From a virus: a stretch of 64,000 bases of DNA. The DNA lies in the IMG/VR virus record IMGVR_UViG_3300032286_000547, positions 1-64,000 of that record. One strand, 5' to 3'. The translations under genes and the position numbers were made by a program. Positions within the stretch are counted from its first letter, which is position 1, and each line of letters starts with the position of its first letter. The notes under the pieces were generated by a model. It was not told the DNA's origin. It ran no database searches and saw nothing but the letters and a program-made list of their open reading frames with translations. This document shows, in pieces, positions 1 to 64,000 of the stretch.

Positions 1-1
1 T

Positions 2-229
2 GATGGTTCAATGGTAAACAACATTAGAGAAGTACGTATGAAAGGTGCTCCTTCTATGACATGGGGTTATATTGATGGTACTCGTCACCACTTAGGTTTT
101 GCTAAGTCTCAAGGTATGAGTTCTGCTAACAAATTCCCAGGATACGAAATCTGGATGAAAGACAGATGTGATGTATTTATCGAAGATCTTTCTAGAACTG
201 TGTTGATCGAGGAAATCCCACAATTCTAA
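2..229 (+). CDS. Major capsid protein, C-terminal part (gene begins upstream of the window)
   Basis: Frame is open from base 2 (DGS-MVNNIREV...). The pattern NI..V...G....WGY..G...S....GYEI.....V..ED resembles crAss-like MCP C-termini, and the gene sits directly before the conserved capsid/neck block. Confidence 0.7.
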   Translation, partial: DGSMVNNIREVRMKGAPSMTWGYIDGTRHHLGFAKSQGMSSANKFPGYEIWMKDRCDVFIEDLSRTVLIEEIPQF

Positions 230-241
230 TAATAAAATTCC

Positions 242-289
242 GAGAAGAATCCCCTCAACTCCTCTCCCTCCTACGAGGGGATGATTCTC
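242..289 (+). other. Strong stem-loop after the MCP stop codon (transcript stabiliser, processing site or ncRNA element)
   Basis: GAGAA-GA-ATCCCCTC (242-256) pairs with GAGGGGAT-GA-TTCTC (275-289) through a tandem GA/GA internal loop. The loop is 18 nt and pyrimidine-rich, and there is no U-tail. Confidence 0.7.
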
Positions 290-445
290 AAACCTAGTGC
301 CCAACTAAGCATTTGCCTTAGCGCCTGCACTTTAAAATAAGAATATGCTTAGTCAAGCCTCTTGTGTAAACAACGTAACTAAGTAAGAGTGATGGATTGG
401 GGTGTCCCTGGTCGCATATCCATTCAATTGGAACACTCTACAAAT

Positions 446-519
446 CGTGTGGTAGAGCAGTTGGTTAGCTTGCTGGACTCATAATCCAGAGGTCGAAGGT
501 TCGAGTCCTTCCCACGCAA
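446..519 (+). tRNA. trnfM: tRNA-Met(CAT), initiator (fMet)-type; CCA not encoded
   Basis: Cloverleaf: acceptor CGTGTGG/CCACGCA with C1xA72 mismatch, D-stem GAGC/GCTT (A11-U24), anticodon stem CTGGA/TCCAG with loop CT-CAT-AA (anticodon 480-482), T-arm GAAGG-TTCGAGT-CCTTC, discriminator A. Confidence 0.95.
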
Positions 520-553
520 CTAAAAATAAACCAAATTATTAAATAACTACATT

Positions 554-1522
554 ATGGGTAAAACAGGCAAAATTTCTACTATCAAGAAAGAGTATAATAA
601 TTCTCAATTACAAACAATGGATAGTGGGTTAGCACAGAAAGGAATGACAAGAATACCTGGTACAGGTGTATTCAAATATCCTTACAAGGAATTAGATGGT
701 AAGTACAGAACAGGACTTGATCCAGATGCTGCTTACATTAAACGTATCAAAGATGATACAGAAAGAGAACTTGAAATTGAAAGAGTAACTGCTCTTAGAA
801 AGAAACTTGAGAATGAGATAGGTGATATTGACTTAGGGCCACGTTCTAAATTCTGGAACTATGGACTATCATTATCTCCAGATGATCAAACTCACGTACA
901 AGCAGTTAAATTAATGGATGGTGATAACTATTTTGATTTATCAAATGCTTTCCAAGAAATAGCCTTTTCATGGTTGAGAGTACATCCTACCATTGCATCT
1001 TCTTACCAAGCATGGGAAAGAGGAGAATATGCAGCAGATACACAGTTTTATGTTGTAGATGATGAGATAGAGAATGCAGTGATCTTCAAGAAAAAACAAT
1101 TGATCAACAAAGCAATTGTTAAATTTGATCAAATGACTCCTGAGAAGAAACGTAAAGTTGCAAGACTTTTAGGACTTCCAGTATCAGAAGATTCAAAAGA
1201 AGAAGTTGTATACAACTTAGTAGATAATGTATTGAAACAAACAGAATTCAAGAATGGTAAGTATTCAGGATTGAATCCAGTTGAAGTGTTCAATAGATTT
1301 GCTGACATGAAAGAAAGTTTACTCCATATTAAAGATTTAGTAAAACAAGCTGTTGCACACTCTATTTATAGAATCAAACCTAATGGTAAGGTTTATGAAG
1401 GTGAATTTGAGATAGCTAAAGATGAGGAAGATTTAATCAAATTCCTTGCTGATGATGATAACCAAGATGAGTTATTAACGTTAGAAGGCAAACTAAAAAC
1501 TAAAAAACTAGCTTCTGTATAA
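554..1522 (+). CDS. Conserved crAss-like protein following MCP (gene-75-like, function unknown)
   Basis: 322-aa ORF in the position immediately after MCP in the crAss-like gene order; motifs FW..Y and FSWLRVHPTIA. Confidence 0.6.
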   Translation: MGKTGKISTIKKEYNNSQLQTMDSGLAQKGMTRIPGTGVFKYPYKELDGKYRTGLDPDAAYIKRIKDDTERELEIERVTALRKKLENEIGDIDLGPRSKFWNYGLSLSPDDQTHVQAVKLMDGDNYFDLSNAFQEIAFSWLRVHPTIASSYQAWERGEYAADTQFYVVDDEIENAVIFKKKQLINKAIVKFDQMTPEKKRKVARLLGLPVSEDSKEEVVYNLVDNVLKQTEFKNGKYSGLNPVEVFNRFADMKESLLHIKDLVKQAVAHSIYRIKPNGKVYEGEFEIAKDEEDLIKFLADDDNQDELLTLEGKLKTKKLASV

Positions 1523-1549
1523 GGGGCTAGTTTAAAAATATAAAAGAGT

Positions 1550-2281
1550 ATGATACCAGTAGATAGTTTATTATATAAGATCGATCAGAAACTAAATAAA
1601 CTATCAACTAATGAGCACCAACAGATTCAGTTAGAAGACAAGATCTTAGCTTTGAATGAGGCTCAGATTAAGTTGATAAAGCAAAAAGTTGATGGTCTTA
1701 GTGTTACTAGTGGATTAGGGATGGATGCGTTTAAAAAACGTTATGAAGACTTACAGAGTCTTATAATGAATTACAATCATCAGCCTTTAGATCTTATACT
1801 AAAGAATCCTGAATTGAATCAATGGTGTACGTATGTACACGATCTTACTCCACAATATATGTTCTATATAGATTCATATTTGTTGGCAGATAAAGGAAGA
1901 TGTAAGGATAGAAAGATTTGGATAAATCGAGATCTTGCAAAACATGGTGATCTACAGTTTATATTAAACAATGATCATTACAAACCAAGTTTTGAATACC
2001 AAGAAACATTCAACTCTTTGTCATCAGATGAGATAAGTTACTTTACAGATGGTACATTTATCCCAACAAAAGTTTACATAATGTACATGAGATATCCTCA
2101 ATATATAAATAAAGCAGGATACATAATGTTAGATGGGAATCCATCATTTGATCAAGATTGTGAACTTGAATTATATTTAGAAGATGAACTGTTAGATCTT
2201 ACAGTACAGAATCTAGCAATGTATACTGAAAACTCTGCTGCTGTACAAAGTGCTCAGTTCAGAATACAAACAAATGAATAA
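1550..2281 (+). CDS. crAss-like neck/ring structural protein (gene-74-like)
   Basis: LNEAQ..LIK, FKKRYEDLQSL, Y.RYP, CEL..YL.DE..DL.V motifs resemble crAss ring proteins; synteny agrees. Confidence 0.65.
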   Translation: MIPVDSLLYKIDQKLNKLSTNEHQQIQLEDKILALNEAQIKLIKQKVDGLSVTSGLGMDAFKKRYEDLQSLIMNYNHQPLDLILKNPELNQWCTYVHDLTPQYMFYIDSYLLADKGRCKDRKIWINRDLAKHGDLQFILNNDHYKPSFEYQETFNSLSSDEISYFTDGTFIPTKVYIMYMRYPQYINKAGYIMLDGNPSFDQDCELELYLEDELLDLTVQNLAMYTENSAAVQSAQFRIQTNE

Positions 2282-2309
2282 ACTTTATTAACATTTAAAA
2301 TAAATTAAA

Positions 2310-3482
2310 ATGGCTGATTTTTCATTAACCACGGTATTCGTGGTTCCAGTAGGGCAAACTGCACTCCCTAGCTCTGGCTCAACACAAAACTTGACTGCAG
2401 GACAAGTTGGTTTCTTTAGAAACGATTATTCGGTAGCTACTGCTGCGAATATTGCTGCTGCTCCTTATTTTTACGTAGCACAAGGTAGAACAAACACTTA
2501 TTTACAAGGCTCTAAAAGATCTGACAAGATCAAAGGATGTCCTTCAGGATCTGGTTGTAACTCAAACGTAACAGAATGGTACAAAGTATCAGGATGTCCT
2601 ACAGCTGCAAACCAAATTACTGATGTAACTAATTTCACTGTACAATGTGGAGAAGTTATCACGTTAACTTTACGTGCTCACTCTTCTTATATTGATACAT
2701 TGTATTTTAATGGTTTCACTCGTTCGGTAACTATCCAAGCTCCATGTTGTAATTGTGATGACAACCCATGTGATGATGTAAGTGCTAACACTATCATCAA
2801 TGAGTTGATTTATCAATTAAACTTAAAAGCTCCAGGAAACAACCCTGACAACATTTCTTTCTCTACATTCTATACATTTGAAAATGTAGGTGGAACTACT
2901 TTACGTATTACAGGAAAACCATTAACTAAATATGGACAACCTTGTGATGTAGCTGCGTTCCCTTTTGAATATGACAGAATGTGGTTTAGAACATTTGTAT
3001 ACTCAGGTCCAGCTACTACTGCTGACTTTATCGTTGCAGATAACTGTAATCTTGTTGCTGATCCTATTATTAGACAACGTGCTTCTTATGCTACTGGTAC
3101 ATCTGCAGAAATTGCTCAATTAGAGAAAAATTTCTATAGCTACCAAGCTGGTTACTTGAAACATTTATATAGAATGAATGGATACAATGAGAACTTTGAG
3201 TCTTGGGTATCTGATGGTGTTACTTATGACACTTACTATATCAAATTCAACGAGTACAACAAATCTGAGTACCAATGGGGTGATTACATTATGGAAGACT
3301 CTACAGTGATTATCGCTGCTCCTAATGCTACAACAAGTGGTATTTCTGCTGCAATCACTACTGTATTAGAAGCTGGATTAGGTACTGTGGTAGATCAAGG
3401 TATTCCTTGTATTACAACTACATCTACTACAACTGGTGTCCCTGCATCTACAACAACTACTACTTCTACTCTTATCCCTTAA
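2310..3482 (+). CDS. crAss-like auxiliary capsid / major structural protein (gene-73-like) with C-terminal Thr-rich tail
   Basis: 390 aa with codon usage like the MCP fragment (TTC/AAC/ATC). GTSAEIAQLE...Y.A and YDTYYIKF motifs, C-terminal ITTTSTTTGVPASTTTTTSTLIP, and a long hairpin after the stop. Confidence 0.6.
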   Translation: MADFSLTTVFVVPVGQTALPSSGSTQNLTAGQVGFFRNDYSVATAANIAAAPYFYVAQGRTNTYLQGSKRSDKIKGCPSGSGCNSNVTEWYKVSGCPTAANQITDVTNFTVQCGEVITLTLRAHSSYIDTLYFNGFTRSVTIQAPCCNCDDNPCDDVSANTIINELIYQLNLKAPGNNPDNISFSTFYTFENVGGTTLRITGKPLTKYGQPCDVAAFPFEYDRMWFRTFVYSGPATTADFIVADNCNLVADPIIRQRASYATGTSAEIAQLEKNFYSYQAGYLKHLYRMNGYNENFESWVSDGVTYDTYYIKFNEYNKSEYQWGDYIMEDSTVIIAAPNATTSGISAAITTVLEAGLGTVVDQGIPCITTTSTTTGVPASTTTTTSTLIP

Positions 3483-3511
3483 GAATAAACAGTAGATAAA
3501 TATTAATAACC

Positions 3512-3561
3512 TATGCCAGGGGAAAGAGGATAAATCTCACATTCCTCTGGCATATTTATTT
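3512..3561 (+). terminator. Long hairpin with weak U-tail (partial terminator or stabiliser)
   Basis: TATGCCAG-GGGAA (3512-3524) pairs with TTCCT-CTGGCATA (3542-3554), followed by TTTATTT. Confidence 0.55.
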
Positions 3562-3570
3562 AAAAACAAC

Positions 3571-4134
3571 ATGGCAAACTTACAATTAGATATACTAGTA
3601 GTACCTACTTATGATGTTAATACTCTTGGTGTTGCAGATGCTTCTGTATATCCTACCAATCCTCCAGTGGTCTCAGCACCATCTATTGAGATTGAAATAC
3701 CAGGATTCGGAATCAAAATATTACCTTTTGTTCCTGACCAATTAAATGTATTTACATCTTCTAATTTGGGAATTACAGATCCTGGTTGTAATCAACCACT
3801 TCCTGATGGAATATACAGATTAAAATATTCTGTTGCTCCTGCATATGCAAACTATGTGGAGAAAACAATATTACGTGTTGATAGACTTCAAGAGAAGTTT
3901 GACAATGCGTTTTTACAATTAAATATGATGGAGTGTGATAGAGCACTTAAAACACAATCTAGTGTTATGTTAAATACAATTAACTTTTTTATTCAAGGAG
4001 CGATTGCAGCAGCTAACAATTGTGCAGAATATGAATCAAACACATTATATACTCAGGCAGATAATATGTTAGATAACTTTTTAAGAACCAACTGTGGTTG
4101 TTCAGGTAACAACTACTTAATAAACTTTTACTAA
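3571..4134 (+). CDS. Putative virion structural protein (tail hub/collar-like)
   Basis: 187 aa; beta-rich N-terminus with LPDGIYRLKYSV, helical C-terminus ending in CGC; inside the structural operon. Confidence 0.5.
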   Translation: MANLQLDILVVPTYDVNTLGVADASVYPTNPPVVSAPSIEIEIPGFGIKILPFVPDQLNVFTSSNLGITDPGCNQPLPDGIYRLKYSVAPAYANYVEKTILRVDRLQEKFDNAFLQLNMMECDRALKTQSSVMLNTINFFIQGAIAAANNCAEYESNTLYTQADNMLDNFLRTNCGCSGNNYLINFY

Positions 4135-4136
4135 TT

Positions 4137-4232
4137 ATGGCACAATGTAATTCATGCGGAGCTAAAGTGGGATGTGGATGTCAATTAACCAATGGGTTAT
4201 GTGCACACTGCGCATCTAAAATTGAAAAATAA
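4137..4232 (+). CDS. 31-aa Cys-rich peptide (not in ORF track): MAQCNSCGAKVGCGCQLTNGLCAHCASKIEK
   Basis: Fills the gap between two genes (2 nt after one stop, 11 nt before the next start); CxxC-x5-CGC-x6-CxxC. Confidence 0.7.
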   Translation: MAQCNSCGAKVGCGCQLTNGLCAHCASKIEK

Positions 4233-4243
4233 AAAACCTGATT

Positions 4244-5305
4244 ATGTTATCACCAAGACTAACAAATTGCCCAGAATGTGCTAACATTCCTTCTTTACTT
4301 AAAAAAATAGATTGCAAATTAGCAGAGCTTGGGAATAACTTGTACAACAATATTTCATATATGTTGAACAAACCTGTGCCTTCTAGTGACATACTTCAGC
4401 TGATAGGATATAGAAGAATACTTATGTATAAGTATTGTAATCCTAATTATGTGAATAAATACTCAGTAAATATGATTGCTAGTAGAGTGATACGTCTTAC
4501 ATTAGGATGTGTTAGTAGATGTAATGAACCAGAACGTTGTTTAGAGGAACCTTGTGATATTAAGATTGTATCAAATCCTACAACAACCAGTACAAGTACA
4601 CTTGCACCTATTACAACAACTACCAGTACAAGTTCAAGCAGTACTTCTACAACCAGTACTAGTACTACTGCAGTACCAACCACAACCACTACAAGTTCTA
4701 CTAGTACATCTACAACTAGTACAACTACAACAGTAGTACCAACTACTACAACTACTAGTTCTAGTTCTACAAGTACTTCTACAAGTACTTCTACATCAAC
4801 AACTACAAGCACTACAACTACTTTACCACCTACAACAACAACCACTAGTAGTAGTTCTTCAACATCTACAACCACTAGTACAACTAGTAGTTCTAGTTCA
4901 ACAACCACTACTACTACCACTGGAATTCCTTTCTACAATGTTCAAATACTTTTATCTCAAAAAGAAAATATAGGACAAAATGTAAAAATATGGTTTAGTT
5001 TTGGAGGAGCAAATTGGAATTTTTTTACAACAGGATCCCCTGGTACATACCCATTTTATAATTCATTTTCAGGATTATCATTTAGTTTAGGAACAAATAT
5101 ATTAATTGGATTAACAAATACTTCGGATACTGATATATCATATGGAGTTGGACAATCGTCAGGAGATTTTACATCTTTATGTGGACTTGTTTCACCATAT
5201 GTAATTAATAATATTTCAGCAAATACAACATTATATTTAAACTTAGATACAGATACTTCGGATTATATACCTTGTGCAACAACAACAACAACAACAACAG
5301 TTTAA
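4244..5305 (+). CDS. Putative structural protein with ~115-aa mucin-like Thr/Ser tract
   Basis: Helical Cys-containing N-domain, long T/S/P tract, beta-rich C-domain and terminal TTTTTTTV. Confidence 0.6.
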   Translation: MLSPRLTNCPECANIPSLLKKIDCKLAELGNNLYNNISYMLNKPVPSSDILQLIGYRRILMYKYCNPNYVNKYSVNMIASRVIRLTLGCVSRCNEPERCLEEPCDIKIVSNPTTTSTSTLAPITTTTSTSSSSTSTTSTSTTAVPTTTTTSSTSTSTTSTTTTVVPTTTTTSSSSTSTSTSTSTSTTTSTTTTLPPTTTTTSSSSSTSTTTSTTSSSSSTTTTTTTGIPFYNVQILLSQKENIGQNVKIWFSFGGANWNFFTTGSPGTYPFYNSFSGLSFSLGTNILIGLTNTSDTDISYGVGQSSGDFTSLCGLVSPYVINNISANTTLYLNLDTDTSDYIPCATTTTTTTV

Positions 5306-5325
5306 ACCTTTTAAAATAAAATAAT

Positions 5326-6426
5326 ATGTCCAATTGCTCAAATTGTTATAACGGATGTACAGAGATTGTCTCTGACAGATGTGTTAAATATACAGGGATA
5401 GATGTTCCTGTTCTAGGAATACAAACAGGTGATTCATTATCATTTGTAGAACAAGCATTGATTACATTCCTTACATCTGCAATAGATGGTACAGGAATCA
5501 AACCAATTATAAATGATACTATCATTTGTGATCTTGTAAGACAGTATTTACCAACATGTGGTGATCTTTCATTGAATGATATGTTAACAGCTATTATAAA
5601 AGCTGCTTGTGATCTTCAAGAACAAATAGATGCTATAGTTGCAGACATAGTAATTATTAATAATGATATAGATGTAATTGAGGCTGATTATACTGTAAGA
5701 TGTCTTGTAGATGGAACACCTTCTATAACACCTTCTTCAGGAACACATGCTGTTCTTCAAGCTACAATAGATACATTATGTGCATTAGCTTTAGATCTTA
5801 GTACAAATTATGTAAGTATAGCTAACATTGATACTTACATTGCAGCATATATTAGTGGTGCAAGTTCATTAGTAAGTACTAAAATGATTCCTTATGTAGC
5901 AGTTCCTTATTTCAATCCAGATCTTTCAAACTTTGATGGTACAGGAGCTGGTATAGGAAACTGGGCTAAGATTTATTTATGTAATGGAGCTAATCCAGGT
6001 GTACCTGATTTAAGAGGTAGAATGTTAGTTGGAGCAACTACAGGAATGAATGGTGGACCACTTAACTCTGCTGTTGATCCTGCTTTACCAGGTAATCCTC
6101 CTTATACATTAGGAACTACTACAGGGGTAAATCAAGTTACACTTGCACCTACACAAATTCCTAGTCACACACATACAGCTACCGCTACATCTACAGTTAC
6201 TGATCCTGGACATACACATAATTATACAACTCCTAATGCAGACGGTAGTGCTACAGGTAATGCAGATAATCATCCTGATGGACCTCTTGTTACTAGACAA
6301 ACAACATCAAGCACTACAGGAATAACTGTTGCTACTTCAGTAACTGTTAATCCATTTGGTGGAGGACTTCCTCATCAAAATAATCAACCTGCTTATGGTT
6401 GTTACTATATTATATATATACCTTAA
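5326..6426 (+). CDS. Tail-collar/short-fibre-type protein (tail collar domain, HxH repeats)
   Basis: LCNGAN..VPDLRGRMLVG, VTL..QIPSHTH, DPGHTH and GGGLPHQNNQP..YII are tail collar (MdpB-like) motifs; coiled coil upstream. Confidence 0.75.
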   Translation: MSNCSNCYNGCTEIVSDRCVKYTGIDVPVLGIQTGDSLSFVEQALITFLTSAIDGTGIKPIINDTIICDLVRQYLPTCGDLSLNDMLTAIIKAACDLQEQIDAIVADIVIINNDIDVIEADYTVRCLVDGTPSITPSSGTHAVLQATIDTLCALALDLSTNYVSIANIDTYIAAYISGASSLVSTKMIPYVAVPYFNPDLSNFDGTGAGIGNWAKIYLCNGANPGVPDLRGRMLVGATTGMNGGPLNSAVDPALPGNPPYTLGTTTGVNQVTLAPTQIPSHTHTATATSTVTDPGHTHNYTTPNADGSATGNADNHPDGPLVTRQTTSSTTGITVATSVTVNPFGGGLPHQNNQPAYGCYYIIYIP

Positions 6427-6438
6427 TAAATCATCAAG

Positions 6439-8745
6439 ATGGCATATCCTTTTTTACCAGTAAATCCTTGCTGTACAGACGTAGTTCTAAATACTCCTTG
6501 TGGATGTAGTTCTACAATTACCAATGGTGGTTGTAATAATAACGATCCATGTAGTACTCATTTAACTGCATCTAGCACTGTTGTTTATGATGGTCCTGCA
6601 CTACCATGTATAGTGGCTGAACCATGTGATACATTAAATGTAATCTTACAAAAGATAGATGAGATTATTTGTAATTTATTAACACAAATAAATTATTTAA
6701 ATAATCAAGTTACTAATATCACTAATCAAGTGATTACCATCAATGGTGATATAATTAATATATATAATATATTAGATGAGTGTTGTACTGCAACTACTAC
6801 CACTACATCTACAACAACATCAGCTCCTTGTGAAAGTTTCTCATTAGATAACACTGGAAATGAAGCAGTTGCTATCATTACTACTGATTGTACTACAGGA
6901 GAATTAGTTGCTACAGTCTTATTACCAGGAGTTACAAATATTTGTGTTGAAACAGATAGTCCTTTAACTGTTCCTGGAGATGTTATTGTTACACCAAATG
7001 GTCCTTGTGGTCCAACAACTACAACTACCACTACAACTATTCCTCCAAGCACCACAACCACTACAACAACTGTAGTATATGAATGTCAGTGTTTTACATT
7101 CTATAATGATGATGCTGTTACTCATGTGATAAATTATAAAGATTGTAATAATGTAAACGTTGGACCTTTGGATATTCTTCCACGTGAAACTATACAAGTT
7201 TGTGGAGGTTCTGGATCAGCTAGTGATCCTTTAGTTACAATTTCAGTAGGAGCTGATTGTATAGATGGGTCTTGTCCTACACCTAGTACAACTACCACCA
7301 CTACAACAATTGCTGAATGTACTTGTTATTATGCTGCTGTAACTATATCACAAGAATTATTAGATGTAACAGATAATGGTACAATTATAGTTAGTTTTAA
7401 TGATTGTGATGGAAATGCTCAATTAAATAATTATAGAAATGCAGGATCTTATTTATTAGGATGTGCAAACTTTATTCCAGGAATAGAAGTTACAGGATTA
7501 GTTGATGGAACAATAGTATTTCTTTCTGCTCCTTTTTCAATATATGAACAATGTTGTCCAGAATCTCCAACAACAAGTACTACTACTAGTACAAGTAGTA
7601 CAAGTAGTACAACAACTACTAGTTCTAGTTCAACAACAACCACAACCACAACTTGTCCTTGTACGAATCATGAACTAACAGGAGACTTAACAGGAGACAC
7701 TGAGTTTGTTTTTGTAGAATGTGGAAATACAGAATATACAAGTGTAACACTTGGAGGTTTTCCACAAGTGTATTGTATTGACAATAGTTATCGTGTTATT
7801 ATTATAGGAACTGGTGATGATTTTAATACAGGAGTTTGTTGTTCTATAACAACTACAACAACAACTACAGTTGTACCAACCACTACGACAACAACTACTA
7901 TTGCTCCTACAACAACTACTACCACAACAGTAAATCCAACAACTACAACTACAACAACATCTTATCCTTTTGATTGTTCATGTTTGAATGTTAATATATC
8001 TCAAACAGATTTAGATGATGCTACAGGAAACACTGGACCTGGTATACTTAATAATACAGTTTATTTAACAACTATAGAAGGTAGTGCATGTGATGGATCA
8101 GATGTAAATGCTGTTTACAGAGGTGTAACAACTGATGTTTTTTGTATTGACTTATCAGTAGCATTAGGAAATATAGAATTATTCTATTATAAAAATAATG
8201 TACCTGTATACTTCCCTAGTATAGATAGTACATACACTATTTTATATTCAGAATGTTTAGAAAGAGGTGACTGTGAAATAACAACTACGACCACCACTAC
8301 TATAGCACCAACCACTACTACCACTACTACAGTAGCACCTAGTACTACAACTACAACAACTGGTATACCTACAACAACAACTACAACAACTGCAGTTCCA
8401 ACAACTACAACAACTACTACAATATTTGATAGACGTTGTACATGTTTCCATGTTACTATAGATCAAGCAGATATAGATGATGCTACAGGTAATGCAGATC
8501 CTGTAAAGGATGGTAAATTGTACTTACAAACTTCTAAAGGTTCAGGTTGTGATGGTGCTCCTGATATATCTGCAGTATACACAACATTTGGTTCAGATGG
8601 TTTCTGTATAACAACATCACTTGTTAGTTCAATACAGTTATATTATTATAAAAATGATGTTCCAATTTACTATCCAGCTACAGCTAGTTCATACAATGTA
8701 TTGTATACTGCTTGTTCAGTGAATGGAGAATGTTTACCTGTATAA
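6439..8745 (+). CDS. Fibre-like protein: Cys-rich modules linked by poly-Thr tracts
   Basis: N-terminal VYDGPALPC module and coiled coil, repeated Cys modules separated by T6-T10 runs, and two ~100-aa repeats (ISQ.D.DDATGN...FCI...YYKN.VP). Confidence 0.65.
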   Translation: MAYPFLPVNPCCTDVVLNTPCGCSSTITNGGCNNNDPCSTHLTASSTVVYDGPALPCIVAEPCDTLNVILQKIDEIICNLLTQINYLNNQVTNITNQVITINGDIINIYNILDECCTATTTTTSTTTSAPCESFSLDNTGNEAVAIITTDCTTGELVATVLLPGVTNICVETDSPLTVPGDVIVTPNGPCGPTTTTTTTTIPPSTTTTTTTVVYECQCFTFYNDDAVTHVINYKDCNNVNVGPLDILPRETIQVCGGSGSASDPLVTISVGADCIDGSCPTPSTTTTTTTIAECTCYYAAVTISQELLDVTDNGTIIVSFNDCDGNAQLNNYRNAGSYLLGCANFIPGIEVTGLVDGTIVFLSAPFSIYEQCCPESPTTSTTTSTSSTSSTTTTSSSSTTTTTTTCPCTNHELTGDLTGDTEFVFVECGNTEYTSVTLGGFPQVYCIDNSYRVIIIGTGDDFNTGVCCSITTTTTTTVVPTTTTTTTIAPTTTTTTTVNPTTTTTTTSYPFDCSCLNVNISQTDLDDATGNTGPGILNNTVYLTTIEGSACDGSDVNAVYRGVTTDVFCIDLSVALGNIELFYYKNNVPVYFPSIDSTYTILYSECLERGDCEITTTTTTTIAPTTTTTTTVAPSTTTTTTGIPTTTTTTTAVPTTTTTTTIFDRRCTCFHVTIDQADIDDATGNADPVKDGKLYLQTSKGSGCDGAPDISAVYTTFGSDGFCITTSLVSSIQLYYYKNDVPIYYPATASSYNVLYTACSVNGECLPV

Positions 8746-8765
8746 ATATTAAATAAAATTATATA

Positions 8766-9455
8766 ATGGCTAATTGCTCAAAAATAAATAATACAACAAT
8801 AATAGGAACGAGTGCTGTCACATATGATGGCACTCCACTTCCTTGTACAGATGTAAATACATGTGATGGGTTAAATACCATACTTGCTAAGTTTGATGCT
8901 ATTATATGTGATGTCAAATCTAATGTAGATACACTTACAGAAGAGATAATAGATATTACAGAGAATGTAATGCTTATTACAGAAGACATAATTAATATCC
9001 AAAATCAGTTAGAGATATGTTGTCCTAATTGTGATTTCACTGGAACTGCTGATCAACTATTAGATTGTACTTTTACTGGAACTGCTAGTCAACTTCCAGA
9101 TTCTACAACTACTACAACTAGTTCTAGTACATCTACTAGTACTTCCACTAGTACATCTACATCCACTAGTACAAGTACATCTACATCTACATCCACTACT
9201 ACTACTAGTTCAAGTAGTACAACAACTAGTACCACTACATTAGCTCCAGGAGATTTATGTTACAATGTTGAAATTTATCCTCCTATATTTAGTCCAGGTA
9301 CATTTCACGATGTAACATATACAGATTGTTTAGATATTGTTCAATCAGTAAGTGTTCCTGATGGTGGAAGTATGGTAACTATATGCTCAAAAGGAATTAT
9401 ATCAGATAATGGAAATGGTATAACTTTTCCTTTACTAACATTATGTACATCTTAA
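8766..9455 (+). CDS. Fibre-like protein with S/T tract; N-terminus paralogous to 6439
   Basis: VTYDGTPLPC..CDGLNTIL.K.D.IIC, coiled coil, (ST)n tract and one Cys module. Confidence 0.6.
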   Translation: MANCSKINNTTIIGTSAVTYDGTPLPCTDVNTCDGLNTILAKFDAIICDVKSNVDTLTEEIIDITENVMLITEDIINIQNQLEICCPNCDFTGTADQLLDCTFTGTASQLPDSTTTTTSSSTSTSTSTSTSTSTSTSTSTSTSTTTTSSSSTTTSTTTLAPGDLCYNVEIYPPIFSPGTFHDVTYTDCLDIVQSVSVPDGGSMVTICSKGIISDNGNGITFPLLTLCTS

Positions 9456-9491
9456 TTAAAAATCAACTATAATAAATTAATATATAAAAAT

Positions 9492-10589
9492 ATGATAGCA
9501 TTAATAACATTAGTTATACCACCTGGCGGAGATGCTGGTCCTTTTAATTTGTATTCAAATACAGATGGATATACAACACCATTTGCAACAAACATATCTG
9601 CAGCCGCTTTAACAGCTGGTTACACATCAACTGTTGTACCAAATGGAACAACTATAATTAGAGTGGTATCTACAGGAGTGTGTACAAATTATATTGATAT
9701 ACCAATCAATTTAATTACAACCACTACAACCACTAGTAGTTCTAGTACAAGTACAACAACTAGTACTACTACCACTGCTGTTCCTACTACCACTACTACA
9801 AGTAGTTCAACAAGTACATCTACTAGCACGAGTACATCTACATCTACAAGTACATCTACTTCTACATCAACTAGTACTACAACAGTTGCACCCACTACAA
9901 CCACTACTACTACAAGACTAATTGAATGTATAAGTTATTCAGCAACTATAAGTACTGGAATTGGAAATGTTAGTTGGACTGAATGTAATGGAGATCCTGG
10001 ATTTGGTGAAGTTACTGTAAGTGAACCTATTAGCTTCTGTGCACAAGAAGATACACCAATAAGTTCAACTCCAAATATTACTATAACCGATAATGGATCT
10101 TGTACAAGTCCTGAAGAAGGATGTTACACTATAACATTTAATCCTGATAGTGAATGTCCAGGTGATCCAGGTCATGTTACTGTATCATATACAGAATGTA
10201 ATGGAGATCAAGTTATAGGTGAAGTAATTAATACAGGAGCAGGTGCTACTAGATGTGCATTAGTTGGAGGTGCTGGTTTACAACCTGCATATGTTTGTGG
10301 AACAGGAACTATTTCACTTGGTGATCCATGTATACAATTAGGTCTTATTTCAGCATTTCCTGATCTAACTGATGCTTGTCCATTAGATATGTTAAATAAT
10401 TGTTGGATAAGTGGTATAGGAGAACCTAATGCAGGAGATGTTATATACACAGATGCTGCAATGACAACACCATTCTCAGGTGATGGAGACTTCTATCATT
10501 TTACTTTACAATCATCTACAATTACATATAGTGCTAGAGTTAATGCTTTTGGAGTAATTCAAGCTGCAGACTATACTATATGTCCTTAA
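9492..10589 (+). CDS. Putative virion decoration protein with mucin-like tract
   Basis: N-terminal GPFNLYSN module, ~65-aa T/S tract, two W/YTECNG modules. Confidence 0.6.
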   Translation: MIALITLVIPPGGDAGPFNLYSNTDGYTTPFATNISAAALTAGYTSTVVPNGTTIIRVVSTGVCTNYIDIPINLITTTTTTSSSSTSTTTSTTTTAVPTTTTTSSSTSTSTSTSTSTSTSTSTSTSTSTTTVAPTTTTTTTRLIECISYSATISTGIGNVSWTECNGDPGFGEVTVSEPISFCAQEDTPISSTPNITITDNGSCTSPEEGCYTITFNPDSECPGDPGHVTVSYTECNGDQVIGEVINTGAGATRCALVGGAGLQPAYVCGTGTISLGDPCIQLGLISAFPDLTDACPLDMLNNCWISGIGEPNAGDVIYTDAAMTTPFSGDGDFYHFTLQSSTITYSARVNAFGVIQAADYTICP

Positions 10590-10614
10590 TAATAAAAACT
10601 AAAATCAATAACAT

Positions 10615-11097
10615 ATGACAGTATTAATAACATTAACAGTTGCTGGGGCTGATTCAGGCCCCTTCAACCTGTATTCAAATATAGATGGATTTACATCAGC
10701 ATTTGAAACAGGAGTCTCTAAAGCTGCTTTATTAGCAGGATATTCTTCTGCATTAGTTCCTAATTTTACAACAGTGATTAGAGTGTTATCAACAGGAGAT
10801 TGTACTAACTATATAGACATAACATTAGATGCACCAATAACCACCACTACAAGTTCTAGTAGCAGTAGTACAACAACCACTACAACTGGAATTCCTTGTA
10901 TCTCATATGAGATGATAGGTGTTTTGGATGGTCCTGGATGTGTAGGATTTGTAAACTACTCATACACTGATTGTTCAGGAGTTTTCCAACTAGGAAGTTT
11001 CTCAGTTTCTAGTTCAGAAACTGTATGTGGACAAAGTCTTCCTACAATAACTTGTGGATCTGCAACAATAAATAACTTAGGCACATGCCTTCCATAA
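10615..11097 (+). CDS. Short paralog of 9492 (GPFNLYSN module, T/S linker, one Cys module)
   Basis: N-terminal ~70 aa align with 9492 (GPFNLYSN.DG.T..F.T..S.AAL.AGY.S..VPN.TT.IRV.STG.CTNYIDI). Confidence 0.65.
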   Translation: MTVLITLTVAGADSGPFNLYSNIDGFTSAFETGVSKAALLAGYSSALVPNFTTVIRVLSTGDCTNYIDITLDAPITTTTSSSSSSTTTTTTGIPCISYEMIGVLDGPGCVGFVNYSYTDCSGVFQLGSFSVSSSETVCGQSLPTITCGSATINNLGTCLP

Positions 11098-11139
11098 GAT
11101 AAATAAAAAACTCTTGTTTTGTTGGTTTTACAAGGTTTT

Positions 11140-11173
11140 CTCCCTAGGCATTTGTCTAGGGAGTTTTTGTTTT
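11140..11173 (+). terminator. Rho-independent terminator
   Basis: CTCCCTAGGC-ATTT-GTCTAGGGAG followed by TTTTTGTTTT, after the last gene of the Thr-rich cluster. Confidence 0.85.
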
Positions 11174-11250
11174 ATAACTATTTTAGTTATAAATAATTAC
11201 AACTCTAACTAAAATTATTTGGAATATATAAAAACAATTCTTTATCTTTA
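11171..11250 (+). promoter_or_regulatory. Palindrome plus Bacteroidota-type promoter (-33 TTTG, -7 TATCTTTA variant)
   Basis: TTTATAACTA-TTT-TAGTTATAAA (11171-11193); TTTG 11218-11221; 21-nt spacer; TATCTTTA 11243-11250. Confidence 0.55.
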
Positions 11251-11278
11251 CAATATTTTTTAACTAATATGAGTACAT

Positions 11279-12493
11279 ATGTCTGAAAATCAAAGCTTGT
11301 TACACCGATTAGAAGAGTTATTAAGTCAGAAGAAAAGTAAAAAATTCTATGCTGAGAAACTAGGAATAAGTGAATTTGAGGTCAATGAACTCATGAAGGA
11401 ACTTAGAGAAAAAGATACAGAAACTGTATCAACAAACTACACAGGAGAACGCAAAGTAAATCTTGAAAGAGGTACAATAGAAAGTACAATAGTCACAGAC
11501 TTTGAACCTAAAGATGATATTGAATTAGCTAAGCTACATAAGATAAACCTAGACAAGTATGTAATTACAAACTACTGGTCTAAAATGTTACCAAGTGGGA
11601 AGTTCACTTCCTCAGTCTTCTCAAAAAGAAAAGAAGCAAAAGATTACTCTCCTGAAGACTTTGCTAAGTTTTTAGAAAACTACAAACCAAATAATATATC
11701 AATCACCAAAGTAGATCGTGCTAATAGTAAAGACTACGTAGATGTAGAAATCTCTATATCTGATTATCATTTAGCTAAAAGAAATGTAGATGGTGATAAT
11801 GATATAACCACAAGAGCTTTAAGATATGTTAATGTGGCTCAGTCTTTGATTGATAAAGTGGAAGCTTGTTACAACATAAACACTGTTGTTCTTCCTATAT
11901 CAAATGATTTCTTTCACACTGATAACTACCAGCATCAAACTACAAACGGTACTCCACAGGACACTATAATGGATTATGCTGATGAGTATGAAGTAGGATT
12001 TGCTATTCTTGTAGACACAATCAACATGTTGAGAAAACATTCTAGCACTGTAAAGGTGGTGTTGGTACAAGGAAATCATGACAGAACTAAATCTTTTTAC
12101 TTAGCTCATGCACTAGATGTATTCTTTAAAGATGAATTAGATGTAGAGTTTATAAGAGAGCATAGTGTTGTTAAAGGATTAACATTAGGAAATACATTTA
12201 TTGGATGGCATCATGGTAACTGTAAGTTAGAAGACTTACCATTATTGTTTGCAACACATCCTAAATATAGTCACCAGTTTGGTGATGCTGTTTACAGAGA
12301 AGTTCATACAGGTGATAAACATCACTATATGGCTAAAGAGGTTAAGGGAGTAAGAATACAACAAATGCCTAGTCTTTCAGGAACTGATAGATGGCACTTA
12401 GATAATAACTTCGTACACTCAGTACGTGCAGCTCTTGCTTTAGTCTATGATCTTAATCTAGGTAAAATAGCAGAGTTTGAAACTAGAATATAA
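11279..12493 (+). CDS. N-terminal HTH plus calcineurin-like metallophosphoesterase
   Basis: YAEKLGISEFEV (HTH); SDYH, ND.FH.D, GNHD, WHHG and GDKHH metallophosphoesterase motifs. Confidence 0.8.
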   Translation: MSENQSLLHRLEELLSQKKSKKFYAEKLGISEFEVNELMKELREKDTETVSTNYTGERKVNLERGTIESTIVTDFEPKDDIELAKLHKINLDKYVITNYWSKMLPSGKFTSSVFSKRKEAKDYSPEDFAKFLENYKPNNISITKVDRANSKDYVDVEISISDYHLAKRNVDGDNDITTRALRYVNVAQSLIDKVEACYNINTVVLPISNDFFHTDNYQHQTTNGTPQDTIMDYADEYEVGFAILVDTINMLRKHSSTVKVVLVQGNHDRTKSFYLAHALDVFFKDELDVEFIREHSVVKGLTLGNTFIGWHHGNCKLEDLPLLFATHPKYSHQFGDAVYREVHTGDKHHYMAKEVKGVRIQQMPSLSGTDRWHLDNNFVHSVRAALALVYDLNLGKIAEFETRI

Positions 12494-12495
12494 TT

Positions 12496-13224
12496 ATGGC
12501 AACATTAAGAAAATTAGTATCCGATGTTAGAAGTGTCCACAAGATACTTTCTACAGATAGTCTTATTACAGATAGAGCAATTGCATCTGAGATAAGAAAT
12601 AACTCCTTATTACTTATAAAGAGAGAAACCAATTTAAGAAAACTTTGGGCTACTGATACATTGTTCACTACCATTCCTTGTTTAGAGATGATAGAAGTAC
12701 CTATCTCTGAATGTTGTAATTATGTAGATGAATGTAGTGTTGCTAGAACAAAATTTAAACTTCCACGTATATCAGAAGGTAACTACCAATATGTAATACA
12801 AGGAGTTTATTCTATTAATGCTATGAGTGGTGTAGGAAAGAAGTTAAAAGAAATAACTATCAATAGATATATAAATCTTTTAAAGCTTCCTATAATCAAG
12901 AATGAAGAATACTATTGGATATCTAATGGATATCTATATGTAAACAATCCTTTACTTAAAGCAATTAGATTTGTTGCATTGTTTGAAGAAGATGTAGAGA
13001 ATGAGATTATGTATCCAGAATGTGGATGCGGTACTCCAGAATATACATTAGAAGAGATATGTAAAAATCCATTAGATAAAGAGTTTCCTCTTCCTGGCTA
13101 TTTAGAACAACAAGCATTACAACTTACGTCTCAAAAATTATTATCTACATACTTCAATCTTAAAACAGATACTAGTGCAGAAGGAATAGATGGACAAGCA
13201 CCAAACTCAAAACAAAGTAGTTAA
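12496..13224 (+). CDS. crAss-like ring/neck structural protein
   Basis: Position before the IHF-like and tail tubular genes; TIPCLEMIEV, YYWISNGYLYV, ALFEE and EFPLP motifs. Confidence 0.6.
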   Translation: MATLRKLVSDVRSVHKILSTDSLITDRAIASEIRNNSLLLIKRETNLRKLWATDTLFTTIPCLEMIEVPISECCNYVDECSVARTKFKLPRISEGNYQYVIQGVYSINAMSGVGKKLKEITINRYINLLKLPIIKNEEYYWISNGYLYVNNPLLKAIRFVALFEEDVENEIMYPECGCGTPEYTLEEICKNPLDKEFPLPGYLEQQALQLTSQKLLSTYFNLKTDTSAEGIDGQAPNSKQSS

Positions 13225-13703
13225 TGAGAACAAAGATTGATTGGAGAAGCTCTAGTAAAGAAAACTACGATAAGTTTTGCAAAAACTATCCTTCTATAAA
13301 ACTTACATACGATGAGTGGAGAAATATTCTTTACACATTCAATGAGTTCTTTAAAGAATACATTTTAGAAACAGGAGATAAAGCAAAGCTACCTTATGGA
13401 TTTGGAGAGTTCTCAATCAATAAAAAGAAAAGAAGAAGATTAAAAAACAGTGTAGATGGTAAAGAGTTTGTAAACCTACCAATCGATTGGCAAAAAACTA
13501 AAGAGAAAGGAAAGATTATCTACAACTTTAATTATCATACAGAAGGATACTTCTTTGGTTGGATGTGGTTTAAACAAACAGCACGATTTAAAAACTCTGA
13601 CTTGTGGTATTTTAAACCTTCCAGACTTACATCAAGACTATTATCACATTACATAAAAACCAACGACAAGTACCAAAATATTTACCGAGAATGGAAAAAA
13701 TAA
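13224..13703 (+). CDS. IHF/HU-like DNA-binding protein (crAss-type)
   Basis: Basic 159 aa; ILETGDKAKLPYGFGEFSI matches the HU/IHF L.GFG.F motif; IDWQKTK..GK.IY.FNYHT. Confidence 0.7.
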   Translation: MRTKIDWRSSSKENYDKFCKNYPSIKLTYDEWRNILYTFNEFFKEYILETGDKAKLPYGFGEFSINKKKRRRLKNSVDGKEFVNLPIDWQKTKEKGKIIYNFNYHTEGYFFGWMWFKQTARFKNSDLWYFKPSRLTSRLLSHYIKTNDKYQNIYREWKK

Positions 13704-13709
13704 TGAACT

Positions 13710-14684
13710 ATGTCATACTACTATAAATATAATTTCGTATCCCCAGAGCCTGTCTACTCAACAGTTAAAGAAGAGCTTAAAAGTTATTTTGATACTGGTG
13801 CAGTGGATGATCTTTTATTTCCTACCTACTTAGACAAAGCTCTAAAGAAGTTAGGAAGAACCACATTTGTAATAAGTGAAGAAGTCTTATTTATAGAAGA
13901 TTTTGAAGCCAGACTTCCTGATAATTTCTATGCTGTAAGAGAAGCTTGGATGTGTACAGAAGTTGCTGGTTATCCATATCAGACAGCTAATTCATTTTAT
14001 TCACAAGCTGCTAATGCAACCACTATTCAAGTGGCTCCATTAACTATTGGAGGAACACCTTGTAATAGACCTGGTTGTCAAGATCCAGCATGTAATGGTA
14101 CATGTATGCCAACATTAGTTCAAGCTGTATATAAAACAAATAACACTGTGGCTAGAGGATTTACTCACGAGTATTTACTTAGACCTGGTAATATATCTGC
14201 AAGACAGAATTGTGGAGTGGAGTATACTAACACATGGGACTTCTATGCAGAAGCTCCTCCTATTCATGAGTTCACTCCTGGTGCTGCTAGTTATGATTCA
14301 TTTGACATTAGAGATAATAAGTTTGTAACTAATTTCAGAAATGGTGTTGTTCACTTATTGTTCTATGCTACAGAATATGATGAGATAGGTAATCAAATGA
14401 TTCCTGATAACTATCGTATTAGAGAATACGTAGAAGCATTTCTTAAATTCAAGATATTTGAAATCCTGACTAATCAAACTAATGATGAAACTTTCAATCA
14501 GTTACAACAAAAGATGATGTATTACAAACAGGCATATGAAGAAGCCTATATTATGGCTGACATTGAAATCAAGAAACAAACTCCTTGGGAGAAACAAAGA
14601 AGAATTAAAAACGATCTTAACAGGTTTAATATGTACGAACTTCCTAACAGAACTAATCGTTATGGAAGAAGACGTAATAATTAA
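13710..14684 (+). CDS. Tail tubular / ring protein
   Basis: Sits between the IHF-like and muzzle genes; ARLPDNF, TNFRNGVVHLLFY and DEIGNQMIPD motifs. Confidence 0.65.
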   Translation: MSYYYKYNFVSPEPVYSTVKEELKSYFDTGAVDDLLFPTYLDKALKKLGRTTFVISEEVLFIEDFEARLPDNFYAVREAWMCTEVAGYPYQTANSFYSQAANATTIQVAPLTIGGTPCNRPGCQDPACNGTCMPTLVQAVYKTNNTVARGFTHEYLLRPGNISARQNCGVEYTNTWDFYAEAPPIHEFTPGAASYDSFDIRDNKFVTNFRNGVVHLLFYATEYDEIGNQMIPDNYRIREYVEAFLKFKIFEILTNQTNDETFNQLQQKMMYYKQAYEEAYIMADIEIKKQTPWEKQRRIKNDLNRFNMYELPNRTNRYGRRRNN

Positions 14685-14689
14685 TCATT

Positions 14690-17600
14690 ATGGCTGAAGA
14701 AAAACAACAAGGAAACATAAGACAAGAGTACAATAATGCTACTGTAGGACTGAATATGGATCAATCTGTTAATCAGATTAAGCCAGGTACTCTTACATAT
14801 GCATTAAATGCTGCCTTGGAAAACTTTGATGCTAGTTCTGTTAACTATCAGAATGAGCAAGGTAATGAGTTTTGTGTAAGTTTCCCACAAGGATTTACAT
14901 TAATAGGTAATCATTTTATTGCAGAGCAAAGTAAACATATATTCTTTATAACTAATCCTAATACAGGAGATTGTCAGATTGGATATATGGACAACAATGA
15001 TTGTATCTACCGTATATTAGTAAATGGTAGATGCCTTAACTTTAATATAAATAATCCAATACAAAAAACAGTACATAAGATTACAAACTGTACAACAGAA
15101 ATATATTGGACAGATGGATTAAATCCAAGAAGATATTTAGATATTAATAATGTTCCTTATATATTATCACCTCAATCAGAATTGTGTGACCCTGTATACA
15201 CAGATCAATTAGATTGTAATCAATTAAAGATACAACCTAATTTCAGTATTCCATTTTTAAATGTTGTAGATGTAATTAGTGGCGGTGAACTAAAAGCAGG
15301 AACTGTACAGTTTGCTATACAATATTGTGATGCTGCAGGTAATGCATTCACATCATATTATTCTGTTACCAATCCTACACCTATTGCTGATCCATTTATC
15401 ACTACAGTTAATTATGATTACACTGTGGGTAAATCAGTTGTAGTTGATATTACAGGATTAGATACTACAGGACAATATCAATATTATAACTTAGCAGTGA
15501 TTACCACTGTAAATGCTATCACTTCTGTAGAATTAGTTGGTACATATTTTATTGAAAATTCATACGATCAAGTTACATACACTGGTCAAAACGTAGATAA
15601 CATTCGTTTAGTTATTGCAGACATATTTGAAAAATATCCTTACTATGATATTGCACAAGACTTAACAGCTGTACAAGATGTTCTTGTATGGGATAATCTT
15701 ACATCTATAGACAGACTTAACTATCAATCTATTGCTACTAAAATAAAACTTAATTGGCAAACATATAGAATACCAAATAATGAAAACTATGCTGATGAAT
15801 TAAATGCTACAAACTTACGTGGATATTTACGTGATGAGGTGTATGCATTTGAAATTGTATTCTTATTAAAGAATGGAAAGCAAACAGATGGTTTTCACAT
15901 CCCTGGAAGAGAAATAGGTTATAATGATTTACAATATCCAAATGTACTAGATACGGATCCAGATTTTATTGGAGAACCAGAACCAGGTACAAACTATAGT
16001 CCTTATTGGAAGATATATAATACAGCCACTGTAATAGGACCTGCAACAGGAGATCCTATTGGTAATGCTACACCATATCAATATGGTGAAATGGCTTATT
16101 GGGAATCTACAGAAGAGTATCCTTGTAATGAAGATTTGTGGGGTGAACTTGCTGGTAAACGTATTAGACATCATAAGTTTCCAGATGTTCTTGTAAGTCC
16201 TATATTTGAGAATCCTGTATATGTATATTCAGGAAATCAAGTGGTTCCTGTAATGCAAAATAATGCAGTGTATCCAATTGGTGTAAGAGTAGATGTTGGA
16301 CAAATTAGTACATTGATTGCACAATCATCATTAACTGCAGAACAAAAGGATGATATTGTTGCATTCAAAATAGTTAGAGGAGATAGAGGAACAAACAAAT
16401 CTATTGTAGCTAAAGGGATACTTCGTAACGTTGGATCTTATGAAAGACAAAATCAAACTCTTTATTATCCAAACTATCCATACAATGACCTTAATTCAGA
16501 TCCTTTCTTAAATTCATTTAACAATGCATTCAATCAAATATCTAGTCCATGGTTAGTAATAAACAGTAGTGGTACTGATGTTACAGTTGAATATAAAGAT
16601 CCTAACACAAATCAAACTGGAACAAGAACAGTACCTCCTAACACAACGATTGAGTTTTGTTCAACAAGTAGACCTACAGTAAGAGAAGGTGTAGCTACAG
16701 TTGGTCCTGGAAACTTTGATTCATTTTTCTTAAGTGGTTGTCATGGAACTAAAGGATATCGTGCATTCTGGGCTACTCCATTTACTTCTGATAATACTGT
16801 TCTAAATCAACAAGAGGAGTATATGGACTCTAATAGTAATATATTTGGAGGTGGTTGTAGTACAGGTAGAGCTATTGTAAATGTTGGTGGAAGTGTAGGT
16901 GATGATTGTGATAACCCTTGGTGGAATCCATTTAAGTGTGATCCACGTGCTGATATTGAAGATATTGAATATCAAGACATTGGTGTTGTAAATTTTAATA
17001 AGAGTAGAAGATCTAAACTTAACTGTAAAGGACAAACACCAGTTCCTGCATTTACAGGTGGAACATTAAACTATAGACAAATATTTAATTCTCCTGAAAC
17101 ATCATTTGGACAACCATTCTTAGGTAATGTATTAAAACTTGAGAATGTAATGTTTGGTGCTGGTAGAGCGCATTTTGTTCCAGTGGAAAGTAATGCTAAA
17201 TATAAACTTCTTACAAAAGAAGCTCAATATGATGCATTAGAATCATCAGAAAGACTTGGTGCTATTACAAGTCCATTTAATGCTGGAGCAATGTTTGCTG
17301 CTTACCAATCATATTTAACTATTTATGTAAATGGTATTACTAGAAAGAACTATGCATACTCATTCAATTCAATAGCTAGCTATGACTACTTTGGAAACAT
17401 AGATAATAGTCTTGGTATCAAACAAAGAACAATTGATTTTGCTCGTTATTTAATTCCAGGTGTTCAATCTGTTGGAGAACCAGGTGGTATAAATGTAAAC
17501 AACTTTGAAAGAGAAAGTTCTGTATATATCAAAACTATAGAAGAAAGAGATGTTGCTATCCCTGTTACACCTTTAGAATTTCCTAGCAAGACACCAAGTC

Positions 17601-20600
17601 TTGTTTCAGGAGGAACTTCTATAATTACAGATAAATCTAGATTTACTATAGGAAGTAGTGGTGTATGTAATTCTCCAGGTAAAGAACAAAACATCAATGT
17701 AGTGTCTTATTATGGTTCTATGAAAAATATATTTGTAAACCAATGGGGGCAGATATATTCATACAACACTATTGATACAGGATTCCAAAGAAAAATTAAT
17801 TCAGGAAATACAGATATTGCTACTGTGTTTGGTGGAGATACATTTATCTCTAGATTCACATTCAAAACAAAACTTCCATTCTTTATAGATAATAGAGTTA
17901 ATGCTCCTGATGATTCAGACATATTTTATGATGAAATAGGTAATGTAGCTTATCCAAAATTCTGGCACTCTGCTAGATCTATTCTTTCAGACTATACAGT
18001 ACAAGGTCAGGTTATGTCAAATATTATTTCATATAAAGCAAACTATCTTGATTGTCCTAATTATGATCCTGTAACATTTGCAATCAATGCACCTTCTGGT
18101 TCAAATAGAACATTCTATGACGGATACTTCTATTTGTTTGCATATGGTATTCCTAACTTCTATTGTGAGACTTCTTACAACTTAGACCTTAGACAAGCAT
18201 TCAACAATAGAGAAGGTGACTTCTGGCCACACGTATCTACAGGTATTCCTGATGCTTGGGTTCAAGAAGATTACGTATCTATTGCAAATGATAATACGTA
18301 TACTTATAATGTAACATTCTCTAAACAAAATAAAGAGAACACGTTTACTCATTTACCACCTGATTGGGTTGAGCAATTCTGTTATACAAACTATCCATTT
18401 AGAGCAATCTACTCAGACTCTCAAAATACAGATGCTGATAACAGAGTGAATAGTTGGTTAACATATAGAGCATTATCATATTTTGATTTCCCTCAAAACT
18501 ATGGAGGACTTATATCATTAGATGGTATTCAGAATAAAGCTGTACTTGCTAGATTTGAGAATAAGAGTTTATTGTATAACAACTTATTAACTATTGATAC
18601 AAGTAATCCACAAGCTGCGTATGTAGGTAATCCTAATATGTTTAGAGGTGCTCCTCCTATTGACTTTGCTGAAACAGATCTTGGATATGTAGGAAGTCAG
18701 AATAAATTCTTATTAAAGATTCCTCAAGGACAAGTAACAGTAGATGCTAAAAGAGGTCAGATATTTTTAATCTCTGGTACACAAGCTGTAGATATTTCTG
18801 CATTTGGTAGTGGTATGAATAGATTCTTTACAGACCACTTAGCATTTGAAATACTTAGATATTTCCCTGATGTAAATATAGATAACCATTTTACAGGAGT
18901 TGGACTTCATGGTGTATATGATAGTAAGTTTGATAGAGTTATATTTACTAAACTAGATTATATTCCTATTGATAAAGATGTTAGATATGATTCTACTTTA
19001 CAGCAGTTTTATGTAGAAGATGTAATCAGTGGAATTACATTTAGAACACAGGTGTATTTAACAGACCCTGATTACTTCTGTAATAAGTCTTGGACTATAT
19101 CATTTAATTTCAATACTAAAAGCTGGGTGAGTTTCCATACATATATTCCTAATTTCTATATAGCAGAAAATAATTTCTTCTATTCAGGACTTAATGGATG
19201 TTGTGATGATGTTAGTTTCTCTGCATTAGTTGGAAACTTAATACCTCCTACTAGTACAACTACTAGTACAACACAAGCTCCTCCATCAACCACAACTACA
19301 ACTACACTAGGTTTAGATTGTCAGTTAGGAGGAGTGGCAGTTACATTATTATGTAACTTAGCAGGTACTGGTATAATAACTGTACCTTCTCCAAGTACTA
19401 CAACAACTACTACAGCATGTGCTAGACCTGCTGGATTAAATCTTTATGGATTCTATACTGGATATCAAGTTGGATCTAATCCTGCAGTTATTTCTACAGG
19501 AAGTCTTGTAGATGCTTGTGCTGCAATTTCATTTACAAGTTCTACTATTACAACACTATCTGGTTTCTCAGTGATGGCTGAAAATCTTTTACTTGGTGCT
19601 TTTGTTTATTTAGGAACAGGTACTGATTGTACACTAGTTCCTGATGGATGGTATTTTACTCCTGAAGGTCAAACAAGTGGATTTGCATACCAATTAGTTG
19701 ATGGAGAGGTTGTACAAATTTCATACTGTAATTCTAATAACACTACAACATCAACTACTACATTAGTTCCAAACGTTCCAGAATGTTGTGGAATAATATT
19801 TAGTGAAGGAGATGATATAAGTTTACTTAATAATGATGGATCCTTTACTCCATTATCAGTACCAGGATATGTAAACTCTTATGGAATAGAATTATCTGTA
19901 GATAAATTATGGTCTATTGATACTCAAATTGTTGAATGGGATGTTACATTAAGTCCATTCAGTGCAGTGTTTAATAGAAACATAACACTTCCTGTAGGAT
20001 TTACAACAGGTAGTGGAATATCAGCAATCAATGATACATTATTAATTGCTGTAGATTCATCAACAAGTCCTCAAGAAGTAGTTGAATTAGATATCACTAC
20101 TACCACTGCAACTATGAGTACTGTGTTTACATTGCAAGCAAATAGAGTGGCGTTAGGTAATTTCTTATATACCACTTCTAATAAACTGTTAATACTTAAT
20201 CAAGATTCAGTTACATCAACATACTATCTTACTCAGTATGATTATGCAACATATGCAATTGATGTTGATACAGATCTTGGATCAATTGTACCTGTTTCTA
20301 TATTCTCATGTTCATGTGTTACATATGTAATAGATGATTTAGGAGATGTTTATTCTGTACAATCTGCTCCTAATTATGAATTAACTATTGTAAATAACTT
20401 TAACGTAATTCCTAATTCATCTGCGCAATCAAATGCATGTATAATATGTTCATTAACAGATAATGGAAATCTTCTTACAACAACCACTACAACTATAGCT
20501 GCTTTATATTTTTGCTATACTGTTCAAGTGAATAACACTTGTGATGTAAGTTGGATTGATGTTACAGGAACAACACAAACTCAAACTGTATCAAACAATA

Positions 20601-20782
20601 TAATCTATGTATGTGCACAAGAAAATTCAGTTACATCAGTTTGTAATCCAGGTAGTTCATTGTTAATTACAGGTGGAACAAGTTCTTGCACAAGCAATCT
20701 TGATTGTCAACCTACAACAACTAGTACAACAACAACGATTCCTCCAACAACAACTAGTACAACAACGCTAACTCCTCCTTAA
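14690..20782 (+). CDS. Tail stabilization / muzzle protein, N-terminal part, with ~520-aa Thr/Cys-rich C-terminal extension
   Basis: GLNMD, YALNA, IYWTDGLNPRR, GYLRDEVYAFEIV, FGGDTFISRF, YGGL..L, VDAKRG, HGVYDSKFDRV and WTISF...WVSFHTYIP are crAss-like muzzle motifs. Confidence 0.8.
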   Translation: MAEEKQQGNIRQEYNNATVGLNMDQSVNQIKPGTLTYALNAALENFDASSVNYQNEQGNEFCVSFPQGFTLIGNHFIAEQSKHIFFITNPNTGDCQIGYMDNNDCIYRILVNGRCLNFNINNPIQKTVHKITNCTTEIYWTDGLNPRRYLDINNVPYILSPQSELCDPVYTDQLDCNQLKIQPNFSIPFLNVVDVISGGELKAGTVQFAIQYCDAAGNAFTSYYSVTNPTPIADPFITTVNYDYTVGKSVVVDITGLDTTGQYQYYNLAVITTVNAITSVELVGTYFIENSYDQVTYTGQNVDNIRLVIADIFEKYPYYDIAQDLTAVQDVLVWDNLTSIDRLNYQSIATKIKLNWQTYRIPNNENYADELNATNLRGYLRDEVYAFEIVFLLKNGKQTDGFHIPGREIGYNDLQYPNVLDTDPDFIGEPEPGTNYSPYWKIYNTATVIGPATGDPIGNATPYQYGEMAYWESTEEYPCNEDLWGELAGKRIRHHKFPDVLVSPIFENPVYVYSGNQVVPVMQNNAVYPIGVRVDVGQISTLIAQSSLTAEQKDDIVAFKIVRGDRGTNKSIVAKGILRNVGSYERQNQTLYYPNYPYNDLNSDPFLNSFNNAFNQISSPWLVINSSGTDVTVEYKDPNTNQTGTRTVPPNTTIEFCSTSRPTVREGVATVGPGNFDSFFLSGCHGTKGYRAFWATPFTSDNTVLNQQEEYMDSNSNIFGGGCSTGRAIVNVGGSVGDDCDNPWWNPFKCDPRADIEDIEYQDIGVVNFNKSRRSKLNCKGQTPVPAFTGGTLNYRQIFNSPETSFGQPFLGNVLKLENVMFGAGRAHFVPVESNAKYKLLTKEAQYDALESSERLGAITSPFNAGAMFAAYQSYLTIYVNGITRKNYAYSFNSIASYDYFGNIDNSLGIKQRTIDFARYLIPGVQSVGEPGGINVNNFERESSVYIKTIEERDVAIPVTPLEFPSKTPSLVSGGTSIITDKSRFTIGSSGVCNSPGKEQNINVVSYYGSMKNIFVNQWGQIYSYNTIDTGFQRKINSGNTDIATVFGGDTFISRFTFKTKLPFFIDNRVNAPDDSDIFYDEIGNVAYPKFWHSARSILSDYTVQGQVMSNIISYKANYLDCPNYDPVTFAINAPSGSNRTFYDGYFYLFAYGIPNFYCETSYNLDLRQAFNNREGDFWPHVSTGIPDAWVQEDYVSIANDNTYTYNVTFSKQNKENTFTHLPPDWVEQFCYTNYPFRAIYSDSQNTDADNRVNSWLTYRALSYFDFPQNYGGLISLDGIQNKAVLARFENKSLLYNNLLTIDTSNPQAAYVGNPNMFRGAPPIDFAETDLGYVGSQNKFLLKIPQGQVTVDAKRGQIFLISGTQAVDISAFGSGMNRFFTDHLAFEILRYFPDVNIDNHFTGVGLHGVYDSKFDRVIFTKLDYIPIDKDVRYDSTLQQFYVEDVISGITFRTQVYLTDPDYFCNKSWTISFNFNTKSWVSFHTYIPNFYIAENNFFYSGLNGCCDDVSFSALVGNLIPPTSTTTSTTQAPPSTTTTTTLGLDCQLGGVAVTLLCNLAGTGIITVPSPSTTTTTTACARPAGLNLYGFYTGYQVGSNPAVISTGSLVDACAAISFTSSTITTLSGFSVMAENLLLGAFVYLGTGTDCTLVPDGWYFTPEGQTSGFAYQLVDGEVVQISYCNSNNTTTSTTTLVPNVPECCGIIFSEGDDISLLNNDGSFTPLSVPGYVNSYGIELSVDKLWSIDTQIVEWDVTLSPFSAVFNRNITLPVGFTTGSGISAINDTLLIAVDSSTSPQEVVELDITTTTATMSTVFTLQANRVALGNFLYTTSNKLLILNQDSVTSTYYLTQYDYATYAIDVDTDLGSIVPVSIFSCSCVTYVIDDLGDVYSVQSAPNYELTIVNNFNVIPNSSAQSNACIICSLTDNGNLLTTTTTTIAALYFCYTVQVNNTCDVSWIDVTGTTQTQTVSNNIIYVCAQENSVTSVCNPGSSLLITGGTSSCTSNLDCQPTTTSTTTTIPPTTTSTTTLTPP

Positions 20783-20794
20783 TAAGTTTAAACT

Positions 20795-21661
20795 ATGTCA
20801 AAGATCATAACAATAAAGTTAACTGTTTCTGGACCAAATGTTGGACCATTTAATATCAGCGATCAGTTTGGTAATGTTATTGCTGTGGGTGTATCTAAGA
20901 AAACATTGGTTAGAGGAATTAGCTACACTGTAAATGATAATGTTACTATTGTTGTAATTGAATCTACAGGAAAATGTAAGTTTAAAAAGAGTTATTCTCT
21001 AGCTACATTTGATATTATAGAATATGCCAATACAAGATATACTCAAACTATAACAGCTTGTATATGGAGACACTTAACTGATATAAGACTTTACAATACA
21101 TTCTATGGAGATATAGCACCTTACATTATTGAATATCCTTTTGCTTATGAATATCAAGATCAGATATTGCAGAACGTAAAAGACTATACTAAAGCATATG
21201 AGTATTATCCTATTGAAGATGGTGTGTTTAATGATAACACAAGAATAGAGACAAACGATAAATGGTTTAATAAAGCTGTCTTATATAACGGACAACAGAG
21301 TTCTGGTATACTTGAGCTTGTAGCTAAACCAATGCATAATATGAAAGCTTATATGCAATACCCTATATTCAATGCTGAGAGTAAAACCATCACTTACACT
21401 AAGAGTGATAACTTCTATCAGTACAATACATTCTGGGCATTAGAGAAAAGCTCTCAGGTTCCATTGTTTAATACAACATGTGAGAGTCTATCAATAGATA
21501 AAGTGGTGAATCAAGCTAATATGGATTATGGTCCTAGAAGTTTTAAGAAAGCAACGCTAAGAGCAAAAGAATTAAAAGTGAGACATATACTAGATAACAG
21601 ATCAACAACTCATCTAGTGTCTCAATTCATAATAACACCTGCACAAATATCATACAAGTAA
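20795..21661 (+). CDS. Probable C-terminal part of the muzzle protein fused to a GPFN module
   Basis: IWRH...YNTFYG...PYIIEY, FNKAVLYN.QQSSG and LRAK..KV resemble the muzzle C-terminus; the N-terminal 65 aa resemble 9492/10615. Confidence 0.55.
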   Translation: MSKIITIKLTVSGPNVGPFNISDQFGNVIAVGVSKKTLVRGISYTVNDNVTIVVIESTGKCKFKKSYSLATFDIIEYANTRYTQTITACIWRHLTDIRLYNTFYGDIAPYIIEYPFAYEYQDQILQNVKDYTKAYEYYPIEDGVFNDNTRIETNDKWFNKAVLYNGQQSSGILELVAKPMHNMKAYMQYPIFNAESKTITYTKSDNFYQYNTFWALEKSSQVPLFNTTCESLSIDKVVNQANMDYGPRSFKKATLRAKELKVRHILDNRSTTHLVSQFIITPAQISYK

Positions 21662-22425
21662 TGGCAAAAGGTTGGTTAGATAATTACGGTAAACAAGAGA
21701 ATTATAATAATTCTAAAACATCTATTCCTGAAGGATTTGTAGGTGAAGGATATAATACCAAAGGAAGAAACTATTCTCCTGCATGGGGTGGACAATTTCA
21801 AATGGGTGGTAAATTAAATTCTTCTATTCCAGTAATAGAGGATGCTGGAGGTTATAATGAAGAAGGTATTTGGGTTCCTGATTGGGAAACTATGACTGCA
21901 CAAGCTAAAAAGCTTGGATCAAAGAGAGTAAAAACTAGACATGGTAGTTTAATTGTCTTTAATGATAATTGGGAAGTAGTAGGTGTTGATGATAATCCTG
22001 ATGCAATGCAAATGGGTGGTTCTATTCCAGGAGCTGTAGGATTTACATACGCACGTACACAATCTCCTGCTCCTAGTAATGGGAAGTATGCAAAGAAGAC
22101 TAAAGCTAGTGCTAAAGATGGAGATGTGATTAAAGATGACATGGGACAATGGGCTCACCCAGGAGAGATAACAGAAATAGATTCTCCATATATAACAATG
22201 CAAGGTGTACCTTATCCTGTATTAGGTATATCAGATGCTGGAGATATGCAAATGATGTATCCTGATGAAGAATATGAATTCATTGGAGAGAAGGTAACTG
22301 AATATCCTATGGCTAAGAACGGATTAAGGCAAGAACAAAAAGGTTTGCAGAACTTAGATAATCTGACTAACTTTACAAACTATAACAAACCACAACCAGG
22401 AGGCTGGCTAAACAAATACAACTAA
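21661..22425 (+). CDS. Putative virion cargo protein
   Basis: ITMQGVPYPVLG...MMYP..EY.F.G..VTEYPMA domain, repeated QMGG/KDG/KNG motifs, and GWL..Y at both termini. Confidence 0.5.
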   Translation: MAKGWLDNYGKQENYNNSKTSIPEGFVGEGYNTKGRNYSPAWGGQFQMGGKLNSSIPVIEDAGGYNEEGIWVPDWETMTAQAKKLGSKRVKTRHGSLIVFNDNWEVVGVDDNPDAMQMGGSIPGAVGFTYARTQSPAPSNGKYAKKTKASAKDGDVIKDDMGQWAHPGEITEIDSPYITMQGVPYPVLGISDAGDMQMMYPDEEYEFIGEKVTEYPMAKNGLRQEQKGLQNLDNLTNFTNYNKPQPGGWLNKYN

Positions 22426-22426
22426 T

Positions 22427-25400
22427 ATGAAAGCAAAAATTTTAAAAATAGCAGGAGTTAAATCTGAAAAGGAGTTCTACAAGAAGTATCCTTCTGAAGA
22501 AGCATTTATGAAAGTTCATGGAAAAGCTTTTAAGAAAGCACAGATGGGAGCATACATAGGTGGTGATACTATTGCTGCTCCTAAGATGGTTAACTTTAAT
22601 AGCATGTATGATGACGCTGATTTAGAAGCTACTGGAATGACTGATGCTATGCGAAAAGCGCAAGCTGAAAAAGCTGCTGAAGCTGCTGCAGCTAAACAAA
22701 GTGGTGAAGGTGCTGGTGGTGGTGATGCTGGTGGAATGGGTGGTATGGACATGGATAGTATCATGAGTATGTTTGGTGGTGGTGAAGGCGGTGATGCTGG
22801 TGGTATTGCTGAGATAGCTAGTATGGCTGGTGGAAGAGATGGACTACATATTCCAAAAGCAGCTGGTGGAACTAATGTAAATAATTGGTGGGCTAGTATG
22901 ACTACTGATACTACTACAACAGCTGCACCAGTATTTGATATTAAGAAATGGGGCATTGGTGCTCAGACAATGGGTAAATTAGGAAACACACCTGCTCCTT
23001 CAAATAAAACTGTAGGAACTCCTGTAGATACAAGTAAAGAGAACTGGATGTTTAAAGATAATACTACTATTCCACAAGTAGGAGCTCCATCCACTCAAGG
23101 ACTTAGTGGTGGACCTATTGGTGAAGGACCAGATAATAATCTTTCAAGTAAGCTTGGAACATTTGGTAAAATGTTAGGACCTATAGGTGGAATCATTTCT
23201 GGAATAGATGCATTGAAAGCTGAACAAGAAGCAGCAAGACGTGCTCAACAAGCAAAAGAATTAAGTGGTTTACAATTAAAAGCTTCTACAACTAGACCTG
23301 AACAAAGAGAAAGAAAATATGTACGTCCTGAAGATGTAGTTAATACTGGTGAAGCATTCTTCCCTATATATGGTGTGGGTACAAACGTACTTGCTAAAGA
23401 TGGTAAATTTATTAAGAAGGCACAAGATGGTACAGTTGAAATTCCTGAAATAGATCCTACTCCTACAAATTGGTATGAAGAAGGAATGGATAAGGATACG
23501 TATTATGGTCTTAAGAAACAACTTGATGATGCTGGATATGAGTCTATAGAAAAACCAGAAGAAGTTAACATCAAAGAGATGCAGGAGATAACTGAATATC
23601 AACCAGATCCTAATCAGATGTCTGATGAGGATGCTGCTGCATTTATGGAAAGATACAATAGAGATCAAGGTAAATCAACAGAAACATTTGATTCTAATTC
23701 TGCTAGAGATACGTGGGTTCATAAAACTGGTCTTCCATGGAGCGATGCTAAGAGACTTGGTTATACAGATGGATCTGCAAGAGATAATACAAAGTTATTA
23801 AGTGAGTTAAAAGATCCTAGATTCAATAAAGAAAATCTAAGAACCTCTCCTCCTAAGAAAAGTTCTCAAGCACGTACACCTGTACAACATAGAGATACTC
23901 CAACAGGAAAACTTGCTCCTATTAAAAAAGCAATGACACTTGAAGATTTTTATAAGTCTAAAGGATATGATATGTCTAAAAGACCTAAAGGTCCAGAGTT
24001 TAAACAAGACACAAGAGGTAGTTATCAAAGAGAGCTAGATGCTAAAAGATCTCAAGCAGAGTATGATGATTACTTACTTGGTGAGCTTCCTTTATACTAT
24101 TTGGCTAATCCTAGTAAACTTGTTGGAGATATTAAGAATTGGTTAAATCCTAGTTTCACTACAGAAAGCGAAACTTCTGAACCATTCAGAAAACAAGTGA
24201 TGGCTAATAGATATAACAAGAGTATATCAGACAAAGAAAGAAGTGCTCGTCATAGACAAATGGGATATGGACTTGTTCCTGATGCTACACTTAATGCTGC
24301 TTCAGTATTAACTGCATCTCCTTATACAACATTTGAAGCAATGCCTATAGGTATTGGTCAAGGTGCTGGACCTAGAGTTGCAGGTTATGTTACTCAAGGA
24401 GCAAAAAGACTTGGACAAGCTGCTCCTAAAATGTTAGGTTATCGAGATGGAGGAATGATAGGAGGTAATCCTACAGAGATACAAAATACTTATGGTGATG
24501 GTAACTCTATATATGATGATCTTGGTTACACTCCATTAATAGATGAGAATCAACAAAAGAGTTTTAGACAAGGTGGTTATATTCCTAGAATGCAAGAGGG
24601 TGGTGAGACTGGATGGCAGAGATGGCAAAACTCAATGGCTGGTAAAGGAAAAGGATTCTCTGGGTCTACAGCTAATGGTGAAGGTGGTGGAACTGATTGG
24701 GGAGCTATATCAAATGTAGCTTCAGGATTAGGACAAGAAGCAATGGGTGGACAAAATGCTGGTGGAAGTATTGGTGGTACAATAGGTGGATCTATAGGAA
24801 GTATATTTGGTCCAGCAGGAGGAGCAATTGGAGGATTTGTTGGAACTCTTGCAGGAAACTATCTTGATCCATATCAAAGAAGAATGAAGAATGATATGGC
24901 TACTACTAGAAGAAATGTTCAGAATACAGCTATGAATCAAATGGCTCCAGCTATACAAGCTGGATATGCATCACATATGAAAGATGGTGGATGGGTATCT
25001 AACGATTGGCAACCACAAGTGATTGCATCATTTGGAGATGTTACATCAGAAGACTACCACAGATTTGCTCACAAAGATGAATTTAGAGCTGGTGGACATT
25101 TAAAAGCTTACACTCCTCCAAGTGCAAGAGCTATGAAAACTTATGAAGATGGTGGAGATGTTAAATCATATGGATTAGGTGGAGAGTTAGAAACACACTG
25201 GGGTGGTTATGCTGAACCTATGTCATACAATCCTTACCTTCCTGGTACAGGAGAAACAGTTATGTTTAGAGGTAAGAGTCACGAAGAGAGATCTCCTAAT
25301 GGAGAAACAGGTATTGGTGTTACTTATGGTGGTAATCCAGTAGAAGTTGAAAGAGGAGAACCTATGGTTGAATTAGAAGAAGGTGGTGTAGTAGATCCTG

Positions 25401-27136
25401 AAACAGGAGAAGTACAAAAGTCTGGTGTAGTATTTGGTAACTTAAAAATACCTAATCAATACATAGATCTATTAGGAGATAAAAGTGCTAAAGGTAAGAA
25501 GTTTAAAAACTATGTAGCTGATCTTTCTAAGATGGAAGAGAAGCAAAACAAGATGATAGCAAAATCTACAGAAGAGTTAAATGCATTAGACATTAACTCA
25601 AGTTTTGATAGATTAAAACTTTCTTCTCTACAAGCAAATATCAAAGGAGGTAATTTAAAACTTAAAGAGATTGCTGATAAGAAAATAAGTGCTGCTGGTT
25701 TACAGAACGCTATTAATGATACAGCAGAAGAATATGGACTTGTTGCTGATGATCTTGCAAGAGGTAAAGTTAAAGAAGATAAAGAAGCTATGAAAGAATA
25801 TGCTAAGTTTGGAAAGTCTATTCCAAAAGCACAAGGTGGTAAAAAAATACAATTTACTTCTAAAAAAGCAGCTCTCGATGCTGGATATGTTGAGGGTGCT
25901 GATGGTAAATATTATAAAATAATTCCTCCAGAGAAATCAGAACCAATTGAAACAAAGGTAGCTGAAGCTCAGAAAGAAATTCCTTTGCAACATAAAGATG
26001 CATATGGATTATATGGTGGTGCATCAGCAAAACTTGCGCAAGCTCAAAGAAATAATCCTTGGTTTGATTGGGCAGGTTTTAATCCTTCTAATTCAGCTGA
26101 TGTAAAACGTTTTCAATCTGCATTTAATCAAAGAGCTAAATCAATTGGATCAACTGCTGAACTTAAAGTTGATGGTTTATTTGGTGATCAAACTGCTAGT
26201 GCATTAATTGATGAGAAAAGAAAGGTACAACCATCTGTTGGTACAAGAGAAGAAGCAGAGATTTTAGAAGCACCTACCACTCCTATTCCATATAAGAGAA
26301 GTCCTTGGATTGATTTTGGAAATCAAGTGCTTGATTACATAAGACCTACAGATCAAGAAGAGTTAGATTATGATCAATTGATGGGTGAGATGTATGCTTT
26401 GTCTACTAATCAATTAGATCCTGTACAAGCTCAATTATACAAACCAGAGATTGGTGTTCCTTATGATATATCATATCAAGATCAATTGAATGAGAATCAA
26501 GCAGATTATAATGCAGCACAAAGAATAATGGGATACAACCCTGCAGCTTTAGCAAACTTGAATGCTCAGAAGTACCAAGCTAATAGTAAAGTGTTAGCTG
26601 AACAATTTAGAGCTAACCAAGCTATGAAAGATAAAGTGTATGGAGAGAATAGAAATATTCTTAATCAAGCTAAGCTTGCAAACTTAGGAATACTAGATAA
26701 GCAATACGAAAGACAATCTGAAGCTATGTCTAATACTAAAGCTACAACTCAGGCTGCTCTTAATTCTATCTCTGATAAATACGCTAAGAACAGACTTGAG
26801 AATAGAACTCTTGGTATCTATGAGAACTTATACAAATATAGATATGATGATAAAGGTAGAGCAATCAATATGAATGGATTGTTCCAACCAAATATTCCTA
26901 CAGTGGGTTCTACTTCAGCTACACAAAAACAAGTTCCTGTGTACGAAGCTGATGGTAAAACTATTAAGTATTATAAATTGGAACAGATGACTCCAGAAGA
27001 AATTGCTGCACAAGAACAAAACAATACTGGAGCAATTCCTTCTTTGGCCACTTTACCAATCAATGGTAATACTAAAACAAAAAGTAAAAAGGAATCTAGA
27101 AATGGTTCAATAGTAAAATCTATCAAAAATTTATAA
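22427..27136 (+). CDS. Large virion cargo/ejection protein with glycine-zipper helices and a peptidoglycan-binding motif
   Basis: Low-complexity 1569 aa; GGSIGGTIGGSIGSIFGPAGGAIGG zipper; G.SHE..G...VEVERGE domain; VKRFQ...LKVDGLFGDQT; located between muzzle and RNAP. Confidence 0.6.
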   Translation: MKAKILKIAGVKSEKEFYKKYPSEEAFMKVHGKAFKKAQMGAYIGGDTIAAPKMVNFNSMYDDADLEATGMTDAMRKAQAEKAAEAAAAKQSGEGAGGGDAGGMGGMDMDSIMSMFGGGEGGDAGGIAEIASMAGGRDGLHIPKAAGGTNVNNWWASMTTDTTTTAAPVFDIKKWGIGAQTMGKLGNTPAPSNKTVGTPVDTSKENWMFKDNTTIPQVGAPSTQGLSGGPIGEGPDNNLSSKLGTFGKMLGPIGGIISGIDALKAEQEAARRAQQAKELSGLQLKASTTRPEQRERKYVRPEDVVNTGEAFFPIYGVGTNVLAKDGKFIKKAQDGTVEIPEIDPTPTNWYEEGMDKDTYYGLKKQLDDAGYESIEKPEEVNIKEMQEITEYQPDPNQMSDEDAAAFMERYNRDQGKSTETFDSNSARDTWVHKTGLPWSDAKRLGYTDGSARDNTKLLSELKDPRFNKENLRTSPPKKSSQARTPVQHRDTPTGKLAPIKKAMTLEDFYKSKGYDMSKRPKGPEFKQDTRGSYQRELDAKRSQAEYDDYLLGELPLYYLANPSKLVGDIKNWLNPSFTTESETSEPFRKQVMANRYNKSISDKERSARHRQMGYGLVPDATLNAASVLTASPYTTFEAMPIGIGQGAGPRVAGYVTQGAKRLGQAAPKMLGYRDGGMIGGNPTEIQNTYGDGNSIYDDLGYTPLIDENQQKSFRQGGYIPRMQEGGETGWQRWQNSMAGKGKGFSGSTANGEGGGTDWGAISNVASGLGQEAMGGQNAGGSIGGTIGGSIGSIFGPAGGAIGGFVGTLAGNYLDPYQRRMKNDMATTRRNVQNTAMNQMAPAIQAGYASHMKDGGWVSNDWQPQVIASFGDVTSEDYHRFAHKDEFRAGGHLKAYTPPSARAMKTYEDGGDVKSYGLGGELETHWGGYAEPMSYNPYLPGTGETVMFRGKSHEERSPNGETGIGVTYGGNPVEVERGEPMVELEEGGVVDPETGEVQKSGVVFGNLKIPNQYIDLLGDKSAKGKKFKNYVADLSKMEEKQNKMIAKSTEELNALDINSSFDRLKLSSLQANIKGGNLKLKEIADKKISAAGLQNAINDTAEEYGLVADDLARGKVKEDKEAMKEYAKFGKSIPKAQGGKKIQFTSKKAALDAGYVEGADGKYYKIIPPEKSEPIETKVAEAQKEIPLQHKDAYGLYGGASAKLAQAQRNNPWFDWAGFNPSNSADVKRFQSAFNQRAKSIGSTAELKVDGLFGDQTASALIDEKRKVQPSVGTREEAEILEAPTTPIPYKRSPWIDFGNQVLDYIRPTDQEELDYDQLMGEMYALSTNQLDPVQAQLYKPEIGVPYDISYQDQLNENQADYNAAQRIMGYNPAALANLNAQKYQANSKVLAEQFRANQAMKDKVYGENRNILNQAKLANLGILDKQYERQSEAMSNTKATTQAALNSISDKYAKNRLENRTLGIYENLYKYRYDDKGRAINMNGLFQPNIPTVGSTSATQKQVPVYEADGKTIKYYKLEQMTPEEIAAQEQNNTGAIPSLATLPINGNTKTKSKKESRNGSIVKSIKNL

Positions 27137-27208
27137 CTAATTTAATTATAAAGAATTAACAGAATTCATTATTAATTTTGGTAGTTCTAATAATTCATAT
27201 TACATTTG
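27130..27208 (+). promoter_or_regulatory. Palindrome plus consensus Bacteroidota promoter
   Basis: TTTATAACTA-ATT-TAATTATAAA (27130-27152); TTTG 27177-27180; 20-nt spacer; TACATTTG 27201-27208. Confidence 0.75.
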
Positions 27209-27247
27209 CTAACCTACATGTAACAACATGTTTTAAAAGAAAAACAT

Positions 27248-30070
27248 ATGGCATCTTGGACAGATAAAATCCCAACCTTTAACCCTTACGTAGCACAATT
27301 GCCTGTTGACGCAATGGTTCAAGTTGGTATGTACAAACAAAAGCAGTATGATGAGGGTATACAAAAGATTCAAACTAACATTGATAATATTGCAGGATTA
27401 GACGTTATTAGAGATGTAGATAAAGTATATCTGCAATCTAAACTTAATCAACTAGGTAATGATCTTAGAGGTGTTGCTGCTGGTGACTTCTCTAATTTTC
27501 AATTGGTTAATTCTGTTAATGGAATGACCAATCAAATTGTTAAAGATAAAAACGTACAAACTGCTGTAGCTTCTACTGCTTGGGCTAGAAAAGAACAAGC
27601 AATGATGGAAGATGATAGAAAGAATGGAAAACTAACTCCTGATAATGAATACCATTTCAATAGTAAATTAAGCAATTGGATAAGTAATGATAAGGTTGGA
27701 GTTGGATTTAGTCAAAGATATGTACAACACTTTGATGTAGATAAGTTTGCTAGAGAAACATTTGATGCTGTAAAGCCTGATGGATTTTCTTACGATCAGA
27801 TATACCAATTAGGTGCTGATGGAAAACCTATGAAGGATGCCAGAGGTAATCTTATCTATTCTCCTACAATGACTAGAATGGAGAAAGAAGGTATCTTCCC
27901 TCCTAAAGTTAAAGCAACATTAGAACAAATCTTTTCAGATGCAAGAGTAGGTCAACAATTAAATATTACAGGTCAATATAACTATCGTGGATTAGATGCT
28001 AATCAACTTGCTCAAAAAGTTTCATCTCAAAGAACATCTGTATTAAGTGGATATGAAGATCAGTTACATGAACTCACTCTACAAAAAAGTATGGGTAAAA
28101 ATGTTCAATCTGATATTGATAATCTTGAAGCAAAGATTGCAACAGTAAATTCTGCATACGATGATTATGCTAATTCAGCTCTTGAAAATCCAGATGCTGT
28201 TAGAGGAGCTTTATACAAAGATGATGTGAGTGCTAGATACACAACCATGTTTGGTCAAATCAAAGATAAGACTCAAGTAATGGAAAACCCTGCTTGGAAC
28301 CAACAATGGAAAATGCAGATAGAAGCTAATGCACAATCTAGATGGGCTCAAGATTTCCGTCAAAGAAAAATTCAGCATGCAGATGATATGGGTTATAAGT
28401 ATGCAGCATTAGCTCAACAGAAAGAACTTACTATAATGAGTCTTAAAGCTAAAGGTAAAGGTAAGACACTTGGTGATGGTAGTACTTATGAAGGCTTTGG
28501 TCCTGGAGGAGAACTTACAGAACAAGGAGCTCAATCTGCAGCTATTGAAACAATTCGTGTACAGAATGCTAAGTTTGAAGAAGCTGCTACTAACTATTCT
28601 AATGCTTCAGATTCATTTATATGGGAAACTGTATTTAGTAAAATTCCTGCTAATTCTACTAAGCTTAATAAGTTAATGTCAGGAGGAATGAAGCGTAACG
28701 AAGCTATTTCTTTAATGATAAATAATGCTGCTAAAAATGCTGGTCAAACTCCTGAACAATTTAAAAGTGGTTGGGCAACTAGAGCAACTACAGAATATAA
28801 TAAATTAACTCCTGAACAAAAAGCTGCACGTCCAATCATAGGAGATACATATCAAGCATTCAGAAACAGTAAACGTATATTTGAAAGTGAGTTAACTGTT
28901 AAGCAAAAAATTGATGAACAAACCAAAGTAGAACTTGGAGAGGTTGGTAAGAAACTTGCTATGACAGATTTCAAACCACAAACAGTAACTTACAAGGATA
29001 AAAAATATACACTTACTAAAGATGATATGTTAGATCTTGCCATCTATAAAAAAGGTGATCTAGGATTTATAGATTCTTTATTTGGTGGTGATGAAGCTAA
29101 AGCTCTTGAACAAGAATCAAAAATGGCTCTTTCTAGATTACAGAAAAGAGGTAAAGGAGCATTAGCAGAAGCATATCTTGATGACAATGAGGATGTTATT
29201 ATTGATAACAATGGTGTAGGAACTAAGGTTCAAAATCTATCATTCTGGCAAGATATAAAAGATCTTATTAAACTTCCTACTAAAATAATGTATGAATCAG
29301 AAAGAGGACCATCAAGAAACTGGTCTCAAGTTCATAAAGTGGAAGGTATAATGAATAATCAAGCTTACTCAGAAGGAATTCAAAAGAAAGCTGAGATTAT
29401 ACAACAGCATTATAACATTGCTCCAAACAGAAACATTGATATAATGACAGGAGATAATGAAACTGATAGAGCTACATTAGCAAAACTTAAACGTTGGGGT
29501 GCTGAGTCTGTAACAGGAGCAGGAAACTTATCTCCAGATTATGAAGACTTCAATAAGAGTTTATCTAATAATCCTAATGAAAACAATATCGGTGCTAGAA
29601 CTATATTTGATGAGAACAACAATCCTATGGTTGAGGTGATCTCTTATAATAGTGATGGTAAACGAAAAGCTGGTATTACATTACAACCTGATCAAGCTGT
29701 TAAAATTGGTATTGATCTTGGTACATTATATGAAAGCAGAGAAGCTTCTGCACTTAGAAATAAACTGAACTATAATAATTATCAAAGTTCTGCTGGGGAT
29801 CCTACTCAGGTATCTACTTATTTATCTGGAGATTCATGGTACGATAAAACTGATTTCCCAATGATGAAAAATAACACAACGTTTGACGTTCAATCAAATG
29901 TTGTATTTAGTAATGGAAAATATTATCCTTTCTTATATGTGTCTGATGGAAAAAGAAAATCTGTAAAACAACTAGATGGTGATGAGAATTTAGAAAACGT
30001 ACTTACCACTCTTAAGACTGTAGTTAATCCTACACTTGTACAAGGTTTATTAACAATACCAAATCAATAA
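27248..30070 (+). CDS. Virion cargo/ejection protein preceding the RNAP
   Basis: 940-aa helical protein starting FNPYVAQLPV...KQKQYD; synteny with crAss-like cargo genes. Confidence 0.55.
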   Translation: MASWTDKIPTFNPYVAQLPVDAMVQVGMYKQKQYDEGIQKIQTNIDNIAGLDVIRDVDKVYLQSKLNQLGNDLRGVAAGDFSNFQLVNSVNGMTNQIVKDKNVQTAVASTAWARKEQAMMEDDRKNGKLTPDNEYHFNSKLSNWISNDKVGVGFSQRYVQHFDVDKFARETFDAVKPDGFSYDQIYQLGADGKPMKDARGNLIYSPTMTRMEKEGIFPPKVKATLEQIFSDARVGQQLNITGQYNYRGLDANQLAQKVSSQRTSVLSGYEDQLHELTLQKSMGKNVQSDIDNLEAKIATVNSAYDDYANSALENPDAVRGALYKDDVSARYTTMFGQIKDKTQVMENPAWNQQWKMQIEANAQSRWAQDFRQRKIQHADDMGYKYAALAQQKELTIMSLKAKGKGKTLGDGSTYEGFGPGGELTEQGAQSAAIETIRVQNAKFEEAATNYSNASDSFIWETVFSKIPANSTKLNKLMSGGMKRNEAISLMINNAAKNAGQTPEQFKSGWATRATTEYNKLTPEQKAARPIIGDTYQAFRNSKRIFESELTVKQKIDEQTKVELGEVGKKLAMTDFKPQTVTYKDKKYTLTKDDMLDLAIYKKGDLGFIDSLFGGDEAKALEQESKMALSRLQKRGKGALAEAYLDDNEDVIIDNNGVGTKVQNLSFWQDIKDLIKLPTKIMYESERGPSRNWSQVHKVEGIMNNQAYSEGIQKKAEIIQQHYNIAPNRNIDIMTGDNETDRATLAKLKRWGAESVTGAGNLSPDYEDFNKSLSNNPNENNIGARTIFDENNNPMVEVISYNSDGKRKAGITLQPDQAVKIGIDLGTLYESREASALRNKLNYNNYQSSAGDPTQVSTYLSGDSWYDKTDFPMMKNNTTFDVQSNVVFSNGKYYPFLYVSDGKRKSVKQLDGDENLENVLTTLKTVVNPTLVQGLLTIPNQ

Positions 30071-30072
30071 TT

Positions 30073-33000
30073 ATGCTTCCACCAAGTAAAGAAAATTATA
30101 TAAACAGAAAAGGAGTGGCAGTAGGTCTTCCTACTACACCAATTGTAGCTGATGTAGATTTTCAAAGAAATCAAACTGAACCAGGACAGAATATATCTGC
30201 AATAGATATGTGGAAAAATGCACTAGCTCAACCTAAAGATTTGGGTGTAGCAGATATTCCATTGTCTTCTTTTTACATAGGTAATAGATATAAACAAACT
30301 TTACCTGGAACAGATTATGAAGAGATGGCTGCTAGTGGTCAAACTGCTGGTGAGAAGTGGGCCAATGGTTCATTGAAACTATTAGGCACTGCAACAACAT
30401 CTTTTATTTCTGGTACTGTAGGACTTGTAAATGGTATTGGTGCATCTATTGCAGAACAAAGACTTGCATCTTTGATTGATAATACTACTACAAGAAAAAT
30501 GGATGAGGTGATGAGAGGGTTAGAAGATTATGCTCCTAACTACTATTCACATCAAGAACAAGATGCTAACTGGTATTCTCCAAAAAATATTCTTACAGCA
30601 AACTTCTGGTCTGACAAGGTGTTAAAAAATCTTGGTTATTCTGTTGGAGCTATAGGAGGTGGAGTTGCATGGAGTAGTTTGTTTAGATCTATTGGTCTTA
30701 CTAATAAATTAGTTCAAGCAGGTAGAGGTCTGGAAGCAGCTACTGCAATTGAAGGATCAATGAGTGCTGTACCAAACATGCAGAAACTTAATGCATTTGA
30801 GAGTGCGTTAAACTCTATGGCACAAAAATATATCAAGTCTCCAGTATCTGCTGTATTAAAAGACTCTGATAGAATTCTTACATCTACTATGGGTACATTC
30901 GGTGAAGCTTCTATGGAAGGTCTTCAAGGAATGAATGAATATAGAAGAAACGCTATAGAAGAATACAAAAAAATATATGGTGTAGAACCTACAGGAGAAG
31001 CATTAGATAGAATCAATGAGTCTGCTGATCAAGTAGGTATGTACATTTGGGGAGGTAACAGTCTTTTATTAACTGGTACTAACTACGTACAGTTACCTAA
31101 GATATTAGGAAGCTCAAGAAAAGCTGACAAAGCTTTAATCAATGAGATAACAAAAGATGCTGAAACTGGTTTATACAAACAAGTAGTTCCAAAAACTACC
31201 TTTGGAAGAATCACACAAAAAGCAAAAGGTATAAGTCAAGTGTTGTTTTCTCCTTCAGAAGCATTTGAAGAAGGAATGCAGTTCTCTATTCAAACAGGTG
31301 TAACTAACTACTTCCAACGTGCACGTGAGAATAAACAAGATACTAGAGAATTCCTAAGCACATTAAGTGGAGCTATGGGTAATGTATTTGGTGAAGGTAT
31401 TCATAATACATTAACTACTAAAGAAGGAATGGAAAGCATTCTTATTGGTGGTATATCAGGAGGAATTCAACAAGGTGGTATCATTGGTACATATAGAAAT
31501 AAAGATGGTGATACAAGAGTTGGTATTGGTAAATCAGGAGTGATTGCTGAACAAGGATTGTTTGGTACAGGTGGAGAAAGACAAGCTAATACTAAGCAAG
31601 CTATTGATGCTCTTAATAAAACAAGTCTTCAGAAACAACTTAAAGATAGCGTTGGATATTTAGCAATAGGAATAGGTTCTCAAAAACTAAGACAAGAAGC
31701 AATTGCTAATAACGATGTGCTTTCTGAAAAAGACTATGAGGCTGACTTCACGCTTTCTTATTTAATGCCTAGAATTAAGTATGGAAAAATTGATGCTGTA
31801 AAAGAAGAACTTGATTTATATAGAAGTCAAGCAATGGATCCAGAAGGTTTTAGAGAATTAGTAAGAGGAGGAATTGCTAATGCAAATGAAACAAGAGAAC
31901 AGTTTTTACAAAAATTGAATAACTTACAAGAGTTATCTGATAGTGTAAGTTCAATATATGGAAAGCTAAACGATAAGTATGAGAATGCTGTTGATGAGAA
32001 TGGTCAAATCAAATACACAGATGATACAATTGATAAACTTGTATATGCTGCGTCTAAGATTAGAAACTATGACTCACGTATGCCAGAACTGGCTAACTCT
32101 CTTATAGAATCAAATGTAGATGCACAAGGTTTCTTAAATGCTATATTGGAGAAAGAAGGATCTAGCGTTGATGACATTAAAAGTACATTAGCATACATCG
32201 ATCAATTAGATGTTACAGATGATGTAAAGAGTGATCTTAAAAACAGTTTATATGATCTTGCAGAACTTTCTTTGAGAAGAAAGGAAATGATTGATCAGTA
32301 TAATGATATTTTAAATAAACCACAAAACTATAAAGAAGCAGAGGAAGTTGATGATATTGTTGATGAAGAATTTCCAATGTCTGAAACAGAAGAACAAGTA
32401 GAAGAAGAAGATGTTATACCAGAAGATGCGCAAGTAGTTAAAGTGAAGACCAAAGATGGTGAAAGAAGCTTAGAAGTTGGTGTAGACTATTTTGTTGGTA
32501 AAGGTGTTGATTATGAGAAGGAAGGACTTAACTCTCCTGTTCCTATCTCTAAGCTTACTATTGTAGGAGAGAACGCAGATGGTACAATTAAAATTAGAAC
32601 AGATAAAGGAGAGCTTAGAGACATCTCTAAGAAGGTGTTGGAAAACTATAAGCTTGGAAAGGTAACGTCCTTAAAAGCTAATAAGACAGCTAACTTCTTT
32701 TACAATCATAGAAATGATCTTTACGAATATAACTTTGGTAAAAACTTTGGTGGAGTAAAACAAGGTAGACTTGAATTACAAGAGGGTAAGTTATACTTTG
32801 TGTATTTGAATGAAGAAGGTAAGGTGGATAAGAAACAATTATTCAACTCACACTTTGTTGCACAAGAAGGATATGAGAAAGCTAGAGTTACTAAAGTGGG
32901 TAATGTTACATCAGAAACTGCAGAACAAAAAGTATCTAGAGAAGATTTTACTTCTCCAGAAGAACTAGCTAAACAAAAACAAACTCTTGCTAAGAATAGA

Positions 33001-36000
33001 GAAGCAAGGTTAGAAGTGTTGTCTCAACTTGAGGTTGAAACAAATCAACGTTTAGAAGAGATTAACAAAAAGCTTTTATCTAAAACAGATGAATTAACTA
33101 AGATACAAGAAGACCTTGATGCTATAGCTAAACTTAAAGAAGATGGAGTTAAAGGACAAAAGGTAAAAGGTAATTTCTCAAAAGTGTTATCTACTAGTGT
33201 AAGAACACTAAATAGATATGCCAACATGAAAAAGAATGTTGACTTAGAGATTGCTAAACTTAAAGCTGAGCAAGAAGAGCTTGAGATGAATATCTCATAC
33301 TTCCAAGACTTTGCTAATAACTTAGATGATCTTCCTGAGAACACAGGTGAGTTCCTTAAAGAGTTAAGAGACCAAATTGGTTGGTTAACTGATCTTGGAA
33401 AACAAACTGCAGAATCTCTTTCAGCTTTAGAGAAACTAAGCAAACAAATTACTGATGCTATTAAAGATGTTGCTCGTCTATTGAAAAGTAGCTTGAATAC
33501 ATTTGATAGTGAATACTCTGATTATATAAGTGAAGCATTAGATAATATGATTGACTCTGAAGATCCTACAGTAGGATTGGCTATAGTTAAAGAATATCTT
33601 GCTGACTATGCATTAACAAATGATTTAGTTAAAGAAATCTCTATCAATGCTACTAAGTTAGAAGATGTTTCTGAACAAGCTAAAGAGATACAAGCAAAAC
33701 TTAATGAGCTTCGTAATGAATATAAAGCTAAGAAACTTATAGTAGATAGATTCCAAAAGATCTTTGATGAGTATAAGAAACAAAAAGCTGAAGAAGATAA
33801 ACTATATTCTAGTGATGCAATAGTTAATAAAGCATTGTCTACAGAAGATAAAGGAATGCCTTCTCGTGAATATAATAAAGAGTTTGAAGCTGATGCTAAA
33901 AAATCTAATGAGATAGTTCCTAGAGCAACTATTCCTGTAGAAGAAGGTGAACCTCATCAAATTAGAGCTAACACATTCGGTGCTAACATGAATTCATTTC
34001 CTAATAGAAATGATATTCGTGGTGTATACATTACATCTAAAAATCAAAACCAATTACTTCCAGGTGTTATAGAACGCATGTTAGGTAATGATGCTACCCT
34101 TATCAACAAGTATAAGAACAGCATGATTGTTTTAGTAATGGTTAATACTAATGGACAGTTGGTAGGTGTAGATGGACAACCTATTGCACCAGGAACTGAA
34201 CTATTAGATGCTGCTATCTATCAAGCTTTCCCTGAGAATAAAATGAGAGATGGTTCTTTATTTAGAGCTACCACTCCTCAGGATGTAAGAGATGCAATCA
34301 TTGTACAATATGATAAGTGGAGAGATGAAGTGCTGAAACAAACTACGGTGGGTGCAAAGCATGAGATAGAAGCTTCATTTGGTATTGTTGAAAATGTAAA
34401 AGATGCTAGTGGTAAGATTGTGTATAGCACAAGAACATCTGTTGCATCTGCAGGACTTATTACTCCTAGTCAATTAGAACGTTCTCAGTTGATATTCATT
34501 CCTAAAACTAACACTAGAGTTAGTAAAGGAACTGTATCATATGATAGTGCATTGGGTGCTGTGTTTCTTGAAACTCCTAATGGATATACAAAACTTCAAA
34601 ACAGACAACACACTGAAGCTGAGGCTAATGCTATCTTTGATGCTATGTTATTGTTTGCTAAAAACATGATCAATCCTGAAGAAGGAACAGATAGTGATAG
34701 CTCAAAACGTGCTTTAAGATTTTTACAAGGAACTACTTATTGGGGAATTCCTAGAAATCAAGATGGAACCAGAAAAGAGAAAGATGGATACAGTAGCTTA
34801 TTCTTTGAGAAGAGTGCTGAGACAGGTAGACTTACAATCATGATTGGTGGTAAGGATGTGGGTATTTTATTCACTCCATCTGCAATGAAACTTAATAAAG
34901 AAAGACTTGTTGCTGAGATAGGAAAAATCTATACAAATACAAACTCTGCTTTTGCTCAAGACTTGAATGAGAAGTTTGAACAAATTATTTCTATTTCTCC
35001 TGAGGGTGAAATCAATTCTCAAGTATGGGATAACTATCAATCATATTTATTATCAGATGTTAAGCCTGATGGATCTACAAGAAATGATTATGAACTTCCA
35101 TTGTCTACAACAGCAAGACCTTTAATTGCTGAAGGAGATGTAAATAGAAAAGGAATATATTTCTTCACTACAGATACAGCAGATAACTTTGTTGTGCCTG
35201 AACCTAAAAAGAATGTTGCTAAGGTGTTGACACCTGGAGCTCCTATAGCTAAGCCTTCTGCTTCAGATGACTTTGCAATGGAATTCACTTATGGTGAAGA
35301 AACTTCTATTTATAAATTAGATGGAACTACAACTAATACATACACTTCTCCTGAGGGTAAGAAAATATTATTTAGAGCTCCTGCTACAACAACACTTGAT
35401 AACTATGCTGAGTCTATTACTATTATGCAAGGTGGAGATCTTGCTGAGATAGTTAAGAAGATTGAAGATGCTGGTAAAGATCCAAAAGATATTATCAAGA
35501 AAACAGTCTATAATGCTATTGCTCAAGACTTAACTAAAGTGGCTGCTGAGCAAGAAATGGAATTTGAGTTTACAATGCCTGAGGATGTTATTGAACAAGC
35601 TCAAGAAGAAGCTGGTAAACCTTTAGATCAAGATGTAATAGATGCTATCAACTCAATGATTGATGATGGTAATGATGAAGCACATCGTGTTGCAGTTGAA
35701 TCAGAAGTTAACATGTTTGAACCTGAGAACTGGAATGATGTAGAAACTTGGTTGAAAGCTAACTTCCCTAACCTTCCTGTATACAGAGTTAAGAATATTA
35801 TTCAAGCTACTAATGGTAGACAAGCTTGGGGTATGCTTAAAGATGGTGCTATCTACTTGTATGAAAATGCTGAAGTGGGTACTGCATATCATGAGGTGTT
35901 TGAAGCTGTATGGAAAATGTTTACAGATGTTACTGAGCAAGAAGCTATTCGTAAAGAATTTACTTCTCGTAAAGGAACATTCGTAGATAGACCTACAGGT

Positions 36001-39000
36001 AAAACAATCAAATACTCTGAAGCTACACCAGAGCAAGCTAAAGAACAATTAGCTGAAGAGTTCAGAGAATATATTATGACAGGTAAAGTTCCTGTTAAAC
36101 CAAGTGCAGGAAGACCATTTATAGTTAAATTGTTTGCTGACATTGCATCATTCTTTAAACAGTTCTTCTTTGGTAAGACTGCAGTTAATAACACTGAGGA
36201 GTTATTCAAAAGAATAGGTAATGGTTATTACAAAAAGAACATGCCATATGCTACACAGCTATCTATGGCTAAAGAAGGTATTATTGATATAGAAGATGCA
36301 TTTGCTGATTCTGAATCAGAGTTTAGACTTACCACAATTAGTGATAAGGAAGGAGCTGATATCATTCAACATATGACCTATCTAACTCTTACCAATTTGA
36401 TTGGTACAGATAGAAGTCTTTTCACACGTGATTCTATTCCTTCTTCAGAATTATATTCTGGTTTAAAGGCACAGATATTACAAACCATTAACCAAAAGAA
36501 TATTGCTGCTAATAAACTTTTAGAGAATGAAGAGTATCTTAAAGATAACAGAGAAGAAAAAACTAGATTGTTAAAACAAGCAATTGTTAAGAACACTGTA
36601 TTCATGCAGAATGTTTCTAGTGAGTGGCCTGTTATTGTTGAGAGACATAAAGAGTATTTAAGAGGATATCAAATTGAATTCGATGAGAATGATAACGTTG
36701 CTATAAATGATATTGAGAAAAGTAAAGATGAAGGATTTGGTGATGCTTCTAAAATAGATAGCTTCAAGAAAGCTAATCCTGCAATCAAACTTTTACTTTC
36801 TACTATACCTGTAGTTAATCCTAACAATCCTAGTAAGTTACAACCATCTAGTATTGGAGGAGCTATATTAATTCCTACAAGTAAAACATACATCAGCTTA
36901 ATGAGTAACCTACATGATGCTTCAAGTATTGAAGACATGTTAGAGAAACTACGTTTGATGGCAGAGAATGATCCTAACTATAGAACGTTATATAAACGTA
37001 TTACTAAGAGATCATTTGATGAAGAAGGTGTTGAGTTAGATAGAGTGGATACAACTCATGGATTACAATTGATTAGTGCATTATGGAGAACTTTTAAAAA
37101 ACAAAATCCTGAGGTTAAAAATGTATTCATTCTTGAGAATGGAGATGTTGTTGTTGGAGATGCTAGTCTTTCAAATGCTGCTAACCAATTAAGAAGTGAA
37201 TACATAAATAACATTGTTACTTACGCTAAAGGTAACAAAGGATTCTTTACATATGATGACAAGAAGAAAGTGTTTGTAGGTAATCAATCAAAGATCAAAG
37301 AGGTTAAGCTTGATAGCGTTACAGCAATGGTTGACTTCCTTAAGCAATTAGGAATACCATTCACTGCATCTGAAGTGATTAAACTTAAAGGAGAACAATT
37401 AACAATGTTTAAAGATGCTGTATCTGGTATCAAAACAAGTATATCACAAAACAAAGAGATTGCTACATTCTCTGGTAAAGTGTTAGACATTAGTAATCGT
37501 TTATTAGAACTTGGACTTGTAAAAGCTACAATATCTAATCCTGAATTCAACAGTACTTATTTCAATGTATCTGGTGAGCGTACTCAATCGTTCATTGGAA
37601 CTAATGCCGCATCTGATCTTTACACATTCTTATCTAAGATAAATAATATATCAGAGATTGCTGGTACTAAATATAGCTACTTATTAACTGACTCCTTTGC
37701 ACAGAACTCTAATCTTATGCAAAGAATGTTTGCAGCAGATGGTACTCGTAAAGCAAAGACAAGTGACTTGTTTAAAATAGGATATGTAAGTGGTACAATC
37801 AATGAATCAAATGGTAAACAAAAACCATCTTCTAAACTTACATTCCCAGAGCGTCTAACTCAAGAATTAAACTTAAACTTATCAGGAAGATACTTAAACT
37901 TAATTCCTGGTGATGCTTCTCTTGAATGGATGATTAATATGGGTAATCCTGTTTCTTCTGCTTCTATCTCTAGAGGTATGGGTGAAATCAATGAAATATT
38001 CAAAGGATACTTCTTATCTGAGTTAGCTCTATCTAGAGAAACAGATCGTCCAGTAGCTAAAGATAGAAATAGAAAAGACTTACGTTTCTTCAAATCTATT
38101 CTTGGTGAAGAATTACACAAAGAAATTATTTCTTCAAAAGAAGATGTAGAAGCAGTGTATGCTTTAAATGAAAACAAAATCAATGCTGCATTATTAAAAT
38201 ACATCAACTCTGAGACTTCTAAATACGGAAGCTACTTAAAGAGATTTGGTATTCTTCAAGAAGGTATGACAGGATTTACATTAAAGAATGTTAACCTACC
38301 TAAGAACATGTCTAGTGCTGAATTGAATAGACAACTATCTCTTCTTACAGTTAACTTCATGATCAATAATATAGAGATGCATAAACTATTATATGCAGAT
38401 CCATATCAGTATGATGATGAGTTAAAACGTATTAAGAGTTTCAACTCTCCACGTCAATCTATAATCAGTAATTCTCCTAAGATGAATACTGCATTCAGTG
38501 ATGTTTGGAACAGAGGGTATGAAAAAGGAGATATTGCATATACAGAATTTACACAAGACTATTTCCGTACAGCTACACATGAAGATGTTATAGGGATAAG
38601 TGATCTTCCTGGATATGGTGCTTATAAAGAAACAGATGGTTCTGGTATCATTGAAATGAAATCAAACCGTCAGTTTAGAATTAGAGCTGGTGAATGGAAT
38701 GAGAATGAAGAAAGACAATTCAAATATGACATAGCTTGGGAGAAAAGAGACAAAGGATTAAGTTTAAGTACTTACGAAGAGTTTTTACTTGATCAAGGAA
38801 ATCCTCAAGTTAATAGTGCTTACACTCCATTGAAACCAATTGTATCTGGAGCTAAGTTAGGATCTGATGGTCAACCTAAAAACATCAATGATGTTGTATT
38901 AGACAAGTATGCATTGTATCCATTATCATATCGTATAATGAAAGAACTTAATCCAGATTCTAATGCTGTTAAGTTGTATAATAAGATGCAAGCTGAGAAT

Positions 39001-42000
39001 ATAGATTACATTGTGTTCAAGTCTGCTAGAAAGGTTGGAGCTGAAGCACAACATTCTACATACGATAAACAAACAGGAGAATTCAATAATGCTCCATACG
39101 AAGGAATAATCAATGTACCATTCTCTATTATGAGTGTACAATCAGAAGTTCCTTCTAAAGCAGAAGCATTGGTAACTAGAGGATCTCAAGTAACTAAGTT
39201 ACTTACATTAGATTACTTAGCTGCTGGTGTACCTATTGACTTCTTCCCTGGAAAAGATTTTGATCAAAGATACAAAGCTTGGAACAAACTTAGTCCTACA
39301 CAACAGATTGAGAAATCTCCTATCTTCAAAGATATTAAAGATAACCAAGTGTTACTTAATGAAATCATGGAAGAAGGATTCAACACTCTTCTTAATACAT
39401 TAGGTATAGTGTATGCAGATGGTGAGTTTAAAGTGAAGTCATTTGAGAAAGCTGTTAAAACATTACGTAATGAAGTGTTGAAGAGAGAAGTTAATGATAA
39501 CATCAGTGATGCATTAACTGGATTCTTAGAAGGTAAATCAGTTCTAGAAGCTACACCTGCTGGACAACAAATCAAAAACATTTTATATTCTATTGCTGAT
39601 AGAGAGGTGATCTCTCCTAAGATCTCTGGTGGTATGAAGGTACAGATACCTTCTACATTATTAGAGAGTGTAAGAGCAAAAGAATCAGAAATCAATGGTA
39701 AGACAGGATTTACATCTGATACACTTAAGTTCTATGAGGATAAAGATGGTGGACGTGTGTGTGAAATCATGGTGGGTAGATGGTTCAAATCAGATATGTC
39801 TGATGCAGATCTTCTTGATTACCTAAACAATACACCAGAAGGACAAAGTATATTATCTGGATTAGCATTCCGTATTCCTACACAGAAACAAAACTCTATT
39901 GATAGCTTTGTTATCAAACAATTCTTACCAAAAGAATTTGGAGATTCTGTTGTTGTACCTGCTGCATTAGTAGAGAAGGTTGGATCGGATTTTGATATCG
40001 ATAAACTTTCAATCTATTTCAAGAATGTTTATGAAAATAAGAAAGGAGAAATTAAACTTGTTCCATTCTTAGGGTATGGTGAAAAAGCTAAGGCTAAGTT
40101 TGCAGAGATGTTTGATCAAGGTGAGTTCATCAATAAAGATGAGATGGCTAAGGTTGAAGCTTTCATAAAAGATAATCAACAACCTCTAACTGAAGAGTTA
40201 AGTGATAAGTTGATTGTTAGTATTTTTGGAGAAGCATTTGACACTGATCAAGCTTTGCTAGAAGACTATTTAGCAAACACTACTAAAGAAGAGTTCAAGT
40301 CTAGAATAGTTAATAAACTATACAAACAATCTCTTGAGAATGCATACATTCAATCTTCTCAAAACTTAGTGTCTCATCCATCTAACTTCAGTAAACTTAT
40401 AAAACCTAACTCAGCTGATCAATTAAAAAAACTTGGTAACTTTATTGCAGAGAAAACAGTAGGTCAATCATTTGATTATACAAATGTAGGAAACATGTTG
40501 GATAGAAGGTTTATGGCCAGATTAAGACATGCGTTTGTTACAGGTAAGTATGCTATTGGTATTGCTGCAGTGAATCAAACTAACCACTCTCTTAACCAAA
40601 GACAAGCTACTTATATAGATGATACAAGACTTAACAAATTAAGTAAAGAAGATCAGTTCTGGATAGGTGATGCTAAGGTGAAGTTTGAAAAATTCAATCA
40701 GATGACTATAGAAGGTAAAGGACTTGTTCCTTCACTATCTATGATTACAAATGCTGATGGTCAGGATATATCTGATATTCTAGGACAGTTCATTGATGGG
40801 TATGTAGATATCTCTGCAGGTCCATGGATCATGGAGCTTGGTGCTACACCAAATGTTGCTTCTACATTCATGTTCTTAGTTAAGATAGGTGTACCTATTG
40901 ATACTGTAGCTTATTTCATGAACCAACCTATCATCTATGACTACTTAAATAATATTGAGAATGCTGGATATAGCTGGTTGTTTATTGAGGATTTTGTAAA
41001 AGAAATTAAAAATAGTGAGAAATATGCAATTGCAAAAGATGCTAGTGTAGTTCCTGTTGATACAATCCCTGGTAAATCAGTATTGAAAGATAATGTAGGT
41101 AAAGACAAGTTTAATACACAAGAGAGAGCACAACAACAATTTATGCTTGATGAGTTCTTGAAGTATGCTAAGATGGGAGAACAATTGTTCTTAGTAACAC
41201 AAGGAAGTAACTATGACACTGCTACACTTAATGATCCATTATTGATATGGAAGAAGGATCAGCAATTAGCTAAAGCACAGAATACAGTTATTTCTTCTGT
41301 AGATGACATATTAGATAACTCTCATATTGGAAGTATTAGAACTAAAGCTGGTGAGATCAGACAAGCATTAGCAGAGATTCTTAAGTCAGATAAATCTAGA
41401 GTGAGAAGTGTGATACAAAAAGTGATGACTCCTTACATCAATATGAATGACAGAGACTTTGTTAAAACAGCACAGAAGGTACAGAATGATCTTTTTGACT
41501 GGGCTGTACAAAATGATCAGAAGTTTAATGATGAGCTTAGAACAGTGTTAATTGAAGATGGTGGATATGCTAAAGATATTCTAGACTTTGTAAACAGAGT
41601 TAAAAATAGTGTCAAAGGAGATCCTGAATTTCCTTTAAAAGATAATCATGTAATCAATATCATTGAGAGTGATCCATCTAAGAAAGCAAGTGCAAACACA
41701 CCTAATAATATTAAGGTGAAGGGATTAGATAATAAAGTGTACGATCAAAACAATATCATCTATGCATTTAGAGAAATAAGAGAACATTTGAATTCTCAGA
41801 ATAAAATAACTGGTGAGAACAATCAATTGTACAACAACCTTGTAACACTTGCTGTATTACAATCAGGACTTTCTAATTCTCCTATATCATTTACATCGGT
41901 TATACCTTATGAGGATTTTGAAAAAATCTATAACAAAACCTTGTCTAAATTAGAAAGTATTCCTAACTTAGACGACTTTTACAACATAGGTGTATTCCAA

Positions 42001-42894
42001 AGAAATAACTGGAGTAATGATGATGTGGTTCCTTATAAGAGAGCAGTGTGGATTGAATCAAAAGCTACAGGTAGAAGATCTTACAATCCATCAATGGCAT
42101 TCTTATCAGCTCCTGTAAAAGAAGCAGTTGCTGAAAATGTGATGCCACCTGTAATGACGCAATCTATAAATAGTAGAGAAGCTGTTTCTGATTTCATTGT
42201 TTACACATGGGAGAAGAGAGAAGATCTATTAACTGAAGAAGAAATGCAGGCATATAAAGATTCTGTTGCTCAAGCTGGACTAGAAGGCAAACGTGCACCT
42301 AAGTTATCAGATGTAATCAATGCTAAGAAAACAGAAATGCGTAAAGCTGGAAATTATTCTTTTATTAATAAAGGATTGTTCCAAAAAGTGAAAGATAAAT
42401 ATGGTGTACCATTAGTTACAACACAAAAGAGTGGAGACTACTTTGTTTACAAAGCTGTAAATGCTTGGGGTGATTCATATAGAGCTAATGAGTTCTATGA
42501 TGTTGATAAGAAATCTGTATTTGATAATGGGTTCATGCAAGTGGAAGATGTAGACAATGATGTAATCATCACTAAGTTCTTGGAGAAACCAGCTAGAAAC
42601 ACTGTTGAGAAAAAAGCAAGCGTTATTGAAGTGTATGATAGGATTGATGATGACGCATATTCATTATCATTACAATATGGTACTGGAAAATATGATATGG
42701 TGTTGAGTAGAGATGGTGAAGTTGTAAATCCAACATTTTATAACCCAAGTACTTTAAAAGATGTTGACGTAGATCCTAGTTTCTTTAAATTTTCAAAAGA
42801 AGATTTAGAAACTATATTCAAACAGTTAGACCAATCTGAAGATGAGTCTTGGAAAGAAGAAGACAATAATGATACATGTACACCTTTTTTATAA
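30073..42894 (+). CDS. Virion-packaged RNA polymerase (crAss-type, single polypeptide) with N-terminal hydrophobic helices and a degenerate zincin-like domain
   Basis: Catalytic GSDFDIDK (DFDID at 39988-40002), RIPTQKQNS, ETDGSG, KRIK and GKYAIGIAA; HEVFE...EQLAEEF at ~35890-36065. Confidence 0.92.
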   Translation: MLPPSKENYINRKGVAVGLPTTPIVADVDFQRNQTEPGQNISAIDMWKNALAQPKDLGVADIPLSSFYIGNRYKQTLPGTDYEEMAASGQTAGEKWANGSLKLLGTATTSFISGTVGLVNGIGASIAEQRLASLIDNTTTRKMDEVMRGLEDYAPNYYSHQEQDANWYSPKNILTANFWSDKVLKNLGYSVGAIGGGVAWSSLFRSIGLTNKLVQAGRGLEAATAIEGSMSAVPNMQKLNAFESALNSMAQKYIKSPVSAVLKDSDRILTSTMGTFGEASMEGLQGMNEYRRNAIEEYKKIYGVEPTGEALDRINESADQVGMYIWGGNSLLLTGTNYVQLPKILGSSRKADKALINEITKDAETGLYKQVVPKTTFGRITQKAKGISQVLFSPSEAFEEGMQFSIQTGVTNYFQRARENKQDTREFLSTLSGAMGNVFGEGIHNTLTTKEGMESILIGGISGGIQQGGIIGTYRNKDGDTRVGIGKSGVIAEQGLFGTGGERQANTKQAIDALNKTSLQKQLKDSVGYLAIGIGSQKLRQEAIANNDVLSEKDYEADFTLSYLMPRIKYGKIDAVKEELDLYRSQAMDPEGFRELVRGGIANANETREQFLQKLNNLQELSDSVSSIYGKLNDKYENAVDENGQIKYTDDTIDKLVYAASKIRNYDSRMPELANSLIESNVDAQGFLNAILEKEGSSVDDIKSTLAYIDQLDVTDDVKSDLKNSLYDLAELSLRRKEMIDQYNDILNKPQNYKEAEEVDDIVDEEFPMSETEEQVEEEDVIPEDAQVVKVKTKDGERSLEVGVDYFVGKGVDYEKEGLNSPVPISKLTIVGENADGTIKIRTDKGELRDISKKVLENYKLGKVTSLKANKTANFFYNHRNDLYEYNFGKNFGGVKQGRLELQEGKLYFVYLNEEGKVDKKQLFNSHFVAQEGYEKARVTKVGNVTSETAEQKVSREDFTSPEELAKQKQTLAKNREARLEVLSQLEVETNQRLEEINKKLLSKTDELTKIQEDLDAIAKLKEDGVKGQKVKGNFSKVLSTSVRTLNRYANMKKNVDLEIAKLKAEQEELEMNISYFQDFANNLDDLPENTGEFLKELRDQIGWLTDLGKQTAESLSALEKLSKQITDAIKDVARLLKSSLNTFDSEYSDYISEALDNMIDSEDPTVGLAIVKEYLADYALTNDLVKEISINATKLEDVSEQAKEIQAKLNELRNEYKAKKLIVDRFQKIFDEYKKQKAEEDKLYSSDAIVNKALSTEDKGMPSREYNKEFEADAKKSNEIVPRATIPVEEGEPHQIRANTFGANMNSFPNRNDIRGVYITSKNQNQLLPGVIERMLGNDATLINKYKNSMIVLVMVNTNGQLVGVDGQPIAPGTELLDAAIYQAFPENKMRDGSLFRATTPQDVRDAIIVQYDKWRDEVLKQTTVGAKHEIEASFGIVENVKDASGKIVYSTRTSVASAGLITPSQLERSQLIFIPKTNTRVSKGTVSYDSALGAVFLETPNGYTKLQNRQHTEAEANAIFDAMLLFAKNMINPEEGTDSDSSKRALRFLQGTTYWGIPRNQDGTRKEKDGYSSLFFEKSAETGRLTIMIGGKDVGILFTPSAMKLNKERLVAEIGKIYTNTNSAFAQDLNEKFEQIISISPEGEINSQVWDNYQSYLLSDVKPDGSTRNDYELPLSTTARPLIAEGDVNRKGIYFFTTDTADNFVVPEPKKNVAKVLTPGAPIAKPSASDDFAMEFTYGEETSIYKLDGTTTNTYTSPEGKKILFRAPATTTLDNYAESITIMQGGDLAEIVKKIEDAGKDPKDIIKKTVYNAIAQDLTKVAAEQEMEFEFTMPEDVIEQAQEEAGKPLDQDVIDAINSMIDDGNDEAHRVAVESEVNMFEPENWNDVETWLKANFPNLPVYRVKNIIQATNGRQAWGMLKDGAIYLYENAEVGTAYHEVFEAVWKMFTDVTEQEAIRKEFTSRKGTFVDRPTGKTIKYSEATPEQAKEQLAEEFREYIMTGKVPVKPSAGRPFIVKLFADIASFFKQFFFGKTAVNNTEELFKRIGNGYYKKNMPYATQLSMAKEGIIDIEDAFADSESEFRLTTISDKEGADIIQHMTYLTLTNLIGTDRSLFTRDSIPSSELYSGLKAQILQTINQKNIAANKLLENEEYLKDNREEKTRLLKQAIVKNTVFMQNVSSEWPVIVERHKEYLRGYQIEFDENDNVAINDIEKSKDEGFGDASKIDSFKKANPAIKLLLSTIPVVNPNNPSKLQPSSIGGAILIPTSKTYISLMSNLHDASSIEDMLEKLRLMAENDPNYRTLYKRITKRSFDEEGVELDRVDTTHGLQLISALWRTFKKQNPEVKNVFILENGDVVVGDASLSNAANQLRSEYINNIVTYAKGNKGFFTYDDKKKVFVGNQSKIKEVKLDSVTAMVDFLKQLGIPFTASEVIKLKGEQLTMFKDAVSGIKTSISQNKEIATFSGKVLDISNRLLELGLVKATISNPEFNSTYFNVSGERTQSFIGTNAASDLYTFLSKINNISEIAGTKYSYLLTDSFAQNSNLMQRMFAADGTRKAKTSDLFKIGYVSGTINESNGKQKPSSKLTFPERLTQELNLNLSGRYLNLIPGDASLEWMINMGNPVSSASISRGMGEINEIFKGYFLSELALSRETDRPVAKDRNRKDLRFFKSILGEELHKEIISSKEDVEAVYALNENKINAALLKYINSETSKYGSYLKRFGILQEGMTGFTLKNVNLPKNMSSAELNRQLSLLTVNFMINNIEMHKLLYADPYQYDDELKRIKSFNSPRQSIISNSPKMNTAFSDVWNRGYEKGDIAYTEFTQDYFRTATHEDVIGISDLPGYGAYKETDGSGIIEMKSNRQFRIRAGEWNENEERQFKYDIAWEKRDKGLSLSTYEEFLLDQGNPQVNSAYTPLKPIVSGAKLGSDGQPKNINDVVLDKYALYPLSYRIMKELNPDSNAVKLYNKMQAENIDYIVFKSARKVGAEAQHSTYDKQTGEFNNAPYEGIINVPFSIMSVQSEVPSKAEALVTRGSQVTKLLTLDYLAAGVPIDFFPGKDFDQRYKAWNKLSPTQQIEKSPIFKDIKDNQVLLNEIMEEGFNTLLNTLGIVYADGEFKVKSFEKAVKTLRNEVLKREVNDNISDALTGFLEGKSVLEATPAGQQIKNILYSIADREVISPKISGGMKVQIPSTLLESVRAKESEINGKTGFTSDTLKFYEDKDGGRVCEIMVGRWFKSDMSDADLLDYLNNTPEGQSILSGLAFRIPTQKQNSIDSFVIKQFLPKEFGDSVVVPAALVEKVGSDFDIDKLSIYFKNVYENKKGEIKLVPFLGYGEKAKAKFAEMFDQGEFINKDEMAKVEAFIKDNQQPLTEELSDKLIVSIFGEAFDTDQALLEDYLANTTKEEFKSRIVNKLYKQSLENAYIQSSQNLVSHPSNFSKLIKPNSADQLKKLGNFIAEKTVGQSFDYTNVGNMLDRRFMARLRHAFVTGKYAIGIAAVNQTNHSLNQRQATYIDDTRLNKLSKEDQFWIGDAKVKFEKFNQMTIEGKGLVPSLSMITNADGQDISDILGQFIDGYVDISAGPWIMELGATPNVASTFMFLVKIGVPIDTVAYFMNQPIIYDYLNNIENAGYSWLFIEDFVKEIKNSEKYAIAKDASVVPVDTIPGKSVLKDNVGKDKFNTQERAQQQFMLDEFLKYAKMGEQLFLVTQGSNYDTATLNDPLLIWKKDQQLAKAQNTVISSVDDILDNSHIGSIRTKAGEIRQALAEILKSDKSRVRSVIQKVMTPYINMNDRDFVKTAQKVQNDLFDWAVQNDQKFNDELRTVLIEDGGYAKDILDFVNRVKNSVKGDPEFPLKDNHVINIIESDPSKKASANTPNNIKVKGLDNKVYDQNNIIYAFREIREHLNSQNKITGENNQLYNNLVTLAVLQSGLSNSPISFTSVIPYEDFEKIYNKTLSKLESIPNLDDFYNIGVFQRNNWSNDDVVPYKRAVWIESKATGRRSYNPSMAFLSAPVKEAVAENVMPPVMTQSINSREAVSDFIVYTWEKREDLLTEEEMQAYKDSVAQAGLEGKRAPKLSDVINAKKTEMRKAGNYSFINKGLFQKVKDKYGVPLVTTQKSGDYFVYKAVNAWGDSYRANEFYDVDKKSVFDNGFMQVEDVDNDVIITKFLEKPARNTVEKKASVIEVYDRIDDDAYSLSLQYGTGKYDMVLSRDGEVVNPTFYNPSTLKDVDVDPSFFKFSKEDLETIFKQLDQSEDESWKEEDNNDTCTPFL

Positions 42895-42904
42895 AAAATA
42901 AACC

Positions 42905-45900
42905 ATGAGTTGTAACGATAAGAAAAAATTTAGAACATCAGAAGCATCAACAAAGGCATCCTTAAGAACTAAGGGTGCCATTGATGCGTTTTTAAATATC
43001 CTTGATTATAACAAGTTCAACAACTTGAATAATGAATGGACAAGAATTGCTAAAGAACGTTTTGGTATTAGTGGTAGATTGTTTTCAGAAGAGAATAATA
43101 AAGCTATTCCAAACAAAGAAGCATTCAGAAAAATAGATAATGCTAAAGGTATCTTTTATCAAGAAGGTGAAACTGCAATGTCTAAAGCTTCTCCTGAGAC
43201 ATTAGAGAAGGTTAAAGATATTATCAAAGCTATGGGAGTAGAGATTCAAGATCTTGCTACATACATGAAAGAAACAGGATTAGTTAATCCTAATGTAAAT
43301 GGTGCTGCAGATCTTGTAAGAGGTATCATTGCTATTGCTGAAGGTAAAGAAGATGTTGCTCTTACAGAAGAGATGGTCCACATTGCTACAGCTATTATAA
43401 ATCTAAAAAATCCACAGATGGTCACAGAGATGATCTCTAAGATAGATAGATTTGAAATATACAAAACTACATTAAACGAATATAAGAATGATCCTGCGTA
43501 TCAACTTCCTAATGGTAAACCAGACATCAGAAAGATAAAGAAAGAAGCTGTAGATAAACTTATAGCTGAATTGATTATCAATGAATCTGAGGGCTCTACA
43601 GAGTTCCCTGAGTTAATGAATGAAACCAATCGATCTATAATTAGAAGATGGTGGGATGCTATTGTTGATTTCTTTAGAGGTCAATACAGAAAATCTAATA
43701 TTAATATATTTGGAGAAACCGCTAGACTTATTTTAAATAATGGTGTAGAAGGTAATGTACTTGATTTAGATTCAAAAGAAATCTATTATCAACTTACAGA
43801 TGCTCAGAAAAATATACAAGATAAACTACAAGCAACTAAAGATAGACTTGAAAAGGTTGAATCTAATGAGGTTTCAGATCCATTATTACTTGATGAAGAA
43901 ACAGCAAATAACTTTTATGAATTAGTAAATCCAGATGGTACTAGAACTAGAGTTCTTAAAAGAGTTACTGATAGAGTGAAAGCTTGGTACAAACAAAGAT
44001 TTGGAAACAAAGTATTTACAGAAGAAGAGAAAGCTTTCAATGAATTAAAAAGAGACCTTGGTATAAAAGGTCATGGATATTTTGAAGAGATTCACGATAG
44101 ATATTTTAATTCTGATGGTACAAGAAAAGAAATCATAGAAGATCGTCCATACATAAATAATGTTGCTGACAAAGATGTGTATGATAAGATTGAAAAGTAT
44201 TATACAGATCTTATTGCTAGTTTCTCTGAGAATGGAAAGAATCCATTAGTGTTCTCTGAGGTGAAGATATATGATGTTAAAGAAAAAGAAGCTGGTACCA
44301 TTGACCTTTTAATTGTAGAAGAGAATGGTAAAGCTAACATCTTTGACTGGAAGTTCATGAGTGTTGCCCCTGGTGCAAAAGATGTTGCTTGGTACAAACA
44401 AGGAGCATACAATGTTCAGCTTGGTAGATACAAAGAAATCCTACGTGATAACTATGGAGTGAAAGAGTTTGGAATGAACAGAGCTATTCCAATCATTATG
44501 GACATCAAGAGAGAAGATCCTAAAAATCCATCATCTCCTGCTGTACTTAAAGGAATAGCAATTGGTTCTGTGAACACTGCAGACATTGAAGACGTAAGAC
44601 TTATTCCTGTATCAGAAGAAAGTGAATCAACTGGTTTTGAATCACTTGATGAATTGATTCGTAAGTTAAATGCTGTGTATAGACAAATCAGTAAGAAAGA
44701 TGTTAGTGATGAAGAAGAGCGTGAGTTCAAAAGAGAACGTATGAACATTCTTAAGACAGCTATACGTACAGCACAGAGTTCATTAAACATTGCTCCTCTT
44801 GTAGATGTAATCAAGATTATGAGAAAAGAAGGTCAAGAGATTCTTGATGATTATAAAACTACATATGAAGGAAGACCTGCTACATCAGAAGACTTCAATG
44901 ACTCACAGTTATCAGACTTTGCTGAGAACATGAGAGAATATATGGCCACTGCTGATGTGTTTGGTAGAATAGATGATCTTATTGGAGATCTTATCTACAC
45001 TGCAGAGATGGAGAAGAACGCTACAACACCTGAGCAGAAAGAAGAGATAGCTATGAGAAAAGATCTTCTTTTCAACATTACACAAGAAGCTAAACTAATT
45101 AGAGCATCTGAAAGAGAAATAACAAGAATCTCTGGTGAGTTTGCTGATAAGTTTATTGGACAAAGAAACTTAGTTGTAGGACTTACTAAAGCAGAAGCTA
45201 TAGTAAAAGGATTGTCTTCTACCTTTAGAGGTATATCAGATCTTCCATTAGCATCGTTACAGATTTTATACAAACTTGTAACCAATGCAAAAGGAATGGC
45301 ATCACAGAAAGCTCTTGGTGAAGTGAATGAACTTATGGCAATAAGAAAAAGACTTGTTGACAGAGGTGGTGATATTAGAAAACTTGTTCAAGAGATATAC
45401 CAGAAAGATGATAAGGGTAAGTTAGTTAATAAACTCATCTATAGATTTGATAGAAAGTTCTATGATACTGTAGATAGCAATGCTCTTGAAGGAAACAAAG
45501 AATGGTTATTAGATAACATTGATGTTGAAGCTTACAAAAAAGAAGCTTTAAAGATCATGAATGAAAGAATAAACAAGATTAAAAAGATATACAGTGAAGA
45601 TGAAGATCTTAGAGAGAAGCTTATCTATGAGGAAGAAAGAAAATGGGACATAGATAGAGATGACTTCAATGGATTTGATAACTATGTTATTAAAAGACAT
45701 CCTCTTGCAAAATGGGAATCTAAAGAATATAAGAATATTCAGAAAGATGCAGACCTGTTAGATCTATACAACTTTATTACAAAAATAAATACTAAAGCTA
45801 AAGATGCTGGATACATAAGTAATAAACTATCTTCTACATTCCTACCGTTTGTACGTAAAGGAATGGCAGAAAGTTTTGCTTGGGACTTCAGTCTTTCTGC

Positions 45901-47914
45901 AGTTAAAAACTTTGGAACTAATCTATCTATCAATGCTGATGATGTGGGTTATGGAGCAGTTAATGAACTTACAGGAGAGCTAGAGAATAGCATTCCTAAA
46001 TACTACACATATGATTTTACAAGAGGAGAAGATGGTGTGAATGATTATAGTGATGTGAGTGAGGACATATTCAAGAATATGATTTTGTATATCAACCACA
46101 TGGAGAAATATACATACCTATCAGATGTAGAAGGACAGCTTCAGTTGGTTAAAACAATTGAGACATTCAAAGATCACTTAAACACTAGTAGAACTGGTGA
46201 TGTAGTGATTAAAGATGGTAAGCCTGAAGAACTTAAAGGTAATGAAGAGAACACTAAGATATTTAATGATTTCTTACGTGCCCTACTTTACGAACAAAAA
46301 TATCCTCTATCTGATTCTGATATTCCATTAGGCCTTGGTAAAGTTTCTAACTTCATGAAAGAAGCAATTAATAAAGTGGCTGGTAGAGAAGTGTTTACAA
46401 TAGATGACACTCCTAGTGCTACATCATTAGTTAAGACAATGGATGCTGCTAATAGAGCATTCCAATTAAAGACACTTGGATTTGAATTCATATCAGGAGC
46501 TGTCAACTTATTTGGTGCTAATATCCAGGTGGCAACACAAGCTGGTAACTATTTCAAAGCTAGAGAGTTTGCTGCTAATGAAGGAAAACTTATAGGTAAT
46601 AGATTCAAAAATGATGAGGAGAGAGAAATGTTCATTCAAATGATTAATAAATTCATGCCTCTTAAAGATGATCCTACATATGATAAGCTGAGACAAGCAG
46701 GGTTAACTGCTTTAACTAGACAAAACTTTTCTGATATGCTTATGGTCTTTATGAGAGAACCTGAGCAACACGTAGAGAAATCTATATTCTTAACTCTTCT
46801 TCAAAACATGATGGTTGAAGATGGTAAGATAGTTAGTATTAGAGAGTTTGTAAAAAACAAATACAAAGGTAGATTTGAGAATGCACAGACATATAGAGAT
46901 ACAAAAAAACAAATCGATGCTGAGATAGAAGAGCTTAAGAAAACAAGATCTATAGATGCTATCAAAACATTAGAAGATGGTAAACTTGTTATTCCTGGTC
47001 TTGATCTTAACAATGCTACTGAGTTACAACGTCTTACAAACTTAACTAGACGTATATCTAGAAATGCTACAGGTGGTCTTTCTGATTCTGATATGAATAG
47101 AATGGGAATGAACATCTGGACCAAGAGTATGATGGTGTTCAAAAACTGGATACCTAAACTTGTTGATACACGTTTCTCTGAATTAAGAAGAGTGTCTGAT
47201 GACTTCTCTGTAACAATTGATGAGGATGGTATATCTGAAGGAGATAAATACGATATTGGTAGAGTGAGACTGTGGGCTTATGTAATGGGAACTTCTATTA
47301 GAGATAGAAGCTCTAACATCTACAACATCCTATCTATGAATGATAAAGGTCTTGCTGTATTAGATAAAATGTATGAAGAGTTTTCAGAGAAATATGAAAA
47401 GAGAACAGGTAAACCTTTCAACATGACTAAAGAAGATTTCATTGATATGATTAAAAATAATCTACGTAATGAAGCAAAAGAACTTGCAATACTTCTTTCT
47501 TTATTTGGAATGATGTTCTCATTAGGATTTGTTGCTCCAGACGATGATGATGATAAAGCAACTAAGAACTTCTATAGATATACTCAAAGAGTGATAGATA
47601 AATTCATTGGTGAGCTTTCGTTCTTCTATAATCCTGTAGAGTTTCAAAAGATATTAAGTGGTGGAATGTTCCCTGCTATTGGAATCTTCTCAGACATTGA
47701 AAGATTTGTAAGTCATACAACAATGGAAGTTACAGGATATGATATAAAAAATCCAGAACTTACAACAGATGAGGTTAGAAAGAAAGCACAACCAGTTAAG
47801 AATGCTGCTAAGATGTTTCCTTTTACTAAATCATTAATGACTTATGGAGCAATATTTGATGCTGAATTTGCTAAGGAATATGATATAACAATCCAAAAAG
47901 AAAGTAGAAGATAA
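42905..47914 (+). CDS. Large virion cargo protein with PD-(D/E)xK nuclease-like domain
   Basis: G..GH, SEVKIYD...AGTIDLL...IFDWKF...QLGRY at ~44050-44430; EEMVH degenerate zincin-like motif; C-terminal hydrophobic helix. Confidence 0.7.
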   Translation: MSCNDKKKFRTSEASTKASLRTKGAIDAFLNILDYNKFNNLNNEWTRIAKERFGISGRLFSEENNKAIPNKEAFRKIDNAKGIFYQEGETAMSKASPETLEKVKDIIKAMGVEIQDLATYMKETGLVNPNVNGAADLVRGIIAIAEGKEDVALTEEMVHIATAIINLKNPQMVTEMISKIDRFEIYKTTLNEYKNDPAYQLPNGKPDIRKIKKEAVDKLIAELIINESEGSTEFPELMNETNRSIIRRWWDAIVDFFRGQYRKSNINIFGETARLILNNGVEGNVLDLDSKEIYYQLTDAQKNIQDKLQATKDRLEKVESNEVSDPLLLDEETANNFYELVNPDGTRTRVLKRVTDRVKAWYKQRFGNKVFTEEEKAFNELKRDLGIKGHGYFEEIHDRYFNSDGTRKEIIEDRPYINNVADKDVYDKIEKYYTDLIASFSENGKNPLVFSEVKIYDVKEKEAGTIDLLIVEENGKANIFDWKFMSVAPGAKDVAWYKQGAYNVQLGRYKEILRDNYGVKEFGMNRAIPIIMDIKREDPKNPSSPAVLKGIAIGSVNTADIEDVRLIPVSEESESTGFESLDELIRKLNAVYRQISKKDVSDEEEREFKRERMNILKTAIRTAQSSLNIAPLVDVIKIMRKEGQEILDDYKTTYEGRPATSEDFNDSQLSDFAENMREYMATADVFGRIDDLIGDLIYTAEMEKNATTPEQKEEIAMRKDLLFNITQEAKLIRASEREITRISGEFADKFIGQRNLVVGLTKAEAIVKGLSSTFRGISDLPLASLQILYKLVTNAKGMASQKALGEVNELMAIRKRLVDRGGDIRKLVQEIYQKDDKGKLVNKLIYRFDRKFYDTVDSNALEGNKEWLLDNIDVEAYKKEALKIMNERINKIKKIYSEDEDLREKLIYEEERKWDIDRDDFNGFDNYVIKRHPLAKWESKEYKNIQKDADLLDLYNFITKINTKAKDAGYISNKLSSTFLPFVRKGMAESFAWDFSLSAVKNFGTNLSINADDVGYGAVNELTGELENSIPKYYTYDFTRGEDGVNDYSDVSEDIFKNMILYINHMEKYTYLSDVEGQLQLVKTIETFKDHLNTSRTGDVVIKDGKPEELKGNEENTKIFNDFLRALLYEQKYPLSDSDIPLGLGKVSNFMKEAINKVAGREVFTIDDTPSATSLVKTMDAANRAFQLKTLGFEFISGAVNLFGANIQVATQAGNYFKAREFAANEGKLIGNRFKNDEEREMFIQMINKFMPLKDDPTYDKLRQAGLTALTRQNFSDMLMVFMREPEQHVEKSIFLTLLQNMMVEDGKIVSIREFVKNKYKGRFENAQTYRDTKKQIDAEIEELKKTRSIDAIKTLEDGKLVIPGLDLNNATELQRLTNLTRRISRNATGGLSDSDMNRMGMNIWTKSMMVFKNWIPKLVDTRFSELRRVSDDFSVTIDEDGISEGDKYDIGRVRLWAYVMGTSIRDRSSNIYNILSMNDKGLAVLDKMYEEFSEKYEKRTGKPFNMTKEDFIDMIKNNLRNEAKELAILLSLFGMMFSLGFVAPDDDDDKATKNFYRYTQRVIDKFIGELSFFYNPVEFQKILSGGMFPAIGIFSDIERFVSHTTMEVTGYDIKNPELTTDEVRKKAQPVKNAAKMFPFTKSLMTYGAIFDAEFAKEYDITIQKESRR

Positions 47915-47918
47915 CAAC

Positions 47919-47981
47919 GCTATATTATATCAGATATTTGATATAAACGCTTTTATAATACATAATTAATATATAAATTTG
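47919..47981 (+). promoter_or_regulatory. GCTATATTAT box plus -7 element TAAATTTG
   Basis: GCTATATTAT 47919-47928; TAAATTTG 47974-47981, ending 5 nt before the ATG at 47987. Confidence 0.55.
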
Positions 47982-47986
47982 CCTAC

Positions 47987-48376
47987 ATGAGAACAGCTGC
48001 AATTTGCCCAACGTGTGCCACATATGAAAATGCTTTATGCGTTATATACAATGGCCCTAGTCTTAATAACATAGATGTTGCTCCTTTAGAGGATCTTCAA
48101 ACAGTGTTAGGTAAGATAAATACTAATTTAGTACCATTATCTGGTACAACACCACCTCTTACATCTGCTACATACTTAGGACAGCTTTATGTAAATACAG
48201 CTACATCCATTTTGTATTTTGCTAAGTCAGTAGGTACAGGAGCTGCTGATTGGAATCTTGTATTAACAAGTCCACAAGTAGTTCCTCAATATGCTAATAA
48301 TGCAGCAGCATTGTTTGCAGGTTTACCTCCAGGTAAAATATATCGTACAGGAGATATTCTAAAAATTGTTCACTAA
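47987..48376 (+). CDS. Small fibre-associated protein
   Basis: CVIYNGPSL module; GQLYVNT..LY and YANNAAA..AGL..G.IYRTG motifs typical of phage fibre segments. Confidence 0.55.
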   Translation: MRTAAICPTCATYENALCVIYNGPSLNNIDVAPLEDLQTVLGKINTNLVPLSGTTPPLTSATYLGQLYVNTATSILYFAKSVGTGAADWNLVLTSPQVVPQYANNAAALFAGLPPGKIYRTGDILKIVH

Positions 48377-48391
48377 TTAATACAAACCCTC

Positions 48392-50929
48392 ATGAGTATA
48401 ATCTGTGCAGCTAATCCTTGCCCAATATTATTAAGTGCGTCCTGTGTATTTTATGAAGGACCTAACTTAGTATGTATTGGTATAAATACTAATGAAACTA
48501 TTGAATCTGCATTACAAAAGATAAACAATAGACTTTGTTCTGGTGCTGGTGCTGATGGAACTAGTGGTACTTCTGGTACCAGTGGTACGTCAGGCACAAC
48601 AGGTACTAGTGGAACATCTGCCACTTCAGGAACTTCAGGTACCACAGGTACTAGTGGAAGTTCTGGAACCAGTGGCACATCTGCTACTAGTGGTACTACT
48701 GGGACTAGTGGTACATCCGCTACATCTGGAACAAGTGGAAGCTCAGGAGTACAAGGTGATCTTTATAGAACAACATCAACTAATTGTCTTACATTAGGTG
48801 ACTCAGGAACATTTACTGTTGCTACAGGATTGTCATACACTCCTGGACAGTCTATTGTTATTTCATATAATGCATTCAATTATCAAGAATGTATTGTTAT
48901 TACATACAATCACATTACAGGAGAATTAGTTTTCAGTGTTCCTACAGTAGTTGTTGGTTCAGGTAATTATTGTTCATGGGATATAAACTTAGAAGGTGCA
49001 GTAGGAGGAAATGGTTCTAATGGTACATCTGGTACGTCTGGATCTGCAGGAACATCTGGTAGTACAGGTACAAGCGGTACTTCTGGAAGTAGTGGAACTA
49101 CAGGAACCTCTGGAACTAGTGGTACAAGTGGCACCTCTGGTACTACAGGAACTAGTGGAACATCAGGTACTGCTGGTACAACAGGAACATCAGGAACTAG
49201 TGCTACTAGTGGAACAAGTGGATTGAATGGTTCTTCAGGAGCTGCTATAGCTAACTGGTTTGCAAGTTATTCTAATAATGCAAATCAACCTATAATAGCT
49301 GCAAATACACCTACAGTAGTTACATATAATACAACAGAAATAGCAAATGGTATTGTTCTAGACTTTGGTCAACAGATTAGATATGCACATGCTGGTGTAT
49401 ATGAATTTGGATATTCTTTACAAGTAGAAAAAACAGGTGGAATAAGTACAGATTTAGAGATATGGGTTAGAAAGAATGGTAATAACATTGTTAGAACAGA
49501 TTCATATTTAACTATTGCAACTAATGGTGTAATACAATTACCATATGTATCTTTTATATTAGACCTACAAGCTAATGATTATTTAGAGATTGTATTTTCT
49601 TCTTCAAATCCAAATGTTCAATTAACAGCTAAAGCTGCTAAAGTTGCTCCATACAGTGCACCTGCTGCACCTTCTGTTATTGTTGTAACAAAACAAATAG
49701 GTGTAAGTGTAGGAAGTACATCTGGTACAAGTGGAACTACTGGTACAAGTGGAACCACTGGAACATCAGGGACTTCTGGAACTAGTGGTACGTCTGCTAC
49801 TAGTGGAACCACTGGTACTTCTGGTACCTCTGCAACAAGTGGTACTGCTGGAACTTCTGGAACTACAGGTACTGGAGGAACCTCTGGTACATCTGGAACT
49901 TCAGCCACTAGTGGAACTTCAGGAATATCAGGAAGCTCTGGAACATCTGCTACATCAGGAACATCAGGATATTCAGGAGATAAATACGCAACAACTTCTT
50001 CTACATGTTATACAATTCAAGCACCTGGTGGCACAGGTACTATTACTATTGGTACAGCACTATCTTATACATTAGGACAAAGTATAATTATAACTTATTC
50101 AGGCGATGCTTTTAAACATAATGAAGCTATTGTTACAGCATATAACCCAGCCACTGGTGTTTTAAGTTTTGAAGTGACAGGTCAAACTGGTTCAGGATTT
50201 TATTGTTCATGGTTTGTTAACCTTGATGGTGCTACAGGAGGAGATGGATCTCATGGTACATCAGGTACTAGTGGTTCATCATCTACTAGCGGATCTTCAG
50301 GAACTACAGGAACTTCTGGTACATCAGGTACAACTGGTACTTCAGGGACTTCAGCAATTAATGGAACTAATGGAACATCAGGAACATCTGGCTCAAGTGG
50401 TACTTCAGGTACATCTGGAACAACAGGTACAAGTGGTACAAGTGGAAGCAGCGGATCTTCAGGCACCTCTGGCTCTAGTGGGACTACTGGTACTTCTGGT
50501 ACAACTGGTACTAGCGGAACAAGTGGTTCTAGTGGCTCTAGTGGCTCTAGTGGTACGTCTGGAACATCAGGTACAACAGGTACATCAGGTACAAGTGCTG
50601 TAGATGGATCTAGTGGAACTTCAGGATCTAGTGGAGTATCTGGAGCAGGAGGATCAATTAAAAGTATAAACTTAGTTTCTACAAATACTAATGCAGGTTC
50701 TACAGCAAGTACAGATTATTTTTATTTTGGTTCAAACACAATAAACATTACATTACCAACAGCAGTGGGTAATGATAATTATTACACAATAAAGAATGTA
50801 GGAACAGGTGTAATAACAATCAACACTACATCCTCACAAACAATAGATGGAAGTTTAACAGCTCCAATAAAAGTTCAATATTTATCATTAACATTAATTA
50901 GCGATGGTGCTAATTGGAATATTATATAA
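48392..50929 (+). CDS. Collagen-like (Gly-Thr-Ser)n fibre protein
   Basis: Four G-X-Y tracts with X/Y almost only T/S, a duplicated ~85-aa globular domain, a C1q/TNF-like middle domain, and a C-terminal ITLPTAVG...IKNVG...TIDG...SDGANW domain. Confidence 0.8.
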   Translation: MSIICAANPCPILLSASCVFYEGPNLVCIGINTNETIESALQKINNRLCSGAGADGTSGTSGTSGTSGTTGTSGTSATSGTSGTTGTSGSSGTSGTSATSGTTGTSGTSATSGTSGSSGVQGDLYRTTSTNCLTLGDSGTFTVATGLSYTPGQSIVISYNAFNYQECIVITYNHITGELVFSVPTVVVGSGNYCSWDINLEGAVGGNGSNGTSGTSGSAGTSGSTGTSGTSGSSGTTGTSGTSGTSGTSGTTGTSGTSGTAGTTGTSGTSATSGTSGLNGSSGAAIANWFASYSNNANQPIIAANTPTVVTYNTTEIANGIVLDFGQQIRYAHAGVYEFGYSLQVEKTGGISTDLEIWVRKNGNNIVRTDSYLTIATNGVIQLPYVSFILDLQANDYLEIVFSSSNPNVQLTAKAAKVAPYSAPAAPSVIVVTKQIGVSVGSTSGTSGTTGTSGTTGTSGTSGTSGTSATSGTTGTSGTSATSGTAGTSGTTGTGGTSGTSGTSATSGTSGISGSSGTSATSGTSGYSGDKYATTSSTCYTIQAPGGTGTITIGTALSYTLGQSIIITYSGDAFKHNEAIVTAYNPATGVLSFEVTGQTGSGFYCSWFVNLDGATGGDGSHGTSGTSGSSSTSGSSGTTGTSGTSGTTGTSGTSAINGTNGTSGTSGSSGTSGTSGTTGTSGTSGSSGSSGTSGSSGTTGTSGTTGTSGTSGSSGSSGSSGTSGTSGTTGTSGTSAVDGSSGTSGSSGVSGAGGSIKSINLVSTNTNAGSTASTDYFYFGSNTINITLPTAVGNDNYYTIKNVGTGVITINTTSSQTIDGSLTAPIKVQYLSLTLISDGANWNII

Positions 50930-50931
50930 TT

Positions 50932-51282
50932 ATGGCATATACACCAGTATCCCCTTCGTCTTATTTTGATTTAGTATCAGCAGCAAGTACAAATCCAACT
51001 GTTATTAAAGCAAGTGCTGGAACAGTAAATGGTTGGTACATTTATAATTCAAATGGTTCACCAAGAAAAGTTGCTTTTCATAATATAGCTACAACACCAA
51101 CAGCTGGTTCAGGAGTGGTAATAGCTTTAGTGATACCTCCTTTATCAGCAGCTAACGTTTCACTTCCTGATGGTATAACATTTACAACAGGAATTTCAAT
51201 AACAACTGTGACAGGATTAGCTGAATCAGATGCAACAGCTGTTGCGGTAAATGATCTAATAATTAACATATTTTATAAATAA
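50932..51282 (+). CDS. Small beta-rich structural protein (start re-assigned to ATG 50932)
   Basis: MAYTPVSP... begins 2 nt after the upstream stop; IKASAGTV.GW...GITFTTGI. Confidence 0.55.
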   Translation: MAYTPVSPSSYFDLVSAASTNPTVIKASAGTVNGWYIYNSNGSPRKVAFHNIATTPTAGSGVVIALVIPPLSAANVSLPDGITFTTGISITTVTGLAESDATAVAVNDLIINIFYK

Positions 51283-51286
51283 TATC

Positions 51287-51598
51287 ATGGCAAATTTAAA
51301 CCCTACAAACGTAATTACTTATCCATTAAATTGGGAAGCAAAATCTATAGAGATAACAGTTAATGCATTTCCATTATTTCCTCAAACAGTTGAGGTATTT
51401 TGGAAACTAATTGGAGATTCAAATTCATTCAGTGGCTCTACAACAATACCAAACAGTGTTGTATCTCAATGGGGTACAGATGACGCTGTGATACAATCTT
51501 ATGTATTACAACAATTAGGATTGTCAGAAGCATTAGTGCCTACAGTTAATGAACCAGTTATTACAGAAGAACCGACAACAGAAGAACCTATAGTATAA
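51287..51598 (+). CDS. Hypothetical fibre-associated protein
   Basis: 103 aa; WGTDD..I..YVLQQLGL motif and acidic tail. Confidence 0.5.
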   Translation: MANLNPTNVITYPLNWEAKSIEITVNAFPLFPQTVEVFWKLIGDSNSFSGSTTIPNSVVSQWGTDDAVIQSYVLQQLGLSEALVPTVNEPVITEEPTTEEPIV

Positions 51599-51599
51599 T

Positions 51600-53564
51600 A
51601 TGGCACTAAAGTATTGGTATGTAGCAGGTAATGGAAGTTCAAACTTCAATACAGCAGGGGTGTGGTATAATGGACCTGGAGGCACAGGTGGCACTACAAC
51701 TACGCCTACTGCTGCTGATGATGCTATTGTTAATGCTGCTTCAGGTAGTGGTACATTAACTATTACAGCTACTGCAACTATTAATAGTTTAAATACTAAG
51801 ACTTTTACAGGGACATTAGCTGGAACAAACGCACTAAATATAACAACTACAACTTTACCAAGTGATAATTATGTACTTCAATTAGGAGGAAATCATACAT
51901 ATAGTGGTACTATAACTTTTAATACTACACTTGATCTTGGTTCATATACTTTATATATAAATTGTAATGGTATATTCCATAAAGGAAATATGACATTTAA
52001 TTCTACAACAGTAAATGCTGAATGGTATAGTTATGATGATATTAATAGTAATCTTGTACCATTAAGAATGACAGGTGCTTTTGGATTAACAAAAGGATAT
52101 GTTGATTGCAATGAATTATATGCAGCAAGTATTTCTACATCTAATTCAAATTTTAGAGGAATTTATGTAGATGATATTTATTTATCAGGATCAGGAACAT
52201 TATTAGTTGCAACAACTCAAACAGGATTAAGTTGGAATTTAACTAATTCAATTCATCTTACAAATACAACAGCAACTGCTAAAGCAATTTCATTTTCAGG
52301 AGTTGCTTATGCTCCAAATTTATATATAGAAGGTTCAGGAGCAAGTTCTACAACTATAACTGTTGCAGTTGCAACAGATGATTATCCAAATGTAATAGTA
52401 TCAAAAACACAGGGAACATTTCTTTTTGGTACAAGTTATATAAGAGACCTTACATTTATAGAAGGATCTACAGTTACTTGGGCAGGAACATCAAATTTAA
52501 CAGTTCATGGGAATGTTACTTTGTGTAATTCTATGTCTATAACAACAAGTAATGCTTTAATATTTCAAGGACCTAATTTAGGTGTTGATAATCAAACTTT
52601 AACTACTTTTGGAAAAACATTTACAGGAACTTTATCTATTAATGATACAGGTTATAATTCTTTAAATCTTACTATAAATGGAAATTATTTAACTACAGGA
52701 ACTATAACTATAACTGCAGCAAATATAGTAACTTTTAATAATTCTATATCATCAAGTAATTCAATAAGTATAAATGGTTCTTCAACAGGTGCATTTCCAA
52801 CTGTTGATTTTAATGGTGGAATATTAACAGCTACAACTTTGTCTATAACAGATGCATTTGTTTATTTAAATAACAGCTTTTTATCAGGTGGATTATCTTT
52901 ATCTACAGGTTCATTACAGCTTCTTACTAATTCTGTACATAGTTTTTTCACATTTACATCATCTTCATCTACTAATGTTAGGTCAATTTTCTTAGGTAAT
53001 AATACAACTATAAATATAAGAGGAAATGTTGCAAATAGTTGGAATACTTCTCAAGGTTTAGCACAAGGTGTTTTACTTTTTAATGCAGGAACATCAACAA
53101 TAAATATAATAGATAATACATCAAGTGCAGCTGTTAGTTTTCAAACAGGAGGAGTTAGTTTTTATAATATTCATTTAAATAGGTCAAATAATTCAATAAA
53201 TCCTCCTCAAATTACTTTTACAGGAGGTTTGTATTGTGTAAATTTTAGAGACTTTACTGTAATGCCCGCAGGAGTTTTTAATTATATTGTTTTTGGTGGT
53301 GGAACTCCTATAGTTTTTTCTGATACATTTCAAGTTGGTAATGACATTAATCCAACTTATATACTCTCGTCAAGTACAACTCCTGTTACTATAACTAAAC
53401 TTAATCCAGGATTAGTTATATGTCCAAGATTATCACTTTATAATATAAATGCTTCTCAAACAAATACTTTTTATGCAATAAAAGGTTCTACTGATAATGG
53501 TGGGAATAATCAATGGATATTTAACACACCACCAAGAAGATTAAGTTCTCTTGGTGCAGGATAA
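51600..53564 (+). CDS. Beta-helix adhesin / tail spike-like protein
   Basis: YWYVAGNG..F...W...GG....PTAADDAI...SG start followed by T/S/N/G-rich beta-solenoid-like repeats. Confidence 0.6.
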   Translation: MALKYWYVAGNGSSNFNTAGVWYNGPGGTGGTTTTPTAADDAIVNAASGSGTLTITATATINSLNTKTFTGTLAGTNALNITTTTLPSDNYVLQLGGNHTYSGTITFNTTLDLGSYTLYINCNGIFHKGNMTFNSTTVNAEWYSYDDINSNLVPLRMTGAFGLTKGYVDCNELYAASISTSNSNFRGIYVDDIYLSGSGTLLVATTQTGLSWNLTNSIHLTNTTATAKAISFSGVAYAPNLYIEGSGASSTTITVAVATDDYPNVIVSKTQGTFLFGTSYIRDLTFIEGSTVTWAGTSNLTVHGNVTLCNSMSITTSNALIFQGPNLGVDNQTLTTFGKTFTGTLSINDTGYNSLNLTINGNYLTTGTITITAANIVTFNNSISSSNSISINGSSTGAFPTVDFNGGILTATTLSITDAFVYLNNSFLSGGLSLSTGSLQLLTNSVHSFFTFTSSSSTNVRSIFLGNNTTINIRGNVANSWNTSQGLAQGVLLFNAGTSTINIIDNTSSAAVSFQTGGVSFYNIHLNRSNNSINPPQITFTGGLYCVNFRDFTVMPAGVFNYIVFGGGTPIVFSDTFQVGNDINPTYILSSSTTPVTITKLNPGLVICPRLSLYNINASQTNTFYAIKGSTDNGGNNQWIFNTPPRRLSSLGAG

Positions 53565-53568
53565 TAAT

Positions 53569-53600
53569 AAAAAAGAAGCTCCTAACTAAGGAGCTTTTTT
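53569..53600. terminator. Bidirectional rho-independent terminator between convergent genes
   Basis: A-run, AAGCTCCT-AACTA-AGGAGCTT (53576-53596), then T-run; overlaps the 3' end of the minus-strand gene. Confidence 0.85.
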
Positions 53601-56548
53601 ATTTCATCTATCACCATCTCTGGTGTTATGCTCTTCTGACATTCAAACTGTCTCTCTGTTCCTTTATGAACAGGACACCAGTCCCAATCTCCTTTATCAA
53701 ATTTATACTGTGGATCATTCCAACAACCGTGGCATACTCGGTTGTTTGTCACTCTATGGCATTTAAATTCGTGATCTGCATCAGTGAAGTTAGCAATCAT
53801 TATCACTGGCACATCTAGTGCCCATGCTAACCAACTAAGCCCACTAGATAGTCCTATAAAGAATCTACTATTGTATATAACACTCATGGTTGCTGACATA
53901 CTTTTATCAGACAATGGTTGACAGTTATCAAATGGATTATCTTCTAGTGATGTATTGATAACTTTGTATCCTTCTCCATGTAAGTAGTTAATCACTTCTT
54001 GCCATGCTTCTCTGGTCCAGAACTTACATCCTGCTGTACTATTAGTAGCTATAGCAACTTGTCTCATTGCAAGATGCACTCTGCTGTTTACAATCCTTGG
54101 TTTGATTTCTTTATAAGGAAGACCTAGAATGTTTGTAGCTGTCTGCTGTAATGGTATAGTGTTTGGAAGAACAGGTTCTTTGTTTTCATTATAGAACCAA
54201 CCAATCTTATACATTGCATAGATGTTATTCACTGTAGCACCTGGCTCAACAAACTCTAGCATTGGATATTCTTTTTCAAACAAGAAGTTCTTGAATGTAC
54301 TAACAATCACTTCACAGTTGTGTGCACATCTAAACTCTTCTACGTATGGTATCCAAGCTATTGTATCTCCTAAAGAAGAACTATCGAATGCAATATAAAC
54401 TCTTCTACCATCTAGATTTAAAAGTTTATCATACACCTTCTCTCCATCTTTATACACCACAGTCTTCCACTGTGTATAATACTCTCTGTTTAGTCTTATC
54501 CAGTGATTACATTTGATTGTGTCACTATGAACCAACACATCACCATCATAAAACTCTACACGAAAGTCACTAGTAGATGTTCCTGTTATCTCCAAGAATG
54601 GTTGTCCAACGAAGTGTTGTGTTATATTCCAATCATTTACACTGTTTTTGTGTGGAATAACGGACATTGCTTTCTTATATAGATTCAAATTATTCTTAGC
54701 AAAGAATATAGATGGATTATCAAGTGGCATAGGATAATTGTTAGGAGATGTTAACATATCTCTTATCTGTGGTACTATCATAATAGGGTTTAGGTTTCTT
54801 ATATAATCAGTGAACATGTCATAATATTGAATAAGGTTTCTAGCTAGTATAGGTTTGCCATAACTAATGGCTTCTCTAAGAACAAGAGGATTACATTCCC
54901 ATGTAGAGTTAAACATAAACAAGTCTGCAGCTTTCATAAATAAATCTGTATCATTTCTCTCTCCCCATACAGTAACATTATCAGGAACATTGTTCATTAA
55001 TGGTTCCCAATAGTCTTTGAAGTTCCCAGCTTGGTTACCTACAAAGTGAAACTCTACATCTGGTATCTGTCTAGCTGCTTCTAATCCTTCTCCCTGGTTC
55101 TTTCCTCTGGTCCAAAGTCCTATGTTTACAACATGTTTCTTTGTTACATCCATTCCAAGAGTTATTTGTGCAGCAGTTTGTTCAGCTTTACTTACATGAG
55201 TATAATCTATAGGATATTCAATCACTTCTTTATATCCATCAAGGTTAGCAAATGTATCTACATGATAAGGTGTACAGAATGCATATGCATCTGGTGTAAA
55301 CATCTTAGTCTCTGGTACAAAAGAAACATCATGACATGTCTCAACTATTCTATATGTTCTATCATCAGCATACAGTCTAGTGATCATCTCTCTATCCATT
55401 CTCTCAGACATTTCATCTATATGAATGATGTCTGGTCTGAATTCATTTATGATGCAAAATAGTTCTGTTTTATCCTCATATAATGTGAATACAGGTACAA
55501 TATCTAAGATTTGGTTCCTTTGTACAACAAAATCCACACTATAACATTGATATTCCACTACAATTATTTCTACATCTGTATAATCTTTCAATGTTTGTAT
55601 TCTTTTTAGAAGAAACTGAGGCATACCACCTGTTGACAGATGGGGAGCAAGGAACATTATTTTAATAGGTTTAGACATTTTAGACATTAGTTTAGACATT
55701 GCTACAGGATCTTTTTCTCCATGTAAGAAGAATAATTGATCCTCACTAGCTGGTAACTTAAACCATGATTCTAAATAACTTCCCCAGTTATCTTCATTAT
55801 ATATTCTATCAAACTTATCAAGGCTAGCATTAGTGTATATATAAGGAAGACTATCTAAGAACTTATGTTTCCATAACAACACATTCACTATTGTCTCTTC
55901 GTGATAGGGAGCATAGTATTGTGGATCTTTTAGTATCTTTGGATGATTGCACATCCAACTCCACTCATTTAAGAATGGTATAGTGTTCTGACCAGCTACA
56001 AAATAACCAGTTTGTCTATACTTGTCTCTAATAGATTGATCTACATTAAACAATTCACATGCTGGAGCTTCAAGACTCTTGTGTAAGTTCTCTCTTCCAA
56101 TTACAACACCTCTACCATTCATTAATAGATAATCATATATACCTTCTGTGAAATACGGAAACTCAGAATCTGTAGGATAGTAGTTGAATATTCTATCTAC
56201 ATACTTAGTTGCTACACTGTCAGAATCTACATAACAGATTGTCTCAGCAAATCTTTCAAGAGCATCTTTAACTATAAGAGGTCTTTGTATTAATAGATTG
56301 TATATTCTAGAATCATCTCTATCTATATAAGATGATTTTGGTACATCTTCTACATCACATTTCCAGTAGACAGTGTTAGCTCCAGGAACCTCACTATAAT
56401 CATTTAACATGTACACTGTAATTGGTACATCACTAAACTGTTGAATACTTTCTACAGCCATACATACAGTGCTGTAATAAGATGCATTTGCATATAAAAC
56501 ATACATTCTATCTGCTTTTCTATTTGTGTGTGTAAAACTAGAAGACAT
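53582..56548 (-). CDS. Three-domain glycosyltransferase: GT-A (DxD) + GT4-like GT-B + autotransporter O-heptosyltransferase (TibC/AAH)-like domain
   Basis: YVDSDS and HEETIVN; KIMFLAPHLSTGGMP...KNQG...STWECNPLVLREAISYG; SSSLGDTIAW...FIGLSSGLSWLAW...CHGCWND...WCPVHKGTERQFEC. Confidence 0.88.
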   Translation of the reverse strand: MSSSFTHTNRKADRMYVLYANASYYSTVCMAVESIQQFSDVPITVYMLNDYSEVPGANTVYWKCDVEDVPKSSYIDRDDSRIYNLLIQRPLIVKDALERFAETICYVDSDSVATKYVDRIFNYYPTDSEFPYFTEGIYDYLLMNGRGVVIGRENLHKSLEAPACELFNVDQSIRDKYRQTGYFVAGQNTIPFLNEWSWMCNHPKILKDPQYYAPYHEETIVNVLLWKHKFLDSLPYIYTNASLDKFDRIYNEDNWGSYLESWFKLPASEDQLFFLHGEKDPVAMSKLMSKMSKPIKIMFLAPHLSTGGMPQFLLKRIQTLKDYTDVEIIVVEYQCYSVDFVVQRNQILDIVPVFTLYEDKTELFCIINEFRPDIIHIDEMSERMDREMITRLYADDRTYRIVETCHDVSFVPETKMFTPDAYAFCTPYHVDTFANLDGYKEVIEYPIDYTHVSKAEQTAAQITLGMDVTKKHVVNIGLWTRGKNQGEGLEAARQIPDVEFHFVGNQAGNFKDYWEPLMNNVPDNVTVWGERNDTDLFMKAADLFMFNSTWECNPLVLREAISYGKPILARNLIQYYDMFTDYIRNLNPIMIVPQIRDMLTSPNNYPMPLDNPSIFFAKNNLNLYKKAMSVIPHKNSVNDWNITQHFVGQPFLEITGTSTSDFRVEFYDGDVLVHSDTIKCNHWIRLNREYYTQWKTVVYKDGEKVYDKLLNLDGRRVYIAFDSSSLGDTIAWIPYVEEFRCAHNCEVIVSTFKNFLFEKEYPMLEFVEPGATVNNIYAMYKIGWFYNENKEPVLPNTIPLQQTATNILGLPYKEIKPRIVNSRVHLAMRQVAIATNSTAGCKFWTREAWQEVINYLHGEGYKVINTSLEDNPFDNCQPLSDKSMSATMSVIYNSRFFIGLSSGLSWLAWALDVPVIMIANFTDADHEFKCHRVTNNRVCHGCWNDPQYKFDKGDWDWCPVHKGTERQFECQKSITPEMVIDEIKKLLS

Positions 56549-56567
56549 AGTGTTGATTTTTAAGAAT

Positions 56568-56575
56568 CAAAGGTA
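56568..56575 (-). promoter_or_regulatory. -7 element (TACCTTTG) for the minus-strand glycosyltransferase
   Basis: Plus-strand CAAAGGTA reads TAnnTTTG on the minus strand, 19 nt upstream of the start codon; no clear -33 box. Confidence 0.55.
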
Positions 56576-56596
56576 TGAAAAATATATTTATCTTAT

Positions 56597-56659
56597 GCTA
56601 TATTATGCTGAAAATATATTTTTACCTATTTATTATTCCAAATATAAATTTTATATTTG
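56597..56659 (+). promoter_or_regulatory. GCTATATTAT box plus -7 element TATATTTG for the lysis operon
   Basis: GCTATATTAT 56597-56606; TATATTTG 56652-56659. Confidence 0.6.
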
Positions 56660-56730
56660 CTTGATATAATGGTATAATCATTGCATCGTTGCATCTATGC
56701 ATTCGTGTGCTATACTAATCCTTAATCCTT

Positions 56731-57048
56731 ATGGAAAACGCATTTGAATCACAAGTTGAAAAAGAATTGAAAAGCATGGATCAAAGACTTTACGATCTAG
56801 AGGAGAAAATGACTTCTATAGATAGCAAATTAACACAAGTAGTGGATGCAATATTAGGAAATGCTCTTACTAAAACAGGAGGATTTGTTGCAGACATAAC
56901 TGAGCTTAAAGAAAGAATCAAAGATTTAGAACACAAACTTGAAAAGCAAGAAGAGTTCAAGAAACGATTTACCTGGACTGTAGGTATAATCATAGGAATA
57001 GGTGTCTTATTACAATACGCATCTACACTATATAGAAACATTAGATAA
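56731..57048 (+). CDS. Coiled-coil membrane protein (holin/antiholin-like)
   Basis: Two coiled coils and one C-terminal TM helix; first gene of the lysis cassette. Confidence 0.5.
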   Translation: MENAFESQVEKELKSMDQRLYDLEEKMTSIDSKLTQVVDAILGNALTKTGGFVADITELKERIKDLEHKLEKQEEFKKRFTWTVGIIIGIGVLLQYASTLYRNIR

Positions 57049-57049
57049 A

Positions 57050-57253
57050 ATGAGTAGAGGAGAAAAAATAGATATTTTTTTAAACAAATGGGTGAGCAGA
57101 AAACTCACTGTATTTGTTGTAGCATCTTTTGGCCTTTTTTCTGGAAATCTAACTTCAGATAATTGGGTAATTTTAGCAACTGCTTATATATCTATAGAAG
57201 GTGCTACGAACATAGTTGAGCGTTTAATGAAAGCTAAAGGAACTACAGTATGA
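57050..57253 (+). CDS. Putative holin, two TM helices (start re-assigned to ATG 57050)
   Basis: MSRGEKID...SRKLTVFVVASFGLF...WVILATAYISIEG, basic C-terminus. Confidence 0.65.
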   Translation: MSRGEKIDIFLNKWVSRKLTVFVVASFGLFSGNLTSDNWVILATAYISIEGATNIVERLMKAKGTTV

Positions 57254-57576
57254 TCTTAGCAAAGTTTCTTGATAGTCTTGAAAAACAATGGCTTGCTGTA
57301 GTGGTAGCTGCATTGTGGCTATTCAGCTACACTGCTAACCAAGAGAAGAATAATGCTTTGCTTGAACAAACTAAGAATCTAGAGATACAGATTTTAGAAC
57401 TTGAAAAGAAAGATGATGCATCTGCTAAGGTGATCGATAGCTTGTCTAAAATAGATACAGTGATTGTAAACAGAATCAAAACCATTAAACAAAAAGAATA
57501 TGTACAGATTAAAGTTATTGATAGTCTTCCTATTAGTGGGCTTCAACAGTATTTCACAGACAATTACAAAAGATAG
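57250..57576 (+). CDS. Putative inner-membrane spanin
   Basis: N-terminal TM helix (WLAVVVAALWLFSY) plus coiled coil; its 3' end overlaps the next gene. Confidence 0.55.
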   Translation: MILAKFLDSLEKQWLAVVVAALWLFSYTANQEKNNALLEQTKNLEIQILELEKKDDASAKVIDSLSKIDTVIVNRIKTIKQKEYVQIKVIDSLPISGLQQYFTDNYKR

Positions 57577-57970
57577 CGTTGTTGTTTTAACAGAAAACCA
57601 AGCTAGAGCTGTTGTTACTGATCTTGTACGTTATGATTTTGCTAAACAAATCATCAAAGAACAAGAAGCTAGAATCAAAAACTTTGAGAAGAAGGAGCTT
57701 GAATTCAAGAATCAATTAGATATAAAAGATTCTATCATCTTCCATCAAAAAGAAATGATTGATATCCATAAAGAGATCATCAAGAGTAAGAAACCTTTTG
57801 AATTTCATGGTTATGCTGGTGTTCAATCAACAAGATTTACATTAAGAGAACCTACATTATATACAAACCTAATGCTTGAATTCACAAGATTCAATGTAGG
57901 AGCTCAATACTTTGTACAACCTAATAACCCTCCAGGTTATAGTGTTGTTCTAGAATATAAATTATTTTAA
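57500..57970 (+). CDS. Putative outer-membrane spanin partner (signal peptide, coiled coil, C-terminal beta strands)
   Basis: 77-nt overlap with the i-spanin candidate in another frame; Sec-type signal, no Cys, ends YSVVLEYKLF. Confidence 0.5.
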   Translation: MYRLKLLIVFLLVGFNSISQTITKDSVVVLTENQARAVVTDLVRYDFAKQIIKEQEARIKNFEKKELEFKNQLDIKDSIIFHQKEMIDIHKEIIKSKKPFEFHGYAGVQSTRFTLREPTLYTNLMLEFTRFNVGAQYFVQPNNPPGYSVVLEYKLF

Positions 57971-57981
57971 ACCAAATAATA

Positions 57982-58410
57982 ATGGTAACAAGTGCACAGT
58001 GCTTAAAGAAGTGGGGTGATCCTGCTTTAACTGAGAACGAATTAAAATATATGACTGTATGGGATGTACCTACTAATTTAGAGATAGGTGTTATTCCAAA
58101 AAAGTTATACTGTAATAAAATAATGGTAGCTCCTCTATCTCAAGCTTTCACAAATCTTATAGATAGAAACTTTGTTAAAGAGTTGAAAACATTCGATGGA
58201 TGTTTCAATGTAAGAAGAAAGAGAGGACTAACTACAATGTCTTTACATTCCTGGGGGATAGCAATTGATGTTAATGCTGCTTGGAATGGATTACATAAAA
58301 CTCCACAACTATCTGCAGGATTTGTAAAATGTTTTACAGATGCTGGATTTGAATGGGGAGGTACGTGGAAAAGAAAAGATGGAATGCACTTCCAATTAAA
58401 ATCTATATAA
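57982..58410 (+). CDS. Endolysin, peptidase M15 family
   Basis: GCFNVR..RG, SLHSWGIAIDVN and WGG.W...DGMHFQ zinc-peptidase motifs. Confidence 0.9.
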   Translation: MVTSAQCLKKWGDPALTENELKYMTVWDVPTNLEIGVIPKKLYCNKIMVAPLSQAFTNLIDRNFVKELKTFDGCFNVRRKRGLTTMSLHSWGIAIDVNAAWNGLHKTPQLSAGFVKCFTDAGFEWGGTWKRKDGMHFQLKSI

Positions 58411-58411
58411 C

Positions 58412-58549
58412 ATGGCAAAAGTAACCAACATAGTAGAGAAGATATCTAAACCTAAAATCAGTAGACCAGGTGTACATGCTAAATCTCAAACATCTAACTT
58501 GAAATCATCTAAAAACTATAAGAAATTATATAGAGGACAAGGTAAATAA
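58412..58549 (+). CDS. 45-aa basic peptide ending YRGQGK (not in ORF track)
   Basis: MAKVTNIVEKISKPKISRPGVHAKSQTSNLKSSKNYKKLYRGQGK, starting 1 nt after the endolysin stop. Confidence 0.75.
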   Translation: MAKVTNIVEKISKPKISRPGVHAKSQTSNLKSSKNYKKLYRGQGK

Positions 58550-58612
58550 CTAAATTAGTTATTTTAATTTTGGTGAAAATCACTTACTTATGGTGAAAAA
58601 CACTTATTTTTG
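58544..58612 (+). promoter_or_regulatory. Palindrome, tandem 16-nt boxes and -7 element
   Basis: AAATAACTA-AAT-TAGTTATTT (58544-58564); TGGTGAAAAWCACTTA at 58571 and 58591; TATTTTTG 58605-58612. Confidence 0.6.
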
Positions 58613-58635
58613 TATAATAAATAAAATTTAAAGAA

Positions 58636-59649
58636 ATGGCTATACCATCTAGACAGATAGGCTGGGGAACAGAAGAAAATCTGTTATGGCAAATCTCTAA
58701 GCAATTAGAGAGATTAACACAGGTGACAGGAAATAGTGTAAGTGGATCTCAAACACTTGCACAAACACTTGTTACTGGAAACAATACAGGTGGGAATGAT
58801 ATACTATTAAATAGTACTGATGCAATACAGTTAGAAAATAATTCATCACTTAGAAAAGGAACTTATGATTTTGGTCAAGGTGGTGGTGTTTCACGTATAT
58901 GTGGTGTAGACTATGAAGATATGTGGCAAGGTGGAATTAGACACGTATTTGATTCCAATGGATTTATAAGAAATTCAACTAACTGCTTTAATATTATACC
59001 TAATTCAAGTTTTGATGATACTTTAAGATTTAAAATTGGTTCATTTTGGACTTTGGATGATGGTACTACTTATGAATGTACTAATGCAACAACAGGAGCT
59101 GCTGTTTGGCAATTATATTCTACACCTCCTAAGTATAAGGTGTTCACAGCTTTATTAACACAGAGTGGAGGAAATAATCCTGACACTATACCAGGCAACG
59201 GTGGAACGCTTGATGCTGGATATACTTATTTAATAATAGACAATCCAGATAATTATGATTTAACATTATATGGTGCACCAAATAACTTACCTGGAACATA
59301 TTTTATTTGTGCCAATTCTATTCTTAATCTTCCTTATACTAACAGTCTACAAATAGGAGTTAATTATGGTGCTCCAGTAGCAACTGTATTAGAGAACACT
59401 ATTGGGAATGTTTGGTTTACTTATGATGGTGTTGGTAACTATTCAGTTAAATCTAGTAATTTATTTTTAGAAAATAAAACAACACTAAGTATTAATCTAA
59501 TGGGTGATGATGTAGGTACTGGTTATATATGTTTAGGATATATTAATACTACAGAATCATTAGGTATTACAACAGGTACAGAAATAGGCGGCTCACAAGA
59601 CAATGTTTTAACATGGAAAACACCAATAGAAATAAGAGTTTATAATTAA
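58636..59649 (+). CDS. Putative virion decoration protein (MAIPSRQIGW module)
   Basis: N-terminus shared with 59660; C-domain YKVFTALLTQSG...P.ATVLENTIG...PIEIRVYN. Confidence 0.55.
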   Translation: MAIPSRQIGWGTEENLLWQISKQLERLTQVTGNSVSGSQTLAQTLVTGNNTGGNDILLNSTDAIQLENNSSLRKGTYDFGQGGGVSRICGVDYEDMWQGGIRHVFDSNGFIRNSTNCFNIIPNSSFDDTLRFKIGSFWTLDDGTTYECTNATTGAAVWQLYSTPPKYKVFTALLTQSGGNNPDTIPGNGGTLDAGYTYLIIDNPDNYDLTLYGAPNNLPGTYFICANSILNLPYTNSLQIGVNYGAPVATVLENTIGNVWFTYDGVGNYSVKSSNLFLENKTTLSINLMGDDVGTGYICLGYINTTESLGITTGTEIGGSQDNVLTWKTPIEIRVYN

Positions 59650-59659
59650 TAAATAAAAC

Positions 59660-60442
59660 ATGGCAATACCTAGTAGACAAATAGGATGGAGTGGAAGAGC
59701 TAACTTACTTTGGCAGATATCTAAACAATTAGAATATCTAACATGTGTAGCAGCTGGTGGATGTACAACTACTACATCTACTACCACTATTGCTCCTACC
59801 ACCACCACAACAACTACAATTTGTGTAGACTTTATTAATAGTATTGTTATTTCTGGTGGTTCATACACTGCTGCTAATGGAACTTATACAAGAGATACTC
59901 CTTCAGGATCTTTTACATTAACAGGTGGAGGTGGTGCTATATTCTTTGGTGGAGATGCTTGGTATATTTTTAATGCTACAATTGGAAATGTTGCAATAAA
60001 TACATCTACACTAGGAACTGGAACATGGGAACCTTTTGCTCCTGGAAATTCATCAGGAATTACTGCAGAGTATTTTTATTATACTTGTCCAACCACTACA
60101 ACCACAACTAGTAGTAGTTCTTCAACAACTTCTACTACTAGCACTACTACAACTGTAGCTCCAACTACTACTACAACAACTACAGTTATATATTCATTTA
60201 ATGTTACGCAATGTTGTGGAGGAACTGGTATTACAGTATATTCAGCTTCACCATCAATAACAGTAGGTGCATATTTATATACAAACTCAGGACTAACTGT
60301 TCCGTTTGTTAATGAACAAGGTGACGGTGCTCCTAACAGAATTGGTTTTGAGAATACTTGTGATGTTTCTTTTAGTGACGCATTTTTTACATATAATACA
60401 GGATACGTTTATACCATTAATGGTGGCGGTGGTTGCGACTAA
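59660..60442 (+). CDS. Putative decoration protein with MAIPSRQIGW module and two Thr tracts
   Basis: Paralogous N-terminus; T-rich linkers between small beta domains. Confidence 0.6.
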   Translation: MAIPSRQIGWSGRANLLWQISKQLEYLTCVAAGGCTTTTSTTTIAPTTTTTTTICVDFINSIVISGGSYTAANGTYTRDTPSGSFTLTGGGGAIFFGGDAWYIFNATIGNVAINTSTLGTGTWEPFAPGNSSGITAEYFYYTCPTTTTTTSSSSSTTSTTSTTTTVAPTTTTTTTVIYSFNVTQCCGGTGITVYSASPSITVGAYLYTNSGLTVPFVNEQGDGAPNRIGFENTCDVSFSDAFFTYNTGYVYTINGGGGCD

Positions 60443-60484
60443 TAACAAACAAAAAATAAATAATTATATTAAACCAACTACATT

Positions 60485-61501
60485 ATGAAAGATTTAAAAT
60501 TTGTACAAGCTTGCCCAAGCGATATTTATTATACATGGCAAGTGAACCTTTGGATGGAAAGCCTAAAAGAAATAGGACACTCTGACAAAGCAATCAATCT
60601 TATATTCACTCCTAAAGGAAGAGAGAATAGAGACAAATGGAAACAAATAGAAGACCTATATCCAGAAGCTGAGTTTCATTACTACGAGGATGAGGATGAT
60701 TTAAATCGATTAATTGGAATCTATATTCCTGTACTTAGACCATATGTTCTTTGGAAACATTTCAAGAAGCATCCAGAGCTAAGTGATAAAGCAATCTTCT
60801 ATTGTGACTCTGACATTCTATTCATGAAAGATTTCAATGTAGATCAGTTCTTAGAAGATGAAGTGTGTTACTTATCAGATACAAATAGCTACATCAATGC
60901 TAAATATTTTGATAGTAAGGTGAATCAAGTGTTACCAGAGAAACTGGAAGAATATAAAGGTAGAGACATCCTTGCAGAGATTGCAAGTGTTGTAGGAATA
61001 AGCAGAGAAATAGCTGAGGCTAACAATGATCATTCAGGAGGAGCACAATATCTATTAAAGAATGTAGATGGTGACTTCTGGAGTAAGGTGATGAATGATT
61101 GTATTCTTATTAGAACCTATTTACAAACAGTGAATAGAGAATTCTTTAAAGATGAAAATGCTGGATACCAAAGTTGGTGTGCTGATATGTGGGCTGTTCT
61201 TTGGAACCTATGGTTTAGAAACCAAGAAACAAAGGTGGTACCTGAAATGGCATTTGCATGGGCTACAGATCCTATATCAAAGCTTGATACACATACAATC
61301 TTTCATAATGCAGGAATAGTTTCTGAAACAGGAAATGGTTACCCAGCCTTTTACAAAGGCAAATATCACATGGGTACTGATCCAACAAAAGATCCTAACC
61401 TAGATATGATTCTTAATGACGAACAATCAAAAAAATATTGTACTTGGTTCTATGCAACTAAACTGAATGAAATTAAAAACAAATATAACCTAAACTATTA
61501 A
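60485..61501 (+). CDS. GT-A glycosyltransferase resembling HPAT/SERGT (GT95/GT96) peptide O-glycosyltransferases
   Basis: YYTWQ...ESL, Y.P.LRPY.L..HF, YCDSDILF (DxD), GGAQYL, W.KV..D, WCADMWA and IFH in the same order as in that family. Confidence 0.7.
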   Translation: MKDLKFVQACPSDIYYTWQVNLWMESLKEIGHSDKAINLIFTPKGRENRDKWKQIEDLYPEAEFHYYEDEDDLNRLIGIYIPVLRPYVLWKHFKKHPELSDKAIFYCDSDILFMKDFNVDQFLEDEVCYLSDTNSYINAKYFDSKVNQVLPEKLEEYKGRDILAEIASVVGISREIAEANNDHSGGAQYLLKNVDGDFWSKVMNDCILIRTYLQTVNREFFKDENAGYQSWCADMWAVLWNLWFRNQETKVVPEMAFAWATDPISKLDTHTIFHNAGIVSETGNGYPAFYKGKYHMGTDPTKDPNLDMILNDEQSKKYCTWFYATKLNEIKNKYNLNY

Positions 61502-61517
61502 CCATAAATTTTAAACA

Positions 61518-61781
61518 ATGGGAAGCATTAATACAAGACCTTTAAAGGCTTATGTTAGATTCGATGGATCTGGCAGAATAGTTGCAGGAAGTTTAGTTCT
61601 GAGAAAGAACAAACCTAAAGTTGGTAAATGGAAAGAGATTCCAGCATATGAGTGCTGTAATCCTACAACCACTACTACCACTACAGCTGCACCAACAACA
61701 ACAACAAGTACAACTGTAGCTCCAACTACCACAACCACAACAACTGCGAGAGCAACAACAACAACTACAACAACAAGATAA
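61518..61781 (+). CDS. Small protein: VRFDGSGRIV module plus pure poly-Thr tail
   Basis: 87 aa, of which the last ~38 are almost only Thr with A/P/V spacers. Confidence 0.65.
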   Translation: MGSINTRPLKAYVRFDGSGRIVAGSLVLRKNKPKVGKWKEIPAYECCNPTTTTTTTAAPTTTTSTTVAPTTTTTTTARATTTTTTTR

Positions 61782-61783
61782 TC

Positions 61784-62260
61784 ATGGCTAGAAGTAATAA
61801 CAATAATAAGCTTAAAGCTTTTGTACGTTTTGATGGTTCAGGACGTATTGTACCAAGTAGTTTAATTGTACAAGCATTTAAACCGAAGGTAGGTAACTAT
61901 CAAGAAATAGATGCTAAAGAGTGTTGTAATTACACAACAACTACAACAACAACTTTAGCACCAACAACAACCACTAGTACTACGGTAGCCCCTACTACAA
62001 CTACAACTACTACTGTAGCTTTAATTCCACTTACTTTTACAGTTTGTTGTGGAGAAGCTGAAGAAACTTTATATGCAACATCAAGTCCAGTAGTGCCTGG
62101 TGTTTATTTATATGAAAACGCGGCTGGTACAATTCCTGCTGTTTTAAGCGGAAATGTTGTGATCGGTGAAATCGATTGTCCTTTTGAAGAAAATATAGGA
62201 ATATCTACAAATGAATCTGGATTAGTTTTGAGTATTACAAACCCTATTAACTGTGCTTAA
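61784..62260 (+). CDS. Paralog of 61518 with Thr tract and extra C-terminal domain
   Basis: LKAFVRFDGSGRIV..SL....KPKVG...EI.A.ECCN; C-domain similar to the end of 59660 (CCG.....Y..S....G.YLY.N). Confidence 0.65.
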   Translation: MARSNNNNKLKAFVRFDGSGRIVPSSLIVQAFKPKVGNYQEIDAKECCNYTTTTTTTLAPTTTTSTTVAPTTTTTTTVALIPLTFTVCCGEAEETLYATSSPVVPGVYLYENAAGTIPAVLSGNVVIGEIDCPFEENIGISTNESGLVLSITNPINCA

Positions 62261-62279
62261 TAATTAAAAACTAAATAAC

Positions 62280-62693
62280 ATGGCAGTAAAATCCTTGTTT
62301 CCAGATGACATGATGAAATCATCATCTGAAGGCTTAACGTTAGACAGTATAGCTGCAAAGCTTACTTACTTTCATGAGCAATTACATCTGCTACATTGGC
62401 AAACAACTAGCTATGCAGAGCACCAAGCTCTAGGAGCATTGTATGATTATGTACATGATTTCAAAGATGGTGTGGTAGAAAAGATTATGGGATATACAGG
62501 TAAAAGACCTGGTCTTTATAAGATAGAACCTTTAACTAATTGTACACCTATGTCTTGTGTTGAAGATCTTTGTAACTTTGCAAGCAATTTAAAAAGATAT
62601 GGTGATATGAATAGTTATCATGATATTGGAAATCTTGCAGATTCACTATCTGGAGAAGCAGCTAAAACTAAATATCTATTAACATTGTCATAA
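62280..62693 (+). CDS. Ferritin/Dps-like four-helix protein (DUF5856-like)
   Basis: QLHLLHWQTTSYAEHQALG.LYD....D..VE..MG and the C-terminal KTKYLLTL. Confidence 0.7.
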   Translation: MAVKSLFPDDMMKSSSEGLTLDSIAAKLTYFHEQLHLLHWQTTSYAEHQALGALYDYVHDFKDGVVEKIMGYTGKRPGLYKIEPLTNCTPMSCVEDLCNFASNLKRYGDMNSYHDIGNLADSLSGEAAKTKYLLTLS

Positions 62694-62978
62694 ATGGAGA
62701 TAAACAGAAAACATTTTCCTAAAGTGATGCAAGATAACGATGAAGTCTTTCTTGCACACTTAGAAGGTGTAATAAGTTCTGTTGATGAATTATGTAGTCT
62801 AGAGATTACAAAGAATACAGATAGCTATAGATTCAGAATAGCAGCAAGTCATCCTATGTATAACAACATGCTTATAGAAGAGATTCTTAAGTTCTGCAAC
62901 ATGTTTAAGATAAGAGTGGACATGAGCAAATCAATAACAACATCAAGCGTTATTACGTTTGAAATAAACTTAGAATAA
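62694..62978 (+). CDS. Hypothetical protein
   Basis: 94-aa ORF tightly packed between its neighbours. Confidence 0.5.
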   Translation: MEINRKHFPKVMQDNDEVFLAHLEGVISSVDELCSLEITKNTDSYRFRIAASHPMYNNMLIEEILKFCNMFKIRVDMSKSITTSSVITFEINLE

Positions 62979-62979
62979 T

Positions 62980-63549
62980 ATGCCTACATTTATTAAACCC
63001 ACTCTTTGGGAAAAAAGAACTAATCCTGCACAAGGATATAGAGGAGAATTGAATCTTGATCAATTTGTAGAAAGCAAAATTCCTGCTCCTACAAGTCTTT
63101 ATTCTGCTACATTTTTTGATACCACTACTCAAACTACTGGTGGAGTTACAACAGCTAACCAAGTTGCAATCAATTCAACACAGTCAAATACTGGTTTTAC
63201 ATTAGCAAACAATACAATAACAGTTAATAACACTGGGATCTACTGTTTTATTGCTAACATGCAACTTTCATTTACTGGTGGATCTTCAAATCTTAATGTA
63301 ACTGTATGGTATGCTGTAGACAATGTGATTGTTCCTAATTCAGCATTTACATTCACTACATCAACAGCCCAAAATGATCAAACATTAGCAGCTATAACAG
63401 ATACAATAGCATTAACAGCTGGACAATCTTTAAAATTTTATTGGTGGTCTGGATCTGCAGGGATGAGACTTTTAACAACTGCTGCTGGAACTAATCCAAC
63501 AAGACCTGCATCACCTTCTGTAAATATTTCCATCTTTAATGTTGGATAA
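62980..63549 (+). CDS. C1q/TNF-like jelly-roll protein, paralogous to the middle domain of 48392
   Basis: FFDTTTQ, GIYCF.ANMQL, VWY...N..VPNS, L.AGQ.L and P.SPSV align with YSNNANQ, GVYEF..SLQV, IWVRKNG, L.ANDYL and PAAPSV. Confidence 0.55.
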   Translation: MPTFIKPTLWEKRTNPAQGYRGELNLDQFVESKIPAPTSLYSATFFDTTTQTTGGVTTANQVAINSTQSNTGFTLANNTITVNNTGIYCFIANMQLSFTGGSSNLNVTVWYAVDNVIVPNSAFTFTTSTAQNDQTLAAITDTIALTAGQSLKFYWWSGSAGMRLLTTAAGTNPTRPASPSVNISIFNVG

Positions 63550-63600
63550 TTAAAAAACATTTTTTACTTTTACTGATTAATAATAAAAACCAATTACATT

Positions 63601-63831
63601 ATGGCACAGTATGATCCTTCAAAAAGGTACACATGGACTCCTGAAGACACATTCACATTAACAGGACAACAGTTTGGATTATTTCTAAACACAGTTAGAG
63701 CTTACTTATCATCAGAAGAAGCTGCAAGGTTTCAATTAATGATGCAAGCTAATCAGGCAATTGAAGAATTAATGATTAAAGGTGTTGAAGCTGATATCAT
63801 TAAAGAGGTAGAAGCTCCTACAGCAGAATAA
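63601..63831 (+). CDS. Hypothetical protein
   Basis: 76-aa ORF with A-rich upstream region and a possible TACTTTTA -7 variant at 63565-63572. Confidence 0.55.
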   Translation: MAQYDPSKRYTWTPEDTFTLTGQQFGLFLNTVRAYLSSEEAARFQLMMQANQAIEELMIKGVEADIIKEVEAPTAE

Positions 63832-63887
63832 TTAACATACCTGTTGGGTGACGAAAAACAGGTGTTCTCGAACAAAAGCACTTCTCT

Positions 63888-64000
63888 ATGAGAATATACG
63901 AACCAAAGAATCGAATAGATGTTATAACACCCAAGGGAGATGGGATGATTTGGTTAGTGACTGATTATGGTCATGAAACTGATACCATCTATACAATTAT
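63888..64000 (+). CDS. Hypothetical protein, truncated by the window end (MRIYEPKNRIDVITPKGDGMIWLVTDYGHETDTIYTI...)
   Basis: Open from the ATG at 63888 to the window end. Confidence 0.5.
   Translation, partial: MRIYEPKNRIDVITPKGDGMIWLVTDYGHETDTIYTI

Follow-up and report, generated by a model that had tools for sequence, protein, structure and literature searches.

Dense O-glycosylation of repetitive filaments, whether Thr/Ser-rich or of the collagen-like G-X-Thr type, is a feature of several bacterial surfaces, among them BclA of the Bacillus anthracis exosporium, the SRRP adhesins with GtfA/B, and the SdgA/B system. In systems of this type, dedicated cytoplasmic glycosyltransferases (GTs) are encoded beside the cell-surface acceptor, and the enzyme families differ from those of the phage described here. 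Elsewhere, glycogenin, a GT8 enzyme, glucosylates a protein hydroxyl, and plant HPAT (GT95, PF23452) acts on hydroxyproline in the Golgi.

Among phages, the mycobacteriophages Che8, Corndog and Myrna are described, in the accounts that PMC12363180 and PMC12619734 give of Freeman et al. (2023; PMID 37329881), as using their own GTs to modify capsid and tail-tube subunits at the C-termini in the cytoplasm. The system considered here resembles theirs in that Gram-positive phages carrying the enzyme family of our gene 60485 have poly-Thr tags at the C-termini of capsid or tail-tube proteins. It differs in that the capsid and tail-tube proteins of Che8 have no poly-Thr tail, the hosts are not Actinobacteria, and the proposed acceptors are tracts of up to 122 aa together with a collagen-like fibre. 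Blastp and profile searches detected no similarity of Che8 gp108-110 to 60485 or to the second enzyme, a 988-aa protein (E > 0.06). The third domain of that protein would, like the heptosyltransferase TibC (BAHT; PMC4358343), act in the cytoplasm and hyperglycosylate a protein of hydroxyl-rich repeats. Unlike TibC, it is phage-encoded and has two other GT domains fused in front of it, and it is associated not with an autotransporter passenger (a beta-helix repeat), as TibC/Aah are, but with a collagen-like fibre of (GTS)n repeats.

We think it probable that this phage glycosylates its own virion proteins through two enzyme/acceptor pairs, one formed by 60485 and poly-Thr tracts, the other by the 988-aa enzyme and fibre 48392. 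Because such enzymes and tracts travel together across phages, phages far beyond the mycobacteriophages probably sugar-coat their particles, by means of enzymes previously undescribed in that role.

Thr/Ser-rich tracts of the virion module

The genome is a 110,147-bp environmental crAss-like phage genome (IMGVR_UViG_3300032286_000547), whose first 64,000 nt, the window, were the subject of the initial annotation. On sequence evidence, the phage is a distant relative of crAss-like phages, and it is in this form that the crAss-like assignment made at the outset holds: the portal is 24-27% identical to Crassvirales portals across ~95% of its length. Portal and terminase both show kinship with those of crAss-like phages, and phrog_6547 and phrog_6681 are matched. 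The genome, of the roughly 100-kb size class of such phages, also contains giant ORFs of 1569, 940, 4273 and 1669 aa.

Ten virion-module ORFs carry poly-Thr/Ser(Pro) tracts:

2310..3482, + strand: 390-aa virion-module protein with a C-terminal 21-aa T/S tail (aa 368-388)
4244..5305, + strand: 353-aa protein in which a T/S(P) tract of 122 aa (aa 110-231) separates two domains
6439..8745, + strand: 768-aa Cys-rich putative appendage protein with six T-rich tracts of 21-51 aa
8766..9455, + strand: 229-aa protein with a (TS)n tract of 58 aa
9492..10589, + strand: 365-aa protein, an N-terminal domain followed by a 73-aa T/S tract
10615..11097, + strand: 160-aa paralogue of 9492 whose T/S tract spans 28 aa
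14690..20782, + strand: 2030-aa virion structural protein (phrog_37948 at 6.9e-110)
59660..60442, + strand: fibre-like protein of 260 aa, with T-rich tracts of 22 and 39 aa
61518..61781, + strand: 87-aa protein, a conserved N-terminal anchor and a bare poly-Thr tail of 37 aa
61784..62260, + strand: 158-aa paralogue of 61518, with anchor, 31-aa poly-Thr stalk and C-terminal head domain

These tracts, and the (GTS)n triplets of 48392, are all present as the initial annotation had listed them. It had further noted that long tracts are absent from the RNAP, cargo, lysis and enzyme genes; in the whole 110,147-bp genome, a stricter rule (at least 9 T/S per 12 residues) applied to all ORFs returned no tract beyond the ten ORFs and 48392. 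Runs of seven Thr codons number 23 on the coding strand and 0 on the opposite strand; a reversed control pattern occurs 2 times on each. Thr codons within the tracts are mixed, as had been noted (ACA 161, ACT 141, ACC 42, ACG 7), and the longest run of one identical codon is 7.

In 6439 the tracts lie between small domains and consist of T7-(V/I/A)x-P units. The N-terminal anchor of 8766 is similar to those of 6439 and 5326. An N-terminal domain is common to 9492 and 10615, and an N-terminal anchor to 58636 and 59660, the latter lying immediately upstream of GT-A gene 60485. Three T/S-P tracts of 21-26 aa sit close to the C-terminus of 14690, and homologues of 61518 are present at 75 of 80 related loci. 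The predicted structural role is backed by a firm PHROG match for 14690 alone; the PHROG match of 6439 is weak, and the other proteins are labelled by gene position. The roles in capsid, collar and muzzle that they were first given find no support.

A GT-A glycosyltransferase that accompanies poly-Thr tails

One of the two GT genes beside these genes is the following:

60485..61501, + strand: 338-aa GT-A glycosyltransferase (phrog_4417 at 5e-55)

Its AF2 model (pLDDT 96.9) finds its closest Foldseek matches in glycogenin (3e-7), XXYLT1 and UGGT, and D108 and D110 (the DxD motif), H274 and K291 are invariant in a 63-sequence comparison. Judged by this model and these residues, 60485 is a GT-A enzyme with a glycogenin-like (GT8-like) fold, its DxD being followed further downstream by a His. 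TM-scores are only 0.47/0.61, and identity is 13%. Relatives exist as fusions bearing GT2, GT6, DXD-sugar and methyltransferase domains. We propose that 60485 is a poly-Thr/Ser-directed protein O-glycosyltransferase.

The initial annotation had called this protein HPAT-like. Membership in HPAT/SERGT is not supported: Pfam HPAT (PF23452) matches neither 60485 nor any of 62 relatives at E <= 0.01, and the pointer in that direction comes only from language-model neighbours, which include clusters with Pfam HPAT in 10% and 58% of members. PF23452 also returned nothing from the phage genome at E <= 10, in a search that missed all control genomes as well; the protein-level search is the firmer negative.

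The association predicted by the initial annotation, between poly-Thr tracts and this gene, was found in unrelated phages. A 60485 homologue lies within the structural module of Enterococcus phiFL1A, Lacticaseibacillus R3.3, Lactococcus 1706, Staphylococcus DH5, Arcanobacterium TPWB06, Enterococcus nattely and Chryseobacterium MA9V-3. In phiFL1A, R3.3, 1706 and TPWB06, poly-Thr stretches are found at the end of, or within, the proteins annotated as major capsid and/or major tail; in DH5, nattely and MA9V-3 they are found likewise in neighbouring ORFs of the structural module. In phages that have no such gene, close relatives included (phiJL-1, ATCC8014 and cIP1, congeneric with R3.3; three Streptococcus prophages; and SPP1), the homologous proteins are without poly-Thr tails. 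Genome-wide, none of the 11 phages that lack the gene has a run of seven Thr codons, while such runs occur in 6 of 8 unrelated carriers and in 25 of the 27 genomes of the clade.

In the reverse search, among 38 searchable viral contigs chosen solely by a ten-Thr-codon pattern, many of them fragments, 5 encode the 60485 family, against a base rate of 77 in 50,697 phage records, and four further contigs of the scan have the GT gene immediately downstream of the tract ORF. The other 33 of the 38 showed no 60485-family gene, which counts against our reading, as does Lactobacillus phage SAC12B, where the gene is present with zero seven-Thr runs genome-wide.

Within the clade, all 27 complete genomes have a 60485 homologue, including G022 and G024, which have zero seven-Thr runs and only three mixed T/S tracts; presence of the gene in the clade thus does not follow tract amount, a further point against our reading. 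Even these two genomes retain the C-terminal tail on their homologues of 2310 and a 37-aa tract on those of 14690. In the G022-G024 homologues of 61784, the anchor is fused straight to the head, without the stalk.

A three-domain enzyme and a collagen-like fibre

The second GT gene, 53582, encodes the 988-aa protein, which combines three domains:

55679..56548, - strand: domain 1 (aa 1 to ~290), GT-A fold with a YVDSD (DxD) motif
54803..55519, - strand: domain 2 (aa 344-582), GT4-type GT-B glycosyltransferase
53591..54562, - strand: domain 3 (aa 663-986), TibC/Aah-type protein O-heptosyltransferase (BAHT) domain

With 60485, this makes four GT domains in two genes, a count from the initial annotation that Pfam, TIGR04414 and AF2/Foldseek together bear out. 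In domain 1 (AF2 mean pLDDT 83.8), D108 and D110 are invariant, and the top Foldseek matches are GTA/GTB (GT6) and UGGT at 2e-7. Domain 2 is matched by Pfam Glycos_transf_1 (1e-10) and Glyco_trans_1_4 (4e-9) and by phrog_2170; its weak NCBIfam matches are to lipid and teichoic-acid enzymes, and another, at E 0.005 and far below cut-off, is the sole hint of kinship with SdgA.

Domain 3, by its sequence, is a bona fide member of the TibC/Aah-type (BAHT) family, as had been called from the sequence at first reading: it scores 258.3 bits against TIGR04414, for which the curated cut-off is 200, and matches TibC (PDB 4rap) at 2e-52. With key-residue positions taken from PMC4358343, the alignment keeps catalytic Asp110 and the iron-finger cysteines Cys339/342/358/370 (LGD, C-H-G-C, W-C-P, F-E-C). 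Three of the four sugar-binding residues are conserved (Thr226, Lys230 and Trp305). The fourth, donor-binding Arg286, aligns with a Thr in a gapped stretch, so the donor may not be ADP-heptose. On its N-terminal side the match starts at residue 61 of TibC, which is position 30 of the model, with the GT4 domain upstream; TibC residues 1-60, the start of the N-terminal beta-barrel (residues 1-97), are unmatched.

The proposed acceptor of this TibC-like enzyme is a nearby fibre:

48392..50929, + strand: 845-aa collagen-like tail fibre of (Gly-Thr-Ser)n triplets, matched by tail-fibre PHROGs

Pfam Collagen (PF01391) matches it in 9 stretches (3.8e-38, 129.5 bits), and of its 97 G-X-Y triplets, 72 have Thr at X and 68 have Ser at Y. 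The suggested co-occurrence of GTS repeats with the TibC-like gene was borne out among the 27 complete clade genomes: GTS-type collagen arrays occur in the 15 that have the gene and in no others. Collagen matches number 3 to 23 per genome in all 15 with the gene and at most 2 in all 12 without it, and the triplets are GTS-type in the former versus GPQ/GIQ-type in the latter. The tree requires at least 5 gains or losses, and in the clearest sister contrasts collagen counts shift in step with the gene. Wherever both occur, the collagen genes lie close to the TibC-like gene.

Proposed mechanism and alternatives

The tracts, the enzyme folds, the catalytic residues and the co-occurrence of each enzyme with its proposed acceptor across phages are observed; the attachment of sugar to these proteins, the sugar itself, the division of domains into starters and extenders, and the purpose of the coat are inferred. 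The split into initiating and elongating GTs and the benefits put forward in the initial annotation (protease or grazer resistance, stiffened receptor-search arms or capsule mimicry) are thus conjectural. We propose that glycosylation would occur in the host cytoplasm and draw on host nucleotide sugars; a search of the phage genome for nucleotide-sugar genes found none, which counts against our proposal. In the first pair, 60485 would add sugar to the poly-Thr/Ser hydroxyls of stalks, linkers and C-terminal tails in about ten appendage and capsid-module proteins. In the second, the TibC/Aah-like domain of the 988-aa enzyme would initiate O-glycosylation on the (Gly-Thr-Ser)n fibre 48392, and its GT-A and GT4 domains would elongate the glycan. 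In relatives, an extra methyltransferase domain may then modify it.

It is also conceivable, though we judge it unlikely, that the tracts carry no sugar and are simply extended linkers and tails, and that the GTs have other targets, namely polysaccharide or lipid of the host envelope, the DNA of the phage, or a small molecule, an envelope-directed activity then serving superinfection exclusion or receptor masking. Secreted and fibre proteins of the low-GC Bacteroidota type often have such linkers. Domains of the GT4 and GT-A kinds are generic, and the GT4 domain here has the weak lipid and teichoic-acid matches already mentioned. The gene without tracts in SAC12B and the near absence of poly-Thr in G022 and G024 fit this reading, as does a general statement in PMC12619734 that most phage GTs modify DNA or O-antigen. 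Glycosylation of the tracts is itself deduced in our account, and of the initial annotation's central idea, protein-directed phage GTs acting on T/S-rich virion proteins, it is the two comparative associations that stand as observation. Against this reading, genes of the 60485 family in unrelated siphoviruses are embedded in structural modules, immediately downstream of a tail-tube or tract-bearing gene; homologous capsid and tail proteins gain and lose their tails together with the gene; the characterised members of the domain 3 family, TibC and Aah, are cytoplasmic protein O-glycosyltransferases; and the collagen type differs between genomes with and without the TibC-like gene.

If the virion proteins are glycosylated, the pairing might differ from the one we favour. 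The TibC-like enzyme could also, or instead, serve the poly-Thr stalks, or 60485 could only extend a glycan started by the host, the TibC-collagen link being hitch-hiking; we regard this as quite improbable. Adjacent TibC-like and collagen genes could move as one cassette, by recombination, with no enzyme-substrate relation between them, and TibC is known to modify Ser residues within beta-helix repeats rather than collagen (PMC4358343). A T/S-rich gene, 51600, converges on the 988-aa enzyme gene and is a candidate alternative acceptor, but homologues of it are absent from all 26 relatives. Hitch-hiking alone would not predict that the repeats change in chemistry, from GTS to GPQ, and not in number only. 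Poly-Thr content is, moreover, independent of the TibC-like gene, since G001 lacks that gene yet has 26 seven-Thr runs across 12 ORFs. The two pairs that we propose are also in keeping with the Gram-positive phages, in which the 60485 family is the sole phage GT next to the poly-Thr tails.

Thr/Ser tracts in a distant crAss-like phage

The virus record, of which the window is the first 64 kb, spans 110,147 bp, carries direct terminal repeats and is rated 100% complete. The terminase and portal fall into PHROG families 6681 and 6547, and the portal is 24–27% identical to Crassvirales portals across about 95% of its length, although the best portal E-value belongs to Leptolyngbya phage Lbo-JY46. 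Together with a long virion module on the plus strand, which includes ORFs of 2030, 1569, 940, 4273 and 1669 aa, these matches make "distant crAss-like phage" a fair description, and it is as a distant relative that the crAss-like affiliation proposed in the initial annotation stands. Metagenomes are very rich in close relatives, with 2,713 protein clusters for one gene, and portal matches in IMG/VR number 485.

A sliding-window count finds T/S(P) tracts of 21 to 122 aa in the ORFs starting at 2310, 4244, 6439, 8766, 9492, 10615, 14690, 59660, 61518 and 61784, exactly the ten that the initial annotation had named. Its claims that long tracts are absent from the RNAP, cargo, lysis and enzyme genes and do not look like DNA slippage are likewise upheld. 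Among roughly 110 other ORFs of the genome, including the whole replication half, none has a tract except 48392, an 845-aa collagen-like fibre. The coding strand has 23 runs of seven Thr codons and the opposite strand has none (reversed control pattern: 2 and 2), and the Thr codons within tracts are mixed (ACA 161, ACT 141, ACC 42, ACG 7). Given this strand bias and codon mixture, the tracts are not simple slippage arrays.

The tract unit is a block of about seven Thr residues, with VAP, AVP, IAP, VVP or IPP between blocks, and the tracts sit between recognisable domains. N-terminal "anchor" sequences are shared by 58636 and 59660, by 61518 and 61784, by 9492 and 10615, and by 5326, 6439 and 8766; several of these proteins run from anchor to stalk to variable head. 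At three loci in related genomes (L179:4844-5581 in G022, L180:9495-10235 in G024 and L181:7359-7772 in G023), the anchor of 61518 and 61784 (…FVRYDGSGRVVAGSL…ECC) is fused directly to the head and the poly-Thr stalk is missing, so the stalk is an optional module. Cysteines flank most of the T-rich tracts in 6439-8745, 8766-9455, 59660-60442 and 61518-62260, as in CC...T-tract...C or the ECC just before the stalks of 61518 and 61784, and the head domains are Cys-rich, which is unusual given assembly in a reducing cytoplasm. The structural roles of most tract proteins are putative, being assigned by gene position only. Searches with PHROGs, PDB, tblastn and PF25650 returned nothing that would make 2310 a capsid protein or an auxiliary one, and an Atlas match of 0.86 to the crAss001 auxiliary capsid protein is a lead only.

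A predicted GT-A enzyme beside the tract genes

60485–61501, plus strand: 338-aa glycosyltransferase (GT) ORF, "60485"

The sole PHROG match of 60485 is phrog_4417, a family of unknown function, and Pfam, NCBIfam and PDB are all negative by sequence, leaving the fold prediction as the informative evidence. AlphaFold gives a model of very high confidence (pLDDT 96.9), whose best solved structural matches are glycogenin, XXYLT1, WbbM and UGGT. Asp108, Asp110, His274 and Lys291 are invariant in an alignment of 63 diverse relatives. These residues, the model and its structural matches identify 60485 as a GT-A, GT8-like enzyme. In longer relatives the domain is fused to GT2, GT6, DXD-sugar or methyltransferase domains. 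An earlier assignment of 60485 to the HPAT/SERGT family is unconfirmed, as the Pfam HPAT model matches neither 60485 nor 62 relatives. The same model gave no match in the phage genome, in a search that also missed all its control genomes, and the language-model neighbours of 60485 include clusters with 10% and 58% HPAT-carrying members, a lead only.

Poly-Thr tails and the 60485 family

Found by tblastn in 77 of 50,697 phage records, the 60485 family occurs nearly always in phages of Gram-positive hosts that are unrelated to this phage, one carrier being Chryseobacterium phage MA9V-3. In siphoviruses the homologue belongs to the structural module, where it follows immediately on the gene for the major tail protein. 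Poly-Thr tails end both capsid gp45 and tail protein gp50 of phiFL1A, and both the capsid and the "major structural" protein of Lactococcus phage 1706. In the latter (L089, 4468-6528 and 7238-7975) the two proteins share an unusual ending of nine or ten Thr followed by HHD. Staphylococcus phage DH5 and Arcanobacterium phage TPWB06 have poly-Thr tracts in two or three ORFs of the structural module, one of those in TPWB06 being annotated as the major tail protein. Tracts are also present in a single ORF of Enterococcus phage nattely and in both ORFs upstream of the GT gene in MA9V-3.

The tail protein of phiFL1A has clear homologues in phages without the GT gene. In phiJL-1, ATCC8014, cIP1, three Streptococcus prophages and SPP1 (gene absent), the homologous tail and capsid proteins have no poly-Thr tail; in Lacticaseibacillus phage R3.3, of the same genus as phiJL-1, ATCC8014 and cIP1, the gene is present and both proteins are tailed. 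Genome-wide, seven-Thr runs number zero in 11 of 11 phages without the gene, four of them crAss-like or related, and are found in 6 of 8 unrelated carriers and, within the phage's own clade, in 25 genomes out of 27; these comparative samples are small and partly related. In the reverse test, 5 of 38 viral contigs picked solely for ten Thr-type codons in a row encode the 60485 family, and four further contigs of the scan have the gene immediately downstream of the tract ORF. Most poly-Thr contigs have no detectable 60485-family gene, and many are fragments.

The expected co-occurrence is seen, with exceptions: the myovirus SAC12B has the gene and zero seven-Thr runs, and G022 and G024, both of the clade, retain the gene with just three mixed T/S tracts. 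A strict all-or-none relation within the clade fails for these two genomes. The homologue is present clade-wide, so that the clade offers no presence/absence contrast.

A three-domain enzyme and GTS collagen-like fibres

The second GT gene encodes a 988-aa protein with three domains:

53582–56548, minus strand, residues 1 to about 290: GT-A domain (predicted fold, pLDDT 83.8)
53582–56548, minus strand, residues 344–582: GT4-type GT-B domain (Pfam and PHROG)
53582–56548, minus strand, residues 663–986: TibC/Aah-type domain (curated NCBI model of autotransporter O-heptosyltransferases, 258 bits against a cut-off of 200)

With 60485 contributing one further domain, the original count of two GT genes and four GT domains is correct. 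The TibC/Aah assignment is also sustained, by a score above the cut-off and by the presence of the catalytic Asp and iron-finger cysteines. Residues 663–986 align to the TibC crystal-structure sequence at 2e-52 and, of the key TibC residues named in PMC4358343, keep catalytic Asp110, Thr226, Lys230, Trp305 and all four iron-finger cysteines. Arg286 is not conserved, which suggests that the donor may not be ADP-heptose. The N-terminal GT-A domain has no sequence-family match; its model resembles blood-group GT6 enzymes and UGGT, and its YVDSD motif is invariant. Relatives of the protein (P0275-P0390) often carry an extra domain, namely a methyltransferase of about 160 aa at the N-terminus (PF13489/PF08241), FkbM (PF05050), GT25 (PF01755) or PF04488, which suggests methylated or longer glycans and modular enzyme evolution. 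TibC-like domains, 35–44% identical, occur also in PP395634.1 (Microcystis phage Mel-JY01, 7360-8403), where the annotation is FkbM methyltransferase, and in the uncultured huge phages LR756501 and LR756504 (636–735 kb).

The fibre 48392 matches both Pfam Collagen (3.8e-38) and tail-fibre PHROGs, which makes it a tail-fibre protein with collagen repeats; nearly all of its 97 triplets are Gly-Thr-Ser. Among 27 complete or near-complete clade genomes, 15 encode the TibC-like domain. Pfam-collagen matches number 3 to 23 in each of these 15 and 0 to 2 in each of the remaining 12, so the predicted co-occurrence of the gene with GTS repeats holds in every genome of the sample, which is likewise small and partly related. 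The repeats differ in kind as well: genomes with the domain have GTS-type triplets in which T/S make up 0.47–0.81 of X and Y positions, and those without it encode few collagen-like proteins, of GPQ/GIQ type, with T/S at 0.15 or less. On a tree of 60485 homologues the TibC label requires at least five gains or losses, and in the clearest sister contrasts the collagen count shifts with the label (G000 with the domain, 6 matches, against G001 without, 0; G025, 9, against G022-G024, 0). Distances from the enzyme gene to the collagen genes range from a few kb to about 15 kb, and gene linkage could explain part of the association. A dependence of poly-Thr content on the TibC-like gene is rejected, since G001, which is without the gene, has the most tracts (12 ORFs).

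The gene at 51600-53564, convergent with that of the 988-aa GT, encodes a T/S-rich (27%) protein of 654 aa. Pfam and PHROG searches gave no match for this protein, and 26 related complete genomes have no homologue, which points to a strain-specific fibre or spike. As a conserved TibC acceptor it is rejected, the protein being unique to this genome among the 27.

Proposed mechanism

The reading that we favour has two enzyme/acceptor pairs that would act in the cytoplasm before or during assembly. In one, 60485 would glycosylate the poly-Thr/Ser tracts; in the other, the TibC-like domain would initiate on the GTS collagen-like fibre and the two fused GT domains would lengthen the chain. Both would be fed by host nucleotide sugars; searches of the phage for NTP_transferase, Epimerase and SIS_2 found no such nucleotide-sugar gene. 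The analysis shows the enzyme folds, the catalytic residues and the co-occurrences; sugar attachment, donor, order of action and benefit are what we infer, with protease resistance, stiff extended stalks or masking as possible benefits.

More broadly, we give an even chance to the following reading. The phrog_4417 GT-A enzyme and the poly-Thr tag would be a portable pair that glycosylates capsids, tail tubes and fibres in phages of Bacillota, Actinomycetota and Bacteroidota-type hosts, such that a poly-Thr tail would suffice as the signal for glycosylating a virion protein. The TibC-type domain would separately have changed its target, from the beta-helices of autotransporters to (Gly-Thr-Ser)n collagen-like fibres of phages. 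Both pairs together would yield a mucin-like, methylated glycan coat, which would be common among the abundant crAss-like phages of freshwater and the sea.

To our knowledge, glycosylated phage particles have so far been documented for a few mycobacteriophages only, whose virion glycans blunt antibody recognition. Full-text searches found no literature that connects phage particles with phrog_4417, poly-Thr tails or TibC-like domains, though such a paper may still exist. For Che8, Corndog and Myrna it is established that the phage encodes the glycosylation of its capsid and tail-tube proteins at their C-termini (Freeman et al., 2023, cited by PMC12363180 and PMC12619734). The three GTs of Che8 have no detectable relation to 60485 or the 988-aa enzyme, and its capsid and tail proteins have no poly-Thr tail, which argues that the present system would be a separate variant of phage virion glycosylation. 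Judged from sequence, the predicted system differs in enzyme families, acceptor design, phage groups and hosts.

If this proposal is true, virion glycosylation would be widespread, extending to dairy, enterococcal and staphylococcal phages that are in practical use or are feared, and to an environmental crAss-like clade of very high abundance (2,713 clusters of close homologues). It would follow a simple rule, a poly-Thr tail plus one GT-A gene, readable straight from genomes. An "unknown" PHROG family would gain a function, the TibC/Aah enzyme family its first non-autotransporter setting, and phage-surface engineering a candidate glycosylation tag that is genetically encoded. There would also be consequences for the stability, adsorption and immunogenicity of phages and for annotating virion proteins by mass spectrometry.

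Additional genomic observations

Four giant ORFs in a row at 22427-47914 (1569, 940, 4273 and 1669 aa) have zero PHROG matches and presumably correspond to the block that encodes cargo or virion RNA polymerase in crAss-like phages. When the 12.8-kb giant ORF was compared with phage records by megablast, there was no match. The related genome G000 encodes RIIA-like and RIIB-like lysis-inhibition genes (phrog_612 at 1e-59; phrog_609 at 9e-13) at 77096-81145 (L082:13096-17145, minus strand). Directly after the GT and poly-Thr block, at 62280-62693, lies a phrog_858 homologue (7e-14), annotated as a "starvation-inducible transcriptional regulator", which is kept in 69 of 80 related loci.

Follow-up and report, generated by a model that had tools for sequence, protein, structure and literature searches.

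In the DNA analyzed here, a stretch of 64,000 nucleotides (hereafter, the window) of a 110-kb virus genome, a predicted glycosyltransferase gene, ORF 60485-61501, lies among genes for proteins with poly-Thr tracts. This arrangement raises the question of what the enzyme glycosylates and to which glycosyltransferases it is related. A first-pass annotation had described the product as a phage homolog of the plant and algal extensin O-glycosyltransferases (HPAT/SERGT) and as the initiating peptidyl-Thr/Ser transferase.

The gene, its product and its neighborhood

Full-length ORFs encoding proteins 67-95% identical to the 338-aa product were detected in 80 related viral contigs by a single-protein search, which reached the same lineage only; the gene is therefore real. 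The motifs previously listed for the protein were all found in the translation and in the order given, namely, YYTWQ (residues 15-19), IYIPVLRPYVLWKHF (79-93), YCDSDILF (106-113), GGAQYL (185-190), WCADMWAVL (231-239) and IFH (272-274). These motifs are the conserved core of the protein family, not chance strings. In an alignment of 59 sequences with 30-49% identity, seven residues do not vary (Y80, D108, D110, Y136, F257, H274 and K291); G185, G186 and Q188 are conserved in at least 90% of the sequences. The same level of conservation is seen in a second, more distant sequence set for the W and Q residues of WQ and for W, M and W of CADMW. D108-S109-D110 is the predicted metal and NDP-sugar binding site, and H274 is a putative third metal ligand, by analogy with GT8-type enzymes. 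The predicted structure (pLDDT 96.8) is a single globular domain with a GT-A fold that starts at residue 4. As judged by eye, the N-terminus, MKDLKFVQACPSD, contains no hydrophobic segment, and no long hydrophobic stretch was seen anywhere in the sequence.

Table 1. Coordinates of the glycosyltransferase genes, motif codons and Thr-tract genes in the window.
Feature	Coordinates	Strand	Remarks
Glycosyltransferase gene, 338 aa	60485..61501	+	ATG-to-stop ORF in the ORF list
DxD motif codons, D108-S109-D110	60806..60814	+	invariant in three alignments; aligns with the DxD of PF23452 members and of GT8
H274 codon	61304..61306	+	invariant in three alignments; aligns with a His that is nearly invariant in PF23452 members
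Upstream poly-Thr protein, 260 aa, candidate acceptor	59660..60442	+	four T/S runs; N-terminal module shared with 58636
87-aa protein, candidate acceptor	61518..61781	+	four T/S runs; small basic module, then nothing but a Thr-rich tail of ~38 aa
158-aa paralog, candidate acceptor	61784..62260	+	three T/S runs; same N-terminal module and Thr tract, plus a C-terminal domain
337-aa protein without Thr tract	58636..59649	+	first ~27 residues common to the 59660 protein
390-aa structural-module protein	2310..3482	+	C-terminal Thr/Ser tail (Thr/Ser run scan)
Structural-module genes with Thr/Ser tracts	4244..11097	+	4244-5305; 5326-6426 (tail-fibre-like); 6439-8745; 8766-9455; 9492-10589; 10615-11097
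2030-aa protein	14690..20782	+	Thr/Ser runs in the C-terminal quarter and at the extreme end
988-aa triple glycosyltransferase	53582..56548	-	N-terminal GT-A (DSD), GT4-type domain, C-terminal Aah/TibC-type protein O-heptosyltransferase domain

The flanking genes at 59660, 61518 and 61784, previously annotated as encoding poly-Thr proteins, were confirmed as such under the rule that a tract is a run of at least five T/S residues holding at least four T (Table 1). This rule overlooks the TTV(K/A)P repeats in SAC12B gp126, one of the proteins compared below, and a stricter T/S window (8 of 10) misses both downstream neighbors, 61518 and 61784. The 59660 protein consists of the N-terminal module, two Thr tracts and a Cys-bearing C-terminal domain. 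The genes at 59660, 60485, 61518 and 61784 follow one another on the + strand at distances of 42, 16 and 2 nt, and a scan from 58636 to 62260 detected no terminator-like site on this strand, so that co-transcription is plausible. Their assignment to one operon in the first-pass annotation is thus tenable, but the promoter and terminator scan, which overall yielded no more sites than shuffled sequences, lends it no firm support.

The picture of a gene sandwiched between poly-Thr genes understates the extent of these tracts: Thr/Ser runs are present in eleven real ORFs of the 110-kb genome, all within the structural half. Many of the tracts in the window stand between domains. The Thr codons in the tracts are a mixture of ACA, ACT and ACC, which indicates that the tracts are maintained at the protein level. 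The 390-aa protein at 2310 was considered as a capsid protein, an assignment that was not supported, as searches with it gave no PHROG, PDB or phage match. Across the lineage of the window, at least one Thr-run ORF is present in the flanks of the gene in 77 of the 80 relatives; such an ORF starts within 200 nt downstream of the gene in 53/78 and lies immediately upstream in only 29/77 close relatives.

Relationship to HPAT-like and GT8 glycosyltransferases

The 338-aa protein is matched by the HMM of phrog_4417 (E 5.2e-55; residues 5-321 against profile positions 2-287 of 293), a large, unnamed, phage-rich family comprising 778 clusters at 50% identity, with GT2, GT6, DXD-sugar-binding and methyltransferase domains as fusion partners of its members. 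No Pfam family, PF01501 (GT8) included, matched the protein even at E 1, NCBIfam has no family for it, and neither sequence nor profile searches of the PDB gave more than chance-level matches. In the literature, we found neither a description of a phrog_4417 enzyme nor a report of virion glycans for any carrier of this family.

The claimed homology to the plant enzymes stood only in part. The Pfam model of HPAT, PF23452, gave no match in the 110-kb genome, nor in any of five phage records carrying homologs; the phage protein is below the curated gathering threshold of 23.9 bits, and a weak match was obtained for one of the 59 family members (E 0.013). A remote but specific link to bacterial PF23452 proteins emerged from profile and fold comparisons. 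When the family profile (A1) was compared using hhalign with a profile of 23 bacterial proteins above the PF23452 cut-off (A4), the two aligned over their full length (85.3%, score 50.2, E 5.9e-6, 264 columns), against a maximum of 22.8 in null comparisons with reversed and 30 column-shuffled profiles. The alignment keeps in register WQ, Y..(N/L)R....(W/H)(L/F), DxD, W.(A/S)DM, His and K..Y. Among the nearest named Atlas clusters identified with a protein language model, 21 of 30 carry PF23452. In searches with the A4 profile (the best 120 matches) and with a single bacterial PF23452 protein, the matches listed were all bacterial.

A different ancestry, in which the family is a divergent GT8-like branch of retaining GT-A enzymes and resembles HPAT/SGT1 through shared GT-A features, appears doubtful to us, although several observations favor it. 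Apart from the missing PF23452 match of the 338-aa protein itself, the best PDB folds for its model all belong to GT8, GT24 or GT6, so that the protein presents a GT-A fold with a DxD motif whose nearest neighbors are retaining enzymes, and a Pfam-verified GT8 alignment matched no more of the family profile than the N-terminal 114 columns (69%, score 43.9). In the N-terminal half, the likeness to GT8 nearly equals that to HPAT-like proteins (43.9 vs 45.2-50.2). The C-terminal, acceptor-side half distinguishes the two: here the phage family and the PF23452 members score 31.3 (nulls at most 19.9), with both halves matching separately, whereas the score against GT8, 14.0, is at the null level. 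The HPAT-like match was also repeated with an independent sub-branch of the family (A3 vs A4, score 46.5). Further against the GT8 ancestry, when the predicted structure of a bacterial HPAT-like (PF23452) protein was used for a reciprocal fold search, the best viral match, ahead by two orders of magnitude in E-value, was a phage-family member. Finally, no representative crystal structure of GT96 was found in a 2021 survey, in which the fold of GT95 had to be predicted; it came out as GT-A-like, with a different fold predicted for GT96. Thus, no GT95 or GT96 structure seems to exist, and neither family appears able to feature in the PDB ranking. The partly supported conclusion is that the phage family is a remote relative of Pfam HPAT (PF23452), the link to the plant proteins themselves resting on the Pfam model.

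Candidate acceptors and the step in glycan synthesis

Homologs were searched for in genomes with a 12-sequence family alignment as the query. Phages of Enterococcus, Staphylococcus, Lactococcus, Lactobacillus and Clostridium are among the carriers of the family, as is an abundant aquatic 110-kb lineage. Several carriers are ordinary laboratory phages; those that can be cultivated include Enterococcus phage phiFL1A, the Lactococcus phages bIL285 and 1706, Lacticaseibacillus phage R3.3 and Lactobacillus phage Semele. In 11 phage lineages, virion proteins encoded beside or near the gene carry Thr-rich tracts, in most cases as tails at the C-termini of capsid and tail-tube proteins. Often, it lies directly 3' of the tagged gene, as with the tail-tube protein gp50 of phiFL1A, 1706 orf13, phiCTP1 gp18, Semele gp075, SAC12B gp126, the capsid-position gene of R3.3, and in MA9V-3. 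The terminal tails consist of 6-20 Thr with nothing after them.

The gene and the tails are gained and lost together in three matched contrasts: R3.3 (gene and tails) and four relatives, of the same genus or otherwise near, that lack both; phiFL1A (gene and tails) and three Javan phages lacking both; and bIL285 and three phages whose tail-tube proteins are 46-56% identical to its own, with neither gene nor tails. In total, 10 of the 10 gene-less records, all with homologous tail-tube or capsid proteins, lack Thr tails, although these represent only three independent contrasts. The co-occurrence of the gene with Thr-rich capsid and tail-protein tails in unrelated phages implies that the enzyme very probably sugar-coats the virus particle. 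We therefore favor the explanation, which we consider probable on the strength of this comparative genomic evidence, that ORF 60485-61501 encodes a Thr/Ser O-glycosyltransferase acting on poly-Thr tracts of virion proteins and likely adding the first sugar.

Under this explanation, the product would be a soluble, cytoplasmic, metal-dependent GT-A enzyme that uses the DxD motif, draws on a host-made nucleotide sugar as the donor and, judging from its GT8-like fold neighbors, acts by a retaining mechanism. The sugar would be placed onto Thr (and Ser) hydroxyls in the poly-Thr tracts, most likely as the first one. The predicted acceptors in the window phage are the proteins encoded on either side of 60485 and the further structural-module proteins with Thr tracts; in the small phages of Gram-positive bacteria, the sugar would go onto capsid and tail-tube subunits, at their C-terminal poly-Thr tails. 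The 988-aa protein and the products of the GT2, GT11 and methyltransferase genes, which lie just outside the window, might lengthen or modify the glycan or act on other acceptors. The outcome would be a glycan brush on the particle.

Of the previous proposal of an initiating peptidyl-Thr/Ser transferase, the acceptor part gains strong support from comparative genomics. The initiating part is supported by Enterococcus phage phiFL1A, which has Thr tails on gp45 and gp50 and in which gp51, the family member, is the sole recognizable glycosyltransferase, but it is less secure for the window phage. The 988-aa protein matches Glycos_transf_1 and Glyco_transf_9 of Pfam and, over residues 663-986, NCBIfam TIGR04414 (autotransporter O-heptosyltransferase) with 258 bits, above the equivalog cut-off of 200; it is probably a partner or a rival initiating enzyme. 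Given this second, Aah/TibC-type protein-directed transferase in the same phage, the initiating role can be assigned to the 60485 product only tentatively here. The competing assignment, under which ORF 60485-61501 would encode an elongating transferase and the first Ser/Thr sugar would be added by the Aah/TibC-type domain or the N-terminal GT-A domain of the 988-aa protein, seems unlikely. It would fit the presence of six glycosyltransferase domains and a methyltransferase in the 110-kb genome, among which several steps must be divided, and the nearest solved folds, which include the glycan extenders Skp1 AgtA and GlyE. It is at odds with small phages such as phiFL1A, in which Thr tails and the family occur without another recognizable glycosyltransferase, and with the distribution of the tails across lineages, which tracks this gene and no other transferase; also, the nearest sequence family, HPAT, is peptide-directed.

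More improbable still is that the target lies elsewhere, in host envelope glycans (teichoic acid or LPS), phage DNA or a secreted peptide, the Thr tracts being unglycosylated linkers only indirectly linked to the gene. In favor of this reading, the activities for which phage transferases are best known, according to a review, are glucosylation of DNA and conversion of serotype, and many Thr tracts of the window are interdomain and linker-like. In addition, a C39-peptidase ABC exporter is encoded within 6 kb of 22 of the ~35 Bacteroidota chromosomal homologs, with double-glycine leader peptides nearby, and no Thr-run ORFs were found near these homologs in the bacteriocin-like clusters. Hence, poly-Thr is not the only acceptor type of the family. 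At the same time, the exporter and leader context is in keeping with polypeptide acceptors in bacteria, as are the fusions of PF23452 members to PqqD domains, and in this respect it favors the main explanation. In the phages, however, the gene belongs to a late structural operon in at least six lineages, straight after the capsid or tail-tube gene, and Thr tails with nothing after them are not linkers; the matched contrasts likewise speak against an indirect link. DNA hypermodification and serotype conversion in particular were set aside given the gene position, the linkage to the tails, and the lack of membrane segments, unlike in the Gtr-type conversion enzymes.

Wider meaning and comparison with known systems

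Glycosylation of virion poly-Thr tracts by this enzyme, if it occurs as proposed, would be widespread, considering the 778 sequence clusters of the family, and carriers would be predictable from the presence of the gene and Thr tails. Tentatively, one can envisage a portable module, a poly-Thr tag with an HPAT-like writer, that possibly spread horizontally among Bacillota, Bacteroidota and aquatic phages, the writer belonging to a superfamily of polypeptide O-glycosyltransferases, ancient and both prokaryotic and viral, that would also include bacteriocin/RiPP-like enzymes (those associated with C39, and PF23452 members, which are found fused to PqqD peptide-recognition domains), with GT95 and GT96 as an offshoot. 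In such a module, an appended Thr run would suffice to endow any virion protein with a glycan brush. The proposed activity would matter for phage therapy, through antibody recognition and clearance, for the biology of dairy phages and for the sticking, or resistance to sticking, of marine phages. It would also make available a short glycosylation tag that is genetically encodable and needs only one soluble enzyme, and would set the origin of the enzymes that glycosylate plant extensins against a prokaryotic and viral background.

Among the known systems, the GT8 enzymes (glycogenin, LgtC, GlyE) differ from the phage protein in sequence (~10% identity, no PF01501 match) and in the C-terminal half, which lacks profile similarity; the GT8 signature H..G..KPW is not kept, the phage protein reading HNAG, with the invariant Lys 17 residues later. 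The plant and algal HPAT1-3 (GT95), which transfer L-arabinofuranose to hydroxyproline, and SGT1 (GT96, a peptidyl-Ser alpha-galactosyltransferase) are type II Golgi proteins; in extensin-type proteins and peptides, they place the first sugar on stretches of hydroxy amino acids. With the bacterial PF23452 members, the phage family shares the motif order WQ, Y..NR....WL, DxD, W..DM, His, Lys in a full-length alignment; in contrast, the phage protein scores below the Pfam threshold and lacks a membrane anchor, and its acceptor would be Thr rather than Hyp or Ser. Peptidyl-Hyp tracts of the plant kind are not known from bacteria or phages.

The glycocin transferases SunS and GccA are GT2 enzymes of bacteriocin clusters. 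The Bacteroidota homologs resemble these systems in adjoining C39-peptidase ABC exporters and double-glycine leaders, as is the case for glycosylated bacteriocins, although no such product is known from the Bacteroidota clusters, whereas the phrog_4417 transferases are not GT2 enzymes, and the phage genes are accompanied by neither an exporter nor a leader peptide.

In the mycobacteriophages of Freeman et al. 2023 (Cell Host Microbe), as cited in PMC12619734, which carry a phage transferase gene, glycans were reportedly measured on the C-terminal tails of capsid and tail-tube subunits, whereas here they are inferred; the carriers in the present case are phages of Bacillota and Bacteroidota and the aquatic 110-kb lineage, and the tag is nearly pure poly-Thr. 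The two systems share a transferase gene combined with Ser/Thr-rich C-terminal tails on the capsid-position and tail-tube proteins of the carriers: the phage of the window combines eleven Thr/Ser-run ORFs with several transferase genes, and relatives have the tails on capsid-position and tail-tube proteins encoded next to the gene.

Family assignment and relation to plant HPAT enzymes

Sequence searches of Pfam, NCBIfam and PDB with the 338-aa protein gave no match, and its PHROGs match was a family of unknown function, phrog_4417 (E 5e-55). This family is large, with 2,713 relatives in a word-indexed search and 778 clusters at 50% identity in an exhaustive one. Seven residues (Y80, D108, D110, Y136, F257, H274 and K291) are invariant in a 59-sequence alignment; the AlphaFold2 model of the enzyme is confident (pLDDT 96.8, pTM 0.94), and no hydrophobic segment was read from the sequence. 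Other family members carry fused GT2, GT6, DXD-sugar-binding, GT7-type or methyltransferase domains, as expected of one step in a glycan pathway. The protein is almost certainly a glycosyltransferase; that it uses a nucleotide sugar and holds a metal site of DxD and His is secure as predictions go.

The first-pass annotation described the protein as a phage homolog of plant and algal hydroxyproline O-arabinosyltransferases (HPAT, GT95) and peptidyl-Ser galactosyltransferase (SERGT, GT96), and all the motifs on which it relied were found in the ORF, in the order claimed. By Pfam's rule, the enzyme falls outside the HPAT family, because the PF23452 (HPAT) model matched neither the protein, nor the rest of the genome, nor five homologue-bearing phage records; it gave a weak match in only one of the 59 family members. 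Language-model neighbours agreed with the HPAT reading: 21 of the 30 nearest named clusters carry PF23452. A Microthrix-type genome encodes a protein that passes the PF23452 cut-off (31.5 bits vs 23.9) only 4 kb from a phage-type family member, and its relatives were used to build a 23-sequence alignment, A4. In profile-profile comparison, the phage family matched A4 over its full length (85.3%, E 5.9e-6, 264 columns), with alignment of WQ, Y..(L/N)R....(H/W)(F/L), DxD, W.(A/S)DM, the invariant His and K..Y. The score was 50.2, against at most 22.8 for the reversed and 30 column-shuffled nulls, and an independent sub-branch of the phage family scored 46.5.

GT8 heads the PDB list of fold matches to the enzyme. 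This does not overturn the HPAT reading, because, according to a 2021 survey, GT96 had no representative crystal structure and the fold of GT95 had to be predicted. Both families, GT95 and GT96, are described as peptide-directed, as related to each other and as initiating glycosylation. Two controls asked whether any GT-A domain would align as well. The one at the N-terminus of the 988-aa protein encoded in the window aligned around the DxD only (33.7, 85 columns), and a Pfam-verified GT8 alignment scored 43.9, limited to the N-terminal 114 columns. When the proteins were cut in two downstream of the DxD, the C-terminal half of the phage family still scored 31.3 against that of A4 (nulls at most 19.9), whereas against GT8 it scored 14.0, which is the null level. 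The AlphaFold model of a bacterial HPAT-like protein (pLDDT 94.6) had as its top viral fold match an uncultured-phage protein (E 3.9e-9; next 4e-7) that is also the best match of the window enzyme's model. We conclude that the phage family is related to, but distinct from, the HPAT family and, compared via bacterial PF23452 proteins, closer to it than to GT8; HPAT and GT8 share one broad GT-A group. The proposed homology is partly supported, as a remote relationship and not as PF23452 membership, by the full-length profile match, with nulls well below it and the fold search in agreement.

Thr-tract proteins beside the gene

The window covers positions 1-64,000 of a viral record of 110,147 bp that carries direct terminal repeats. 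As the annotation had it, the ORFs at 59660, 61518 and 61784 flanking the enzyme gene encode Thr-tract proteins on the same strand; the successive intergenic gaps are 42, 16 and 2 nt. No terminator-like site was found on the + strand at 58636-62260, in a scan that was overall not above chance, so that a single operon for the gene and its Thr-tract neighbours is only plausible. Thr/Ser runs (at least five T/S residues), encoded by mixed Thr codons, occur in 11 real ORFs of the genome, all within the structural half and none in the 46 kb past the window. Eighty related viral contigs (mostly 100-120 kb genomes) keep the enzyme gene at full length, with 67-95% identity; in this lineage, at least one Thr-run ORF lies in the flanks of 77 of the 80 relatives, and one starts within 200 nt downstream of the gene in 53 of 78.

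Adjacent paralogues 58636-59649 and 59660-60442 have an N-terminal module of ~27 residues in common, and 61518-61781 and 61784-62260 one of ~48 residues; past the module, the members of a pair diverge, in having or lacking a Thr tract or a C-terminal domain. The ORFs at 9492 and 10615 likewise have an N-terminal module in common.

By tblastn, the family was detected in 77 phage records, all at less than 60% identity, from phages of Enterococcus, Lactobacillus, Staphylococcus, Lactococcus, Clostridium, Arcanobacterium and Chryseobacterium. Within one phage, the Thr tails of different virion proteins share their last residues: HHD in 1706, RHD in bIL285 and, on two proteins, SHA in R3.3. Both phiFL1A gp45 and phiCTP1 gp11 have a QG ending (QG, SQG). 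From these sequences, the tag seems to have been copied as a whole or to be recognised as one unit.

Features of the window, of its genome and of other carriers
Feature	Position	Strand	Remarks
Glycosyltransferase ORF	60485-61501	+	338 aa, ATG-to-stop
Thr/Ser-run ORFs (starts)	2310, 4244, 5326, 6439, 8766, 9492, 10615, 14690, 59660, 61518, 61784
Very large ORFs in series	14690-47914	+	2030, 1569, 940, 4273, 1669 aa; first with Thr runs
988-aa protein	53582-56548	-	GT-A, GT4-type and Aah/TibC-type C-terminal domains
Peptidase_M15_4 endolysin-type protein	57982-58410		ordinary neighbour
DUF5856 protein	62280-62693		ordinary neighbour; PHROGs: starvation-inducible transcriptional regulator
Adjacent methyltransferase, GT2 and GT11 genes	genome 66789-68768 (locus L154, 3290-5269)	-	just past window
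Enterococcus phage phiFL1A			gp51 (enzyme) directly after major tail protein gp50, whose C-terminus is a run of ~22 Thr/Ser; capsid-position gp45 has three Thr runs at its end
Lactococcus phage 1706			gene directly after tagged gene; orf13 "major structural protein" ends T10-HHD; capsid/protease orf10 ends T9-HHD
Clostridium phage phiCTP1			gene directly after tagged gene; Thr tails on gp18, gp11, gp4
Lactobacillus myophage Semele			gene directly after tagged gene; Thr runs in gp075, gp074
Lactobacillus myophage SAC12B			gene directly after tagged gene; TTV(K/A)P repeats in gp126
Lacticaseibacillus phage R3.3			gene directly after tagged gene; terminal Thr runs, then SHA, on capsid-position and tail-tube proteins
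Chryseobacterium phage MA9V-3			Thr-tract protein immediately upstream of gene
Lactococcus phage bIL285			gene after untagged capsid-position gene; tail-tube-position orf50 ends T9-RHD
Enterococcus phage nattely			gene after untagged capsid-position gene; Thr runs on two structural proteins
Staphylococcus-type phage F1			Thr runs on three proteins just upstream of gene
Microthrix-type contig, HPAT-passing protein and phage-type member	L141/L146, ~14156-19686	opposite	4 kb apart
Bacteroidota exporter/leader-peptide examples	L101 2707-8136; L113 4029-4322; L127 1311-1574; L103 538-726

Probable acceptor and possible order of sugar addition

Close relatives with and without the gene were compared. 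R3.3, of the genus Coetzeevirus, carries it, whereas Bassarid, phiJL-1 and ATCC8014, of the same genus, and the near-identical AS1 lack it in their whole records; the capsid proteins of these four end at ..IFTA(S/T)PKA, exactly where the R3.3 Thr tail begins, and no Thr run occurs in their tail-tube proteins. Both the gene and the tail are lacking in three Streptococcus Javan phages, whose tail-tube proteins share 55-60% identity with the one in phiFL1A, and in three phages whose tail-tube proteins share 46-56% identity with the one in bIL285. Altogether, Thr-rich tracts are present on nearby structural proteins in 11 of 11 gene-bearing lineages vs none of 10 gene-less records, the latter representing only three independent contrasts and weighed as three. 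The enzyme probably targets Thr/Ser in the Thr-rich tracts of virion proteins while these are still in the cytoplasm, either ahead of assembly or as it proceeds. A virion glycan of this kind may serve in shielding, colloidal behaviour or adhesion.

The proposal that the enzyme is the initiating peptidyl-Thr/Ser transferase was weighed in two phages. In phiFL1A, every other gene product of at least 150 aa either has an ordinary annotated function or lacks a Pfam glycosyltransferase domain; gp51 is the sole recognisable transferase, which favours a self-sufficient, initiating enzyme. The case is less clear in the window phage. Residues 663-986 of its 988-aa protein score 258 bits with the NCBIfam equivalog model of Aah/TibC autotransporter O-heptosyltransferases, above the cut-off of 200, and the gene cluster just past the window encodes a GT2 (54 bits), a fucosyltransferase-type GT11 (97 bits) and a weak, below cut-off Methyltransf_24 match (23.6 bits). 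Two transferases of this phage are thus candidates for acting on protein, alongside several extenders. It seems reasonable to infer a split of acceptors, with poly-Thr tracts serving the enzyme and other Ser/Thr-rich proteins the Aah/TibC domain. On balance, we lean towards the enzyme attaching the first sugar. From the fold neighbours, and from small genomes with the gene alone, we guess at a retaining mechanism and at a common UDP-sugar of the host as donor. The methyltransferase family of the cluster is also fused to two relatives of the enzyme, P0137 and P0177.

Bacterial relatives and known virion glycosylation

Relatives are encoded at 53 loci of prokaryotic genomes, some of which are phage-like contigs with Thr-tract neighbours; near most chromosomal copies (Sphingobacterium, Pedobacter, Chitinophaga and related bacteria), no Thr-run ORF was found. 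In 22 of the ~35 Bacteroidota chromosomal loci, a C39-peptidase ABC exporter lies within 6 kb of the homologue, and several loci have small ORFs in which a classic double-glycine leader precedes a Cys/Thr-rich core. This setting suggests glycosylated bacteriocin-like peptides of a class not yet described, with a transferase outside GT2. The PqqD domain (PF05402), a peptide-recognition element of RiPP pathways, is fused to about one-third of the bacterial PF23452 proteins among the matches listed (P0347-P0400), suggesting that these may glycosylate peptides in RiPP-type pathways. Together, the exporter/leader and PqqD contexts suggest that the wider group acts on polypeptides, and show that poly-Thr is not its sole acceptor type.

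To our knowledge, phage virion glycosylation has been measured in mycobacteriophages only. As cited in PMC12619734, the glycans measured in these phages sit on the C-terminal ends of their capsid and tail-tube subunits. A literature search found no paper that describes the phrog_4417 family, a tag of poly-Thr or any connection of HPAT with bacteriophages. In the carriers studied here, virion glycosylation is predicted from the gene and the Thr tails, and would be a variant of that known from mycobacteriophages.
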